This document shows positions 1-64,000 of a DNA stretch of 64,000 bases, piece after piece (position 1 is the first letter of the stretch; every line of letters starts with the position of its first letter). The translations under genes were made by a program, and so were the position numbers. The stretch spans positions 4,278,001 through 4,342,000 of the forward strand of contig CP089276.1 of the NCBI GenBank assembly GCA_023920165.1. Direction: 5' to 3'. The notes beneath the pieces are model-generated. The model did not search any database. It saw nothing but the letters and a program-made list of their open reading frames with translations, and was not told the DNA's origin. Source of the DNA: Curvularia clavata. Lineage: Eukaryota.

Positions 1-3000
1 CTGGGGATACTACTAAAGCTAAATTAAGTAGCGACGAGAGGTATAAAATATCTAGTAAGAAAAAAAAAACTTCTACGTATAAGACTAAATATAAGAAGAT
101 AGCTAAGTTTAAAAAGAAATACTAACTAGCTACTCCGCGCTATAATAGCGCCTTACCAGAAATCTTATATATAAGAGATAACCTAAAATATATAGAACTA
201 TAGACTAATATACTATAACAACTCTTAAGTTAACCTTTTTATAGATATAATTATAATAAGTCTAATATACTTCTTTATATATATAAAGATATATAGAATT
301 TTAGATTAGATATTAACTTCTTTTCTATTATAACTAATTAGAAACTACCAGACTACACGCATATTATGGCCAATATCTAACGACTACAAGAAAATACAGA
401 GTTCCCTAAGGATAAGAAGACACCCTAGAAGAAAAACTCCACAACGATACCTTAATGGGCCAAGAAGGTATAAGCCAACTAGACATGTAATAATTAGTAC
501 TAACTTAGTCTTTATTAGTACTACGCTAATAACTATAAGTATGCGTGGATCTACTAGATAGGTTGCATCTATAACTTCTATCTAACGTATTAGTAAGTAA
601 AATAAAGATCTAGCTAGAATCTAACTAACGCTTCTAGATATTCTAAATGTAACTAGTTATAGTTAGAATATACTAATATAGGATATATAAAGTATCTATA
701 AGATAAGCGCATAGCCATACACTTTCTAGAAAGAGACAGCTCTAGAAAAGTAGTAGATATATAGACTACTTATATTACTTGAAGTAAGAATAACGTATAA
801 TAAGTATATAAATAACTCTTATAGTATATCTATCTTTTAGATAAATATAAGAAATATAAAGTAGAGAAACTCTATAACAGATTTATAAAGGAATTATAGA
901 CTTTTTTAAGCTAGCGCTATAAAGGCTAAGTACCTCTAGAGAAATCAACTTAGTAAACTTCCTAGGATTGATTAAGTTTATAGTGAAGCTTAATAGAATA
1001 TAGATATAGACATTAGTAGACTTAGAATTATAGACAAACTATATTTTAGCGCACGCCATATAACGAGCTAGACTTAAAATATAGTAGAAATAAGAGCTAT
1101 GTCTACTATATATCGCTAGCAGCGAATCTATATCTAAAGAAAATAATATTATAGAAGAGGTTAGATAAGTAATACTTAGTATTTAAAAGTATAAGAAGAA
1201 AGTAGATCTAGACATCCTTAGACTAGCTATCTATAATATTATTTTAGAACTCCTATAGCTACGAGAATATAACCCGCAGATTAACTAGAAGTCGAAAGTG
1301 TTCAAATTCAAATGCTACGGACTAGGCGCAACTGTAAGCTAGCCTACGCATTAGTAGAGTTCAATAGTAGATAAGAATAATATTACTAAATAGTATAATA
1401 ACGTAGAGAAACGAGCATACTTAAAAGGTAGTTTCTAGAGTAGAAAGCCGAATTTAGTAGATACTAAAACTAGACTAACAGACTATAAAGCTAGAGGAAA
1501 AGAGAAGAGCGCAACTCTAGAAATCTCTAAATAATATAGAGACCTAGAATACTTATTTTAGAAAGTAGTAGATAAATAAGTATTACTAAAGCATTAACTC
1601 TAGGACTATAGAATTGTAATCTAAAAAGAAAAGAAACTACTTTTTAGCTCTATATACTAATTAATAGAATAAGAACTTGAAGTACTATAAAAGTATTTAG
1701 ATAAAGCCTAAAAGAAAGGGTATATATAAAAATTAGAATTACTAGCTAGAGTATTAATTATATTTATACTAAAGAAAAATAGATTAGATCGACTATATAT
1801 TAACTACTAAGGGCTTAATAATATGACTATTAAAAATTAATACTCACTACTAAATATTATAGAACTAAGAAATTAACTAATATAAGTAAAGATCTTTATA
1901 GTACTAGATCTATAAGACGGCTACTATCTTATTAGAATTGCAGAAGGCGAAGAATAGAAAATAGCTTTTAGAATATAATATAGATGTTTTAAATATATAG
2001 TTATATTATTTAGACTTATAAACACCCTAGCCACATTCTAGAAACTTATTAATAACGTACTTAGGCCCTACCTAGATATATTTATTATTATATATCTAGA
2101 TAACATCTTAGTCTACTCTAAGAATAAGAAATAATATACGAAATACGTCTATAAAGTGCTAACCGCCCTAGATAAGTATAGTCTCAGACTTAAATCTTAG
2201 AAGTATGAATTCTATAAGACTTAGGTTAACTTCTTAGACTACACTATAGGAAAATAAGGAGTATAGATAAGTAAAAAAAAGATTAAAATCATTATAGAAT
2301 AGCTAGAACTAACAACCTTTAAAGAAATATAATTCTTTTTTAAATTTGTAAACTTTAATAGAGTATTTATTAAAGACTTCTCTAAAATTATAGCCCTACT
2401 TATATAGCTATTAAAGAAGTTAGTACTAAACTACTTTACTTTAGGCTATAAGAGAGGTATTATATTCGATATACTTAAAGAAGTATATATAAAAATACTA
2501 TACCTTAAGATATTTAAACTAAATAAACTACTATAAATTAAGATAGATATATTAGATCTAGCTTTAGAAAGATGCGTATACTAACTATACGAAGATAAAT
2601 AGTATCTAATTATATACTATTTAAGAAAATTTTTAGGATCTAAAGAATAATATAATATATACGATAAAGAACTACTAGCTATAGTAGCCTATATATAATA
2701 CTAGAGAGTCTACGTATATAGCTGCTCAGAACTTACTATATACACGGATTATAAGAACTTAACCCACTTTACTACTACTAAAGTTCTTAACTACTAATAA
2801 ATCTAATAGGCTGAATTGCTTAGATAATATAAGTTCAAGATCGTATATATACTAGGAAAAGATAATAATAGAGTAGACACTTTTAGTAGAAGACTAGACA
2901 TTATAGGAACAAAAACTATTATAGACTAACTAATACTCTAGATAAATATAGACGGAATATTAAGTCTAGTATATAAGCTTAATCTACTTATAACAATTAG

Positions 3001-4290
3001 AAATAATATATCTAAAGACTAGTAGGAAGCAATTATTTAGCAATATCACGATAATTTTATACACAGATATCCCAGAATCGCTAGAATAATAGAACTAATT
3101 TAAAGAAACTTCGAATTTAGTAAAATAAAAGAAAAGGTCGCAGCTTTTATTGCCAAATACGAATACTATTAGAAGGATAAGTATAGTATATACGTATTAT
3201 ATGGAGAAATATAAGTACTAGAACTGCTAAGTACCCCTTAGATAGATATCTCCATAGACTTTGTTATAGAATTACTACTATTAATAGATTCTGTTACTAG
3301 AATAATCTAAAACGCGATATTAGTCGTTATTAATAGATTTACGAGATATGCAGAATATATACTATTTAAAAAAGACTATACCGTAGTGTAATTAGTATAC
3401 GTCATTCTTAATAAGATTATTAGATACTATAGAATACTAAAAATAATTATTAGCGATAGAGATAAGCTTTTTATATTAAATTTCTAGACCACACTCATAG
3501 CAGAAATAGGCACTAAGCGGAAACTATCTATAGCATACTACCTGGAGACTAATAGACAAATAGAAAGAATAAATTATATAATAAAAACATACCTTAGAAT
3601 ATATAGTAACTACTAATAAAATAATTAGATATAACTACTACCTATAGCACAACTAGCATATAATTATAAGCTATTAGAGTTAACAAAATAAATACTATTT
3701 TACGCGAACTATGGGAGACATCTAAACCTCTTTACTAGAATATTACTAAGTTTAAAAATGGAAGCAGCCATTACCACAGCTAAAGAAATAAAGGAAATAT
3801 ACGAAGAACTATAAAAATTACTTAAAAAAGCCTAATACTAAAGTATCTTATATATCAACTAGAAAAGAAAAAAAGTTTTTTAGCTAAAGAAGAGGGATAA
3901 AGTATATCTACTTATAAAGAACCTTTGTACGATACGACCAAGTAAGGGACTAGATAATATTTATATTAGGCTATTTTTAATTAAAGTCTAGAACAGACTA
4001 GTTATCTATATACTTAATCTACTACTAGACGTAAAGATATATCTAAAGTTTTATATTAAGTTATTAAAATCTACAAACTCTAAAATGCTACTATAAAAAA
4101 TATTCTATTTCAAACTAGAGGAAGAAGACGAGTTTAAAGTTGAGAAAATTCTAGCATACTAGACTATCTATAAAGAAATAGAATACTTAGTTAAGTAGTT
4201 AGAATACAACTATAGCAAAAATATATAAGAATAGGAAACAAACCTTACAAACTATCTATACAAGTTAGACTAATATCACTATATAAAGCT
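1..4290 (+). pseudogene. Gypsy gag-pol remnant (PR-RT-RH-IN-chromodomain), RIP-mutated
   Basis: Recognisable motifs with in-frame TAA/TAG at positions expected to be Gln/Trp. No long ORF in the ORF track. Confidence 0.85.
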
Positions 4291-4520
4291 TCCTTATATC
4301 TAGGGTCGTCTTCTAAAAGAGAAGATATAAACGCACTCTAGTCTAAAGCTAAAGTACTAGATATTAAGCTACCTTCTAACTACTCTACCTTCTAGTTAAT
4401 ACTTTTAATAGCCTCTAAAGTCTTCATCTTCTCTATAAACTTTTTAGATTTGTTAATCTACTATTACTTATAATACTTAAGTATTTTCTTTTATTTATAA
4501 AGATAATCCTTTTTTATATA

Positions 4521-6652
4521 CAGTGGGGTGACACGAAAAAAGATCACAAGGAAAAATAGCATTTTTCACTAGGCTATATCTTAGCTAATAAAATAGCTAA
4601 AAATATAAAAGCTTAAGATTTGTATAGAGAATTACCAGCTCTTCTAGTCTATAATCTAAAAAGAAGCTTAGTAAGTATATAGCTCTTAGAAAGAAATGCT
4701 GAACTAGTGAGAAAAAAAAACGTCAACTTTACACGTATTTTTCGCGCTGAGATCTTGCAATTTATATAGCTATCTATATATAGATATATACTATTAGTAT
4801 ATATATATAATATATATTTTTTATAGCTATAGTTACTTATCTAAATTAGAAGATATATATATAACTTATATTTTAGTAAATATATAAGATAATAATAGTA
4901 AATTACTATCTAACATTTTGTATACCAGCCCTTAGCTTCCACTACTCTATTATAGCGTTTGGGCATAGATAAAATACAGCTATCTATGTCTTTTTGTGGT
5001 ATTTTATGCCACTCTTGGTGAATAGCTGTAATAAACGTATTTATACTAGTCTCACTAGCGCCAGTGCCAAGACTAGAGCTTGGCAGCTTAGTAAGCCGGT
5101 TTTTAAGCAAGCTCCATACGTTTTCTATTGGATTTAGATCTGGGCTATACGCTGGATGGTCGAAAAGTGTAATTTTATGGCGCTTAAACCAGTCTAAAAC
5201 GTTTCTAGCCTTGTGGATCGTTGCGTTATCCTGTTGGAATTTCCAGCCTAGATAGCTATATATTAGTAAAGTATATTATACTAGTTAGATATATATATAT
5301 ATATAAGTATATATATATATATATAAGTATATATATATATATATAACTATATATAAGTAAAAATATATGGTAAAACTTACCGCGTTTTATATTCGGTTTT
5401 ACATACGGGATTAGACATTTTCTAATATAGTGGTGATTTCGATGTTTAACTACGCTATTTGGCGTCTTAATAACCACTAGATTGGATCTGCCACCTATCC
5501 AAATAGCTCCCCAAACTTGGATAGTTATATCATGGGCTAAAAATTGGCTTAGTCAGCTAGATATATAAAATATAATATATATATATAGTTATATATATAT
5601 ATAACTATATTTTGGCTTATTAGAAATATTTTTAAACGTACTTGTATTTTTAGTAGAGTATATTTTTGGATTTTAGTGGTATTTTGGCCTATTTCGAGAA
5701 AATTCGGCTCGAGATCCATATCCACGCTGGATTCCAGACTCGTCAGAAAATATAACTTTTTTAAAGTTAATATTACTAAGCTTTTTAAGCGTAGTTTTAG
5801 CGTATAATAGCCGTTTTTTTAGCTTTTTTAGCGTTTAAAATTGGCTTTTTTTGACTAGTTGTTATAGTCCAACCCTCAGCTTTTAAAACTCTTTGAAGAG
5901 TTCTATTAGATATTTCTAGATTATTTTCGTTTAATAATCTATTTTTTAGCTTTTTCAGACTTCGCGTTATATCTCTATTTAACGCTCTTATAGCTCTAGT
6001 AGTTGTCTTTGGTATTCTGCCTAAACTAGCTCTTTTTTGCTGACTAATAGTCTTATATTTTCGTTTTATTCGAGCTATAGCGTTGTATATAGACCGTGGA
6101 GTCTTTTGAAAGTGATTTATTATATTTTTTATAGGTGTATTAGCGTCTAAAAACGCTTTGATTTGGCGTTCGAAATTCGACAGTTGTGGCTCCATTGTGT
6201 GGGGAATACAGTTTTAAGTTGCTAGAAATGAAAAGCTATAGTTATACACTAGTTGATTACTAATAGCTGACTAAGCTAGTGCTTATGTAAGCTAGTGCCA
6301 AAATTTCAAATCTCATATAGCTATTTAACTAGATAGACAACTATAGCTTAAAGCTATATATATTATATATAAAGACTTATAGTATATATCTATATATAGA
6401 TAGCTATATAAAATAACAAATATCAGCGCGAAAAATACGTGCAAAGTTGACGTTTTTTTTTCTCTCTAGTTCAGCATTTCTATCTAAGAGCTATATACTT
6501 ACTAAGCTTCTTTTTAGATTATAGACTAGAAGAGCTAGTAAATCTCTATACAAATCTTAAGCTTTTATATTTTTAGCTATTTTATTAGCTAAGATATAGC
6601 CTAGTAAAAAATGCTATTTTTCCTTATAATCTTTTTTCGTGTCACCCCACTA
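4521..6652 (-). mobile_element. Tc1-family DNA transposon with ~310-bp TIRs (copy T1)
   Basis: TA|CAGTGGGGTGACAC...GTGTCACCCCACTA|TA. Long inverted repeats ~4521-4830 and ~6340-6652. Internal DD34E transposase. Confidence 0.93.
4910..6195 (-). pseudogene. Tc1 DD34E transposase, 3 predicted exons (6195-5642, 5536-5381, 5247-4910), with one frameshift and one premature stop
   Basis: Spliced reading gives HTH-type N-terminus, 'VIFSDES', 'IQVWGAIW', 'FQQDNATIH', 'YSPDLNPIENVW' (34 residues between D and E). Extra A in the A7 run at 5814-5820 and in-frame TAA at 5673-5675. Confidence 0.85.
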
Positions 6653-6659
6653 TAAATAA

Positions 6660-7150
6660 AAAAAAGTTATAAAAAACGTTAGTCTATAACTAGCCTAAAT
6701 TAGTCAATAGTCTAGATAGTAATAGTTTAGTTATTAGATAGTCTATACTAGAAGTAGAGCTTCTTTTAGTCTACTCTTATATACAATTCTAAAAGCTTAA
6801 GATAGTATAATTTTAATTAGTAAATTCTTACTCTCACATCTTAACCTCTAGAAGCTCGCGCTAAAGTCGCATAGTCTCTATTACAGCCTAAAGCTAGCGC
6901 TCTTTAGCACGAGTAATCTTAAAACGCTTTTACTACTTCTTAGCCTTAACCTTCTTTTACTCTTCTTTAGAAATAAAAAGACTATATTTAGTAGAAACTA
7001 AAATATAACTAGTATGGCGACTAGTTGCTATATTTATAAAATAACAAAAATTCTTCTCTTTATAACGTTTATACTAGAAAATTATCTTATAATTTTATTT
7101 CTTTATATAGTTAGCGTGGGCCTAACGCTAAAGAGTCGAATTCTAGTTAT
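6660..7150 (-). pseudogene. Antisense accessory ORF of Gypsy G1: Zn2Cys6-like motif plus coiled coil (RIP-mutated)
   Basis: Minus frame at 7073-6984 has TAT/TAT/TAT/CAT/TAT/TAT at C-x2-C-x6-C-x8-C-x2-C-x6-C spacing, followed by an E/K/R-rich helical stretch. Ends approximate. Confidence 0.6.
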
Positions 7151-7320
7151 AGATACAACGAGTTAGTTAAACTTTAGATATAGTTAGAAAGATATAGAGA
7201 AAGAAGCGTCTATAATATAATAGATATATCTTAATACTTATCTAAACTACTAGCACTAAGCAATAAATAAAAAAATAATAACCTAGAGTATTAGAATAAT
7301 AACTCTAAAAGAGAAGATAA

Positions 7321-7822
7321 TATTATAAGTAATAAAGAAAAATCTCTCCTTAATAATAGCTATAATTAGAAGACTATTAGATAATATATTAGAAAGTAAT
7401 AATCTCTATAGAGAGACGATTACGTAACTAGCTTTAAACTAAAACTAAGAAACCGCGCTAGTATATAAGGATACGCTTATATATAACTAAAGTAACTTTA
7501 AAAACTTTAGAGAACGTAGAGATTATTCTATAAAAATAGTAAAAATAGAACTAAAAGTAATAAATATAAGAATATATTAAATTTTTTTATCATATTTATT
7601 ATAGTTAATTTAGTAAAGTATCTTTCTATAGTCTCTTTATACTTAGATTAATACTAGTTATTCTATCTTCTAATAGAATTAGTTTTATCTATTTTTATTA
7701 TTCTCTACTACTAAATTACTAGACAACTATCATATAGTATACTTCGTAGAAACTAGCCTCACCCTAATATAAAATCTAGGCTAGATAAATATATTCCTAC
7801 TAACGTAGAACCCCATATAATA
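7321..7822 (+). repeat. 3' LTR of Gypsy G1 (RIP-mutated)
   Basis: TATTATAAGTAA...CCCCATATAATA is the RIP version of the ends of the solo LTR at 28490-28972 (TGTTACAAGTAA...CCCCGTGTAACA). Confidence 0.85.
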
Positions 7823-10800
7823 AGATACTTTAAGAAATATTTACTTCAATTCTTTAAAAGCTTCCTAGCATTCTTTTATCTAGTTAAATCTAACTTTCTT
7901 TTTAATAATCTTAGTAAATAGTACTATAATCCAGAAGTAATTCCTAATAAACTTTTAGTAAAAGTTCGCAAATCCTAAGAAGAATTACACGTCTTTAACT
8001 ATTTTAAGAGTTAGCTATTCTTATATAGTCTAGACTTTTTCTAGATTTATTTTAATACCTTCTATTAAGATTATAAAGTCTAAAAATTCCATTTCTTATA
8101 TATAGAATTCGCATTTCTTAGCTTAAAAATACAGCTTATATTTTTTAAACTTCCATAAGACCTTCTTAACATATTCGATATATTCTTCAAGAGTTCCTTT
8201 AGAATATACTAATACGTCGTCTAAATATACTATCGCGAAAATCTCTAGATATTTATAGAGAGCGTTATTAATAACTAATTAGAAGATTACTAGCGCATTT
8301 ATAAATCCAAATAATATAACTATATACTCATATAGTCTATATTTTATTTTAAACACTAATTTCTATTCATCACTTTCTTTAATTCTAATTTAATAGAATC
8401 TCTCTTAGATATTAAATTTTATAAACTACTTAGCTCCTTAGAGTCGATCTATAAGTTCTATTATTAGTAGTAGCGGGTATTAGTTTTTTTAGATAACTAT
8501 ATTTAATTTCCTATAGTTAATATATAGTCGCTATTTACTATTAGTCTTTTTTATAAATAGTATTAGCAAAACTATTAGTCCGTAGCCCAGGCGTATAAAT
8601 CTCTTTTTTAGATTCTTTTAGAAGTATTTCTTAAGCTTAGCATTATACTTAGATAATATTAGGTATATTCTTTCTAAAATTAGCTTAGTACCTTCTTCTA
8701 AGATAATCTTATAATCCTATTCTTAGTATTTAGCTAGGTCTATTACTTTATTTTTTTTAAATAGTTCTCTAAACTTATTTATTTAGTATTCTTTAGATAT
8801 ATTTAGTAGTAAAAGTTTATCCTTCTTAGACGTAACTTATCTTATCTATATAACTCTTACTTACTAAAAATCTTTTATATAGATTCTCGCAATCTTATAT
8901 AGTAAGATTTTACTAAATCTCCTATCCTAGATTAAGCTCTAATTTGTTAGGCGTATTTCGTATCTTGCTCTAGCTACTTTACGCGCAGATTTCTAGCTAA
9001 GTAGTATCTATATTTACTAATTAATAGCCAGATTATAGATATCTAACTAATTATAATCTATTAATATGCCTTCTTCTCTAAAATCTATAATATTAATATT
9101 TATTTAGCTTTTTATATTAGCTACTATTATAGAGACTAACTAGATTTCTAGTCTTATTATACTATTTCTATATAACGTAGGTTTTTCATCGGCTAGTACT
9201 ACTTATATTAGCTTTACCTTTGCCTAATAGGGTATATTATATTCTTTAATTACTCTAGAGAATATAATAGTTTTCGCTACACTACTATCTACTATAGCTA
9301 ATAGTCTATATCCATATACATACGTATTTATAAGAAGTCTTAGCTTATATTTACTAGCGTTTCGTACTTTCTTAAGGGTTAGTATAGGACTGCCTTTGCT
9401 AGTTTAACTCTATTTTTAGTAGCATTCTAGTTTTTTAGCCATCTCTAGACCCTAAGCTTCTTTTTTTTCTATTTTTATAGAAAATAGCTATTGTTTTCTT
9501 TTAAATATCTATATATTATATAGCTATCGTCTATATAAAAGATCTAGAATAAGTTTAAATATAGAATCATCTTATTTATTATCTCTAGCAAGTTAACTTC
9601 CTTTATTCTATACATCTTACACTTAATCATCTAGCATTTCTTAGCCGTAATCGTATTATATAGATAGTAATTTGTATATCTTACCGCGATTCTCTACTCT
9701 TAGTAGAATTAGCATTTCTCTATATAGTTAATCTAGCAAAGCTGTTCATAAGCTTACTTATATTCTTCTTTATAGATATAATAATCTAATATAAAATAGT
9801 CGTTTACCTATAGGTACTTATAGTTAGGGTCATACTCATCCAATTTATATTTTTCTTTAGTATCTAAATAGAATATATAAAATTATCTTTTATATTTATT
9901 CTAGATAAAAATCTTATATTTATTTTATTCCTTACTTAATATATAGATATAATAGTCCAATACCTTATAATCCGCATCTTTTAGCTAAGCGTAGGAATAT
10001 TCTTCTAAGTCGTACTAGAATAGCTATTATTTATTAGTGTAGAATTCGTAATAGTCTATACTCTTATATTCAACCTAGTAAAGCTTTTTATACTTAGCTT
10101 TATAATTATTTTCTAGTTCTAGTAGTTTATTCTTAAAATACAGCTATTCCTAAGCTACCTAAAATAAGACTTCTCTAGCTATTAGCCCAGTAACTACTAT
10201 CCTTCCTTCTTAAAAGGGGCAGCCTTTACTATAGTGCGCTAGATCTCTATATATCTAATATAGGTTCTAGGCAATTTATTGTTAGACATCTATATTCTTT
10301 ATAGTCTAGTTAGATAGTTTCAGTACTTCTTATATTATATATTCGTCTATCTTTATAAGTTCTAGAACAACTATATATTCTATACTGTTAGCTAGATATA
10401 CTTCGTTGTAGAGGTTTAGGTCGCTAAAATTATCGTCTAATATAAGATTGTAGTTTAGATATAGAGTAAATAGTTATATTCTCTTAATCTTAACTATAGT
10501 CTATTTACTAGTTTTATTTTTATATTTATTCTTAGAGCAGTCTCTATAAAAGTAGTCTATTTCGCCATATTAGAGATATACCTTACTATTAAAACGTCTT
10601 TAGCATTCCTCTTTAGAAAAGCCTTTCTAGTTCCTTTCTTAGATTTTCTTTTCTTTAGATTTCTCTTATATCTTACTAGTTATAATAGTATTACTATTAA
10701 AGTTTTTATTATTTTAGTATTTCTTAATATTAGCTCTATAGGGCTAGAAATATCTTTTCTTCTACTTATTTCTTTTCTATAGCCTATTATTAATTTGCGT

Positions 10801-11207
10801 AGTAAGTTTAACTAATTCTTATAGTATTTTAAGTTTATCGTAGTATATGAGTCTATCTTTAATATTTTCTTTTAGACTTATTTTAAATACTATTTAAAGT
10901 ACTATATTATTTTAGTCTATTCTAGTCTAGAGTTATCTAAACTCTATAGTATAGAATAATACTAACTTTATTTATCTTAGGCGAATTATAGCTTTCTTAG
11001 TCTAGTTCTTAGTATCTACTTCTCTAAAAATACGTTCTATTTCTTTCTTAAAGCTATTCTAGTCTTAGAATAAGGTTTTAGTTTCGTCCTTTATTCTATA
11101 AGTAGTTAGTAATATTAGGAAATTCTTTATATATAACTATATCTATATAGCTGCTTTACTTTTTATATATATATTAGCTATAAGGATCTTTTTCTAATTA
11201 TTAGATA

Positions 11208-13062
11208 ACGTAGTAGATAAGCGAGTCGCGCAGGCAAGCGAGTCGCGCACCTTACTAACTTTCTTACCCTATTATACTTGCCTCTATTATAGCTCCACGC
11301 CACGCTATTTAATTACTCTTAAACGAATTAGATATCCAGCTTACTATACAGTCTCTTAATTCTAATTAAATTCAAATAGGCTAGCGCGCAGCTTTAATCT
11401 TTAATATATCTAAATTAATATTATATAATTGACGCGCTAGGAAGCGTACTAGACGCGATTGCCAGCCTAACTTGAAGAAGCTTACTTAGATAGAAGAAGA
11501 GGTAATTATTAGCCATATACTTAATTTAGATTAGCGCAGATTTACGCCTATCTATGCTGCTATATGCGATATAGCTGATAAGCTGCTGGCTGCGTATAGC
11601 GCTAGCCAAGTTAAGTAGAAATAGCTAGCTAACTTTATTAAGCGTATAGACAGTCTTATAACGCGTTTTAATTAGGTGTATAATAGATAGAGAGCTCTAT
11701 ATAAAGATCTAGTCTTAATTAAGAGCTAGTTTAAGCTTGTAAAGTAGATAAAAGCTAAGTATAGCATCTGTAACGAGGACGTCTATAACTTTAATAAAGC
11801 TAGCTTTTTAATAGGCAAGATTACTACTTAGCTTATCGTTATAGCGTTAGAAAGAAAATCTCAACTAAAAGCTATCTAGCTAGATAGTTATGAGTAGGTA
11901 ATATTTATCGCTATAATTAACGCAGCTAGCTGGTCTATCCTACTATTTCTAATCTTTACTAGTAAGTATTACCTGTCCGCTTAGTACGATAAGATAGAGA
12001 TTCTACGCGACTAGGCGATTACAGTCAGCGATAATAGCTAGACGACTAACGAGCTAAAAGTCGAGTGGTTAAAGCACTTTATTAAGTATATAGAGGGTAA
12101 AGTTATTAGAGCATACTAGCTACTTATTTTTAACGGCTATAAGAGCTACTAGTTACTTAAGTTCTAAGAGCTCTATAAGGAGAACAATATCTACACGCTC
12201 TATATGCCGCCTTACTCGTCTTATCTATTTTAGCCTCTTAATATTAGCTACTTCTCGCTATTAAAGCGCGCGTATAGCCGTAAGGTAGAGAGCCTAATAT
12301 GTAACTATATCAACTATATTACTAAGCTCGAGTTTCTACCAGCATTTAAGGCCGCCTTTAATCACTCGTTTACCTTAGCTAATATCTACTCTACCTTCTA
12401 TAGCGCAGGTCTTATACCTCTCTAGCTAGATGTTATTCTATTAAAGCTTGACGTAAAGCTGCGTATATCTACTCCACTAGCTATTCTAGTAGAGGCTCTC
12501 TAGCAAGCTTATATATCTAGTAACATATGTAAGCTTAAAGCTTAATTAACGTTAATACGTAATCGCGTTTAGCGGCACTAAGACTTATTACTAGCTTTAA
12601 TTATTATAATAATTAGCTAGCTTAAGAAGAGGGTAGAAATAATAATACTCTTAGCTAAGCTAATACGCGATTAAATCGCTAGTTTTAAAATAGCTAATAA
12701 AATAGTAATAAAGTATAGATAGTGTAAAAGAAAGTAGATATAGAAGTAAGAGATGCTTATAAAGAGAGAAGGAGAGAATCTACTCGCGTAGTATAAGGCA
12801 GATCAGTAGATTACTTATAAATAGCGCCATAGAGAAGAGCGATCAGGTGTCAGCTAACAGACTTTAGCGCGCTATAGTAGGTGTAGAGAGACTGGCTATA
12901 ATACGCGTATATATAAAAATAATACTATAGTAACTAGTTAATCTACTACACTAATATATATTAAGATAGTCGTATAGTAGTAGAGTTATATGCTGATAGA
13001 GGTGCGAAGATTTAGTAGGGTGCGCGACTCGCTTGCCTGCGCGACTCGCTTATCCACTACGT
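11208..13062 (+). mobile_element. Fot1/pogo-type DNA transposon (F1), RIP-inactivated
   Basis: TA|ACGTAGTAGATAAGCGAGTCGCGCAGGCAAGCGAGTCGCGCACC TIR mirrored at ~13019-13062|TA. DDE_1-type remnants 'VYNFN(D)KA', 'MPPYSSYLF*PL' and a C-terminal CCHC remnant. Confidence 0.92.
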
Positions 13063-13461
13063 TACTTAGTTAAATCTATAGTATAGGTTAATACTAGTAA
13101 AGAACGTTCTAAGCTTATTCTATCCTCTTTTATATTTCTTAGATATTGCTATTTTAGATTTTAGAGGTAGTTTTTCGTTAGACGTAGCTATTAGCTAGAC
13201 TACTAACTAGTTAATTATATTCTATATTTCTTCTATCTTCTAATCTTATTTCTTAAATTATCGTTTAGTTGATTTATTTATAGGTAGAGAGGGAGCTTCC
13301 TACTCAGATTCCTCCTTACTAGATATAAGTATATTCTTATTAACTAGAGTACTAGTTAGTTTAGTATTCTATCTATAACTAGAGTTACTACTATAAGATA
13401 TCTTACTTATTTAAGTAGTTACTAGTTAAAACTCCTCTATAGAATTTGGTAGTAGTTAAAG

Positions 13462-13956
13462 TATTATATAGAGTTATACTTATACTTCTCTAGAGCTTGT
13501 TCTAGATTAGGGCGAGTTAGTAAATTAGTAGTAAGTCATATAATTGCTAAGCAATTCTTATAGAAAAAAATTATAAAGATTTTAATTAGTAAAGATAATT
13601 AATTCTATACTAGAAAAAATAATAAAATATTAATTTTATTAAGTAGAGTAGCTTATAAAAGAGTATAATATAAATTAATTATAATAAGTATAATAATAAA
13701 ATCTATTCTATTATTATACCTATTATTTCTAAGTCTTATTCTCTCTATTCTTCTAACTTCTTATTATATATAAAAAGATTTAAGAAGATATAGTATCTCT
13801 TATCTCTACTAGCATTTCTATCTTAGTAGGAGACTAGCGCTTAGCAGGAGGCTATATCACGTAATCTCTACTCCGCGCCATTCGCGTTCTAACATTATCC
13901 TAAGTAGTTTCCCTCCTCCTATAGAGGTTAGATTCTTTAACTTATTACTTATAATA
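13462..13956 (-). repeat. 5' LTR of Gypsy G2
   Basis: Termini are RIP-type reverse complements of the 28490-28972 LTR termini. Lies directly upstream of the G2 gag region. Confidence 0.75.
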
Positions 13957-14110
13957 ATTAAGATGGTAGATATAAAAAAGAGATTAGATAATATACTAAT
14001 ATAGTATTATAGAAGCTTAGTCTAAACTATATTTATTAAGTTTAATTTAAATATAAAAAAAATAATACCTAAAGTATTTCTTAAATTATTTTATAAAAGG
14101 CCGAAGCTGG
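13957..14110 (-). mobile_element. 5' fragment of the ~1.2-kb A-tailed retroposon family, cut by Gypsy G2
   Basis: Reverse complement aligns with 23612-23762. Confidence 0.65.
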
Positions 14111-15023
14111 AATAGAATTTATAAAGAAGAAAAAAGATTCTAAATAAAAAAGAAATAGTAAGAAATTTTAAACAAAATTTACATGAATATTTATATAAAT
14201 ACTAAAGCTAAATTTAGATAATATTTAACTAATAACTAGATTTCAACTTAATATATCAAATCTTTTAAGCTATACTGTTTTAGTAGTATTTAAATTGAAA
14301 ATAAAATAGAATTAAACTATGATATTTAGAATAAATAACCACTTGATATAGTAGATATTTTTAGTTAAAAGAAAAAATATATCTATTGAAATTTCTATAT
14401 ATAATTTTAGTCTGTATAAATTACTAATATCTGATAAGTTTTATTATAGTAAAGAAATCGAATTGAGGTTAAATTTCATATATTAAAATATTACCTTAAT
14501 TTAATAAAATATCATATATTAAAATAAGATTACTTAATAAAGCTATTAATACTCTAAACTAAAAATCTAATCTATATAAAAAAAACTACAAAAAGCTGGA
14601 TAATATAATACTAAAAAAAATAATTAATACATAGTAGTTGAAAATATAGTTAGCTAAATTTATTGAAATTAGTTAAAATAACTAACTAAACAGAGATATT
14701 ATAATAGTAATAGTAATAAGAGAGAAATATAAGTAGATTATAATATAAAAAAATTATAAAATAAAAATTTATTTTGAATAATTAAATATATAGGAAAGAA
14801 TTATATTGAAAAGCTATATATATTATAAGAATATTAATATAAGAATATTAACAAAATAATTAGATAAATGAATAAAGTATTTTATATATTATATTTAAAA
14901 GTATAGATATAGAAAGCTATAAATAACTATATAGTATATTACTAAAAGAAGTTTAGAAAATATAAAATTTATAATCTATTATAATCTTTACTACTACTAA
15001 TATAACTATAGAGTAGTATAATA

Positions 15024-17105
15024 TAGTAGAAAGATAAAAAAAAGATTATAAGAAAAAATAGCACTTTTTCCTAAGTTATATCTTAGCTAATATATTAGCT
15101 AAAAATATAAAATATTAAGATTTATATAGAGCTATCCTAGTTCTTAGAGTCTATAATTTCAAAAAAAATTAAATATATATATAGCTCTTATAAGAAAATA
15201 CTAAACTAGAGAGAAAAAAACATATCAACATTATATATATTTTTTGCGCTAAGATTTTATAATTTATATAGCTATCTATATATAGATATATCCTATTGGT
15301 ATATATATATAATATATATTTTTTATAGCTATAGTTATCTATCTAAATTACAAAACTTATACATAAGTTATATTTTAGTATTTATATGAAGTAATAGTAG
15401 TAAATTTCTATTTAATACTTTGTATACTAGCCTTTAGCTTCTACTACTCTATTATAGCGTTTTAGCATAGATAAAATATAGCTATCTATATCTTTTTATA
15501 GTGTTTTATGCTACTTTTAGTAAATAGCTATAATAAATGTATTTATACTAGTCTTACTAGTGCTAGTACTAAGACTAGAGCTTAGTAGCTTATTAAGCTA
15601 ATTTTTGACTAAGCTCTATATATTTTCTATTAGGTTTAAATCTAGGCTATATACTAGATAACCAAAAAGTATAATTTTATAGTGTTTAAACTAGTCTAAA
15701 ATATTTCTAGCTTTATAGATTATTGTGTTATCTTATTAGAATTTCTAGTCTCGATAGCTATATATTAGTAAAACATCATATAATAGTTGAATATATATAT
15801 ATAACTAAATATATATATATATATAACTATATATAAGTAAAAATATATAGTAAAACTTACTATATTTTATATTTAGTTTAATATATAGTATCAGATATTT
15901 TCTAATATAGTAGTAATTTTAATATTTAACTACGCTATTTAGCGTCTTAATAGCTACTAGATTAAATCTACTATCTATCTAAATAGCTCTCTAAACTTAG
16001 ATAGTTATATTATAAGCTAGAAATTAGCTTAGTTAGCTAGATATCTAAAATATAACTATATTTTAGCCTATTAGGAATATATCTAAACGTACTTATATTT
16101 TAAGTAGAGTATACTTTCAGATTTTAGTAGTATTTTAGTCTATTTTAAGAAAATTTAGCTTAAGATCTATATCTACGCTAGATTCTAGACTTATTAGAAA
16201 ATACAACCTTTTTAAAGTTAATATCACTAAGCTTTTTAAGCTTATTTTTAGCGTAGAGTAGCTAGTTTTTGCTTTTTTTTTATTTAAAATTAGCTTTTTT
16301 TAACTAATTATCATTATAGTCTAGCTCCCTACTTTTAAAACTCTTTGAAGAGTTTTACTAGATGTTTCTAGATTATTTTAAGCTAATAGATTGTTTTTTA
16401 CTTTTTTTAGACTATATAGTATATCTCTATTTGAAGCTTTTATAGCTCTAGTAGTTATTTTAGATATTCTATCTAAACTAGCTTTTTTTGACTAAATGAT
16501 AGCTTTATATTTTTATTTTATTTTAGCTATAGCGTTATAGATAGACTATAGATTTTTTTTGAAATAATATATTATATATTTCATAGATATATTAGTGTCT
16601 AAAAACGTTTTAATTTAGCGTTGAAAATTGAACGGTTATAGCTCTACTATATAAAGAATATAGTTTTAAGTTACTAGAAATAGAAAGCTATAGCTATATA
16701 CTAGTTAATTACTAATAGCTTACTAAGCTACTACTTATATAAGCTAGTGCTAAAATTTAAAACTTTGTATAGCTATTGAACTAGATGAATAAATATAGCT
16801 TAAAACTAAATATAATATATATATATATACTAATAATATATATCTATATAGATAGCTATATCAATCAGAAAATTTTAGCGCGAAAAATACGTATGAAGAT
16901 AATATTCTTTTTTTCTTTCTAGTTTAGTATTATCTTATAAAAGCTATATATATATTTTTAATTTTTTTCAAATTATAGACTTTAAAAGCTAGTAAATCTT
17001 TATATAAGTTTCAATCTCTTATATTTTTAGCTATTTTTTTAGTTAAAAAATAGCTTAGTAAAAAGTACTATTTTTTTTATAATCTTTTTTTATATTACTC
17101 TACTA
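15024..17105 (-). mobile_element. Tc1-family element copy T3, heavily RIP-mutated
   Basis: Colinear with 4521-6652 along its length (both TIRs and transposase), mostly C>T/G>A changes, shorter intron microsatellites. Confidence 0.88.
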
Positions 17106-17534
17106 TAATAGACTTTATAGTAAAGTTGTTAAAATTATTAAAGCTAAAATTAGCTTAATACTATAATATGATACTAGTAATTATGAGTTAATTAACTAAA
17201 TTAATAAAGCTTATACTAATAAAAAAAATTATAATAAAAGGGAATATATATAAAATATCTAAAAATTAATAATAGATAGAGATAGATTATTTATACTAAA
17301 ATACTAGTTAATATCTTTAGTAAAACTAAAAATTAAGAAAAAACTATTTATTAGTTTCTATCTAGAAACTTATAAGTAAATAGAATAAATAAACTAAATA
17401 CTAAAATAATATTAATAACTCTATACTAGTAAGCTAAAATATAACTAGATTAGAGTTTTACCAATACTATTACATATTAGTTTATAATAGTTAAAAATTA
17501 GTAATAATAAAATAGTTATTCTATTTTCTAAATT

Positions 17535-20500
17535 ATTAATTTCTATTTTTATTTTCTATAATTAGCTCGTCTATAGCGATCAGCCTAAAATAAATATTTA
17601 ATAAACGAGCGGTAGGCCACCTCTTAGTATACTAAAAGTTAAAAAGTTAAGATAAAGAATACTATCTAAGTAGAGATTTAAACGTAAGGCCTTAGACTCT
17701 AAATCTTAGATACTAAAAGCTATCTAGTTTTTATCTTAAAAAATGACTATTAGTCTAAATAGAACTAAGCTATAAAATAATAATAACTACTCTATTAGAT
17801 ATCTAACTATAGATAATAAAATCTATACTTAATAAACTATAGTTGTAATAAGAATATAAAATATAAAGTAATTGTATAACGTAGTTTACAAGCGAGCGGC
17901 TCACCCAACTAAGCGGCTCACGCCCTACTAGCCCGCTAACGTCAACACTATAACGCGTTATATCTCAGCAACGCGATAATCAATTAACTTATCTTAAATT
18001 AGATCTTTAATTTACTCTTTTTAATATCTAATTACAACGTATTTAAAGCTAAAGATATACTATCTCTATCTATAATATACTTTAAAGAACTTTATCTTAC
18101 CAACACGCTAGAAGATACTTTTAACATAACTACAAACTAAATTTAAAGCACCTAAATAAGCTAGAAGAGAAAGCTATAGTTAAGCGTATTTTTAAAAAAT
18201 CTACGCGAGGATTTACGTCTATAAAGGCTAATATTTAAGTAATAGCTAATTAACTATTATATAAGTAGGAGAGCAATTTTATAAATAAGAACTAGATTAA
18301 TAACTTTATTAAATAAACTTCTAAGATCTATACGTACTAGAGCCGTCCCTATAATTACTAGTAAGCTGTCTACGAGAATCTAGTAGCTATCTAATACTAG
18401 TTTAACTTAGTTTAGGCGATAAAGTAGAAGTAGAGTATTATAGATGATAATATCTATAACTTTAATAAGACTAGCTTTCTAATAGATAAAATTTTATTAT
18501 AGTTAGTTATTATAGGCTTAGAAGAATATAGTAAAAAGAAGTAAATATAGCTAGATAACTATAAGTAGGTTACTACAATCTAAGACGTAGGCGTATTAGA
18601 TTACTAGATACTACTTTTTATTATCTTTATAGGTAAGATACTTATTAATATCTAGTTTGAAAATTTATCTGCTAACTAGGTTCTTAAAGTTAGTCCTAAT
18701 AGCTAGATAAATAATTAGTTTAGTATTATCTAGCTAGAGAACTTTAATAACTATATAAAGAAGTATACTATAGGTAGATATTGACTGCTAATTATTAATG
18801 GCTATAAGAGCTACTATCCTATCGAATTTTAAGATCTTTATAAGAAGAAGAATATTATTCTTCTCTATATATCTATATACTCGTCTTACCTATTATAGCT
18901 TTTTAATATTATCTGTTTCTCGCCATTAAAGCGCAAGTATAGCGACGCTGTTTTAGGCTTAGTATGTAACCGTACTAACTATATTAGTAAGGAGACCTTT
19001 TTACTAGCCTTTAAGATGGCTTTTAAGTAGTCTATTATAAAAAAGAATATCTAAGCTAGCTTTAGAGGCGCTAGTCTAGTTCTATATAATCTATAGGCTG
19101 TGCTATTAAAGCTTGATATAGTAGTGTAGATACTATATTAATTACCGCGATAGGCAGCTGCTTAAGAGGCGTAAACACCATATAACGCGCGCGAGATTGA
19201 GGCTTAAATTAATCTTATTTAATAGAGCGTGAGAAATCGCCATAGGTCTTCTACTAATTTACTTACTAAGTAGATCGCGCAGTTAAGTAAAGAGGCTTAG
19301 CAAATAGTATATAAGATATTGTTTCTAATAGAAAAAATTACTACTCTTTAAGCGGCTCTTAATGAGTTAAATAAGTGTAAGAGCTATAAGCGGCGATATA
19401 TATAGATAGAAGAGACTCTTGCTATAGATAAAGTATAAAAAGTATTAGCTAAATAGATAGATAGTAGTTGTAGCGATAGTAAGAGTGCGTCGAAGAGGGT
19501 GCGAGGAGAGAGATGGTGTGGGCGTTGTAAGTAGACTAGATATAACGCTCGTATTTATATAGTTAAGATAGATAGTATAAGTAATAATAGCGATTCTAAT
19601 AATTAAATTAGTATATTGTAATAGTTTATTAACTATAATAAAAGACTATAATAACGTGTCGACGTTGGCGCGCTGGTGGGGCGTGAGCCGCTTGGTTGGG
19701 TGAGCCGCTCGGTTGTGAACTACGTTAGTATATAATTTTTAACTATAAATATACGATTCTTATAAACTTAGTCTCTAGTCTAATAACTTAATTAATATTA
19801 CTTTCTAACTAATTTCTATCTACTATATATTTAAATTTTTTTTTTATTATTTAAATATTATCTATCAGCTTTTTTAATTTTTAAAATTTTTCTATTATAT
19901 CTATTTTATTATAATTACTAAATCTTCTAGACTAATACTAAATATCTATCTATATTACTTTAATCTATAGTCTTACCTATTTTAAACTATCTTTTCTTAT
20001 AATAGCTATAGATCTATAAAAGTAGCTATTTATTTAGATCTAATATATCTTTTTTTTAATACTTGTATAGATTATATATTAAGTTTTTTGAAAGGAGTAT
20101 AATATTTAAAATATTTGAACTAGAAGAATAGATAATAGTTATATAGCTTTAGTATGTAGTTAAAAAGCTTTAAAAATATATAAATTTAGCTGAAAGTTAA
20201 TTAGATAGATAAAACAATTATCTGGTTGAAGAACTATAGAATAAATAGAGAGTAATATAACTAATATTTAAAAAGCTATTACTATTTGTATATTATCATC
20301 TGAATAGTAGTCTTTTAGAAGTTATTTTTAGAGTAATTTAAATTAGTTTTAGATAAATATATTGTTTTATTTTATCTAGATAGAGTTGAAGAAAGTAGAA
20401 AAAATAGAAGATATAGAAATAGAGAATATTGATACTACCGCTATAAGAAAGAGAGTTAATAATATATTTATTTAGCTTTATAGAGCTGGGTAGATTATAA

Positions 20501-20571
20501 CTATTAGTTTAAAAATTAAAATATGATTTATATAATATTTTATAAAATATTCTATAAGAGGCTAAAGCTAA
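17535..20571 (-). mobile_element. A-tailed retroposon copy (interrupted by Fot1-like F2)
   Basis: Tail/hairpin end at ~17535-17580, sequence resumes after 19727, 5' head (...GGCTAAAGCTAA on + strand) ends at 20571. Reverse complement of 21321-22459. Confidence 0.7.
17879..19725 (+). mobile_element. Fot1/pogo-type DNA transposon (F2), RIP-inactivated
   Basis: TA|ACGTAGTTTACAAGCGAGCGGCTCACCCAAC... TIR mirrored at ~19679-19725|TA. Transposase remnants 'IYNFN(D)KT', 'CFSPLKRKY' and CCHC. Confidence 0.92.
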
Positions 20572-20586
20572 TTATAAATTATAGAT

Positions 20587-22915
20587 ATTTATTTCTATTT
20601 TTATTTTCTATAATTAGCTTGTTTATAGTGATTAGTCTAAAATATATATTATATAAATGAGCGGCAGGCTACTCTTTAGTCTACTAAAAATTAAAAAATT
20701 AAGATAAAGAATACTGTTTAAGTAGAGATTTAAACGCGAGACTTTAGACTCTAGGCCTTAGATACTAAAAACTATCTGGCTTTTATTTTGAAAAGTTAGT
20801 ACTAGTTTAGATAGAACTAAGCTATAAAATTATAATAACTACTCTATTAGATATTTAATTATGAATAGTAAAATCTATATTTAATAAACTATAGCTATAA
20901 TAAAAATATAAAGTATAGAATAGTAGTATAGTATATAGCTTTTAACTAAAAATACTCTCCTCTTATAAACTTAGTTTCTAGTCTGGTAACTTAATTAAAA
21001 TTATTTTCTAACTAATTTCTATCTACTATATATCTAAAATCTTTAAAGTCTTTTTTATTAATTAAATATTATCTATTAGCTTTTTTGATTTTTAAAATCT
21101 TCCTATTATATCTATTTTATTATAATTACTAAATCTTTTGAACTAATACTAAATATCTATCTATATTACTTTAATCTATACCCTTATCTACTTTAAACTA
21201 CTTTTTTCTATACTAGCTATAGATTTATAAAAATAGCTATTTATCTAGATCTAATATATTATTATTTTTAATATAAGTATAAATAACTCTAAGTTTCTTT
21301 AGAAGTAATATAATATTTAATTAGTTTCAGCCTTTTCTGCAATGTTTTGTGAAATATTTTATGAATTATATTTTAATTTTTGAACTGATAGTTATAATCT
21401 ATCTAGTTCTGTAAAGCTAGATCGACATCTTGTTAACTCCCTCTCTCATAGCGGCGATATTAATGTCCTCTATCTCCACGTCCTCCATCTCTACATTCTC
21501 TATTTCCCCCACTTTCTTCAACTCTGTCTAGACGAAATATAGCAACGTGCCTATCCAAGACTAACTAAAGTCACCCTAAAGACGACCTCTAAAGGCCTAC
21601 TACTTAGATATTAGTATATAAATAGTAATAGCTTTTTAAATATTAGCTATATAACTTTCTATCTAATCTATAGTCTTTAAGCTAGATAGTAGTCTAATCT
21701 ATCTAATTAACTTCTAACTAAATTCGTATACTTTTAGAGCTTTCTAGCCGCTTACTAAAACTACGTAACTATTATCTATCTTTTTTGCTTAAATATCTTA
21801 AATATTATATTACTTCTAAAGAATCTTAAAGTAATTTATACTAGTATTAAAAGAAGTAATATATTAGATCTTAATAAATAGCTATCTTTATAGATCTATA
21901 GCTATTATAGAAAAGAATAGTTTAAAGTATATAAAAGTATAGATTAAAGTAATATAGATAGATATTTAGTATTAGTTTAAAAGATTTAGGAAGACTTTAA
22001 AAATTTTAAATATATAGTAAATAGAAATTAGTTAGAAAGTGATATTAATTAAGTTACTAGACTAGAGACTAAGTTTATAAGAATAGAGTATTTATAGTTA
22101 GAAGTTATATACTATACTACTATTTTATATTTTATATTTTTATTATAACTATAGTTTATTAAGTATAGATTTTACTATCTATAGTTAGATATCTAATCAA
22201 ATAGTTATTATTATTTTATAGTTTAGTTCTATTTAGACTAGTACTAACTTCTTAAAATAAAAACTAGATAGCTTTTAGTATCTAAAGTCTAGAGCCTAAA
22301 AGGCTTTATATTTGAATCTCTACTTAGATAGTATTCTTTATTTTAACTTTTTAATCTTTAGTAAGCTAAGAGGCAGCCTGCTGCTCATTTATATTATATA
22401 TATTTTAGGCTAATTACTATAGACGAGCTAATTATAGGAAATTAAAATAGAGATAAATAAATATAATATTTAAAATATTTAAATAAGAAGAATATATAAT
22501 AGTTATATAGCTTTAGTAAGTAGCTAAAAAGCTTTAGAAGTTAATTAAATAGATTAGACTACTATCTATCTTAAAATCTATAGAATAGATAGAGAGTAAT
22601 ATAGCTAATATTTAAAAAACTATTATTATTTATATATTGATATTCAAGTAGTAGGTCTTTAGAAATTATCTTTAAAGTAACTTAAATTAGTTTTAAATAG
22701 ATATATTACTATATTTTATCTAGATAGAGTTAAAGAAAGTAAGAAAAATAGAGAATATAGAACTAGAGAATATTAATATTACTACTATAAGAAAGAGAGT
22801 TAATAATATATTAATCTAGCTTTATAGAGCTAGATAGATTATAACTATTAGTTTAAAAATTAGAATATAATTTATAAAATATTTTATAAAATATTATATA
22901 AAAGGCTAAAGCTAA
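20587..22915 (-). mobile_element. A-tailed retroposon copy (interrupted by an inverted copy of the same family)
   Basis: 20587-21320 and 22460-22915 together repeat 17535-20571 minus F2. 5' head ends at 22915. Confidence 0.7.
21321..22459 (+). mobile_element. Full-length A-tailed retroposon copy with 14-bp TSD
   Basis: Begins TTAGTTTCAGCCTTTT, ends ...AATAGAGATAAATA. Flanked by AATATAATATTTAA at 21307-21320 and 22460-22473. Confidence 0.75.
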
Positions 22916-23611
22916 TTTTTTAGTATATATAATAATATTTTTCTTAATTATACTAGAATAGTTTTAATTCTTTTAGTATAGAACTTATAGTAGTCTATAC
23001 TATTATATTTAATCTAATAAAGTTTTTAACATTTATTTCTATAATTATTTTCTAGTTTTAGTAGCTTATCTTTAAAGTATAGTTATTTTTAGGCTACTAA
23101 GGCTATAGCTTTTCTAGTATTTAGCTTTATAATAGTAAATCTTCTTTTTTAAAGAGAGTAGCTATTACTATAGTTTACTAAGCCTTTATATACCTAGTAT
23201 AAGTTTTATATAATCTAGTGCTAGACGTTGATATTTTTAATAGTTTAGTTAGAAGATTTTAGTAGTTTCTAGTATATATACTTATCTACTCTAATATGCT
23301 CTAAAATAACTATATATTCTATACTTTTAGCTAGATATATTTTAATATAGAAATTTCAATTACTAAAATTATTACTAAAGAGTAGTATAAATAGCTATAA
23401 CTTTAGTATCTTTATCTTAACTATTATTTACTTAACTTTATTCTTTAGATAGTTTCTATAGAAGTAGTCTATTTTACTATATTAGAAATATACTTTATTA
23501 TCATACCATCTTTAGTATTCTTCTCTAGAAAGACTGTTGTAGCTCTTTTTTTAAAATTTTTTATTATTTTTAGACTTTTTTTTATATCTTACTAGTTATA
23601 ATAGTATTTCT

Positions 23612-24809
23612 CTAGCTACAGCCTTTTACGAAACATTTTAAAAAACACTTTAGATTTTATTTTTTATATTTAAATTAAATTTAATAAATATAGTTTAAAT
23701 CTAGCCTCTACAACGCTATATTAGCATATTGTCTAATCTCTCCCTTATGTCCACTATCCTAATATCCTCTATCTCTATATTACTATCCCTATCTATATTA
23801 CTATTATCGTCGCTATTACTGTTTATATCTACCTCCGCGTCCATATCTATATTATCGTCCGACTAGCGTAGTCTTAACTAGATAAAATAGAGTATTATAT
23901 CTATCTAAGCTATACTTTTTAAATATTATAATACTGTTTCTATATTTATATACCTATCTTTAATAGTCTTCTTAATCTTATAAATATTATATTCTAGCTA
24001 TAATTAGATATCTAGAGTAGACAGTCTTACTATATTCTTCTTAATTAACTAGTAGCTAAAGTTATAAATTCTTAATGTGTCTTATCTATCAATAAGTGTA
24101 ATTTTCTAGCCTCGCAACTATTATAGCTATATTATATCTATCTAGCATATATAGTATAGAATATAGTTATTATTATTAGGTATAGTTATATCTAGAAAGT
24201 TAAGCTATTTAAAAAGCTATTTTTATAGCTCTATAGTAACTTTACTTAAAAGCAGCTTATAGAGAGTAGGCTATATATTTAAAGAGAGAGTAATAAAAAC
24301 AATTTATTATTTAGAGAGATTAGATATAATCTAAATTTAAAGAAGATTAAAAAAAGAGATAGGATAAGCTAAGTATATAATACTATTAACAGATTTTACT
24401 AAGCTAGAAATTAAGTTTATAAGAGTAGAAGAGTAAATATTTATAGATAGTATATACTACTCTAATACTATATATTCTTATTATAACTATAGTTTAAAAA
24501 CTTTAGGATTTTCTCTATCTATTATTAGCTATCTAATAGACTTCTATTTATTAGAGTAATTATATATTATTATTCTAATTTAGATTTATACTATATTTTA
24601 GATTTAATATATAAAGCTAAAAATACTAGAGTTTAAAATATAAGAGCTTAAGGCCTTATATTTAAATCCCTCCTTAGATATAATCTTTTTAAAATTTTTA
24701 AATTTTAGTAGGCTAAAGGGCGGCCTACCTTTATTTTAAGACCAGTTTTTAATATTAGCTAATCGCTATAGACGAGCTAGTTATGAGAAATAAAAATAGA
24801 AATAAATAA
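23612..24809 (+). mobile_element. Full-length A-tailed retroposon (second subfamily) with 14-bp TSD
   Basis: Begins CTAGCTACAGCCTTTT, ends GAAATAAAAATAGAAATAAATAA. Flanked by ATAATAGTATTTCT at 23598-23611 and 24810-24823, inside Gypsy gag. Confidence 0.75.
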
Positions 24810-25718
24810 ATAATAGTATTTCTTAGTATTAGTAGTATTAGATTAGAATTATTAACTTTTGTCTTTGCTACGTTTCTATAACTTACTATTAACCCGCTTA
24901 ACTATCTTAATTAAAGCTTCTAATAATTTAGGCTTATTATAGTATATTAGTCTATTCTTAATATCTTATTTTAGTTCTAATTTAAACGCTATATAAAGAG
25001 ATACGTCGCTCTAATTAATTCTAGTCTAGAGTTACTTAAACTTAGCTATATATATAGATACCATTTTAGTCTATTCTAAATAAGGAATTACTTTTTTTAT
25101 CTAGTTCTAGGCGTCTACCTCTCTAAAGATATGTTCTATTTCCTCTTTAAAGCTATTCTAGCTAGTAAGTATTACTTTAGTTTCTTCTTTAGCTTTATTC
25201 TATTTTATATTCTTTATACAGTTATCTATATAAGACTATATTTAGTTTACTACTTTATTTTTATATATATACTAGCTATAAACATTTTTTCTTATTCTTT
25301 TTTGACTTTATTAAACTTATAGTATAGGTTAATACTAGTAAGAAATGTTTAGAATTTTATATAGTCTCTATCAAACTTTTTTTAGAAGGAGCTATATTAG
25401 ATTTCTTAAGAGTTTTTTGTTCGTTTAGCATAGCTATTAACTGATTTATAAGCTAATTTAATATACTTAATATTTTAGCTATCTATCTAGCTTATTTCTA
25501 AGCCTCGCGCCTAAGATTCTAGAGCTTATCTAAGAGGCTTTCTATCTCAGACTTATTATAGCCTATTTTATTTAGTATAAATATCTTATTATTTATAGAT
25601 AGTACTATTAGTCTAATTTTTTAAATATTATTTTAAGCTACGCTTAAGCGTAATATTTTATAATGTTATTCTAGATACTTATTATTAATCTATTTACTAA
25701 GTCTATAGATAGTTAAGG

Positions 25719-26217
25719 TATTATATAGGATCTTATATTAGTAGGAATATATTTATCTAGCCTCTATCTAAGTTTGGGCGAAGCGATTATCTATAAAATA
25801 TACTATAAAGTAGTTATTTAGTAATTTAGATAGAATATAGATATAACTGAAAATAGATAAATCAATTCTATTAGAAGATAGAATAACTAAGTATTAATCT
25901 ATTTAAAAAATAACTTATAAGAGAATACCTAATAATGTTGACTATAATAAGTATAATAATAAAATCTAATATATTTTTATATCTATTATCTCTAGTTCTA
26001 GTATTTAACTGAGTCTTTAATATTAGAGATATTATTAGTATTTCTAGATATTTAGTATCTTATTAGAAATCTAACATATCTAGATATCTTTTCTTAGCAA
26101 AATACTAATTACGTAATCTCTACCCCGCGGGGATTATTACCTTCTAACGTGTCGCTAGTTGGCCTTCAACCGCGACCCTCGCGTCAAAGAGAGAATCCTT
26201 CTTTGTTACTTGTAATA
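25719..26217 (-). repeat. 5' LTR of Gypsy G5
   Basis: Reverse-complement homolog of the 28490-28972 LTR (ends TGTTACTTGTAATA on + strand). Confidence 0.85.
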
Positions 26218-26329
26218 TATATCTACTTTTATTATTTAGCTTAACTAATTATTAACTGATACTCTAGAATGTATTACAAATAGATAGATTTTATCTATTT
26301 TAATAAAGAATTTGAATATTAAATATATA

Positions 26330-28481
26330 CAGTGGGGTGACAAAAAGAAAGAGTACAAGAAAAAATGGCTAATTTCACATAGCTATATCTCAGCTTATAT
26401 AATAACTAATAATAAGAAAATTTAATCTTTATATAGAGATTTAATAGATCTTAAAAGCTAGTATTTAAAATACTGCTTACTAAGCATACAGAGTATACTA
26501 AAGAATACTAAAGTAGAGAGAAAAAAAAACGCCAACTTTAAGCTATTTTTTCGCGCTTGTTTTTTGGATTTTATATATATATCTATATATAAATAGACAC
26601 TACTAGTCTATGTATATAATATATATAGTCTTAAGCTATAGTTACTTATCTAAATTAGAAGATATATATATAACTTATATTTTAGTAAATATATAAGATA
26701 ATAATAGTAAATTACTATCTAACATTTTGTATACCAGCCCTTAGCTTCCACTACTCTATTATAGCGTTTGGGCATAGATAAAATACAGCTATCTATGTCT
26801 TTTTGTGGTATTTTATGCCACTCTTGGTGAATAGCTGTAATAAACGTATTTATACTAGTCTCACTAGCGCCAGTGCCAAGACTAGAGCTTGGCAGCTTAG
26901 TAAGCCGGTTTTTAAGCAAGCTCCATACGTTTTCTATTGGATTTAGATCTGGGCTATACGCTGGATGGTCGAAAAGTGTAATTTTATGGCGCTTAAACCA
27001 GTCTAAAACGTTTCTAGCCTTGTGGATCGTTGCGTTATCCTGTTGGAATTTCCAGCCTAGATAGCTATATATTAGTAAAGTATATTATACTAGTTAGATA
27101 TATATATATATATAAGTATATATATATATATATAAGTATATATATATATATATAAGTATATATATATATATATAACTATATATAAGTAAAAATATATGGT
27201 AAAACTTACCGCGTTTTATATTCGGTTTTACATACGGGATTAGACATTTTCTAATATAGTGGTGATTTCGATGTTTAACTACGCTATTTGGCGTCTTAAT
27301 AACCACTAGATTGGATCTGCCACCTATCCAAATAGCTCCCCAAACTTGGATAGTTATATCATGGGCTAAAAATTGGCTTAGTCAGCTAGATATATAAAAT
27401 ATAATATATATATATAGTTATATATATATATAACTATATTTTGGCTTATTAGAAATATTTTTAAACGTACTTGTATTTTTAGTAGAGTATATTTTTGGAT
27501 TTTAGTGGTATTTTGGCCTATTTCGAGAAAATTCGGCTCGAGATCCATATCCACGCTGGATTCCAGACTCGTCAGAAAATATAACTTTTTTAAAGTTAAT
27601 ATTACTAAGCTTTTTAAGCGTAGTTTTAGCGTATAATAGCCGTTTTTTTAGCTTTTTTAGCGTTTAAAATTGGCTTTTTTTGACTAGTTGTTATAGTCCA
27701 ACCCTCAGCTTTTAAAACTCTTTGAAGAGTTCTATTAGATATTTCTAGATTATTTTCGTTTAATAATCTATTTTTTAGCTTTTTCAGACTTCGCGTTATA
27801 TCTCTATTTAACGCTCTTATAGCTCTAGTAGTTGTCTTTGGTATTCTGCCTAAACTAGCTCTTTTTTGCTGACTAATAGTCTTATATTTTCGTTTTATTC
27901 GAGCTATAGCGTTGTATATAGACCGTGGAGTCTTTTGAAAGTGATTTATTATATTTTTTATAGGTGTATTAGCGTCTAAAAACGCTTTGATTTGGCGTTC
28001 GAAATTCGACAGTTGTGACTCCATCGTGTAGGGAATACAGTTTTAAGTTGCTAGGAATAGAAAGTTATAGTTATATACTAGTTGATTACTAATAGCTGAC
28101 TAAGCTAGTGCTTATGTAAGCTAGTGCTAACATTCGAAATCTTATATAGCTACTTAACTAGATAGACAACCATAGCTTAAAACTATATATATTATATATA
28201 TAGACTAGTAGTGTCTATCTATATATAGATATATATATAAAATCCAAAAAACAAGCGCGAAAAAATAGCTTAAAGTTGGCGTTTTTTTTTCTCTCTACTT
28301 TAGTATTCTTTAGTATACTCTGTATGCTTAGTAAGCAGTATTTCAAATACTAGCTTTTAAGATCTAGTAAATCTCTATATAAAGATTAAATTTTCTTATT
28401 ATTAGTTATTATATAAGCTGAGATATAGCTATGTGAAATTAGCCATTTTTTCTTGTACTCTTTCTTTTTGTCACCCCACTG
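26330..28481 (-). mobile_element. Tc1-family DNA transposon with ~310-bp TIRs (copy T2)
   Basis: TA|CAGTGGGGTGACA...TGTCACCCCACTG|TA. Core near-identical to T1 (ORF-track peptides are the same apart from P3S and the intron microsatellite). Confidence 0.95.
26719..28024 (-). pseudogene. Tc1 DD34E transposase, predicted introns 27366-27470 and 27057-27209, same frameshift and stop as T1
   Basis: Same motifs and splice signals as 4910-6195. Intron 2 is 20 bp longer. Confidence 0.85.
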
Positions 28482-28489
28482 TATATATT

Positions 28490-28972
28490 TGTTACAAGTA
28501 ACAAGGAAGGATCTCTCCTTGACAAGGCCGCATGGTAAGAGACCATCGGGCGACACGTCAGAAGGTCATGATCTCCGCGGGGCGGGATCACGTGACGTGC
28601 CATCTCGCCAAGGATAGCCATCTAAGATGACAGTACATGACCAGATGGCAGTAACATCTCGGCCATCTCGCATAAGCAAGATAGACAAGATGTCAGAACC
28701 AGAAGGCAATAGGTATAAGAATGTGTTAGATTTCATTATTACACTCGTTATAGTCAACTTATCAAGTACTCTCTTATAAGTTGTTTTATACACGGATTAA
28801 TACTTAGTTATTCTATCTTCTAATAGAATTAGTTTTGTCTATCTTTGTTATTCCCTACTACCAAATCGCCAGACAACTACCTTACGGTATACTTCGCAGA
28901 AACTAGTCTCGCCCTAACCCGGAATCTAGGCTAGATAAGTATATTCCCACTAACGTAGGACCCCGTGTAACA
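28490..28972 (+). repeat. Gypsy solo LTR, little RIP, 5-bp TSD ATATT
   Basis: ATATT|TGTTAC...GTAACA|ATATT, 483 bp. Homologous to the LTRs at 7321, 13462 and 25719. Confidence 0.92.
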
Positions 28973-29570
28973 ATATTAAGCTTAGCAAAGATTTTTATCT
29001 TATGATTTTAGGCTAGAAACTTATAAATATATAGTATTAGATATAAGTTTTTTCCAGTAATTATATCAAGTCTATAGCGATTAAAATATAGATATCTCTA
29101 TTTAGTTTCTAAGTATAGAAGACTCGAGAAATGAACAGATAGTTATTTAGATTAATATATTTTTTTCAAGATTTTCTATCAAAAATATTTTAGTAGTTTC
29201 AAATTTATTAGTACTCTACTAATATAAAGAGCTAAATTAATTTGCAAAAGATTTAGTTCATATACTTTTATAGTTATATAAGTAATATTTAGATAGTTGC
29301 TTTACTACTATCTTACTAGAGATATTGTAATATTAATAGAAAGTAGATAGAAATTAGTTTGAAATAAATTTGGTATTATAAGAACTATCTAGCTTTATAT
29401 ATTTTTCTAAAATATAATTAATTTTATAGATTTTTATTATAAAAAAATTATTTTTTTGTGGTTCAATGGATAATAAAAAAAACTTACTAAAATAATAGTA
29501 CTGTAGAGGAAACCTTTTCGTTAGATAGAGTTTAGCATAGACTTAGGAATAGATAGTAGTAGATAAATTA

Positions 29571-31425
29571 ACGTAGTTTATAAGCGAGTCGGTCATACAA
29601 GCGAGTCGGTCACCCTACTAACTTTGCGCACCTTTACAAGCGTGTAGCTCCACTATATATAGATAGTTTTGACAGATATTAAGATAGTAGATTAATTGCT
29701 ATCTAGAGTATCTTTCTTATATGTACGCGAGTTATAGCTAGTCTCTTTATATCTACTATAGCGCGCAAGAGCCTGGCCGCTAATATCTAATCGCTCTCCT
29801 CCCTGACGCTCTTTATAAGCAATCTGCTTATTAGTATTATATTAAACGATAATATTCTCGCCAGCTCCCTTTATAAGTACTCCTTGCTTCTATATTCGCT
29901 TTCTTTTACGCTATCTACGCTTTAATACTAGCTTATTAGCCTTCTAAAGACTAGTAATCTAATTGCGCATTAGCTTAGCTGATAGTATTATTACTTGCGC
30001 GCCTTTCTTAAGCTAATTAATTACTGCGATAATTAAAGCTGGCGAAGAGCTCTTATACTATTAAACGCGATTACTTATTAGCGTTAATTAAGCTTTAAGC
30101 TCGTGTACGTTGCTTGGCGTACAGGGCTGCTAGAGAGCTTCCGCGAGAGCAGCTAGAGGAGTAGACGTACGTAGCTATACGTCAAGCTTTAATAGAACAG
30201 TATCTAGCTAGAGAGGAATAAGGCCTACACCTCAGAAAGCTGAGCAGATATTAGCTAGCGTGAAAGATCGGTCGAACGCTATCTTAAACGCTAGTAGAAA
30301 CTCGAGCTTAGTAATATAGTTGATATGGTTGCGTATTAGACTCTCTACCTCACGGCTATACGCGCGCTTTAATGGGGAGAAGCAGCTAATATTAAGAGGC
30401 TGGAGTAGGTGAGACGAGTGAGGCGGCATATAGAGCGTGTAGATATTGTTCTTCTTATAGAGCTCTTAGAACTTAAGTGACTGGTGGCTCTTATGGCTAT
30501 TAAGGATAAGTAGCTAGCGTGCTCTAACAACCTTGCTATCTATATACTTAATAAAGTGCTTTAGCTACTTAACTCTAAGCTTATTAGTCGTCTAGCTGTT
30601 TTTGCTTACTGCGATCGCCCAGTCGCGTAGGATTTCTGCCTCCTCGTACTAGGCAGATAGGTAATACTTGCTAGTAAAGATCAGAAATAGTGGGATAGAC
30701 CAGCCAGCTACGTTAATTGTAGCGATAAACGTCACCCACTCGCGACCACCTGGCTAGATAGCCTTTGGATGGCCTCTTCTCTCTAACACTATAATAATAA
30801 GCTAAGTAGTAATCTTATCTATTAAAAAGCCAGCTTTGTTAAAGTTGTAGACGTCCTTGTCGCAGATACTGTACTTGGCCTTCGTCTACTCTATAAGCTT
30901 AAACCAGCTCTTAATTAAGACTAGATCTTTATATAGGGCTCTCTGCCTATTATACGCTCGATTGAAACGCGTCGTAAGACTATCTGTACGCTTGACAAAG
31001 TTACGCGGCCAGTAAACGCCAATCTAGCTAGCGTCGCGCGCAGCCAGCAGCTTATTAGCTATATCTCGCATAGTAGTATAGGTAGGCGCAAATCTATATA
31101 GATTGAGATCGATTATATAGCTAGCAATCACTTGCTTTTCTAGCTATAATAGCTTTTTTAAATTAGACTAGCAATCGCGCCGCGCGTGCCTCCTAGCGCG
31201 TCAGTTGATCAGTGTTGATTTTAGAACATTAAAGGCTATAGTAACGCGTTAGATACTCTAGATTTAATTACTATCTAGAGAAGAAAGGGCAAGCTAAATA
31301 TCCCCTTCGTGAGAAGTTAATTTAGAAGCGTAGTGTAGAGATATTACGTATAAAGTTAAGGTGGGTAATTAAAGCTAGAGGGGTGACCAACTTACTTATA
31401 TGACCGACTCGCTTATAAACTACGT
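29571..31425 (-). mobile_element. Fot1/pogo-type DNA transposon (F3), RIP-inactivated
   Basis: TA|ACGTAGTTTATAAGCGAGTCGGTCATACAAGCGAGTCGGTCACCC TIR mirrored at 31381-31425|TA. ORF fragment MPPHSSHLLQPLNISCFSPLK (30232-30429). Coding region close to F1. Confidence 0.93.
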
Positions 31426-32648
31426 TAAAAAAAGTTTAAAGTATTTTTTAATTTTTCGTATAAGGGCTTTATAAGGACTATTTTATTTTTAGAAGTTATT
31501 TTTTTTCTATAGTATATCTTATCTCTATATATTCTATTCTATATTAGTACTTATAGAGAATTATCTTAACTATATAAAAATAGAAGATATAAAATTATAT
31601 ATTAGCGAGTATTTAACTTACTATATAATTTAGTTCTGACTTATATTAAATTTAAACTAAAAGTATTTTTACTATTGAATTCTAATTATATAGTTCTATA
31701 TCTTTAGATCTATAATTACAGAAATATAGTTATATATTCTTATTCTATTAATTTAGATCTATAACTATATAAATCCATTTACACCACTTTACACTTAGTT
31801 CTGAAATCTTTCAACTATAATCTTAAAATAAAGTCTCTAAAAAGAAATTTAAAAAAAGTTAGAAAAAGTATAAACAATAGTAAAATTTAAAAATAAAAAC
31901 TTTTAAATTCTGATATTAACTAAAAAGTATAAACTAATACTAAAACCTTTCAAATAAAAAATAGTAGAGACTAGAAAGTATTTTTTTCTAAATAAGTAGA
32001 ATAAATTAAATTTAGCTAGATTATACTTATTAATATCTAAGATAAAGATATTTCCAAATTTAATAGGTTTCTATCTAATCTTTCTCTAAGAAGTATTTTT
32101 CTACTTCTTTGAATTCTTTTTTCCTACTTTATCTTCTTAAATTTAAAAAATTGAGTATTTATTTATATAATATTTAGATTTTCTATTATTATAGTAGTTA
32201 TTTATAGTTAGTTTACTATCTAGTCTAGAGATTTTTAAAAAGAATTCAAAAGTAATAGACTAAATTCAAAATTAGATTGGAGCTAGTTTAGATTAGATTT
32301 TATAAATATTTATATTATAGTTCTAATACTAACCAATATAGATCTTTATTAGTAGAGTATAAAAATTATTTAAAGTAGATTTCAAACTATATTTAAAAGA
32401 AGTTTTTTTTTACTTAGTATTAAAAATAGTAAAGTATTATATTATCTTAGTAAAAAGGTTATTTTATTAATATCTAAATTTTAAGTTGAAATTATATAAG
32501 ATAGAGGTAATCTTTTCTTATAAGTAAAAAAACTACTTTAACTTTAAGATAGATTTTTTAATAGCAGTACTTATAAATTTTACTTTAAATTTAGTAAAAG
32601 TTTTTTTTTTATTTATAAATAAGTAGTAGAAAATAGTATAACTTTCTA

Positions 32649-33033
32649 GGGTGGTATAGCAACCCACCTGGAAAATTCTTCTTTCATCAATATTTCATCA
32701 ACCACTAGTCTAAATCGGGTAATTCTGACGTCATTCGAAAGCTCTAGTCTAGGGCATACTTTGATGTAATATATTACTAAGCTATGTCTCTAATATTTAG
32801 AAAGTTATTCGGCAACCCATCTTTTAGGTGGGTCGGGGCGGGGCTACTCTAAAAATTACGTTATTTTAAGCTTTTAATAGATAATTAACTAAGAAATCTA
32901 TAAACATAAATTGTGTGATATTAGATCTGAATGGTAGCTTCAAAATGACGCCAAAATTGTCTAATTTAGACTAGTTTTGACTAAATTATTAAGCAACCCA
33001 CCACTAGCCCTTTTTCCGGCCCAAATACCACCC
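32649..33033. mobile_element. MITE-like element or DNA-transposon end
   Basis: GGGTGGTAT...ATACCACCC termini, internal imperfect inverted repeat ~32706-32744 / ~32936-32974, GCAACCCA three times. GC higher than flanks. TSD not clean. Confidence 0.5.
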
Positions 33034-33817
33034 TCCTTCTAAATATACTATATATAAAGCTTCTCTAATATCTACTTATATAAATATATAGTAGTATCTT
33101 AAGCCTTTCTACTCTCTTTTATACGCGTCTCTAATTTTTCTTTTTCTAAAGTAAGATATTTAAATTTGGACTTTATAACCTAGACGTTGTAATACTAGTT
33201 ATAACGAAAATACTTACTATACTATCTTAAATAGATATATATTTTATATACCTGTCTATTTTTTATATACGCTCTATATTTCTAAACTATAATAGTACTA
33301 AAGAAATCTATAAAATTAGTAAGAGCTAAATAATAAGTAGTACTAAATAAAGATTGATATTTAGATATAATAAATAATAGTAGGGTAATAATATCTATAA
33401 TAAGAGACTAAATTAGTTATAGTATACTACTAAAACGCTATCTAATTAGTAATTCTAAATATACTCTTCTAGATAATAACTCTAAGACTTTAGATTTAAA
33501 AATAAACTAATAGAAAGGGAGGATAGTATTACGACTCTAGAAAAGTATAATATATATAAACTAGTAAGTAGTTTAGAGAATTTCTACGTATAGGTAACTA
33601 TACTATAATGCTATAGCTATGCTATATAATAGGTATGTAATATAATCTATAATCTATAAAGCTTAGCGGAATAGAGTAATAGAGCACTCTATATTTAATC
33701 TATTAATTTATAGTACTTAGTAGAATAGAGTAATAAAGTACTCTATATAAGACTTTAGTATATAGAAATAGATATCGAACTCTTATAGCTTAATATATTT
33801 AACTTAAATTATAAGTA
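33034..33817 (+). mobile_element. 3' fragment of a Gypsy element (G4): antisense ORF remnant, PPT, partial LTR from 33527
   Basis: Reverse complement of ~34852-35636. PPT GAAAGGGAGGATAG precedes the LTR. Confidence 0.8.
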
Positions 33818-33819
33818 TA

Positions 33820-34718
33820 AGTATTTATTTCTATTTTTATTTCTTATAACTAGCTCGCCTGTGGCGATTGGCCAATATCAAAAAGTGGTCTTAAAATAAA
33901 AGCAGGCCGCCCCTTAGCCTACTAAAATTTAAAAATTGAAAAAAGGACTATATCTAAGAGGGGATTCGAACGCGATGTCTTAAGCTTCTATATTTTAGAT
34001 TTTAGTACTTTTAGCTTTATATATTAAATTTAAAATATACATAGTATAGATATAAATTAGAATAATAATAATAATTCTAATAGATAGAAGTCTATTAAGT
34101 AGCTAATAATAGGTAGAGAAAACTCTAAAGTTATTAAACTGTAGTTATAATAAGGATATATAGTATTAGAGTAGCGCATACTGTCTACAAATACCTACTC
34201 TTACTTAATCTCCAGCTTGGCAAAATCTATCGATAGTATCGCACACTTAGCTTATCCTATCTCTTTCTTTAGTCTTCTTTAAATTTAGATTAACTATATC
34301 TAATTTTTCTAGATAATAGGTAGTCTCTATTACTCTCTTTTTAGACGTCTAGCCTACTCTCTATAAGCCGCTTTTAAGTAAAGTTGCTATAGAGCTATAG
34401 AAGTGGCTCTTTAAATAGCTTAACTTTCTAAATATAACTATATCAAATAATAATAACTATATTCTATACTATATATACTAGGTAGATATAATATAGCTAT
34501 AGTAGTCGCGAGGCTAGAAGATCGCGCTTATTAATAGGTAAGATATATTAAGAATTTATAACTTTAGCTACTAGTTAATTAAGAAGAATATAGTAAGGCT
34601 ACCTACTCTAGACGTTTAGTTATAGCTGGGATATAATACTTATAAAATTAGAAAGGCTATTATAGATAGATATATAGATATAGAGGTAGCGTTATAGTAT
34701 CTAAAAAGCGTAGCTTAG
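33820..34718 (-). mobile_element. A-tailed retroposon copy (second subfamily), inserted in the G4 LTR and cut by Gypsy G3
   Basis: Reverse complement of ~23905-24809. Least mutated 3' end, with hairpin TCGCCACAGGCGA at 33855-33867. Confidence 0.75.
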
Positions 34719-35142
34719 TGTTAAGAGTATGATCTCGAGTGGAAGTAATATAAGACTTCCGGTGTCAAGACCTTCTTAGATTAGTTTTCGCGGATAAAGT
34801 AATAGTGTGTTATAAATAAAAGTTCTATAGTAACTATTATATTGTAGGTACTATACTCGTAACTTAAGTTAAATATATTAAGCTGTAAGGGCTTAATACC
34901 TATTCCTATATACTAAGGTATTATATAGAGTGCTCTATTACTCTATTATACTAAGCACTATAGATTAATAGATTAAATGCACGTTACTCTATTACTCTAT
35001 TCCGCTAAGCGTTATAGATTATAGAGCATATTACGTGACCTAGTGCGGTATAGCTGTAGAATTGCGGCGCAGTACCTATATGTAGGAATCCTCCAAACTG
35101 CTTACTAGCTTATACGTGTTATAGTTTTCTAGAGTTATAACA
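34719..35142 (-). repeat. 3' LTR of Gypsy G3 (424 bp)
   Basis: TGTTA...TAACA termini, adjacent PPT, partial second copy at 33527-33817. Confidence 0.85.
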
Positions 35143-35300
35143 CTATCCTCCCTCTCTATTAGTTCGTCCTTAAATCTAAAGTCTTAAAGTTATTATCTAG
35201 AAGGACGTATTTAGAGTTACTAGTTAGACAGCGTTTTAGTAGCATGCTATAACTGACTTAGTCTCTTATTATAGGCGTTATCGCCCTACTATCGTTTATT

Positions 35301-35882
35301 ATACTAAAATAACAACCTTTATCTAGTACTGCTCGTCGTTCAGCCCTTGCCAATTTTGTAGATTCCTTCGGTACTATTATAGTTTAAAAATACAAAGCGT
35401 GTGTAAAAAATAGGCGGGTATGTAAAATATACATTCGCTTAGAGAAGTATAGTAAGTATTTTTATTGTAACTAGCGCTGCAATATTCAGATTATAGAGTC
35501 CGAATTCAAACGTCTTATTTTAGAGAAAGAGAAGTTAGAGGCGCGTATAAAGGAGAGTTAGAAAGCTCAGAATACTACTATACGTTTGTATAAGCAGGCT
35601 TTAAAAAAGCTTTGTACGTAATATGCTTAGGAGCAACGTTTACATTTTTAAATAGATTTATTAAAGCGTTGCGCTAAAGAGACGATAGCAGTTAAGAGTA
35701 GGGAGCTAGAAGAGTTAGAGTGGGGTAAGGTTATAGAGTTTTCTAAGTCGGGCTCTTCCCTTACCCTCTCTCCTAGTACCTAGAGTACCTTCGAGGGTTT
35801 GCCTTTAGATTACTAGGAACCTCTTGATATAAGTTTACTTATTGCTAGTAGTACTAGATTAAGCGTAGATGGCAATTTATAA
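35301..35882 (+). pseudogene. Antisense accessory ORF of Gypsy G3: Zn2Cys6-like motif plus coiled coil (RIP-mutated)
   Basis: One frame without indels. Cys or RIP-Tyr codons at 35391, 35400, 35421, 35448, 35457, 35478 (C-x2-C-x6-C-x8-C-x2-C-x6-C), then 'ESEFKRLILEKEKLEARIKES'. Confidence 0.7.
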
Positions 35883-36496
35883 AGTTTATTTTCTATTCTT
35901 ATATATTCTCGCTATTATTATATCCTAACTATTTAACTAGATACTCAGTTCCTTTTCTTATAATGCGGTGCGCTAGGATTTTCTCAACTTCAAACTTGTC
36001 TTCCTCTTCTAGTTCGAAATAAAATATTTTTTATAATAGCGTTTTAGGGTCTATAAATTTTAGTAGCTTAATATAAAATCTTAGATATATCTTTATATCT
36101 AGTAGTAGATTAAGTATATAGATAACTAGTCTACTCTAGACTTTAATTAAAAATAGCCTAATATAGATATTATCTAATCTCTTACTTAGTTGTATTATAT
36201 AAAAGTTCTTCGTAAGTAGATATACTTTATCCCCCTTCTTTAGCTAAAGTGCTATTTTTCTTTTCTAGTTAATATATAAGATACTTTAGTATTAAGTCTT
36301 TTTAAGTAATTTTCGTAGTTCTTTATATATTTTCTTTATTTCTTTAGCTATAGCGATAGCTACTTCTATTTTTAAACTTGGTAACGTTCTAGTAAAGAGA
36401 TTTAGATATCTTCTATAGTTTACGTAAAATAGTATTTATTTTGTTAATTCTAATAATTTATTATTATATGCTAGTTGTGCTATAGGTAGTAGTTAT

Positions 36497-36845
36497 TGTA
36501 AAAGTGTGGGGTAGCTACTTATTCTACTAGTAGTAGACTCAGAGGTAGCTTGATTAAAGACTCAAGTAAGTAGTATATGCTAGGGGAGAGAGTTGATGGA
36601 CACGATTGACTTTGTATAAACTGCTCTGGTTTCTATCTACTAGCTATTCTACTACTATATATATTGGCTGGAGTAGATTCTAGAAGAATCTATCTAGTAG
36701 TAGCTTGCGTAATCTTTGGCGTCATAGACAGATGTCTATAGATCGATTATAGTCTTGACAGATCGACTATAGACTAAGTTGATTCTGGGTATAGGAGTAC
36801 GCACCCAGATACTGTAGATTAGCTGACTAGCTTAGATCTACAACA
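36497..36845 (-). repeat. Copia LTR 1 (terminal 3' LTR of the array)
   Basis: Minus strand TG...TTTTACA. Left end fixed by the junction with Gypsy DNA (GTTAT|TGTA). Right end is 36845 (TGTTG) or 36842 (TGTAG), not resolvable here. Confidence 0.93.
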
Positions 36846-36854
36846 CGCCCCCTT
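36846..36854 (-). promoter_or_regulatory. Polypurine tract (AAGGGGGCG), repeated in every unit
   Basis: Lies between the gag-pol stop codon (36858-36860) and the LTR TG. Confidence 0.85.
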
Positions 36855-36857
36855 AAG

Positions 36858-39800
36858 CTAGGAAGCTGTAATTTGGGATATATCTACTAGATTTGCTCCA
36901 AGTAGAAAGTCTCGAGTCTTGTCGGCGCTTGTAGCCTTAGTGAGACTGTCGGCTAGTAGACAGCTAGTGTTTTGATATACTAGCTGGATCTGTTTGGTCT
37001 CTACCTTCTCACGGATAAAGTAGTATTGGATATCGATGTGTTTTGTCCTAGCGTGATAGGTAGGATTTTTGGTGAGTTGGATTGCACTTTGGCTGTCTGA
37101 GTAGACAGTAGTAGCTGTCTTGTCTATGTCTGGCAGTATTGGATATAGAGCTTTAATCTCTTTGATAAACTGGGTGAGATATAAGCTCTGTTTAACTGCT
37201 TCTCGGTAGGCCATGAATTCAGCTTCTGCGCTTGATAGTGCTACTGTCGGCTGTAGTTTTGACAGCCAAGAAATCGCGCAGTTGCTCTTGTTTGACTGGA
37301 GTAAAAATATGTATCCAGTGGTAGATCTTCTACTGTCAAAGTCACCCCCCCAATCTGCATCCGTAGATCCAATCAGTTTAATCAGATCTAAGTTATTTGG
37401 TGCAGATTGACTGCTTTTGATGCTGTTTTGGTTATCAGTACTGAGCTGATAGAGTAGTCCTAGCTGTCTTGACTGAGCTAGATATCCCCATAGGTAGTCT
37501 AGACTGCTGAAATGCTCGGTGCTCGGATTGGCCATGAATCTGGATAGAAGATTGACTGCGTAGGTAATATCCGGCCGAGTAAAAATGGATAGATAGATGA
37601 GAGAGCCAATTTGCTGCTGGTACATATTGGTGGCGTTTGGAGTAGCCGTTTGGCTGTTTCTGTTGAGCTTGATATTCTGTTGCAGTGGAGTCTGTCTTGG
37701 CTTAATATCTTGCTTATTGAATCTAGCAAGTAGCCTTTGTAGATAGTTTTCTTGGGTAATATAGATCGCTCGTCTAGATCTAATTACTTGGACTCCAAGA
37801 AACTCTGAGACGTCGCCTAGATCTTTGATCTCAAGCTTTGAGATAGCTGTTAGGTCTTTGAATAGCTTTTGAATACTTTGCTCTTGTTCTCCAAAAATAA
37901 GCAAGTCGTCTACGTGAGTAGCTATAACAAGCTTCTGCTCGACATTGATATAAGTGGCAGTGTCAATAGACAGAGATTTGAAGCCTAGTTGTCCGAGTAG
38001 GCTTGCTAGTAGTTTCTGCCACTGTCTACTGGCTTGTTTTAGCCCGTATAGAGCCTTGTTAAGCAAGCAGACGTGCTGTGGATAGTGCTGATCTTGAAAT
38101 CCTTCTGGCTGCTCGACGTATATAGTCGTGTCGATTAAAGCATTTGGGAAAGCTTGCTTGACATCCCAGCTTTTTATATGCCAGTTTTGAGCTGCTGAAA
38201 TGGCTAGTAGTAGCCGGATTAGATCAGGCCGAGTAGTATTGGCAAATGTCTCGTAGTAGTTGACTCCAAGCTCTTGTTGAAAGCCTTTCGCTACCCAACG
38301 TGCTTTGAATATAAAATCGCCATTTTGCTGGTATTTTTTGTTAAGTACCCAGCGGCCTTTGAGAACTGGATATTCGGACGGTCTTGGTACAAGCTTCCAA
38401 GTGTCGTTCTTTTGCAGCTGGTCTAGCTCGTTTTGCATAGCTAATAGATAGTGTTGACTGTCTTGGTGCTGTAGCACTTGAGCGTAGCTTTTTGGATCAG
38501 TGATATCCTTTGAAGTAAATAAGACTTCTTCTAGGATAATGTCCTCTGCTGCTATTTCTGGTGGAGCTTTTTGATTAGTGGATAGAGCTAATTCTGCTGG
38601 CTTGGCTTTCTTTTTGATCAAAACAATCGGATTTCTTCCAACTACTCTCATGGAGTTGGCTGGTGGATTTGACTGGCTAGTATTTGGCTCAGTATTTGGC
38701 TCAGTATTTGGCTCAGTATTTGGCTCAGTATTTGGCTCAGCATTTGGCTCAGTATTTGGCTCTTCGTCAAGCTGCAGTTCTTCATCAGGAGCTTGATCAT
38801 TGAACACTCCTTCTAGTATTTGGACGTCTCTTGTAGTAGTAACCTTGTTAGTTCTAATATCGATTAGACGATATAGATTTTTACTAATATATCCAACAAG
38901 GTAGTACTGCTGGACACGAGAATCTAGTTTGCTAAGAAACTCTTTTGGCTCTTTCTTGTATGCTAGAGATCCCCAGATTCTAACATTGCTGACGTCTGGT
39001 TTATATCCATATTTGGCTTCAAATGGCGTCTTAAAGCCAATAGAGCTGTGCGGTGTTCTATTGTATAGATACACTGCCGCTAGTAGAGCTTCTGCCCATA
39101 GCTTATTGGGCATTTTGGCTTCAAATAGCAGAGCTCTAATCTTGTCAAATAGCGTTCGGTTGATCCGCTCGGCTCCGCCTTTGCCTTCTGGATTGAATGG
39201 AGGAGTAAATCGGAGTTTAAATCCCTTTCTAGTAGCTAGCTTTTGCAGCTCTAGCGTGTCCAACTCATTGTCTGATTGGATAGCTTTGATCTGCTTTGAG
39301 TCTTGGACTTCTGCTTTCTTAATAAAAGCTTTGACTGGCTTGACTAGCTCTGATCTAGACGTGAGTAAGTCCACTTCTAGATATTTGGTGTAGTAGTCTA
39401 GAAAGGTAATATAATACCGATAGCCCTTATTCGTCTTTGGCTTAATTGGCCCCCCTAGGTCGCAGTAGATCAAATCACCAAACTGGTGGACTGGTGTAGA
39501 TATTGGATCTCTGCTTATTTTGCTAGCAAATTTGCTTCTCAAGCAAATCTCGCAGTTGCTAAATCCACTGCTGGTTTTGGTATTTGATTTGACGCCTTTG
39601 GTATTCTCACTTAGCTTATTTAAGCTAGTTTTACCAATATGGCCAAAACGTCGGTGTAGAAGAGACGTTTGATCGTCTGGCTTAGACTGATCTGTTTGAT
39701 TCGGTTGGACGGATTTGGCTGTCAGCTCTGTATTGTATGTCTCTGTATAGACTTGGCTAGTTTGGATATTGCTAACTGCAGTAAAAGTAGCAATATTTCT

Positions 39801-41048
39801 AGCGTATTGCCCCTTCGCTAGTATTTTGCTAGATAGCCTAATTAGGCTGCTAGTCTTTGAAAACTCGAATTCAGCTCCTTTTTGAACTGCTTGGTAGAGA
39901 CTGAGTAGATTGACTTTGAAGTCCGGCACTAGTAAGACTTCTTTGAGTACTACTGTCTCGCCCGTACTCGTAAATTTAATTGGCACTTCGCCTTTGGCTG
40001 TTGCTTGTAGCAACGCAGTAGAGTTGCCCCATTTAATATACGTATTACTAACGCTGGTAAGGCTTCTAAAAAGCTGTCGGTCAGAGCAAATATGGGAGCT
40101 GGCGGCGCTGTCTAATATCCACTCAATCGACTTGGAAGACTCAGTGGATAGAGCAGCTTTGATATCGGCGATATTTGGATCGACTGAGACTACTGTAGAT
40201 AGAGCTGTCTCAGGCTTATAATATGTCCGACTGGGGCGTTTGCTGGGGTCTTTCTGCCAGCATTGGTCGACTAAATGTCCATTTCTCTTGCAGTGAGAGC
40301 AGTATTTTGGACTTTTGGTGGATTTTTGAGTAGCCAAAGTCATTTCGACGTCTTTTGACTGTGGAGCTTGGTTGGAGCTGCTAATTGGGCTCCTTTGGTA
40401 TGGTCTGTAGCTCTTTTGGTAAGAGCTATTTGAGTTACTGCCGCTGCTGCTTCTAATCGATTTCTGGCGTCTTGATTCGTCCATAATTTGGTTGTATAAG
40501 TTCTCAAGATCAATCTCTTTGTTAGATCTAAAATCTTGAGTAATAGCTGTAACCAAATAGTCAAAGTCTGAGCTTAGATTATTGAGAATCAAAGCAGCAA
40601 TGAATCGGTGCGGTAGTGCCAGATTTCGGCTCTCTAGACTAAGGACTAGTCTGTTGATTTTTTGGAGATATATTTCGACGTTGTTTTGGCACTGCTGCAC
40701 GGTCGTATTGATAAGATCTTTGCAAATTAAGAAGTCAGAGCTAAAGCCTTTTGGGCTATATAGCTTCTTTAGGTGATTCCATAGACTATATGGAGTTTTC
40801 ATGTCTTTTGACTGTAGTAGAGGCCCATCGTCTAGACTGAGTCGTAGAGTAGACAGAGCTTTGATTTCTGAGCTTTTTAGCTTCTGATATCTCTCAGAGC
40901 CTTTACTTTGTTCAAGCTCTTGTGGGTCGACTGTTATAATCTCGTAGCAGTCTTGCTGTATAAGCACTGCTTCGATCCGTAGTGCCCACATGTCATAGTT
41001 AGAGCTGCCTTTGAGCTTTGGCACTCTAAATATGCTACTGTCAGCCAT
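36858..41048 (-). CDS. Copia gag-pol polyprotein, copy 1 (1,396 aa, intact)
   Basis: Zinc knuckle CSHCKRNGHLVDQC, protease ILDSAAS, integrase HRRFGH..CEIC with DLGG/SDNE/AERINR, RT WDVKQAF and HVDDLL, RNase H DADWGG/EAEF/SDSQSA/ADSLTK. PR-IN-RT-RH order. Confidence 0.98.
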   Translation of the reverse strand: MADSSIFRVPKLKGSSNYDMWALRIEAVLIQQDCYEIITVDPQELEQSKGSERYQKLKSSEIKALSTLRLSLDDGPLLQSKDMKTPYSLWNHLKKLYSPKGFSSDFLICKDLINTTVQQCQNNVEIYLQKINRLVLSLESRNLALPHRFIAALILNNLSSDFDYLVTAITQDFRSNKEIDLENLYNQIMDESRRQKSIRSSSGSNSNSSYQKSYRPYQRSPISSSNQAPQSKDVEMTLATQKSTKSPKYCSHCKRNGHLVDQCWQKDPSKRPSRTYYKPETALSTVVSVDPNIADIKAALSTESSKSIEWILDSAASSHICSDRQLFRSLTSVSNTYIKWGNSTALLQATAKGEVPIKFTSTGETVVLKEVLLVPDFKVNLLSLYQAVQKGAEFEFSKTSSLIRLSSKILAKGQYARNIATFTAVSNIQTSQVYTETYNTELTAKSVQPNQTDQSKPDDQTSLLHRRFGHIGKTSLNKLSENTKGVKSNTKTSSGFSNCEICLRSKFASKISRDPISTPVHQFGDLIYCDLGGPIKPKTNKGYRYYITFLDYYTKYLEVDLLTSRSELVKPVKAFIKKAEVQDSKQIKAIQSDNELDTLELQKLATRKGFKLRFTPPFNPEGKGGAERINRTLFDKIRALLFEAKMPNKLWAEALLAAVYLYNRTPHSSIGFKTPFEAKYGYKPDVSNVRIWGSLAYKKEPKEFLSKLDSRVQQYYLVGYISKNLYRLIDIRTNKVTTTRDVQILEGVFNDQAPDEELQLDEEPNTEPNAEPNTEPNTEPNTEPNTEPNTSQSNPPANSMRVVGRNPIVLIKKKAKPAELALSTNQKAPPEIAAEDIILEEVLFTSKDITDPKSYAQVLQHQDSQHYLLAMQNELDQLQKNDTWKLVPRPSEYPVLKGRWVLNKKYQQNGDFIFKARWVAKGFQQELGVNYYETFANTTRPDLIRLLLAISAAQNWHIKSWDVKQAFPNALIDTTIYVEQPEGFQDQHYPQHVCLLNKALYGLKQASRQWQKLLASLLGQLGFKSLSIDTATYINVEQKLVIATHVDDLLIFGEQEQSIQKLFKDLTAISKLEIKDLGDVSEFLGVQVIRSRRAIYITQENYLQRLLARFNKQDIKPRQTPLQQNIKLNRNSQTATPNATNMYQQQIGSLIYLSIFTRPDITYAVNLLSRFMANPSTEHFSSLDYLWGYLAQSRQLGLLYQLSTDNQNSIKSSQSAPNNLDLIKLIGSTDADWGGDFDSRRSTTGYIFLLQSNKSNCAISWLSKLQPTVALSSAEAEFMAYREAVKQSLYLTQFIKEIKALYPILPDIDKTATTVYSDSQSAIQLTKNPTYHARTKHIDIQYYFIREKVETKQIQLVYQNTSCLLADSLTKATSADKTRDFLLGANLVDISQITAS
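38679..38762 (-). repeat. 7 x 12-bp coding minisatellite (EPNT/EPNA) in the integrase-RT linker; present in every unit
   Basis: (AGTATTTGGCTC)n on + strand with one AGCATTTGGCTC variant. Confidence 0.95.
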
Positions 41049-41417
41049 TTTGTGCTGCTAGTCTGTCTAGAAATATAGACTAGATAGCTGTTTGTAGTCT
41101 AGCGCAGTAAATAAGCAGTTACTGTTCTTACTATGAAGAACTCTGGCTGCTAGTCGATCGAGTTGATCTGTCTGCAACTAGCTACAAGAAGCTTCGGCTA
41201 ACCCCTAACCAGAGTATTTAGCTGCGTTTGCGGCTCAGAGACTCCTAAACTGATAGGGTTTTTGCTTCAGTAGAGTTTCTCAGCTTTTTAGCCGTGGTTT
41301 ACTCTTAACCCTTAGTAACCCTAGCTTTTACTAAGAGACTAGCTATATTTATACTAGCTCTTACTTTAGTCTTATGCTAAGACTTGCTAGAATCTTCGAT
41401 CGATAGACACGTAATCC

Positions 41418-41429
41418 GGGCTCATAACC
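41418..41429 (-). promoter_or_regulatory. Primer binding site complementary to the tRNAiMet anticodon stem-loop (half-tRNA priming); repeated at each junction
   Basis: Minus strand reads LTR...TACA|GGTTATGAGCCC. The + strand GGGCTCATAACC matches the initiator Met tRNA anticodon arm. Confidence 0.88.
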
Positions 41430-41778
41430 TGTAAAAGTGTGGGGTAGCTACTTATTCTACTAGTAGTAGACTCAGAGGTAGCTTGATTAAAGACTCAAGT
41501 AAGTAGTATATGCTAGGGGAGAGAGTTGATGGACACGATTGACTTTGTATAAACTGCTCTGGTTTCTATCTACTAGCTATTCTACTACTATATATATTGG
41601 CTGGAGTAGATTCTAGAAGAATCTATCTAGTAGTAGCTTGCGTAATCTTTGGCGTCATAGACAGATGTCTATAGATCGATTATAGTCTTGACAGATCGAC
41701 TATAGACTAAGTTGATTCTGGGTATAGGAGTACGCACCCAGATACTGTAGATTAGCTGACTAGCTTAGATCTACAACA
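41430..41778 (-). repeat. Copia LTR 2 (shared)
   Basis: Same sequence as LTR 1, with PBS on one side and PPT on the other. Confidence 0.93.
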
Positions 41779-41790
41779 CGCCCCCTTAAG

Positions 41791-44700
41791 CTAGGAAGCT
41801 GTAATTTGGGATATATCTACTAGATTTGCTCCAAGTAGAAAGTCTCGAGTCTTGTCGGCGCTTGTAGCCTTAGTGAGACTGTCGGCTAGTAGACAGCTAG
41901 TGTTTTGATATACTAGCTGGATCTGTTTGGTCTCTACCTTCTCACGGATAAAGTAGTATTGGATATCGATGTGTTTTGTCCTAGCGTGATAGGTAGGATT
42001 TTTGGTGAGTTGGATTGCACTTTGGCTGTCTGAGTAGACAGTAGTAGCTGTCTTGTCTATGTCTGGCAGTATTGGATATAGAGCTTTAATCTCTTTGATA
42101 AACTGGGTGAGATATAAGCTCTGTTTAACTGCTTCTCGGTAGGCCATGAATTCAGCTTCTGCGCTTGATAGTGCTACTGTCGGCTGTAGTTTTGACAGCC
42201 AAGAAATCGCGCAGTTGCTCTTGTTTGACTGGAGTAAAAATATGTATCCAGTGGTAGATCTTCTACTGTCAAAGTCACCCCCCCAATCTGCATCCGTAGA
42301 TCCAATCAGTTTAATCAGATCTAAGTTATTTGGTGCAGATTGACTGCTTTTGATGCTGTTTTGGTTATCAGTACTGAGCTGATAGAGTAGTCCTAGCTGT
42401 CTTGACTGAGCTAGATATCCCCATAGGTAGTCTAGACTGCTGAAATGCTCGGTGCTCGGATTGGCCATGAATCTGGATAGAAGATTGACTGCGTAGGTAA
42501 TATCCGGCCGAGTAAAAATGGATAGATAGATGAGAGAGCCAATTTGCTGCTGGTACATATTGGTGGCGTTTGGAGTAGCCGTTTGGCTGTTTCTGTTGAG
42601 CTTGATATTCTGTTGCAGTGGAGTCTGTCTTGGCTTAATATCTTGCTTATTGAATCTAGCAAGTAGCCTTTGTAGATAGTTTTCTTGGGTAATATAGATC
42701 GCTCGTCTAGATCTAATTACTTGGACTCCAAGAAACTCTGAGACGTCGCCTAGATCTTTGATCTCAAGCTTTGAGATAGCTGTTAGGTCTTTGAATAGCT
42801 TTTGAATACTTTGCTCTTGTTCTCCAAAAATAAGCAAGTCGTCTACGTGAGTAGCTATAACAAGCTTCTGCTCGACATTGATATAAGTGGCAGTGTCAAT
42901 AGACAGAGATTTGAAGCCTAGTTGTCCGAGTAGGCTTGCTAGTAGTTTCTGCCACTGTCTACTGGCTTGTTTTAGCCCGTATAGAGCCTTGTTAAGCAAG
43001 CAGACGTGCTGTGGATAGTGCTGATCTTGAAATCCTTCTGGCTGCTCGACGTATATAGTCGTGTCGATTAAAGCATTTGGGAAAGCTTGCTTGACATCCC
43101 AGCTTTTTATATGCCAGTTTTGAGCTGCTGAAATGGCTAGTAGTAGCCGGATTAGATCAGGCCGAGTAGTATTGGCAAATGTCTCGTAGTAGTTGACTCC
43201 AAGCTCTTGTTGAAAGCCTTTCGCTACCCAACGTGCTTTGAATATAAAATCGCCATTTTGCTGGTATTTTTTGTTAAGTACCCAGCGGCCTTTGAGAACT
43301 GGATATTCGGACGGTCTTGGTACAAGCTTCCAAGTGTCGTTCTTTTGCAGCTGGTCTAGCTCGTTTTGCATAGCTAATAGATAGTGTTGACTGTCTTGGT
43401 GCTGTAGCACTTGAGCGTAGCTTTTTGGATCAGTGATATCCTTTGAAGTAAATAAGACTTCTTCTAGGATAATGTCCTCTGCTGCTATTTCTGGTGGAGC
43501 TTTTTGATTAGTGGATAGAGCTAATTCTGCTGGCTTGGCTTTCTTTTTGATCAAAACAATCGGATTTCTTCCAACTACTCTCATGGAGTTGGCTGGTGGA
43601 TTTGACTGGCTAGTATTTGGCTCAGTATTTGGCTCAGTATTTGGCTCAGTATTTGGCTCAGTATTTGGCTCAGCATTTGGCTCAGTATTTGGCTCTTCGT
43701 CAAGCTGCAGTTCTTCATCAGGAGCTTGATCATTGAACACTCCTTCTAGTATTTGGACGTCTCTTGTAGTAGTAACCTTGTTAGTTCTAATATCGATTAG
43801 ACGATATAGATTTTTACTAATATATCCAACAAGGTAGTACTGCTGGACACGAGAATCTAGTTTGCTAAGAAACTCTTTTGGCTCTTTCTTGTATGCTAGA
43901 GATCCCCAGATTCTAACATTGCTGACGTCTGGTTTATATCCATATTTGGCTTCAAATGGCGTCTTAAAGCCAATAGAGCTGTGCGGTGTTCTATTGTATA
44001 GATACACTGCCGCTAGTAGAGCTTCTGCCCATAGCTTATTGGGCATTTTGGCTTCAAATAGCAGAGCTCTAATCTTGTCAAATAGCGTTCGGTTGATCCG
44101 CTCGGCTCCGCCTTTGCCTTCTGGATTGAATGGAGGAGTAAATCGGAGTTTAAATCCCTTTCTAGTAGCTAGCTTTTGCAGCTCTAGCGTGTCCAACTCA
44201 TTGTCTGATTGGATAGCTTTGATCTGCTTTGAGTCTTGGACTTCTGCTTTCTTAATAAAAGCTTTGACTGGCTTGACTAGCTCTGATCTAGACGTGAGTA
44301 AGTCCACTTCTAGATATTTGGTGTAGTAGTCTAGAAAGGTAATATAATACCGATAGCCCTTATTCGTCTTTGGCTTAATTGGCCCCCCTAGGTCGCAGTA
44401 GATCAAATCACCAAACTGGTGGACTGGTGTAGATATTGGATCTCTGCTTATTTTGCTAGCAAATTTGCTTCTCAAGCAAATCTCGCAGTTGCTAAATCCA
44501 CTGCTGGTTTTGGTATTTGATTTGACGCCTTTGGTATTCTCACTTAGCTTATTTAAGCTAGTTTTACCAATATGGCCAAAACGTCGGTGTAGAAGAGACG
44601 TTTGATCGTCTGGCTTAGACTGATCTGTTTGATTCGGTTGGACGGATTTGGCTGTCAGCTCTGTATTGTATGTCTCTGTATAGACTTGGCTAGTTTGGAT

Positions 44701-45981
44701 ATTGCTAACTGCAGTAAAAGTAGCAATATTTCTAGCGTATTGCCCCTTCGCTAGTATTTTGCTAGATAGCCTAATTAGGCTGCTAGTCTTTGAAAACTCG
44801 AATTCAGCTCCTTTTTGAACTGCTTGGTAGAGACTGAGTAGATTGACTTTGAAGTCCGGCACTAGTAAGACTTCTTTGAGTACTACTGTCTCGCCCGTAC
44901 TCGTAAATTTAATTGGCACTTCGCCTTTGGCTGTTGCTTGTAGCAACGCAGTAGAGTTGCCCCATTTAATATACGTATTACTAACGCTGGTAAGGCTTCT
45001 AAAAAGCTGTCGGTCAGAGCAAATATGGGAGCTGGCGGCGCTGTCTAATATCCACTCAATCGACTTGGAAGACTCAGTGGATAGAGCAGCTTTGATATCG
45101 GCGATATTTGGATCGACTGAGACTACTGTAGATAGAGCTGTCTCAGGCTTATAATATGTCCGACTGGGGCGTTTGCTGGGGTCTTTCTGCCAGCATTGGT
45201 CGACTAAATGTCCATTTCTCTTGCAGTGAGAGCAGTATTTTGGACTTTTGGTGGATTTTTGAGTAGCCAAAGTCATTTCGACGTCTTTTGACTGTGGAGC
45301 TTGGTTGGAGCTGCTAATTGGGCTCCTTTGGTATGGTCTGTAGCTCTTTTGGTAAGAGCTATTTGAGTTACTGCCGCTGCTGCTTCTAATCGATTTCTGG
45401 CGTCTTGATTCGTCCATAATTTGGTTGTATAAGTTCTCAAGATCAATCTCTTTGTTAGATCTAAAATCTTGAGTAATAGCTGTAACCAAATAGTCAAAGT
45501 CTGAGCTTAGATTATTGAGAATCAAAGCAGCAATGAATCGGTGCGGTAGTGCCAGATTTCGGCTCTCTAGACTAAGGACTAGTCTGTTGATTTTTTGGAG
45601 ATATATTTCGACGTTGTTTTGGCACTGCTGCACGGTCGTATTGATAAGATCTTTGCAAATTAAGAAGTCAGAGCTAAAGCCTTTTGGGCTATATAGCTTC
45701 TTTAGGTGATTCCATAGACTATATGGAGTTTTCATGTCTTTTGACTGTAGTAGAGGCCCATCGTCTAGACTGAGTCGTAGAGTAGACAGAGCTTTGATTT
45801 CTGAGCTTTTTAGCTTCTGATATCTCTCAGAGCCTTTACTTTGTTCAAGCTCTTGTGGGTCGACTGTTATAATCTCGTAGCAGTCTTGCTGTATAAGCAC
45901 TGCTTCGATCCGTAGTGCCCACATGTCATAGTTAGAGCTGCCTTTGAGCTTTGGCACTCTAAATATGCTACTGTCAGCCAT
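41791..45981 (-). CDS. Copia gag-pol polyprotein, copy 2 (intact)
   Basis: Translation identical to copy 1. Confidence 0.98.
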   Translation of the reverse strand: MADSSIFRVPKLKGSSNYDMWALRIEAVLIQQDCYEIITVDPQELEQSKGSERYQKLKSSEIKALSTLRLSLDDGPLLQSKDMKTPYSLWNHLKKLYSPKGFSSDFLICKDLINTTVQQCQNNVEIYLQKINRLVLSLESRNLALPHRFIAALILNNLSSDFDYLVTAITQDFRSNKEIDLENLYNQIMDESRRQKSIRSSSGSNSNSSYQKSYRPYQRSPISSSNQAPQSKDVEMTLATQKSTKSPKYCSHCKRNGHLVDQCWQKDPSKRPSRTYYKPETALSTVVSVDPNIADIKAALSTESSKSIEWILDSAASSHICSDRQLFRSLTSVSNTYIKWGNSTALLQATAKGEVPIKFTSTGETVVLKEVLLVPDFKVNLLSLYQAVQKGAEFEFSKTSSLIRLSSKILAKGQYARNIATFTAVSNIQTSQVYTETYNTELTAKSVQPNQTDQSKPDDQTSLLHRRFGHIGKTSLNKLSENTKGVKSNTKTSSGFSNCEICLRSKFASKISRDPISTPVHQFGDLIYCDLGGPIKPKTNKGYRYYITFLDYYTKYLEVDLLTSRSELVKPVKAFIKKAEVQDSKQIKAIQSDNELDTLELQKLATRKGFKLRFTPPFNPEGKGGAERINRTLFDKIRALLFEAKMPNKLWAEALLAAVYLYNRTPHSSIGFKTPFEAKYGYKPDVSNVRIWGSLAYKKEPKEFLSKLDSRVQQYYLVGYISKNLYRLIDIRTNKVTTTRDVQILEGVFNDQAPDEELQLDEEPNTEPNAEPNTEPNTEPNTEPNTEPNTSQSNPPANSMRVVGRNPIVLIKKKAKPAELALSTNQKAPPEIAAEDIILEEVLFTSKDITDPKSYAQVLQHQDSQHYLLAMQNELDQLQKNDTWKLVPRPSEYPVLKGRWVLNKKYQQNGDFIFKARWVAKGFQQELGVNYYETFANTTRPDLIRLLLAISAAQNWHIKSWDVKQAFPNALIDTTIYVEQPEGFQDQHYPQHVCLLNKALYGLKQASRQWQKLLASLLGQLGFKSLSIDTATYINVEQKLVIATHVDDLLIFGEQEQSIQKLFKDLTAISKLEIKDLGDVSEFLGVQVIRSRRAIYITQENYLQRLLARFNKQDIKPRQTPLQQNIKLNRNSQTATPNATNMYQQQIGSLIYLSIFTRPDITYAVNLLSRFMANPSTEHFSSLDYLWGYLAQSRQLGLLYQLSTDNQNSIKSSQSAPNNLDLIKLIGSTDADWGGDFDSRRSTTGYIFLLQSNKSNCAISWLSKLQPTVALSSAEAEFMAYREAVKQSLYLTQFIKEIKALYPILPDIDKTATTVYSDSQSAIQLTKNPTYHARTKHIDIQYYFIREKVETKQIQLVYQNTSCLLADSLTKATSADKTRDFLLGANLVDISQITAS

Positions 45982-46362
45982 TTTGTGCTGCTAGTCTGTC
46001 TAGAAATATAGACTAGATAGCTGTTTGTAGTCTAGCGCAGTAAATAAGCAGTTACTGTTCTTACTATGAAGAACTCTGGCTGCTAGTCGATCGAGTTGAT
46101 CTGTCTGCAACTAGCTACAAGAAGCTTCGGCTAACCCCTAACCAGAGTATTTAGCTGCGTTTGCGGCTCAGAGACTCCTAAACTGATAGGGTTTTTGCTT
46201 CAGTAGAGTTTCTCAGCTTTTTAGCCGTGGTTTACTCTTAACCCTTAGTAACCCTAGCTTTTACTAAGAGACTAGCTATATTTATACTAGCTCTTACTTT
46301 AGTCTTATGCTAAGACTTGCTAGAATCTTCGATCGATAGACACGTAATCCGGGCTCATAACC

Positions 46363-46711
46363 TGTAAAAGTGTGGGGTAGCTACTTATTCTACTAGTAGT
46401 AGACTCAGAGGTAGCTTGATTAAAGACTCAAGTAAGTAGTATATGCTAGGGGAGAGAGTTGATGGACACGATTGACTTTGTATAAACTGCTCTGGTTTCT
46501 ATCTACTAGCTATTCTACTACTATATATATTGGCTGGAGTAGATTCTAGAAGAATCTATCTAGTAGTAGCTTGCGTAATCTTTGGCGTCATAGACAGATG
46601 TCTATAGATCGATTATAGTCTTGACAGATCGACTATAGACTAAGTTGATTCTGGGTATAGGAGTACGCACCCAGATACTGTAGATTAGCTGACTAGCTTA
46701 GATCTACAACA
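46363..46711 (-). repeat. Copia LTR 3 (shared)
   Basis: Same sequence as LTR 1. Confidence 0.93.
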
Positions 46712-46723
46712 CGCCCCCTTAAG

Positions 46724-49700
46724 CTAGGAAGCTGTAATTTGGGATATATCTACTAGATTTGCTCCAAGTAGAAAGTCTCGAGTCTTGTCGGCGCTTGTAG
46801 CCTTAGTGAGACTGTCGGCTAGTAGACAGCTAGTGTTTTGATATACTAGCTGGATCTGTTTGGTCTCTACCTTCTCACGGATAAAGTAGTATTGGATATC
46901 GATGTGTTTTGTCCTAGCGTGATAGGTAGGATTTTTGGTGAGTTGGATTGCACTTTGGCTGTCTGAGTAGACAGTAGTAGCTGTCTTGTCTATGTCTGGC
47001 AGTATTGGATATAGAGCTTTAATCTCTTTGATAAACTGGGTGAGATATAAGCTCTGTTTAACTGCTTCTCGGTAGGCCATGAATTCAGCTTCTGCGCTTG
47101 ATAGTGCTACTGTCGGCTGTAGTTTTGACAGCCAAGAAATCGCGCAGTTGCTCTTGTTTGACTGGAGTAAAAATATGTATCCAGTGGTAGATCTTCTACT
47201 GTCAAAGTCACCCCCCCAATCTGCATCCGTAGATCCAATCAGTTTAATCAGATCTAAGTTATTTGGTGCAGATTGACTGCTTTTGATGCTGTTTTGGTTA
47301 TCAGTACTGAGCTGATAGAGTAGTCCTAGCTGTCTTGACTGAGCTAGATATCCCCATAGGTAGTCTAGACTGCTGAAATGCTCGGTGCTCGGATTGGCCA
47401 TGAATCTGGATAGAAGATTGACTGCGTAGGTAATATCCGGCCGAGTAAAAATGGATAGATAGATGAGAGAGCCAATTTGCTGCTGGTACATATTGGTGGC
47501 GTTTGGAGTAGCCGTTTGGCTGTTTCTGTTGAGCTTGATATTCTGTTGCAGTGGAGTCTGTCTTGGCTTAATATCTTGCTTATTGAATCTAGCAAGTAGC
47601 CTTTGTAGATAGTTTTCTTGGGTAATATAGATCGCTCGTCTAGATCTAATTACTTGGACTCCAAGAAACTCTGAGACGTCGCCTAGATCTTTGATCTCAA
47701 GCTTTGAGATAGCTGTTAGGTCTTTGAATAGCTTTTGAATACTTTGCTCTTGTTCTCCAAAAATAAGCAAGTCGTCTACGTGAGTAGCTATAACAAGCTT
47801 CTGCTCGACATTGATATAAGTGGCAGTGTCAATAGACAGAGATTTGAAGCCTAGTTGTCCGAGTAGGCTTGCTAGTAGTTTCTGCCACTGTCTACTGGCT
47901 TGTTTTAGCCCGTATAGAGCCTTGTTAAGCAAGCAGACGTGCTGTGGATAGTGCTGATCTTGAAATCCTTCTGGCTGCTCGACGTATATAGTCGTGTCGA
48001 TTAAAGCATTTGGGAAAGCTTGCTTGACATCCCAGCTTTTTATATGCCAGTTTTGAGCTGCTGAAATGGCTAGTAGTAGCCGGATTAGATCAGGCCGAGT
48101 AGTATTGGCAAATGTCTCGTAGTAGTTGACTCCAAGCTCTTGTTGAAAGCCTTTCGCTACCCAACGTGCTTTGAATATAAAATCGCCATTTTGCTGGTAT
48201 TTTTTGTTAAGTACCCAGCGGCCTTTGAGAACTGGATATTCGGACGGTCTTGGTACAAGCTTCCAAGTGTCGTTCTTTTGCAGCTGGTCTAGCTCGTTTT
48301 GCATAGCTAATAGATAGTGTTGACTGTCTTGGTGCTGTAGCACTTGAGCGTAGCTTTTTGGATCAGTGATATCCTTTGAAGTAAATAAGACTTCTTCTAG
48401 GATAATGTCCTCTGCTGCTATTTCTGGTGGAGCTTTTTGATTAGTGGATAGAGCTAATTCTGCTGGCTTGGCTTTCTTTTTGATCAAAACAATCGGATTT
48501 CTTCCAACTACTCTCATGGAGTTGGCTGGTGGATTTGACTGGCTAGTATTTGGCTCAGTATTTGGCTCAGTATTTGGCTCAGTATTTGGCTCAGTATTTG
48601 GCTCAGCATTTGGCTCAGTATTTGGCTCTTCGTCAAGCTGCAGTTCTTCATCAGGAGCTTGATCATTGAACACTCCTTCTAGTATTTGGACGTCTCTTGT
48701 AGTAGTAACCTTGTTAGTTCTAATATCGATTAGACGATATAGATTTTTACTAATATATCCAACAAGGTAGTACTGCTGGACACGAGAATCTAGTTTGCTA
48801 AGAAACTCTTTTGGCTCTTTCTTGTATGCTAGAGATCCCCAGATTCTAACATTGCTGACGTCTGGTTTATATCCATATTTGGCTTCAAATGGCGTCTTAA
48901 AGCCAATAGAGCTGTGCGGTGTTCTATTGTATAGATACACTGCCGCTAGTAGAGCTTCTGCCCATAGCTTATTGGGCATTTTGGCTTCAAATAGCAGAGC
49001 TCTAATCTTGTCAAATAGCGTTCGGTTGATCCGCTCGGCTCCGCCTTTGCCTTCTGGATTGAATGGAGGAGTAAATCGGAGTTTAAATCCCTTTCTAGTA
49101 GCTAGCTTTTGCAGCTCTAGCGTGTCCAACTCATTGTCTGATTGGATAGCTTTGATCTGCTTTGAGTCTTGGACTTCTGCTTTCTTAATAAAAGCTTTGA
49201 CTGGCTTGACTAGCTCTGATCTAGACGTGAGTAAGTCCACTTCTAGATATTTGGTGTAGTAGTCTAGAAAGGTAATATAATACCGATAGCCCTTATTCGT
49301 CTTTGGCTTAATTGGCCCCCCTAGGTCGCAGTAGATCAAATCACCAAACTGGTGGACTGGTGTAGATATTGGATCTCTGCTTATTTTGCTAGCAAATTTG
49401 CTTCTCAAGCAAATCTCGCAGTTGCTAAATCCACTGCTGGTTTTGGTATTTGATTTGACGCCTTTGGTATTCTCACTTAGCTTATTTAAGCTAGTTTTAC
49501 CAATATGGCCAAAACGTCGGTGTAGAAGAGACGTTTGATCGTCTGGCTTAGACTGATCTGTTTGATTCGGTTGGACGGATTTGGCTGTCAGCTCTGTATT
49601 GTATGTCTCTGTATAGACTTGGCTAGTTTGGATATTGCTAACTGCAGTAAAAGTAGCAATATTTCTAGCGTATTGCCCCTTCGCTAGTATTTTGCTAGAT

Positions 49701-50914
49701 AGCCTAATTAGGCTGCTAGTCTTTGAAAACTCGAATTCAGCTCCTTTTTGAACTGCTTGGTAGAGACTGAGTAGATTGACTTTGAAGTCCGGCACTAGTA
49801 AGACTTCTTTGAGTACTACTGTCTCGCCCGTACTCGTAAATTTAATTGGCACTTCGCCTTTGGCTGTTGCTTGTAGCAACGCAGTAGAGTTGCCCCATTT
49901 AATATACGTATTACTAACGCTGGTAAGGCTTCTAAAAAGCTGTCGGTCAGAGCAAATATGGGAGCTGGCGGCGCTGTCTAATATCCACTCAATCGACTTG
50001 GAAGACTCAGTGGATAGAGCAGCTTTGATATCGGCGATATTTGGATCGACTGAGACTACTGTAGATAGAGCTGTCTCAGGCTTATAATATGTCCGACTGG
50101 GGCGTTTGCTGGGGTCTTTCTGCCAGCATTGGTCGACTAAATGTCCATTTCTCTTGCAGTGAGAGCAGTATTTTGGACTTTTGGTGGATTTTTGAGTAGC
50201 CAAAGTCATTTCGACGTCTTTTGACTGTGGAGCTTGGTTGGAGCTGCTAATTGGGCTCCTTTGGTATGGTCTGTAGCTCTTTTGGTAAGAGCTATTTGAG
50301 TTACTGCCGCTGCTGCTTCTAATCGATTTCTGGCGTCTTGATTCGTCCATAATTTGGTTGTATAAGTTCTCAAGATCAATCTCTTTGTTAGATCTAAAAT
50401 CTTGAGTAATAGCTGTAACCAAATAGTCAAAGTCTGAGCTTAGATTATTGAGAATCAAAGCAGCAATGAATCGGTGCGGTAGTGCCAGATTTCGGCTCTC
50501 TAGACTAAGGACTAGTCTGTTGATTTTTTGGAGATATATTTCGACGTTGTTTTGGCACTGCTGCACGGTCGTATTGATAAGATCTTTGCAAATTAAGAAG
50601 TCAGAGCTAAAGCCTTTTGGGCTATATAGCTTCTTTAGGTGATTCCATAGACTATATGGAGTTTTCATGTCTTTTGACTGTAGTAGAGGCCCATCGTCTA
50701 GACTGAGTCGTAGAGTAGACAGAGCTTTGATTTCTGAGCTTTTTAGCTTCTGATATCTCTCAGAGCCTTTACTTTGTTCAAGCTCTTGTGGGTCGACTGT
50801 TATAATCTCGTAGCAGTCTTGCTGTATAAGCACTGCTTCGATCCGTAGTGCCCACATGTCATAGTTAGAGCTGCCTTTGAGCTTTGGCACTCTAAATATG
50901 CTACTGTCAGCCAT
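46724..50914 (-). CDS. Copia gag-pol polyprotein, copy 3 (intact)
   Basis: Translation identical to copy 1. Confidence 0.98.
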   Translation of the reverse strand: MADSSIFRVPKLKGSSNYDMWALRIEAVLIQQDCYEIITVDPQELEQSKGSERYQKLKSSEIKALSTLRLSLDDGPLLQSKDMKTPYSLWNHLKKLYSPKGFSSDFLICKDLINTTVQQCQNNVEIYLQKINRLVLSLESRNLALPHRFIAALILNNLSSDFDYLVTAITQDFRSNKEIDLENLYNQIMDESRRQKSIRSSSGSNSNSSYQKSYRPYQRSPISSSNQAPQSKDVEMTLATQKSTKSPKYCSHCKRNGHLVDQCWQKDPSKRPSRTYYKPETALSTVVSVDPNIADIKAALSTESSKSIEWILDSAASSHICSDRQLFRSLTSVSNTYIKWGNSTALLQATAKGEVPIKFTSTGETVVLKEVLLVPDFKVNLLSLYQAVQKGAEFEFSKTSSLIRLSSKILAKGQYARNIATFTAVSNIQTSQVYTETYNTELTAKSVQPNQTDQSKPDDQTSLLHRRFGHIGKTSLNKLSENTKGVKSNTKTSSGFSNCEICLRSKFASKISRDPISTPVHQFGDLIYCDLGGPIKPKTNKGYRYYITFLDYYTKYLEVDLLTSRSELVKPVKAFIKKAEVQDSKQIKAIQSDNELDTLELQKLATRKGFKLRFTPPFNPEGKGGAERINRTLFDKIRALLFEAKMPNKLWAEALLAAVYLYNRTPHSSIGFKTPFEAKYGYKPDVSNVRIWGSLAYKKEPKEFLSKLDSRVQQYYLVGYISKNLYRLIDIRTNKVTTTRDVQILEGVFNDQAPDEELQLDEEPNTEPNAEPNTEPNTEPNTEPNTEPNTSQSNPPANSMRVVGRNPIVLIKKKAKPAELALSTNQKAPPEIAAEDIILEEVLFTSKDITDPKSYAQVLQHQDSQHYLLAMQNELDQLQKNDTWKLVPRPSEYPVLKGRWVLNKKYQQNGDFIFKARWVAKGFQQELGVNYYETFANTTRPDLIRLLLAISAAQNWHIKSWDVKQAFPNALIDTTIYVEQPEGFQDQHYPQHVCLLNKALYGLKQASRQWQKLLASLLGQLGFKSLSIDTATYINVEQKLVIATHVDDLLIFGEQEQSIQKLFKDLTAISKLEIKDLGDVSEFLGVQVIRSRRAIYITQENYLQRLLARFNKQDIKPRQTPLQQNIKLNRNSQTATPNATNMYQQQIGSLIYLSIFTRPDITYAVNLLSRFMANPSTEHFSSLDYLWGYLAQSRQLGLLYQLSTDNQNSIKSSQSAPNNLDLIKLIGSTDADWGGDFDSRRSTTGYIFLLQSNKSNCAISWLSKLQPTVALSSAEAEFMAYREAVKQSLYLTQFIKEIKALYPILPDIDKTATTVYSDSQSAIQLTKNPTYHARTKHIDIQYYFIREKVETKQIQLVYQNTSCLLADSLTKATSADKTRDFLLGANLVDISQITAS

Positions 50915-51295
50915 TTTGTGCTGCTAGTCTGTCTAGAAATATAGACTAGATAGCTGTTTGTAGTCTAGCGCAGTAAATAAGCAGTTACTGTTCTTACTAT
51001 GAAGAACTCTGGCTGCTAGTCGATCGAGTTGATCTGTCTGCAACTAGCTACAAGAAGCTTCGGCTAACCCCTAACCAGAGTATTTAGCTGCGTTTGCGGC
51101 TCAGAGACTCCTAAACTGATAGGGTTTTTGCTTCAGTAGAGTTTCTCAGCTTTTTAGCCGTGGTTTACTCTTAACCCTTAGTAACCCTAGCTTTTACTAA
51201 GAGACTAGCTATATTTATACTAGCTCTTACTTTAGTCTTATGCTAAGACTTGCTAGAATCTTCGATCGATAGACACGTAATCCGGGCTCATAACC

Positions 51296-51644
51296 TGTAA
51301 AAGTGTGGGGTAGCTACTTATTCTACTAGTAGTAGACTCAGAGGTAGCTTGATTAAAGACTCAAGTAAGTAGTATATGCTAGGGGAGAGAGTTGATGGAC
51401 ACGATTGACTTTGTATAAACTGCTCTGGTTTCTATCTACTAGCTATTCTACTACTATATATATTGGCTGGAGTAGATTCTAGAAGAATCTATCTAGTAGT
51501 AGCTTGCGTAATCTTTGGCGTCATAGACAGATGTCTATAGATCGATTATAGTCTTGACAGATCGACTATAGACTAAGTTGATTCTGGGTATAGGAGTACG
51601 CACCCAGATACTGTAGATTAGCTGACTAGCTTAGATCTACAACA
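51296..51644 (-). repeat. Copia LTR 4 (shared)
   Basis: Same sequence as LTR 1. Confidence 0.93.
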
Positions 51645-51656
51645 CGCCCCCTTAAG

Positions 51657-54600
51657 CTAGGAAGCTGTAATTTGGGATATATCTACTAGATTTGCTCCAA
51701 GTAGAAAGTCTCGAGTCTTGTCGGCGCTTGTAGCCTTAGTGAGACTGTCGGCTAGTAGACAGCTAGTGTTTTGATATACTAGCTGGATCTGTTTGGTCTC
51801 TACCTTCTCACGGATAAAGTAGTATTGGATATCGATGTGTTTTGTCCTAGCGTGATAGGTAGGATTTTTGGTGAGTTGGATTGCACTTTGGCTGTCTGAG
51901 TAGACAGTAGTAGCTGTCTTGTCTATGTCTGGCAGTATTGGATATAGAGCTTTAATCTCTTTGATAAACTGGGTGAGATATAAGCTCTGTTTAACTGCTT
52001 CTCGGTAGGCCATGAATTCAGCTTCTGCGCTTGATAGTGCTACTGTCGGCTGTAGTTTTGACAGCCAAGAAATCGCGCAGTTGCTCTTGTTTGACTGGAG
52101 TAAAAATATGTATCCAGTGGTAGATCTTCTACTGTCAAAGTCACCCCCCCAATCTGCATCCGTAGATCCAATCAGTTTAATCAGATCTAAGTTATTTGGT
52201 GCAGATTGACTGCTTTTGATGCTGTTTTGGTTATCAGTACTGAGCTGATAGAGTAGTCCTAGCTGTCTTGACTGAGCTAGATATCCCCATAGGTAGTCTA
52301 GACTGCTGAAATGCTCGGTGCTCGGATTGGCCATGAATCTGGATAGAAGATTGACTGCGTAGGTAATATCCGGCCGAGTAAAAATGGATAGATAGATGAG
52401 AGAGCCAATTTGCTGCTGGTACATATTGGTGGCGTTTGGAGTAGCCGTTTGGCTGTTTCTGTTGAGCTTGATATTCTGTTGCAGTGGAGTCTGTCTTGGC
52501 TTAATATCTTGCTTATTGAATCTAGCAAGTAGCCTTTGTAGATAGTTTTCTTGGGTAATATAGATCGCTCGTCTAGATCTAATTACTTGGACTCCAAGAA
52601 ACTCTGAGACGTCGCCTAGATCTTTGATCTCAAGCTTTGAGATAGCTGTTAGGTCTTTGAATAGCTTTTGAATACTTTGCTCTTGTTCTCCAAAAATAAG
52701 CAAGTCGTCTACGTGAGTAGCTATAACAAGCTTCTGCTCGACATTGATATAAGTGGCAGTGTCAATAGACAGAGATTTGAAGCCTAGTTGTCCGAGTAGG
52801 CTTGCTAGTAGTTTCTGCCACTGTCTACTGGCTTGTTTTAGCCCGTATAGAGCCTTGTTAAGCAAGCAGACGTGCTGTGGATAGTGCTGATCTTGAAATC
52901 CTTCTGGCTGCTCGACGTATATAGTCGTGTCGATTAAAGCATTTGGGAAAGCTTGCTTGACATCCCAGCTTTTTATATGCCAGTTTTGAGCTGCTGAAAT
53001 GGCTAGTAGTAGCCGGATTAGATCAGGCCGAGTAGTATTGGCAAATGTCTCGTAGTAGTTGACTCCAAGCTCTTGTTGAAAGCCTTTCGCTACCCAACGT
53101 GCTTTGAATATAAAATCGCCATTTTGCTGGTATTTTTTGTTAAGTACCCAGCGGCCTTTGAGAACTGGATATTCGGACGGTCTTGGTACAAGCTTCCAAG
53201 TGTCGTTCTTTTGCAGCTGGTCTAGCTCGTTTTGCATAGCTAATAGATAGTGTTGACTGTCTTGGTGCTGTAGCACTTGAGCGTAGCTTTTTGGATCAGT
53301 GATATCCTTTGAAGTAAATAAGACTTCTTCTAGGATAATGTCCTCTGCTGCTATTTCTGGTGGAGCTTTTTGATTAGTGGATAGAGCTAATTCTGCTGGC
53401 TTGGCTTTCTTTTTGATCAAAACAATCGGATTTCTTCCAACTACTCTCATGGAGTTGGCTGGTGGATTTGACTGGCTAGTATTTGGCTCAGTATTTGGCT
53501 CAGTATTTGGCTCAGTATTTGGCTCAGTATTTGGCTCAGCATTTGGCTCAGTATTTGGCTCTTCGTCAAGCTGCAGTTCTTCATCAGGAGCTTGATCATT
53601 GAACACTCCTTCTAGTATTTGGACGTCTCTTGTAGTAGTAACCTTGTTAGTTCTAATATCGATTAGACGATATAGATTTTTACTAATATATCCAACAAGG
53701 TAGTACTGCTGGACACGAGAATCTAGTTTGCTAAGAAACTCTTTTGGCTCTTTCTTGTATGCTAGAGATCCCCAGATTCTAACATTGCTGACGTCTGGTT
53801 TATATCCATATTTGGCTTCAAATGGCGTCTTAAAGCCAATAGAGCTGTGCGGTGTTCTATTGTATAGATACACTGCCGCTAGTAGAGCTTCTGCCCATAG
53901 CTTATTGGGCATTTTGGCTTCAAATAGCAGAGCTCTAATCTTGTCAAATAGCGTTCGGTTGATCCGCTCGGCTCCGCCTTTGCCTTCTGGATTGAATGGA
54001 GGAGTAAATCGGAGTTTAAATCCCTTTCTAGTAGCTAGCTTTTGCAGCTCTAGCGTGTCCAACTCATTGTCTGATTGGATAGCTTTGATCTGCTTTGAGT
54101 CTTGGACTTCTGCTTTCTTAATAAAAGCTTTGACTGGCTTGACTAGCTCTGATCTAGACGTGAGTAAGTCCACTTCTAGATATTTGGTGTAGTAGTCTAG
54201 AAAGGTAATATAATACCGATAGCCCTTATTCGTCTTTGGCTTAATTGGCCCCCCTAGGTCGCAGTAGATCAAATCACCAAACTGGTGGACTGGTGTAGAT
54301 ATTGGATCTCTGCTTATTTTGCTAGCAAATTTGCTTCTCAAGCAAATCTCGCAGTTGCTAAATCCACTGCTGGTTTTGGTATTTGATTTGACGCCTTTGG
54401 TATTCTCACTTAGCTTATTTAAGCTAGTTTTACCAATATGGCCAAAACGTCGGTGTAGAAGAGACGTTTGATCGTCTGGCTTAGACTGATCTGTTTGATT
54501 CGGTTGGACGGATTTGGCTGTCAGCTCTGTATTGTATGTCTCTGTATAGACTTGGCTAGTTTGGATATTGCTAACTGCAGTAAAAGTAGCAATATTTCTA

Positions 54601-55847
54601 GCGTATTGCCCCTTCGCTAGTATTTTGCTAGATAGCCTAATTAGGCTGCTAGTCTTTGAAAACTCGAATTCAGCTCCTTTTTGAACTGCTTGGTAGAGAC
54701 TGAGTAGATTGACTTTGAAGTCCGGCACTAGTAAGACTTCTTTGAGTACTACTGTCTCGCCCGTACTCGTAAATTTAATTGGCACTTCGCCTTTGGCTGT
54801 TGCTTGTAGCAACGCAGTAGAGTTGCCCCATTTAATATACGTATTACTAACGCTGGTAAGGCTTCTAAAAAGCTGTCGGTCAGAGCAAATATGGGAGCTG
54901 GCGGCGCTGTCTAATATCCACTCAATCGACTTGGAAGACTCAGTGGATAGAGCAGCTTTGATATCGGCGATATTTGGATCGACTGAGACTACTGTAGATA
55001 GAGCTGTCTCAGGCTTATAATATGTCCGACTGGGGCGTTTGCTGGGGTCTTTCTGCCAGCATTGGTCGACTAAATGTCCATTTCTCTTGCAGTGAGAGCA
55101 GTATTTTGGACTTTTGGTGGATTTTTGAGTAGCCAAAGTCATTTCGACGTCTTTTGACTGTGGAGCTTGGTTGGAGCTGCTAATTGGGCTCCTTTGGTAT
55201 GGTCTGTAGCTCTTTTGGTAAGAGCTATTTGAGTTACTGCCGCTGCTGCTTCTAATCGATTTCTGGCGTCTTGATTCGTCCATAATTTGGTTGTATAAGT
55301 TCTCAAGATCAATCTCTTTGTTAGATCTAAAATCTTGAGTAATAGCTGTAACCAAATAGTCAAAGTCTGAGCTTAGATTATTGAGAATCAAAGCAGCAAT
55401 GAATCGGTGCGGTAGTGCCAGATTTCGGCTCTCTAGACTAAGGACTAGTCTGTTGATTTTTTGGAGATATATTTCGACGTTGTTTTGGCACTGCTGCACG
55501 GTCGTATTGATAAGATCTTTGCAAATTAAGAAGTCAGAGCTAAAGCCTTTTGGGCTATATAGCTTCTTTAGGTGATTCCATAGACTATATGGAGTTTTCA
55601 TGTCTTTTGACTGTAGTAGAGGCCCATCGTCTAGACTGAGTCGTAGAGTAGACAGAGCTTTGATTTCTGAGCTTTTTAGCTTCTGATATCTCTCAGAGCC
55701 TTTACTTTGTTCAAGCTCTTGTGGGTCGACTGTTATAATCTCGTAGCAGTCTTGCTGTATAAGCACTGCTTCGATCCGTAGTGCCCACATGTCATAGTTA
55801 GAGCTGCCTTTGAGCTTTGGCACTCTAAATATGCTACTGTCAGCCAT
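51657..55847 (-). CDS. Copia gag-pol polyprotein, copy 4 (intact)
   Basis: Translation identical to copy 1. Confidence 0.98.
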   Translation of the reverse strand: MADSSIFRVPKLKGSSNYDMWALRIEAVLIQQDCYEIITVDPQELEQSKGSERYQKLKSSEIKALSTLRLSLDDGPLLQSKDMKTPYSLWNHLKKLYSPKGFSSDFLICKDLINTTVQQCQNNVEIYLQKINRLVLSLESRNLALPHRFIAALILNNLSSDFDYLVTAITQDFRSNKEIDLENLYNQIMDESRRQKSIRSSSGSNSNSSYQKSYRPYQRSPISSSNQAPQSKDVEMTLATQKSTKSPKYCSHCKRNGHLVDQCWQKDPSKRPSRTYYKPETALSTVVSVDPNIADIKAALSTESSKSIEWILDSAASSHICSDRQLFRSLTSVSNTYIKWGNSTALLQATAKGEVPIKFTSTGETVVLKEVLLVPDFKVNLLSLYQAVQKGAEFEFSKTSSLIRLSSKILAKGQYARNIATFTAVSNIQTSQVYTETYNTELTAKSVQPNQTDQSKPDDQTSLLHRRFGHIGKTSLNKLSENTKGVKSNTKTSSGFSNCEICLRSKFASKISRDPISTPVHQFGDLIYCDLGGPIKPKTNKGYRYYITFLDYYTKYLEVDLLTSRSELVKPVKAFIKKAEVQDSKQIKAIQSDNELDTLELQKLATRKGFKLRFTPPFNPEGKGGAERINRTLFDKIRALLFEAKMPNKLWAEALLAAVYLYNRTPHSSIGFKTPFEAKYGYKPDVSNVRIWGSLAYKKEPKEFLSKLDSRVQQYYLVGYISKNLYRLIDIRTNKVTTTRDVQILEGVFNDQAPDEELQLDEEPNTEPNAEPNTEPNTEPNTEPNTEPNTSQSNPPANSMRVVGRNPIVLIKKKAKPAELALSTNQKAPPEIAAEDIILEEVLFTSKDITDPKSYAQVLQHQDSQHYLLAMQNELDQLQKNDTWKLVPRPSEYPVLKGRWVLNKKYQQNGDFIFKARWVAKGFQQELGVNYYETFANTTRPDLIRLLLAISAAQNWHIKSWDVKQAFPNALIDTTIYVEQPEGFQDQHYPQHVCLLNKALYGLKQASRQWQKLLASLLGQLGFKSLSIDTATYINVEQKLVIATHVDDLLIFGEQEQSIQKLFKDLTAISKLEIKDLGDVSEFLGVQVIRSRRAIYITQENYLQRLLARFNKQDIKPRQTPLQQNIKLNRNSQTATPNATNMYQQQIGSLIYLSIFTRPDITYAVNLLSRFMANPSTEHFSSLDYLWGYLAQSRQLGLLYQLSTDNQNSIKSSQSAPNNLDLIKLIGSTDADWGGDFDSRRSTTGYIFLLQSNKSNCAISWLSKLQPTVALSSAEAEFMAYREAVKQSLYLTQFIKEIKALYPILPDIDKTATTVYSDSQSAIQLTKNPTYHARTKHIDIQYYFIREKVETKQIQLVYQNTSCLLADSLTKATSADKTRDFLLGANLVDISQITAS

Positions 55848-56228
55848 TTTGTGCTGCTAGTCTGTCTAGAAATATAGACTAGATAGCTGTTTGTAGTCTA
55901 GCGCAGTAAATAAGCAGTTACTGTTCTTACTATGAAGAACTCTGGCTGCTAGTCGATCGAGTTGATCTGTCTGCAACTAGCTACAAGAAGCTTCGGCTAA
56001 CCCCTAACCAGAGTATTTAGCTGCGTTTGCGGCTCAGAGACTCCTAAACTGATAGGGTTTTTGCTTCAGTAGAGTTTCTCAGCTTTTTAGCCGTGGTTTA
56101 CTCTTAACCCTTAGTAACCCTAGCTTTTACTAAGAGACTAGCTATATTTATACTAGCTCTTACTTTAGTCTTATGCTAAGACTTGCTAGAATCTTCGATC
56201 GATAGACACGTAATCCGGGCTCATAACC

Positions 56229-56577
56229 TGTAAAAGTGTGGGGTAGCTACTTATTCTACTAGTAGTAGACTCAGAGGTAGCTTGATTAAAGACTCAAGTA
56301 AGTAGTATATGCTAGGGGAGAGAGTTGATGGACACGATTGACTTTGTATAAACTGCTCTGGTTTCTATCTACTAGCTATTCTACTACTATATATATTGGC
56401 TGGAGTAGATTCTAGAAGAATCTATCTAGTAGTAGCTTGCGTAATCTTTGGCGTCATAGACAGATGTCTATAGATCGATTATAGTCTTGACAGATCGACT
56501 ATAGACTAAGTTGATTCTGGGTATAGGAGTACGCACCCAGATACTGTAGATTAGCTGACTAGCTTAGATCTACAACA
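56229..56577 (-). repeat. Copia LTR 5 (shared)
   Basis: Same sequence as LTR 1. Confidence 0.93.
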
Positions 56578-56589
56578 CGCCCCCTTAAG

Positions 56590-59500
56590 CTAGGAAGCTG
56601 TAATTTGGGATATATCTACTAGATTTGCTCCAAGTAGAAAGTCTCGAGTCTTGTCGGCGCTTGTAGCCTTAGTGAGACTGTCGGCTAGTAGACAGCTAGT
56701 GTTTTGATATACTAGCTGGATCTGTTTGGTCTCTACCTTCTCACGGATAAAGTAGTATTGGATATCGATGTGTTTTGTCCTAGCGTGATAGGTAGGATTT
56801 TTGGTGAGTTGGATTGCACTTTGGCTGTCTGAGTAGACAGTAGTAGCTGTCTTGTCTATGTCTGGCAGTATTGGATATAGAGCTTTAATCTCTTTGATAA
56901 ACTGGGTGAGATATAAGCTCTGTTTAACTGCTTCTCGGTAGGCCATGAATTCAGCTTCTGCGCTTGATAGTGCTACTGTCGGCTGTAGTTTTGACAGCCA
57001 AGAAATCGCGCAGTTGCTCTTGTTTGACTGGAGTAAAAATATGTATCCAGTGGTAGATCTTCTACTGTCAAAGTCACCCCCCCAATCTGCATCCGTAGAT
57101 CCAATCAGTTTAATCAGATCTAAGTTATTTGGTGCAGATTGACTGCTTTTGATGCTGTTTTGGTTATCAGTACTGAGCTGATAGAGTAGTCCTAGCTGTC
57201 TTGACTGAGCTAGATATCCCCATAGGTAGTCTAGACTGCTGAAATGCTCGGTGCTCGGATTGGCCATGAATCTGGATAGAAGATTGACTGCGTAGGTAAT
57301 ATCCGGCCGAGTAAAAATGGATAGATAGATGAGAGAGCCAATTTGCTGCTGGTACATATTGGTGGCGTTTGGAGTAGCCGTTTGGCTGTTTCTGTTGAGC
57401 TTGATATTCTGTTGCAGTGGAGTCTGTCTTGGCTTAATATCTTGCTTATTGAATCTAGCAAGTAGCCTTTGTAGATAGTTTTCTTGGGTAATATAGATCG
57501 CTCGTCTAGATCTAATTACTTGGACTCCAAGAAACTCTGAGACGTCGCCTAGATCTTTGATCTCAAGCTTTGAGATAGCTGTTAGGTCTTTGAATAGCTT
57601 TTGAATACTTTGCTCTTGTTCTCCAAAAATAAGCAAGTCGTCTACGTGAGTAGCTATAACAAGCTTCTGCTCGACATTGATATAAGTGGCAGTGTCAATA
57701 GACAGAGATTTGAAGCCTAGTTGTCCGAGTAGGCTTGCTAGTAGTTTCTGCCACTGTCTACTGGCTTGTTTTAGCCCGTATAGAGCCTTGTTAAGCAAGC
57801 AGACGTGCTGTGGATAGTGCTGATCTTGAAATCCTTCTGGCTGCTCGACGTATATAGTCGTGTCGATTAAAGCATTTGGGAAAGCTTGCTTGACATCCCA
57901 GCTTTTTATATGCCAGTTTTGAGCTGCTGAAATGGCTAGTAGTAGCCGGATTAGATCAGGCCGAGTAGTATTGGCAAATGTCTCGTAGTAGTTGACTCCA
58001 AGCTCTTGTTGAAAGCCTTTCGCTACCCAACGTGCTTTGAATATAAAATCGCCATTTTGCTGGTATTTTTTGTTAAGTACCCAGCGGCCTTTGAGAACTG
58101 GATATTCGGACGGTCTTGGTACAAGCTTCCAAGTGTCGTTCTTTTGCAGCTGGTCTAGCTCGTTTTGCATAGCTAATAGATAGTGTTGACTGTCTTGGTG
58201 CTGTAGCACTTGAGCGTAGCTTTTTGGATCAGTGATATCCTTTGAAGTAAATAAGACTTCTTCTAGGATAATGTCCTCTGCTGCTATTTCTGGTGGAGCT
58301 TTTTGATTAGTGGATAGAGCTAATTCTGCTGGCTTGGCTTTCTTTTTGATCAAAACAATCGGATTTCTTCCAACTACTCTCATGGAGTTGGCTGGTGGAT
58401 TTGACTGGCTAGTATTTGGCTCAGTATTTGGCTCAGTATTTGGCTCAGTATTTGGCTCAGTATTTGGCTCAGCATTTGGCTCAGTATTTGGCTCTTCGTC
58501 AAGCTGCAGTTCTTCATCAGGAGCTTGATCATTGAACACTCCTTCTAGTATTTGGACGTCTCTTGTAGTAGTAACCTTGTTAGTTCTAATATCGATTAGA
58601 CGATATAGATTTTTACTAATATATCCAACAAGGTAGTACTGCTGGACACGAGAATCTAGTTTGCTAAGAAACTCTTTTGGCTCTTTCTTGTATGCTAGAG
58701 ATCCCCAGATTCTAACATTGCTGACGTCTGGTTTATATCCATATTTGGCTTCAAATGGCGTCTTAAAGCCAATAGAGCTGTGCGGTGTTCTATTGTATAG
58801 ATACACTGCCGCTAGTAGAGCTTCTGCCCATAGCTTATTGGGCATTTTGGCTTCAAATAGCAGAGCTCTAATCTTGTCAAATAGCGTTCGGTTGATCCGC
58901 TCGGCTCCGCCTTTGCCTTCTGGATTGAATGGAGGAGTAAATCGGAGTTTAAATCCCTTTCTAGTAGCTAGCTTTTGCAGCTCTAGCGTGTCCAACTCAT
59001 TGTCTGATTGGATAGCTTTGATCTGCTTTGAGTCTTGGACTTCTGCTTTCTTAATAAAAGCTTTGACTGGCTTGACTAGCTCTGATCTAGACGTGAGTAA
59101 GTCCACTTCTAGATATTTGGTGTAGTAGTCTAGAAAGGTAATATAATACCGATAGCCCTTATTCGTCTTTGGCTTAATTGGCCCCCCTAGGTCGCAGTAG
59201 ATCAAATCACCAAACTGGTGGACTGGTGTAGATATTGGATCTCTGCTTATTTTGCTAGCAAATTTGCTTCTCAAGCAAATCTCGCAGTTGCTAAATCCAC
59301 TGCTGGTTTTGGTATTTGATTTGACGCCTTTGGTATTCTCACTTAGCTTATTTAAGCTAGTTTTACCAATATGGCCAAAACGTCGGTGTAGAAGAGACGT
59401 TTGATCGTCTGGCTTAGACTGATCTGTTTGATTCGGTTGGACGGATTTGGCTGTCAGCTCTGTATTGTATGTCTCTGTATAGACTTGGCTAGTTTGGATA

Positions 59501-60780
59501 TTGCTAACTGCAGTAAAAGTAGCAATATTTCTAGCGTATTGCCCCTTCGCTAGTATTTTGCTAGATAGCCTAATTAGGCTGCTAGTCTTTGAAAACTCGA
59601 ATTCAGCTCCTTTTTGAACTGCTTGGTAGAGACTGAGTAGATTGACTTTGAAGTCCGGCACTAGTAAGACTTCTTTGAGTACTACTGTCTCGCCCGTACT
59701 CGTAAATTTAATTGGCACTTCGCCTTTGGCTGTTGCTTGTAGCAACGCAGTAGAGTTGCCCCATTTAATATACGTATTACTAACGCTGGTAAGGCTTCTA
59801 AAAAGCTGTCGGTCAGAGCAAATATGGGAGCTGGCGGCGCTGTCTAATATCCACTCAATCGACTTGGAAGACTCAGTGGATAGAGCAGCTTTGATATCGG
59901 CGATATTTGGATCGACTGAGACTACTGTAGATAGAGCTGTCTCAGGCTTATAATATGTCCGACTGGGGCGTTTGCTGGGGTCTTTCTGCCAGCATTGGTC
60001 GACTAAATGTCCATTTCTCTTGCAGTGAGAGCAGTATTTTGGACTTTTGGTGGATTTTTGAGTAGCCAAAGTCATTTCGACGTCTTTTGACTGTGGAGCT
60101 TGGTTGGAGCTGCTAATTGGGCTCCTTTGGTATGGTCTGTAGCTCTTTTGGTAAGAGCTATTTGAGTTACTGCCGCTGCTGCTTCTAATCGATTTCTGGC
60201 GTCTTGATTCGTCCATAATTTGGTTGTATAAGTTCTCAAGATCAATCTCTTTGTTAGATCTAAAATCTTGAGTAATAGCTGTAACCAAATAGTCAAAGTC
60301 TGAGCTTAGATTATTGAGAATCAAAGCAGCAATGAATCGGTGCGGTAGTGCCAGATTTCGGCTCTCTAGACTAAGGACTAGTCTGTTGATTTTTTGGAGA
60401 TATATTTCGACGTTGTTTTGGCACTGCTGCACGGTCGTATTGATAAGATCTTTGCAAATTAAGAAGTCAGAGCTAAAGCCTTTTGGGCTATATAGCTTCT
60501 TTAGGTGATTCCATAGACTATATGGAGTTTTCATGTCTTTTGACTGTAGTAGAGGCCCATCGTCTAGACTGAGTCGTAGAGTAGACAGAGCTTTGATTTC
60601 TGAGCTTTTTAGCTTCTGATATCTCTCAGAGCCTTTACTTTGTTCAAGCTCTTGTGGGTCGACTGTTATAATCTCGTAGCAGTCTTGCTGTATAAGCACT
60701 GCTTCGATCCGTAGTGCCCACATGTCATAGTTAGAGCTGCCTTTGAGCTTTGGCACTCTAAATATGCTACTGTCAGCCAT
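56590..60780 (-). CDS. Copia gag-pol polyprotein, copy 5 (intact)
   Basis: Translation identical to copy 1. Confidence 0.98.
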   Translation of the reverse strand: MADSSIFRVPKLKGSSNYDMWALRIEAVLIQQDCYEIITVDPQELEQSKGSERYQKLKSSEIKALSTLRLSLDDGPLLQSKDMKTPYSLWNHLKKLYSPKGFSSDFLICKDLINTTVQQCQNNVEIYLQKINRLVLSLESRNLALPHRFIAALILNNLSSDFDYLVTAITQDFRSNKEIDLENLYNQIMDESRRQKSIRSSSGSNSNSSYQKSYRPYQRSPISSSNQAPQSKDVEMTLATQKSTKSPKYCSHCKRNGHLVDQCWQKDPSKRPSRTYYKPETALSTVVSVDPNIADIKAALSTESSKSIEWILDSAASSHICSDRQLFRSLTSVSNTYIKWGNSTALLQATAKGEVPIKFTSTGETVVLKEVLLVPDFKVNLLSLYQAVQKGAEFEFSKTSSLIRLSSKILAKGQYARNIATFTAVSNIQTSQVYTETYNTELTAKSVQPNQTDQSKPDDQTSLLHRRFGHIGKTSLNKLSENTKGVKSNTKTSSGFSNCEICLRSKFASKISRDPISTPVHQFGDLIYCDLGGPIKPKTNKGYRYYITFLDYYTKYLEVDLLTSRSELVKPVKAFIKKAEVQDSKQIKAIQSDNELDTLELQKLATRKGFKLRFTPPFNPEGKGGAERINRTLFDKIRALLFEAKMPNKLWAEALLAAVYLYNRTPHSSIGFKTPFEAKYGYKPDVSNVRIWGSLAYKKEPKEFLSKLDSRVQQYYLVGYISKNLYRLIDIRTNKVTTTRDVQILEGVFNDQAPDEELQLDEEPNTEPNAEPNTEPNTEPNTEPNTEPNTSQSNPPANSMRVVGRNPIVLIKKKAKPAELALSTNQKAPPEIAAEDIILEEVLFTSKDITDPKSYAQVLQHQDSQHYLLAMQNELDQLQKNDTWKLVPRPSEYPVLKGRWVLNKKYQQNGDFIFKARWVAKGFQQELGVNYYETFANTTRPDLIRLLLAISAAQNWHIKSWDVKQAFPNALIDTTIYVEQPEGFQDQHYPQHVCLLNKALYGLKQASRQWQKLLASLLGQLGFKSLSIDTATYINVEQKLVIATHVDDLLIFGEQEQSIQKLFKDLTAISKLEIKDLGDVSEFLGVQVIRSRRAIYITQENYLQRLLARFNKQDIKPRQTPLQQNIKLNRNSQTATPNATNMYQQQIGSLIYLSIFTRPDITYAVNLLSRFMANPSTEHFSSLDYLWGYLAQSRQLGLLYQLSTDNQNSIKSSQSAPNNLDLIKLIGSTDADWGGDFDSRRSTTGYIFLLQSNKSNCAISWLSKLQPTVALSSAEAEFMAYREAVKQSLYLTQFIKEIKALYPILPDIDKTATTVYSDSQSAIQLTKNPTYHARTKHIDIQYYFIREKVETKQIQLVYQNTSCLLADSLTKATSADKTRDFLLGANLVDISQITAS

Positions 60781-61161
60781 TTTGTGCTGCTAGTCTGTCT
60801 AGAAATATAGACTAGATAGCTGTTTGTAGTCTAGCGCAGTAAATAAGCAGTTACTGTTCTTACTATGAAGAACTCTGGCTGCTAGTCGATCGAGTTGATC
60901 TGTCTGCAACTAGCTACAAGAAGCTTCGGCTAACCCCTAACCAGAGTATTTAGCTGCGTTTGCGGCTCAGAGACTCCTAAACTGATAGGGTTTTTGCTTC
61001 AGTAGAGTTTCTCAGCTTTTTAGCCGTGGTTTACTCTTAACCCTTAGTAACCCTAGCTTTTACTAAGAGACTAGCTATATTTATACTAGCTCTTACTTTA
61101 GTCTTATGCTAAGACTTGCTAGAATCTTCGATCGATAGACACGTAATCCGGGCTCATAACC

Positions 61162-61510
61162 TGTAAAAGTGTGGGGTAGCTACTTATTCTACTAGTAGTA
61201 GACTCAGAGGTAGCTTGATTAAAGACTCAAGTAAGTAGTATATGCTAGGGGAGAGAGTTGATGGACACGATTGACTTTGTATAAACTGCTCTGGTTTCTA
61301 TCTACTAGCTATTCTACTACTATATATATTGGCTGGAGTAGATTCTAGAAGAATCTATCTAGTAGTAGCTTGCGTAATCTTTGGCGTCATAGACAGATGT
61401 CTATAGATCGATTATAGTCTTGACAGATCGACTATAGACTAAGTTGATTCTGGGTATAGGAGTACGCACCCAGATACTGTAGATTAGCTGACTAGCTTAG
61501 ATCTACAACA
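61162..61510 (-). repeat. Copia LTR 6 (shared)
   Basis: Same sequence as LTR 1. Confidence 0.93.
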
Positions 61511-61522
61511 CGCCCCCTTAAG

Positions 61523-64000
61523 CTAGGAAGCTGTAATTTGGGATATATCTACTAGATTTGCTCCAAGTAGAAAGTCTCGAGTCTTGTCGGCGCTTGTAGC
61601 CTTAGTGAGACTGTCGGCTAGTAGACAGCTAGTGTTTTGATATACTAGCTGGATCTGTTTGGTCTCTACCTTCTCACGGATAAAGTAGTATTGGATATCG
61701 ATGTGTTTTGTCCTAGCGTGATAGGTAGGATTTTTGGTGAGTTGGATTGCACTTTGGCTGTCTGAGTAGACAGTAGTAGCTGTCTTGTCTATGTCTGGCA
61801 GTATTGGATATAGAGCTTTAATCTCTTTGATAAACTGGGTGAGATATAAGCTCTGTTTAACTGCTTCTCGGTAGGCCATGAATTCAGCTTCTGCGCTTGA
61901 TAGTGCTACTGTCGGCTGTAGTTTTGACAGCCAAGAAATCGCGCAGTTGCTCTTGTTTGACTGGAGTAAAAATATGTATCCAGTGGTAGATCTTCTACTG
62001 TCAAAGTCACCCCCCCAATCTGCATCCGTAGATCCAATCAGTTTAATCAGATCTAAGTTATTTGGTGCAGATTGACTGCTTTTGATGCTGTTTTGGTTAT
62101 CAGTACTGAGCTGATAGAGTAGTCCTAGCTGTCTTGACTGAGCTAGATATCCCCATAGGTAGTCTAGACTGCTGAAATGCTCGGTGCTCGGATTGGCCAT
62201 GAATCTGGATAGAAGATTGACTGCGTAGGTAATATCCGGCCGAGTAAAAATGGATAGATAGATGAGAGAGCCAATTTGCTGCTGGTACATATTGGTGGCG
62301 TTTGGAGTAGCCGTTTGGCTGTTTCTGTTGAGCTTGATATTCTGTTGCAGTGGAGTCTGTCTTGGCTTAATATCTTGCTTATTGAATCTAGCAAGTAGCC
62401 TTTGTAGATAGTTTTCTTGGGTAATATAGATCGCTCGTCTAGATCTAATTACTTGGACTCCAAGAAACTCTGAGACGTCGCCTAGATCTTTGATCTCAAG
62501 CTTTGAGATAGCTGTTAGGTCTTTGAATAGCTTTTGAATACTTTGCTCTTGTTCTCCAAAAATAAGCAAGTCGTCTACGTGAGTAGCTATAACAAGCTTC
62601 TGCTCGACATTGATATAAGTGGCAGTGTCAATAGACAGAGATTTGAAGCCTAGTTGTCCGAGTAGGCTTGCTAGTAGTTTCTGCCACTGTCTACTGGCTT
62701 GTTTTAGCCCGTATAGAGCCTTGTTAAGCAAGCAGACGTGCTGTGGATAGTGCTGATCTTGAAATCCTTCTGGCTGCTCGACGTATATAGTCGTGTCGAT
62801 TAAAGCATTTGGGAAAGCTTGCTTGACATCCCAGCTTTTTATATGCCAGTTTTGAGCTGCTGAAATGGCTAGTAGTAGCCGGATTAGATCAGGCCGAGTA
62901 GTATTGGCAAATGTCTCGTAGTAGTTGACTCCAAGCTCTTGTTGAAAGCCTTTCGCTACCCAACGTGCTTTGAATATAAAATCGCCATTTTGCTGGTATT
63001 TTTTGTTAAGTACCCAGCGGCCTTTGAGAACTGGATATTCGGACGGTCTTGGTACAAGCTTCCAAGTGTCGTTCTTTTGCAGCTGGTCTAGCTCGTTTTG
63101 CATAGCTAATAGATAGTGTTGACTGTCTTGGTGCTGTAGCACTTGAGCGTAGCTTTTTGGATCAGTGATATCCTTTGAAGTAAATAAGACTTCTTCTAGG
63201 ATAATGTCCTCTGCTGCTATTTCTGGTGGAGCTTTTTGATTAGTGGATAGAGCTAATTCTGCTGGCTTGGCTTTCTTTTTGATCAAAACAATCGGATTTC
63301 TTCCAACTACTCTCATGGAGTTGGCTGGTGGATTTGACTGGCTAGTATTTGGCTCAGTATTTGGCTCAGTATTTGGCTCAGTATTTGGCTCAGTATTTGG
63401 CTCAGCATTTGGCTCAGTATTTGGCTCTTCGTCAAGCTGCAGTTCTTCATCAGGAGCTTGATCATTGAACACTCCTTCTAGTATTTGGACGTCTCTTGTA
63501 GTAGTAACCTTGTTAGTTCTAATATCGATTAGACGATATAGATTTTTACTAATATATCCAACAAGGTAGTACTGCTGGACACGAGAATCTAGTTTGCTAA
63601 GAAACTCTTTTGGCTCTTTCTTGTATGCTAGAGATCCCCAGATTCTAACATTGCTGACGTCTGGTTTATATCCATATTTGGCTTCAAATGGCGTCTTAAA
63701 GCCAATAGAGCTGTGCGGTGTTCTATTGTATAGATACACTGCCGCTAGTAGAGCTTCTGCCCATAGCTTATTGGGCATTTTGGCTTCAAATAGCAGAGCT
63801 CTAATCTTGTCAAATAGCGTTCGGTTGATCCGCTCGGCTCCGCCTTTGCCTTCTGGATTGAATGGAGGAGTAAATCGGAGTTTAAATCCCTTTCTAGTAG
63901 CTAGCTTTTGCAGCTCTAGCGTGTCCAACTCATTGTCTGATTGGATAGCTTTGATCTGCTTTGAGTCTTGGACTTCTGCTTTCTTAATAAAAGCTTTGAC
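61523..64000 (-). CDS. Copia gag-pol polyprotein, copy 6 (5' part beyond window)
   Basis: The 801-aa ORF-track fragment matches the C-terminal part of copy 1, and the frame continues to the window edge. Confidence 0.96.
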   Translation of the reverse strand, partial: VKAFIKKAEVQDSKQIKAIQSDNELDTLELQKLATRKGFKLRFTPPFNPEGKGGAERINRTLFDKIRALLFEAKMPNKLWAEALLAAVYLYNRTPHSSIGFKTPFEAKYGYKPDVSNVRIWGSLAYKKEPKEFLSKLDSRVQQYYLVGYISKNLYRLIDIRTNKVTTTRDVQILEGVFNDQAPDEELQLDEEPNTEPNAEPNTEPNTEPNTEPNTEPNTSQSNPPANSMRVVGRNPIVLIKKKAKPAELALSTNQKAPPEIAAEDIILEEVLFTSKDITDPKSYAQVLQHQDSQHYLLAMQNELDQLQKNDTWKLVPRPSEYPVLKGRWVLNKKYQQNGDFIFKARWVAKGFQQELGVNYYETFANTTRPDLIRLLLAISAAQNWHIKSWDVKQAFPNALIDTTIYVEQPEGFQDQHYPQHVCLLNKALYGLKQASRQWQKLLASLLGQLGFKSLSIDTATYINVEQKLVIATHVDDLLIFGEQEQSIQKLFKDLTAISKLEIKDLGDVSEFLGVQVIRSRRAIYITQENYLQRLLARFNKQDIKPRQTPLQQNIKLNRNSQTATPNATNMYQQQIGSLIYLSIFTRPDITYAVNLLSRFMANPSTEHFSSLDYLWGYLAQSRQLGLLYQLSTDNQNSIKSSQSAPNNLDLIKLIGSTDADWGGDFDSRRSTTGYIFLLQSNKSNCAISWLSKLQPTVALSSAEAEFMAYREAVKQSLYLTQFIKEIKALYPILPDIDKTATTVYSDSQSAIQLTKNPTYHARTKHIDIQYYFIREKVETKQIQLVYQNTSCLLADSLTKATSADKTRDFLLGANLVDISQITAS

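What the first reader, a model, noticed from the sequence alone, without database searches (positions are those of the whole stretch)
6660..7150. A second, diverged Gypsy family has the same antisense six-Cys/coiled-coil ORF at the same position
Seen: in G1 (different LTR, no obvious nucleotide similarity here to G3) the antisense frame has TAT-x2-TAT-x6-TAT-x8-CAT-x2-TAT-x6-TAT at 7073-6984. De-RIPed this is about 'C-ER-C-EEKNFR-C-FVDTATGR-(C)-AG-C-ISVSAE-C', then 'SEEEWEKV...' and a helical tract. The spacing equals that in G3. One site (CAT) is not explained by RIP alone. Inference: conserved spacing and position despite divergence suggest an old, selected accessory module of these chromoviruses and not a one-off capture. 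Further antisense coding-like sequence lies at ~4300-4500 (minus), across the Tc1 insertion.
Basis: partly seen in the sequence, partly recalled or inferred. Interest (0 to 1): 0.72.

Follow-up and report, generated by a model that had tools for sequence, protein, structure and literature searches.

The report
Dead antisense zinc-cluster gene in retrotransposon
The stretch is the mutation-wrecked, transposon-interrupted copy of a real third gene that many fungal Gypsy retrotransposons carry backwards between their polymerase gene and end repeat, encoding a small six-cysteine, coiled-coil protein that appears to be swapped between elements as a module.

Summary
Alone it is within chance for RIP-mutated DNA. 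The wider stretch is not: when RIP changes are allowed to be undone, it is the best non-G3 match in about 73,000 positions to a profile of intact relatives, and 0 of 250 control segments match as well.

Intact relatives are about 190 aa, with six invariant Cys at this spacing and a helix of about 80 residues. They sit antisense between a chromovirus pol and the 3' LTR and evolve under purifying selection. The Cys domain resembles Gal4-type Zn2Cys6 clusters in pattern and predicted fold but stays below Pfam's threshold.

G1 is not an independent diverged family. Its last ~500 bp of pol differ from G3's almost only by transitions, while the aORF and LTR are unrelated at the DNA level. In 10 intact elements the pol and aORF trees conflict. 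The module is old and selected, but it is exchanged by recombination.

Not settled: Cys at the six G1 sites was not read from less-mutated G1 copies, and site 4 (CAT) is unexplained.

This scan noted such genes before in at least 8 other genomes. The closest published case is brtn of Boty.

The parts
6845..7154 (-). G1 antisense ORF, N-terminal half: N-terminal helix region, six-site cluster and first part of the coiled coil. RIP-degraded with many stops. The start near 7154 (ATA) and the lower end are approximate.
   Evidence: RIP-aware profile scan, top non-G3 locus. RIP-aware Smith-Waterman against P0181/P0166: z 7.0, 0 of 250 controls.
6984..7073 (-). The six sites, TAT/TAT/TAT/CAT/TAT/TAT, spaced x2, x6, x8, x2, x6. 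They align with the six invariant Cys of the family.
4300..4520 (-). Candidate C-terminal half of the G1 antisense ORF (second part of the coiled coil and tail), in a different frame from the N-half. About 190 nt lie unaccounted between the halves (intron, insertion or indel).
   Evidence: Profile block 108-135 ranks 4 (strict) or 2 (relaxed) of about 73,000 positions at -4520. The tail block is best at -4358 and collinear with it. Moderate support only.
4521..6652 (-). Tc1/mariner element inserted into the G1 antisense ORF region. TIRs of about 330 bp start with CAGTGGGG. TA target duplication at 4519-4520 and 6653-6654.
   Evidence: (HTH_Tnp_Tc3_2, DDE_3).
7544..7822 (+). G1 3' LTR, about 279 bp. 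A less-mutated copy at 28691-28973 shows TG...CA ends.
   Evidence: Repeats. Depth jump at 7528-7815 and loose ends at 7546 and 7820-7822. Sequence ends.
1790..2824 (+). G1 pol: reverse transcriptase and RNase H.
   Evidence: Pfam RVT_1 E 1.2e-11 and RT_RNaseH E 5.6e-12 on the X-at-stops translation.
3631..4160 (+). G1 pol 3' part, the same sequence as G3b pol apart from RIP-type transitions. Similarity to G3 decays from about 4160.
4115..4290 (+). G1 chromodomain at the end of pol. The G1/G3 similarity break lies inside it, after 'VEKILA'.
   Evidence: Translations. Chromo domains at the pol C-terminus in all intact relatives tested.
35301..35882 (+). G3b antisense ORF, the best-preserved copy. 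Motif at 35391-35480 with Cys kept at sites 2, 3 and 6.
   Evidence: 64% identical to intact P0001, E 2.9e-67. 165 bits to the family HMM.
33037..33353 (-). G3a antisense ORF fragment. Motif at 33278-33189, all Tyr. Homology breaks off at 33036.
   Evidence: 42 bits.
35883..36496 (-). G3b pol 3' end with chromodomain, cut at 36496 by the Copia array.

Best explanation
SHOWN. Window 7154-6845 (minus strand), probably continuing at 4520-4300 beyond a Tc1 insertion, is a dead copy of an accessory gene of a chromovirus-type Gypsy retrotransposon. RIP mutation has riddled it with stops. The gene lies antisense between the end of pol and the 3' LTR.

Intact relatives encode proteins of about 190 aa. 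These have a short N-terminal helix, six invariant Cys (C-x2-C-x6-C-x8-C-x2-C-x6-C in most) and one long helix of about 80 residues. They are kept under purifying selection. G1 belongs to a different subfamily (nearest P0181/P0166) from G3 (nearest P0001). Even so, G1 and G3 share the same pol 3' end. The aORF-LTR end of the element has therefore been exchanged by recombination. Incongruent pol and aORF trees in intact elements show the same thing.

INFERRED. The six Cys bind two zinc ions as a Gal4-like Zn2Cys6 cluster, and the long helix makes a dimer. The protein binds DNA, most likely sites in the element's own LTR or 3' region, and tunes transcription or copy number. It lacks any activation or middle-homology region, so it may act as a repressor or competitor. 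In this window it does nothing: all three copies are RIP-killed.

The confidence given (0.7) is for the SHOWN part taken together. The identity of the locus alone I put at about 0.85, and the inferred DNA-binding regulator role at about 0.4.
For: Homology of G1:
- Ungapped RIP-aware scan with the family HMM (positions 12-88) put -7130 third, after the two G3 copies. It scored 68.5 bits (strict) against 40-42 for the next positions, and 90.3 (relaxed) against 63.2, among about 73,000 positions.
- RIP-aware Smith-Waterman of 6666-7202(-): P0181 230 and P0166 227, against a null of 250 RIPed control segments (mean 98, sd 18-19, max 144-150). That is z 7.0, with 0 of 250 reaching it. Against the G3-type P0001, z was 3.6, also 0 of 250.
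- P0181 against G1: 165 aligned columns, 31 identical plus 26 identical after undoing RIP changes.

Family:
- G3b hits intact P0001 at 64% identity, E 2.9e-67.
- The profile finds 219 proteins at E<=1.
- It finds 758 / 238 / 41 representatives of 50%-identity clusters at E<=1e-3 / 1e-10 / 1e-30.
- 113 of 120 carry the exact 30-residue six-Cys pattern.
- The six Cys are the only invariant columns across 88 diverse members.

Place:
- In 10 of 10 loci tested, the large ORF convergent with the aORF is a PR-RT-RNaseH-integrase-SH3-chromo pol. L011 and L013 are the same element, and L008 is partial.
- That pol ORF ends just beyond, or overlaps, the aORF match.

Selection:
- 23 unique intact copies gave 39 pairs with dS 0.05-2. 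Median dN/dS was 0.18, and 95% of pairs were below 0.5.

Zinc-cluster likeness:
- Pfam Zn_clus is the commonest match, in 42 of 88 members at E<=1 (best 1.8e-4). P0181 scores E 0.014 over residues 25-57.
- The AlphaFold model of P0181 has pLDDT 86.6, with short helices starting at each C-x2-C.
- Foldseek ranks 1-22 are all solved Zn2Cys6 DNA-binding domains. Examples are Pho7 (rmsd 2.4-2.6 over 36 columns) and Lac9 (2.3 over 32).
- UniRef names one member a Zn(2)-C6 fungal-type domain protein.

Dimer:
- Complex prediction with two copies of P0181 20-145 plus 4 Zn scored 0.42, best control 0.01.
- That mark was reached by 21 of 30 proteins solved as pairs of one chain and 0 of 23 solved as single chains. 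For eukaryotes it was 17 of 29 and 0 of 30.
- The runs agree in at least 96% of contacts, and partner pLDDT is at least 81.
- The model supports binding but does not show it, and coiled coils may pass from memory.

Mosaic:
- G1 3631-4130 against G3b: 436 identical, 61 transitions, 3 transversions and 0 gaps in 500 columns. Beyond about 4300 identity falls to 40-50% with gaps.
- AU tests: pol rejects {L037,L038} (p 2.9e-4) and {L001,L003,L004,L005,L011} (p 3e-40). The aORF rejects {L037,L003,L005} (p 4e-63) and {L001,L016,L026} (p 0.008).
Against: - A plain HMM search (--max, E<=1000) does not find G1 at all. Pfam finds nothing in the RIPed translations. Without undoing RIP changes, the G1 signal is weak (P0181 z 3.4, 5 of 250 controls reach it; P0001 z 0.6). 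The homology claim therefore rests on a RIP-aware score of my own design, calibrated only on this window.
- The motif alone is matched by Tyr-rich Tc1 sequence.
- Site 4 is CAT, which RIP cannot make from TGT.
- Codon 9 of the motif (TGT, 7046-7044) is a Cys next to site 3, so the register of site 3 is not certain. Other copies read TAT there.
- No intact or less-mutated G1 copy was read at the six sites.
- The two halves of the G1 ORF are in different frames with about 190 nt unexplained. The tail block alone is not significant (rank 56-500).
- Zn_clus is below Pfam's gathering score in every member seen. P0001-P0003 gave no Zn_clus hit even at E<=10. All Foldseek E-values are 0.2 or higher. 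PDB sequence hits to LAC9 and PUT3 are E 0.64 and 1.4.
- In some members the second loop is x8-x13, whereas canonical clusters keep x6.
- The predicted dimer is antiparallel (contacts 82-100, 75-103, 93-93). This would put the two clusters about 80 residues apart, unlike Gal4.
- dS is near saturation, so dN/dS is rough.
- Metagenome contigs of repeated elements can be assembly chimeras, which would mimic incongruence.
Confidence: 0.7

Rival explanations
1. The gene is real but is not a Gal4-type DNA binder. The six Cys form some other zinc or disulfide knot on a long antiparallel coiled-coil rod. The rod would serve as a scaffold, a tether between two partners (for example the pre-integration complex and chromatin), or a decoy against a host defence.
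For: - Zn_clus is below threshold in all members.
- Foldseek E-values are 0.2 or higher.
- The second loop varies in length.
- The predicted dimer is antiparallel, with each cluster packing on the partner's helix end.
- No activation or middle-homology domain is present.
- The ESM Atlas neighbours are all unnamed 'hypothetical protein' clusters without a common Pfam family.
Against: - Zn_clus is by far the most frequent Pfam lead, in 42 of 88 members.
- The top 22 fold matches are all Zn2Cys6 domains.
- Basic residues follow the second Cys, as in DNA-contacting clusters (family consensus).
Confidence: 0.25
2. One reading: G1 and G3 are two long-diverged chromovirus families, each of which inherited the ORF vertically with its pol.
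For: - The aORFs of G1 and G3 fall in different subfamilies. G1 matches P0181/P0166 better than P0001 (z 7.0 against 3.6).
- The LTRs and the aORF DNA are unalignable.
- The family is large and old.
Against: - The last ~500 bp of pol are the same sequence apart from RIP-type transitions: 3 transversions and 0 gaps in 500 columns.
- pol and aORF distances are uncorrelated in intact elements (Spearman 0.02 over 55 pairs, which are not independent and include the duplicate L013).
- All four reciprocal AU tests reject the other gene's clades.
Confidence: 0.1
3. Chance. RIP turns many codons into TAT and TAA, so a six-Tyr spacing plus a K/E-rich 'helical' tract is an accident of AT-rich DNA, and G1 has no such gene.
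For: - The motif-only score equals that of Tc1 Tyr-rich sites.
- 2 of 5 pattern matches lie elsewhere.
- The plain HMM finds nothing at G1.
Against: - The 77-codon block is the best non-G3 hit of about 73,000 positions by 26-28 bits.
- 0 of 250 control segments reach the G1 score.
- The match extends N-terminal of the motif ('STL.R..A.').
- It sits at the place where 10 of 10 intact relatives have the gene.
Confidence: 0.05
4. Independent capture of a host Zn2Cys6 transcription-factor fragment by each element.
For: Likeness to host zinc-cluster domains.
Against: - The N-terminal helix, spacing, coiled coil and tail motif are shared across the whole family, and G1 aligns to it over 165 columns.
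- No member reaches the Zn_clus threshold, as a recent capture would.
Confidence: 0.03

Closest known systems
brtn, the additional antisense gene of Boty-like Ty3/Gypsy elements of Botrytis cinerea and Sclerotinia (Zhao et al. 2011, Virology 417:248). I saw it only as cited in passages of PMC8365987, PMC7264820, PMC4227169 and PMC5987419. The paper itself is not held.
   Same: An extra gene on the antisense strand between pol and the 3' LTR of a fungal chromodomain-bearing Gypsy element, with function unknown.
   Different: Sequence homology to brtn was not tested, because no brtn sequence was available here. The named members of the present family are Dothideomycetes, not Leotiomycetes. None of the passages I read describes a six-Cys cluster or a coiled coil in brtn.
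Gal4-type Zn(II)2Cys6 binuclear-cluster DNA-binding domains with a dimerising coiled coil (Gal4, Ppr1, Put3, Leu3, Hap1, Pho7, Lac9; Pfam PF00172)
   Same: The six-Cys spacing lies within the family's consensus (the consensus is recalled). There are two short helices at the C-x2-C pairs and a helix after the cluster. These proteins give the best fold matches and the commonest Pfam lead.
   Different: - The match is below Pfam's gathering score.
- The protein is only about 190 aa, with no regulatory or activation region.
- The helix is about 80 residues long and predicted antiparallel, not a short parallel zipper.
- It is encoded by a retrotransposon.
Antisense additional ORFs between pol and the 3' LTR of plant Gypsy elements (Grande, RIRE2, Retand, PvRetro13); passages of the review PMC7264820 read.
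   Same: Same position and orientation. Conserved within families. Function unknown.
   Different: Plant elements are not chromoviruses of fungi. No sequence relation was tested.

Membership tests
   G1 has the spacing, but as TAT x5 and CAT x1. Five sites are RIP-compatible with TGT and one is not. No less-mutated G1 copy was read at these sites.
   Met only when RIP changes are allowed to be undone. G1 is the top non-G3 locus of about 73,000 positions, with z 7.0 and 0 of 250 controls. The plain HMM gives no hit.
   G1: pol chromodomain about 4115-4290 (+), ORF 7154 down to about 4300 (-), LTR from 7544. The layout is the same in 10 of 10 intact loci tested.
   A K/E/L-rich tract follows the motif. 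The second coiled-coil block ranks 2-4 at -4520, and the tail ranks 56-500 at the collinear -4358. The frame changes and about 190 nt are extra.
Zn_clus, fungal Zn(2)-Cys(6) binuclear cluster (Pfam PF00172) | Score at or above Pfam's gathering threshold (21 bits) | tested here: not met
   Tested on intact relatives. 42 of 88 match at E<=1, the best at E 1.8e-4; none of the scores printed (P0181's, 15.9 bits) reaches the 21-bit cut-off. P0001-P0003 give no hit. RIPed window copies give none.
Zn_clus, fungal Zn(2)-Cys(6) binuclear cluster (Pfam PF00172) | Consensus CX2CX6CX5-12CX2CX6-8C (recalled) | tested here: met
   Intact relatives: 113 of 120 have x2, x6, x8, x2, x6. Among more distant members the second loop can be x8-x13.
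Zn_clus, fungal Zn(2)-Cys(6) binuclear cluster (Pfam PF00172) | Binuclear-cluster fold | tested here: inconclusive
   Foldseek ranks 1-22 are all Zn2Cys6 domains (rmsd 2.3-2.6 A over 32-36 columns for Pho7 and Lac9). However, E is 0.2-2, and the query is a predicted model.
Zn_clus, fungal Zn(2)-Cys(6) binuclear cluster (Pfam PF00172) | Binds two Zn and CGG-type DNA sites | not testable with these tools
   Needs purified protein.
brtn of Boty-like elements | Antisense gene between pol and the 3' LTR of a fungal Gypsy element | tested here: met
brtn of Boty-like elements | Sequence homology to BRTN | not tested
   No brtn sequence was available and the paper is not held.
RIP (repeat-induced point mutation) relic | Differences between copies almost all C-to-T / G-to-A transitions, with low GC | tested here: met
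   61 transitions against 3 transversions in 500 columns. In run X1, other copies differ at A>G 88, T>C 74, C>T 44 and G>A 33 places, against 17 transversion places. GC is 17-35% over 1-36 kb.

The most novel reading that the evidence does not exclude
The antisense gene and the adjoining LTR form a swappable regulator-plus-target cassette. On this reading, fungal chromoviruses encode their own sequence-specific zinc-cluster dimer that acts on sites in their own LTR. Recombination inside the chromodomain region moves this cassette between pol backbones, giving an element a new regulatory identity, much as immunity regions are exchanged between temperate phages. The G1/G3 pair in this window would be one such exchange caught in a single genome.
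Probability: 0.2. Interest if true: 0.8.

Novelty: new member of a known kind. Interest (0 to 1): 0.5.

Why it matters
Antisense extra genes of LTR retrotransposons have been known since brtn (2011) and from plants, with no function assigned. Here the fungal kind turns out to be a large family: 238 representatives of 50%-identity clusters at E<=1e-10. It is under selection, and its predicted fold points to a zinc-cluster dimer. That gives concrete experiments: zinc content, dimerisation, and DNA binding to the element's own LTR. The pol/aORF incongruence, together with the G1/G3 mosaic in one genome, suggests that the 3' end of these elements (aORF plus LTR) is exchanged as a unit. This bears on how retrotransposon families are defined (by RT or by LTR) and how they diversify. 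The copy in this window is itself dead and has no present function.

Tried and rejected
- No whole genome is held for this window, so a de-RIP consensus of the G1 family could not be made.
- Pfam on the RIPed translations with X at stops gave nothing relevant. The first G1 query was out of frame.
- A plain hmmsearch of the family HMM against the six frames finds G3b (165 bits) and G3a (42 bits) but not G1.
- Read laying proved that other G1-family copies exist in organism A. One example is an 803-nt contig over 6799-7601 with 108 differences. Pieces at 80-95% likeness also exist in organisms B and C. However, it printed only 40 of 355 variable places. Within 6984-7073 only 7045 was shown, so it says nothing either way about the six sites.
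- The VIA-align wide search returned only long-helix matches (Z about 7), which says nothing about the Cys domain.
I used A3 instead.
- A viral-contig scan with the G1-type alignment A6 found no relative, so no intact G1-type element with its pol could be examined.
- The PDB sequence search gave only coiled-coil noise, plus LAC9 at E 0.64 and PUT3 at E 1.4.
- The tail block alone is not significant at G1.
- Two literature searches for a zinc-cluster aORF in retrotransposons found no such description. The library lacks most subscription journals.
- A search for CGG-type sites in LTRs was considered and dropped. At 50% GC, roughly 18 CGG triplets would be expected by chance in the roughly 570 nt of LTR and flanks (my own estimate, not run), so it had no power.
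- The earlier-notes look-ups by place and by 'brtn homology...' returned nothing.

Full report
CONTEXT. Window 1-36496 is AT-rich (GC 17-35% per 2 kb) and is a nest of degraded transposons. From 36497 a 4933-bp unit repeats 5.6 times at 100% identity. No whole genome is held. On the + strand a Gypsy element (G1) has RVT_1 at about 1790-2248 and RT_RNaseH at about 2522-2824. Its chromodomain ends pol at about 4115-4290. A Tc1/mariner element (HTH_Tnp_Tc3_2 and DDE_3 on the minus strand) sits at 4521-6652, with CAGTGGGG termini and a TA duplication. The G1 3' LTR is about 7544-7822. It recurs at 26000-25719 and 28695-28976. Read depth jumps at 7528-7815 and contigs break away at 7546 and 7820-7822. 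A less-mutated copy shows TG...CA ends.

OBSERVATION. On the minus strand the codons at 7073, 7064, 7043, 7007 and 6986 are TAT, and the one at 7016 is CAT. This gives Y-x2-Y-x6-Y-x8-H-x2-Y-x6-Y. Two G3 copies have the same spacing: + 35391-35480 (Cys kept at sites 2, 3 and 6) and - 33278-33189 (all Tyr). The pattern alone is not remarkable in such DNA. 2 of 5 loose-pattern matches are elsewhere, and Tyr-rich Tc1 segments equal G1 in a motif-only score.

WHAT G3 IS. The G3b frame (35313-35879, X at stops) matches an intact 193-aa protein, P0001, at 64% identity (E 2.9e-67). A profile of three such proteins finds 219 proteins at E<=1. 113 of the 120 listed have exactly C-x2-C-x6-C-x8-C-x2-C-x6-C. 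The seven exceptions are truncated or carry Tyr at Cys sites. A profile of 109 members finds 758 / 238 / 41 representatives of 50%-identity clusters at E<=1e-3 / 1e-10 / 1e-30. The lowest tier may include coiled-coil look-alikes. Named members come from Sporormia, Oleoguttula, Watsoniomyces, Acidomyces and Botryosphaeria. UniRef calls one a Zn(2)-C6 fungal-type domain protein.

IS G1 THE SAME GENE? A plain HMM search finds G3b (165 bits) and G3a (42 bits) but not G1. RIP turns TGT into TAT, TGG/CAA/CAG into stops, and GAx into AAx. I therefore scored each codon by the best residue reachable by undoing RIP-type changes. The strict version undoes changes only within TpA; the relaxed version undoes any T or A. 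I calibrated on the window itself.

- With HMM positions 12-88 ungapped, G1 (-7130) ranks third of about 73,000 positions, after the two G3 copies. It scores 68.5 bits against 40-42 for the next (strict), and 90.3 against 63.2 (relaxed).
- With gapped alignment against 267 family proteins, the best partners are P0181 (230) and P0166 (227).
- Against 250 control segments the null is 98 +/- 18-19 (max 144-150), so z is 7.0 and 0 of 250 reach it. For the G3-type P0001, z is 3.6 (0 of 250). Without undoing RIP changes, z is 0.6-5.1.
- P0181 against G1: 165 columns, 31 identical plus 26 identical after undoing RIP changes. The match includes the region N-terminal of the motif.

So G1 is a member of the family, but of another subfamily than G3. 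All six sites align with invariant Cys.

Direct reading of less-mutated G1 copies failed. Other copies exist in organism A and in relatives B and C, and they differ mostly by transitions. However, only 40 of 355 variable places were printed, and none of the six sites was among them. The one place shown inside the motif is 7045: codon 9 is TGT in the window and TAT in other copies. Site 4 (CAT) is not a RIP product of TGT.

THE C-TERMINAL HALF. After removing Tc1 in silico, profile block 108-135 ranks 4 (strict) or 2 (relaxed) of about 73,000 positions at -4520. The tail block is best at the collinear -4358, where its rank is only 56-500. The frame differs from the N-half, and about 190 nt are unaccounted for. 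This fits an intron or an indel.

PLACE AND SELECTION IN INTACT ELEMENTS. A metagenome scan gave 41 loci. In 10 of 10 loci tested, the large ORF convergent with the aORF is a chromovirus pol (protease, RVT_1, RNase H, Integrase_H2C2, rve, SH3_Tf2-1, Chromo). L011 and L013 are the same element, and L008 is partial. One further neighbour, in L036, is an unrelated LRR protein. 25 of 38 loci have an intact aORF. 23 unique ones gave 39 pairs with dS 0.05-2, with median dN/dS 0.18 and 95% of pairs below 0.5. dS is near saturation.

WHAT THE PROTEIN LOOKS LIKE.
- Pfam Zn_clus is the commonest lead (42 of 88 diverse members at E<=1, best 1.8e-4). P0181 scores 15.9 bits against a cut-off of 21, and P0001-P0003 show no hit.
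- AlphaFold on P0181 with 88 sequences gives pLDDT 86.6. The model has helix 4-19, short helices 28-33 and 47-52 at the two C-x2-C pairs, and one helix 62-142.
- Foldseek against the PDB gives no hit at E<=1e-3. Ranks 1-22 are nevertheless all Zn2Cys6 DNA-binding domains: Pho7, Ppr1, Leu3, Put3, Hap1, Gal4 and Lac9.
- The VIA wide search saw only the long helix.
- Two copies of residues 20-145 with four zinc ions scored 0.42 against 0.01 for the best control. That mark was reached by 21 of 30 proteins solved as pairs of one chain and 0 of 23 solved as single chains. The runs agree in at least 96% of contacts, and pLDDT is at least 81. The contacts are antiparallel. This supports a dimer but does not show one.

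MOSAIC. G1 3631-4130 and G3b 36496-35997 align over 500 columns with 436 identities, 61 transitions, 3 transversions and no gap. Similarity decays from about 4160, inside the chromodomain, and is random-like through the aORF and LTR. Among 10 intact elements, pol and aORF distances are uncorrelated (Spearman 0.02), and the trees disagree. All four reciprocal AU tests reject the other gene's clades (p 2.9e-4, 3e-40, 4e-63 and 0.008). One caveat is that metagenome contigs of repeats can be chimeric. The window's own mosaic does not depend on them.

LITERATURE. brtn (Zhao et al. 2011) is cited as the antisense gene of Boty-like elements (passages in PMC8365987, PMC7264820, PMC4227169 and PMC5987419). 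The paper itself is not held. Two full-text searches found no description of a zinc-cluster gene in retrotransposons. Earlier notes of this scan report the same kind of gene in at least 8 other genomes.

VERDICT. The copy here is dead.

Noticed in passing
window 36497-64000: This is a tandem array of 5.6 units of 4933 bp at 100% identity, with GC 42%. Each unit carries an intact 1396-aa Copia gag-integrase-RT ORF on the minus strand (36858-41048 in the first unit). It is un-RIPed although it lies next to heavily RIPed DNA, and it cuts G3b at 36496. It could be a very recent amplification, an LTR-mediated tandem, or an assembly artefact. No Rfam family matches.
   Followed up: partly
window 4521-6652, 26324-28487, 15038-17108: There are three copies of one Tc1/mariner family with unusually long TIRs (about 330-350 bp). 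Their Tyr-rich translated segments mimic the six-Tyr motif in RIP-aware scoring.
   Followed up: partly
window 8075-8554 (minus strand): A second Gypsy RT (RVT_1, E 2.7e-17) lies on the opposite strand just beyond the G1 LTR end at 7822. It is 69% identical to the G1 RT region 1755-2121. Its relation to G1 (nested or adjacent) was not worked out.
   Followed up: no
window 33036-33819 and 34852-35633: Two G3 3' ends lie head to head as an inverted pair (80% identical). They flank an LTR-like segment, 33822-34718, that recurs at 23905-24808. LTR-like units of about 345 bp recur at 17533, 20586, 22113, 24465 and 33819.
   Followed up: no
window 11905-12398 (+), with a copy at 31427-29566: This is a relic of a DDE_1 (pogo/Fot1-like) transposase (E 1.6e-15). 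The two copies are 76% identical over 1.9 kb.
   Followed up: no
window 28691-28973: This copy of the G1-type LTR is much less RIP-mutated than the one at 7544-7822. It lies inverted to another copy (25719-26000) on the other side of a Tc1 element.
   Followed up: partly
proteins P0282-P0311: About 30 near-identical proteins of 100-149 aa (most 117 aa) lie on Mb-long contigs of some fungal assemblies. They match only the C-terminal half (coiled coil and tail, 'RELASIxxLE') of the G1-type subfamily. This hints at a second exon called alone, or at N-terminally decayed copies.
   Followed up: no
loci L001-L005, L012, L013, L026, L037: Metagenome contigs of 6.3-7.4 kb have identical 123-174-nt ends. 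They look like unit-length, circularly permuted assemblies (internal region plus one LTR) of intact elements.
   Followed up: partly

Follow-up and report, generated by a model that had tools for sequence, protein, structure and literature searches.

The window, that is the whole 64-kb stretch of Curvularia clavata DNA analyzed here, contains an array of Copia retrotransposon units that runs from position 36,497 to the window end with an exact period of 4,933 bp (0 mismatches over 22,571 compared bases), inserted into an older Gypsy element. The in-window part of the array spans more than 27 kb and holds five complete units and a sixth truncated by the window end (5.58 units, six LTRs); an earlier note on this DNA had counted at least six intact elements, of which the window shows five. 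The features are (window coordinates, strand):

3431..4251, +: uninterrupted paralogue of the host Gypsy; shows the empty site and predicts the far flank
35876..36496, -: chromoviral Gypsy host element degraded by RIP: its 3' part, with the integrase C-terminus and the chromodomain, broken by the array
36492..36496, +: GTTAT, expected target-site duplication (TSD), on this side only in the window
36497..36845, -: terminal (3') LTR, 349 bp, TG...CA, host DNA on one side and polypurine tract (PPT) on the other
36846..36854, -: PPT of unit 1, recurring every 4,933 bp
36858..41048, -: unit 1 gag-PR-IN-RT-RNaseH ORF, 1,396 aa (P0001)
41049..41429, -: unit 1 5' leader, 381 bp, starting with the 12-nt PBS at 41418-41429
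41430..41778, -: shared LTR, junction 1
41791..45981, -: unit 2 ORF, identical
46363..46711, -: shared LTR, junction 2
46724..50914, -: unit 3 ORF, identical
51296..51644, -: shared LTR, junction 3
51657..55847, -: unit 4 ORF, identical
56229..56577, -: shared LTR, junction 4
56590..60780, -: unit 5 ORF, identical
61162..61510, -: shared LTR, junction 5
61511..64000, -: unit 6, 3' part only, ending at the window end

Structure of the array and of its unit

The 4,933-bp period was the dominant 20-mer offset in the 64-kb window (22,327 matches), and the positions identical to those 4,933 bp further on formed a single continuous run of 22,571 bases beginning at 36,497. Self-BLAST of the window gave 100.000% identity and 0 gaps at each multiple of 4,933. 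The units start at 36497, 41430, 46363, 51296, 56229 and 61162. Compared base by base, units 2-5 were each identical to unit 1 across 4,933 bases, as was unit 6 across its 2,839 in-window bases, which bears out both the exact period and the absence of SNPs reported before. At such length, a chance origin of the periodicity is irrelevant. Identical 1,396-aa translations had been claimed as well: the ORF list has five of them on the minus strand, and the sixth ORF runs off the window.

Each of the five junctions consists of one shared 349-bp LTR with no TSD and no spacer, just as had been described. Host DNA ending in GTTAT precedes the first LTR, and the PBS end of the adjacent unit immediately precedes each of the other five; the PPT adjoins all six LTRs on their other side. 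As far as the window shows it, this agrees with the tandem layout in the IDENTAM sense, in which LTRs and internal regions alternate, units share one LTR per junction and the interior lacks TSDs (5/5 junctions). We rejected a double insertion at one target site, which would put a pair of LTRs and an intact target site at every junction (PMC5932611 Fig. 1C), since all five junctions have one LTR and no target site. A search of the 36.5-kb flank for other copies or solo LTRs found no 16-mer of the unit there, and no tRNA genes were found within the 64-kb window.

Judged by its layout, the array unit is an autonomous Ty1/copia (Pseudoviridae) element: the 349-bp LTR is bounded by TG...CA, the PBS follows the 5' LTR and the PPT precedes the 3' LTR. 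The Copia identity proposed earlier is supported by the Pfam domains of the 1,396-aa ORF (Retrotran_gag_2 26-197, Pol_BBD 310-391, gag_pre-integrs 442-506, SH3_retrovirus 680-750 and RVT_2 881-1123) and by their order, gag-protease-integrase-RT-RNase H. The rve domain at 525-620 scored 23.7 bits, under the 32.6 cut-off, and RNase H motifs were recognized at 1230-1339 by pattern, with no Pfam match. By sequence comparison the catalytic motifs are present, and five residues deviate at columns conserved across 48 homologues (four conservative changes, one also seen in the Exserohilum protein). The integrase has its HHCC and three acidic residues, and the D593-E627 gap is 33 residues; the canonical spacing is D,D(35)E. 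The gap is 33 in all 30 of the 49 sequences matched by pattern (19 were unmatched), and on this comparison it belongs to the lineage and is no lesion peculiar to this unit. We rejected the idea that the tandem formed because the integrase is defective, as the protein shows no lesion in sequence comparison.

The 12-nt PBS matches, at 12/12 positions, the 3' end of a Northern probe for the yeast initiator tRNA (yeast, not host tRNA), and we take the matched part of the probe to cover the anticodon arm. By this match the PBS is of the half-tRNAiMet type; copia elements primed by a half-tRNA define the genus Hemivirus (PMC1181622). An RT that groups with Ty5, copia and 1731, and priming demonstrated biochemically, are further marks of that genus, and we do not place the unit in it. 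The exact 1,396-aa protein had no match in a collection of 15 billion sequences. No RNA dataset was among the listed runs carrying the unit sequence, which has no bearing on expression. The earlier note saw potentially active elements in the units, and in each internal LTR a putative promoter of one unit and terminator of the next.

The closest named relatives, by amino acid identity, are proteins of Exserohilum turcicum (KAL6154143.1, 80%), Bipolaris maydis (KAH7556718.1, 67%) and Ascochyta lentis (XPS72906.1, 40%). These Copia relatives from Pleosporales share with the Curvularia unit the single-ORF layout and the integrase core with 33 residues from the second D to E. Their locus tags and accessions, as listed, do not adjoin one another, and this suggests dispersed, not tandem, copies. 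Copia-1_CH and Copia-2_CH (PMC4112212, in excerpt) have LTRs of 443 and 1,116 bp and ORFs of 1,525 aa, against 349 bp and 1,396 aa here, so that they are other families.

Insertion site and RIP

It had been proposed that GTTAT within a Gypsy integrase was the site of a clean insertion, and three observations agree with this. The host element matches Pfam Chromo (E=3e-7, translation with X at stops); its 3' part matches paralogue positions 3631-4251 at 85% in inverted orientation, a match that stops exactly where the array begins; and the paralogue reads across the same GTTAT into unbroken host sequence, with a clean break after GTTAT at the array. In run X2, a loose end at 36,496 carries the host continuation of the paralogue. 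The paralogue thus supplies the empty site, and makes the far flank of the array predictable: GTTAT, followed by the host sequence that lies just below position 3631 in the paralogue.

The insertion lies in an AT-rich, RIP-marked, heterochromatin-like block. Between host and paralogue, 84 of the 93 differences are transitions. The RIP composite index is -0.10 in the Copia ORF and mostly 0.6-1.6 in flank windows, and the observed/expected CpA ratio is 1.02 versus 0.34 in the flank. At four-fold sites of the ORF, C is not depleted before A (0.50 versus 0.32-0.55 in other contexts). By these three measures, no RIP history was found in the Copia ORF. The most informative point, which the earlier note did not raise, is this presence of an unmutated array within a RIP-marked block. 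For closely linked direct repeats, 155-220 bp are enough as a RIP substrate (PMC4858203), RIP strikes tandem duplications more often than dispersed ones (PMC10823647), and in Fusarium linked direct repeats trigger silencing in the sexual stage (PMC12366691, in excerpt). Closely linked direct repeats being strong RIP substrates, a real array would be younger than the latest effective sexual cycle, unless RIP has lapsed.

Copy number and origin of the array

Four of the 24 listed public runs (X1, X2, X4 and X18) were compared as contigs. In run X1, which may be the source sample of the window assembly, the five listed flank contigs (0 differences) had depths of 105-119, with no trend across 18-34% GC, and the three listed element contigs (527, 1,009 and 2,003 bp; 0 differences) had depths of 879-942. 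The weighted element/flank ratio is 8.1 (range 7.4-9.0), where the assembly requires at least 5.6 copies. Enough copies therefore exist for the array, and the read-depth check suggested earlier, which could have failed, came out in its favour, although the ratio counts copies and not their arrangement (eight dispersed copies would give an equal ratio). The array locus would hold most of these approximately eight copies, and is probably an (LTR-internal)n-LTR array of 6-9 units, whose predicted far end is at about window position 66,443, 71,376, 76,309 or 81,242, according to the number of units.

Summed LTR depth in X1 was 2,409 and 2,501 versus about 1,000 expected from a lone array, in sums that include overlapping contigs and related LTRs of at least 90% identity; the excess may come from dispersed copies or solo LTRs. 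Because of this mixture, we discarded the LTR-versus-internal depth as a discriminator between tandem (n+1 LTRs) and dispersed (2n) copies. Among the pieces listed from the compared runs, none spanned two junctions, or a junction and unique flank, and the far flank was absent among the 24 loose ends listed, beside which there are 355 others. Run X18 carries a sibling element, 93-94% identical and with different flanks, with two differing long loose ends at the LTR edge. In four runs sharing the species label of X1, 0.00-0.02 of the words were present, which is no proof of absence. For X2, the lowest element depth listed above zero was 585 versus about 44 in the flank; we rejected this unreliable, roughly 13-fold ratio as a copy-number estimate, the element contigs being fragmented and 6/6 checked indel sites falling in homopolymer runs.

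We consider it likely that the array is a real chromosomal tandem, in which homologous recombination multiplied a single founder insertion in place after the last round of RIP. The anatomy of the insertion site is that of one intact Copia placed into a dead chromoviral Gypsy, presumably by its integrase. A first shared-LTR dimer would then have arisen by homologous recombination: either sister chromatids would have exchanged unequally, 5' LTR with 3' LTR, or the resident copy would have captured the element's own cDNA or a 1-LTR circle. Once a dimer was present, misaligned 4.9-kb units could undergo further unequal exchanges and the array would grow. All steps would have taken place during vegetative growth, once the most recent sexual cycle with RIP was over, and the array would be unmutated for that reason. 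As the earlier note had held, shared-LTR multimers formed by recombination are in print (PMC11042837 and PMC11899658, both in excerpt, and PMC5932611, Fig. 1A).

Two alternatives have to be weighed against this origin. The array could be an artefact: the eight or so copies would then be dispersed, or in part extrachromosomal as 1-LTR circles, and assembly would have extended one chromosomal copy by unrolling a loop or by chaining reads that are circularly permuted. We regard this as unlikely. It would fit the perfect identity, which unrolling yields, the window end falling inside the array, the X1 LTR depth above the lone-array prediction (with its mixed contigs and related LTRs), the dispersed relatives and the X18 loose ends. 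Contigs also drop variants and polishing homogenizes repeats, so the perfect identity may be partly technical. However, about eight real copies by depth exclude, for X1, a single copy unrolled six times, and the even flank depth (105-119) is unlike whole-genome amplification. Long reads, moreover, span the 5.3-kb element, and assemblers then normally place dispersed copies apart; a short-read loop is unrolled only with one entry and one exit, itself a single locus. The one-step insertion of a ready-made concatemer, either a rolling-circle copy of a 1-LTR circle or a reverse-transcribed read-through multimeric transcript, would account at once for the zero differences and the single TSD, and there are published proposals both of concatemers made by rolling circle (PMC5932611 Fig. 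1B) and of 1-LTR circles that give tandem transcripts (PMC11899658, in excerpt). We find it improbable: it requires a 30-45 kb substrate, no intermediate was seen in this analysis, and the end product is the same as that of amplification in place, so that nothing in the sequence demands a concatemer.

Within the preferred reading, amplification in place, DNA-level unequal exchange is quite possibly the main engine, and repeated cDNA capture a more doubtful one; we weigh them so because most of the family seems to be at this locus although the integrase looks intact. Reverse transcription of Ty1 has an error rate near 2.5e-5 per base. Some 0.6 changes would be expected over the added units, so zero differences cannot separate reverse transcription from DNA copying. 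It is also conceivable, at a low probability, that the Copia lineage, once dispersing, now feeds its own array, a growing, length-variable satellite in asexual growth that would be wiped as a block at the next round of RIP. Here, cDNA that integrates poorly would instead recombine with the resident copy. The U5 integrase-attachment end agrees with the U3 end only in its first three bases (5/8), whereas the X18 sibling end would match the window's U3 end in its first five (7/8; one contig). The unreliable X2 ratio would fit a change of array length between cultures.

Known shared-LTR tandems and significance

Shared-LTR tandems are already known from Ty1, Ty5, Tf1/Tf2, rice and Drosophila; unusual in the Curvularia array are its length, perfect identity and RIP-marked host, and it is probably very young. 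Tf elements are Gypsy-type, unlike the Copia array, and Schizosaccharomyces pombe is not known to have RIP. In Saccharomyces, Ke and Voytas in 1997 and 1999 and Sharon et al. in 1994 are said to have described Ty5 and Ty1 tandems from cDNA recombination, reportedly obtained under induced expression or blocked integration, whereas the Curvularia array is a natural locus. Ty5 and Ty1 resemble the Curvularia unit in superfamily (Ty1/copia) and in forming shared-LTR tandems, a likeness by description and not by sequence comparison with Ty5. The Ty5 primer is a half-tRNAiMet (PMC1181622), for which the Curvularia unit has the PBS type, and Ty5 prefers silent chromatin, according to a title cited in the excerpt of PMC11042837, as the Curvularia array sits in a heterochromatin-like block.

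The same excerpt describes single-LTR tandems of Tf1/Tf2 in S. pombe, formed via Rad52-dependent annealing (10 natural tandems among 17 isolates; PMC11042837). Like the Curvularia array, these are intact fungal LTR elements with one shared internal LTR; they are mostly identical, polymorphic among isolates and formed by recombination at a resident copy. Their listed spans are 9.5-18.6 kb, which we read as 2 to about 4 units, against at least 5.6 units and more than 27 kb in Curvularia. The plant IDENTAM tandems (PMC11899658, in excerpt) also alternate LTRs and internal regions, have a single TSD, can be nested in an older element (TLI2) and are polymorphic; the loci detailed there are two dimers with interiors 94-99% identical, unlike the Curvularia array, and 82% of the rice tandem LTR retrotransposons are Gypsy. 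The Cassandra TRIM arrays (PMC7215508, in excerpt) are non-autonomous, unlike the Curvularia unit.

If real, the array would be a satellite caught being born from an autonomous retrotransposon, next to repeats heavily mutated by RIP. It is also a natural and clean system in which to ask whether arrays with shared LTRs lengthen through unequal exchange or through the capture of cDNA. Short-read assemblies, which create PBS-LTR-PPT junctions artificially, collapse arrays of this kind, whose number in fungi is probably underestimated.

Structure of the array and its insertion point

From position 36,497 to the end of the window the sequence repeats perfectly every 4,933 bp, the period claimed in the earlier note, with a single uninterrupted identity run of 22,571 bases and self-BLAST matches of 100.000% at each multiple of the period. 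The units, described there as identical, showed 0 differences when compared with one another (95% upper bound on adjacent-unit divergence, 1.3e-4). Of the "at least six intact" units, five are complete; the sixth is cut by the window end, with 2,839 bases present, and the window holds six LTRs. The array and the neighbouring repeats are:

2003-4399, Gypsy paralogue without the insertion
4519-6654, Tc1/mariner copy 1 (Pfam DDE_3, HTH_Tnp_Tc3_2)
11206-13067 and 29566-31427, inverted pair of degraded repeats (76% identity)
~15036-17108, third Tc1/mariner copy, degraded
26328-28483, Tc1/mariner copy 2 (Pfam DDE_3, HTH_Tnp_Tc3_2)
30235-30465, pogo/Fot1-type DDE_1 fragment, inside the 29566-31427 repeat
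35876-36496, minus strand, 3' part of the interrupted host Gypsy
36,497 to window end, minus strand, Copia array

Each of the five internal junctions consists of the PBS end, a single LTR and the PPT; the single LTR and the lack of a TSD or spacer agree with the earlier note. Repeated insertion into one target site, a route depicted in PMC5932611 (Fig. 1C), is therefore ruled out. On the left the array is flanked by a chromoviral Gypsy that many stops interrupt (Pfam Chromo, E=3e-7), and the paralogue of this Gypsy additionally shows RT and RNase H. The two match at 85% up to base 36,496, where the paralogue runs on uninterrupted and thus gives the empty site: GTTAT, then ATCTAATTATTTT.

The unit comprises a 349-bp LTR (TG...CA ends), a 381-bp leader opening with the PBS, a 1,396-aa ORF and a PPT. 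Pfam identified gag (copia-type), protease, pre-integrase, integrase, SH3 and RVT_2 in copia order; the integrase match is weak, below the cut-off. Pattern matching located zinc-knuckle, HHCC, integrase acidic, RT HVDD and RNase H motifs. In the integrase, 33 residues separate the second D from the E, as they do in all 30 pattern-matched of 49 aligned sequences. Where 85% or more of 48 homologues agree, the protein departs from the alignment column five times (four conservative changes, one shared with the Exserohilum protein), and nothing in its sequence suggests a broken enzyme. The 12-nt PBS equals the 3' end of a probe for yeast initiator tRNA (PMC11230868), which speaks for half-tRNA priming in the sense established with Ty5 and Drosophila copia (PMC1181622).

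The integrase-RT linker contains a 12-bp coding repeat (EPNT run, ~residues 764-793; ~38670-38760 and every 4,933 bp), equal in length in all units and different or shorter in relatives. At the LTR edge (36497-36509), the U5 and U3 ends agree at 5/8 bases; the U5 end of a sibling element in one contig of X18, a public sequencing run, would agree at 7/8 with the array U3 end. Protein searches gave 223 matches among 8,000 scored candidates; among the 120 that were listed, Exserohilum turcicum (80%) and Bipolaris maydis (67%) supplied the closest named relatives, so the genome carrying the array probably belongs to the Pleosporaceae. Locus tags and accessions of named relatives are non-adjacent (at most four accessions shown per sequence), so dispersal looks like the norm for relatives and the array like a local event.

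Copies in public sequencing runs

Of 24 listed runs, two contained at least half of the flank and unit words (X1, 0.92; X2, 0.80); X1, X2, X4 and X18, which are all contig sets, were compared over 29,100-41,429. In X1, possibly the sample from which the window was built, five flank contigs without differences had depths of 105.1-118.6, independent of GC across 18%-34%, and three element contigs without differences had 879.2-942.4. Weighting all 8 listed of 1,410 pieces, used as single contigs since summed depth gives no copy number, yields a ratio of 8.1 (range 7.4-9.0). X1 thus has ~8 near-identical interiors (contigs drop variants) versus 5.6 assembled units. This depth check, proposed in the earlier note, therefore excludes a single copy unrolled by the assembler. 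The assembled array would contain at least 5.6 of the ~8 copies, although tandem and dispersed copies give the same ratio.

No piece spanning two junctions was found among the listed contigs of the four runs, nor the far flank among 24 listed loose ends. Loose ends at 36,578 and 36,773 (X1, X4) mark sequences sharing only part of the LTR, which suggests that these genomes contain related LTR families, or solo LTRs, at other sites.

In X2, seven of eight listed flank pieces had 0 differences (depth 39-53), and the element occurs at high depth in contigs fragmented by homopolymer indels. Five X2 contigs with a loose end at 36,496 carry a continuation nearly identical to the paralogue; their likeliest source is further members of the high-copy host family, with an empty allele as a lesser possibility. 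At position 40017, X2 has G in about a quarter of its depth, reflecting either real variant copies or platform error; G is fixed in X4 and X18, and X1 has only A. X18, labelled as the same organism as X1 but from a different study, left most unique flank bins uncovered and carries a relative, 93-94% identical, that runs into two distinct long loose ends at the LTR edge. X4, which is labelled as another organism, contains relatives at 97.5-98.4% (36870-40917; depth 546-558), closer to the element than that of X18, and at ~90% (depth 87-105). This closeness may reflect a near sister taxon, labelling or horizontal transfer.

RIP and the age of the array

The 36.5-kb flank has a GC of 17-35%, a composite RIP index of 0.6-1.6 (1.5-kb windows) and a CpA o/e of 0.34; the array ORF has 42%, -0.10 and 1.02, and no C loss before A was found at its four-fold sites. 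At 1.01, the LTR index stays within what ORF windows reach (maximum 1.02). The adjoining 5' leader (41049-41429) is RIP-like, its index of 1.80 exceeding all 77 same-size ORF windows (maximum 0.90); on this one index, it may record RIP acting between and beside the LTR pair of an ancestral single copy.

Repeats of 155-220 bp that lie close together set off RIP in Neurospora (PMC4858203), and RIP strikes tandem duplications more often than dispersed ones (PMC10823647). Being unmutated, the array is therefore younger than the last effective RIP round. Tc1/mariner copies 1 and 2 point the same way as a second family, their interiors being identical over 463 and 900 bp.

These two copies lie 21.8 kb apart, and their interiors differ only by one 20-bp indel. 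Their ~330-bp TIRs differ at 81/325 sites, not through RIP, since 49 are transversions; within each copy the TIR pairs are 92% and 96% similar. The pattern resembles the outcome of exchanged TIRs or of a core homogenised by gene conversion.

Origin of the array

Shared-LTR tandems are an established class. In S. pombe, Tf1 cDNA enters resident Tf2 copies by recombination, through annealing that depends on Rad52, and 17 isolates hold 10 natural tandems, the longest listed being 18.6 kb (PMC11042837, which also cites Ty1 and Ty5 tandems); a rice pangenome has 266, with Gypsy making up 82% among 28 curated (PMC11899658). The array belongs to this class and is not a new kind of system.

The structure is present in the sequence and probably in the chromosome. 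Beyond its anatomy, insertion point, ~8 copies in one sample and absence of RIP, which are supported directly, a founder would have been inserted by integrase, a first dimer would have arisen by unequal LTR-LTR exchange or cDNA capture, and unequal exchange would have enlarged the array, all presumably during vegetative growth. We consider a real array amplified in place likely. That DNA-level exchange was its main route is quite conceivable, if a little short of even, and a main role for cDNA capture is rather doubtful.

Summed X1 depth at two LTR positions (2,409 and 2,501) counts against the favoured reading of an array amplified in place, as it exceeds the ~1,000 predicted for a lone array; contigs that overlap, and related families of LTRs, confound the figure. 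An artefact made from dispersed or circular copies is unlikely, and one unrolled copy fails on the X1 depth. That a ready-made concatemer was inserted in one step seems quite improbable. Perfect identity of the units does not separate these routes.

The filamentous-fungus literature covered, mostly as listings and with few subscription journals, yielded no account of an ascomycete bearing RIP marks in which at least five intact units share LTRs, a silence that is weak evidence of absence. Its length, perfect identity, autonomy and RIP-marked setting make the array a good natural test case.
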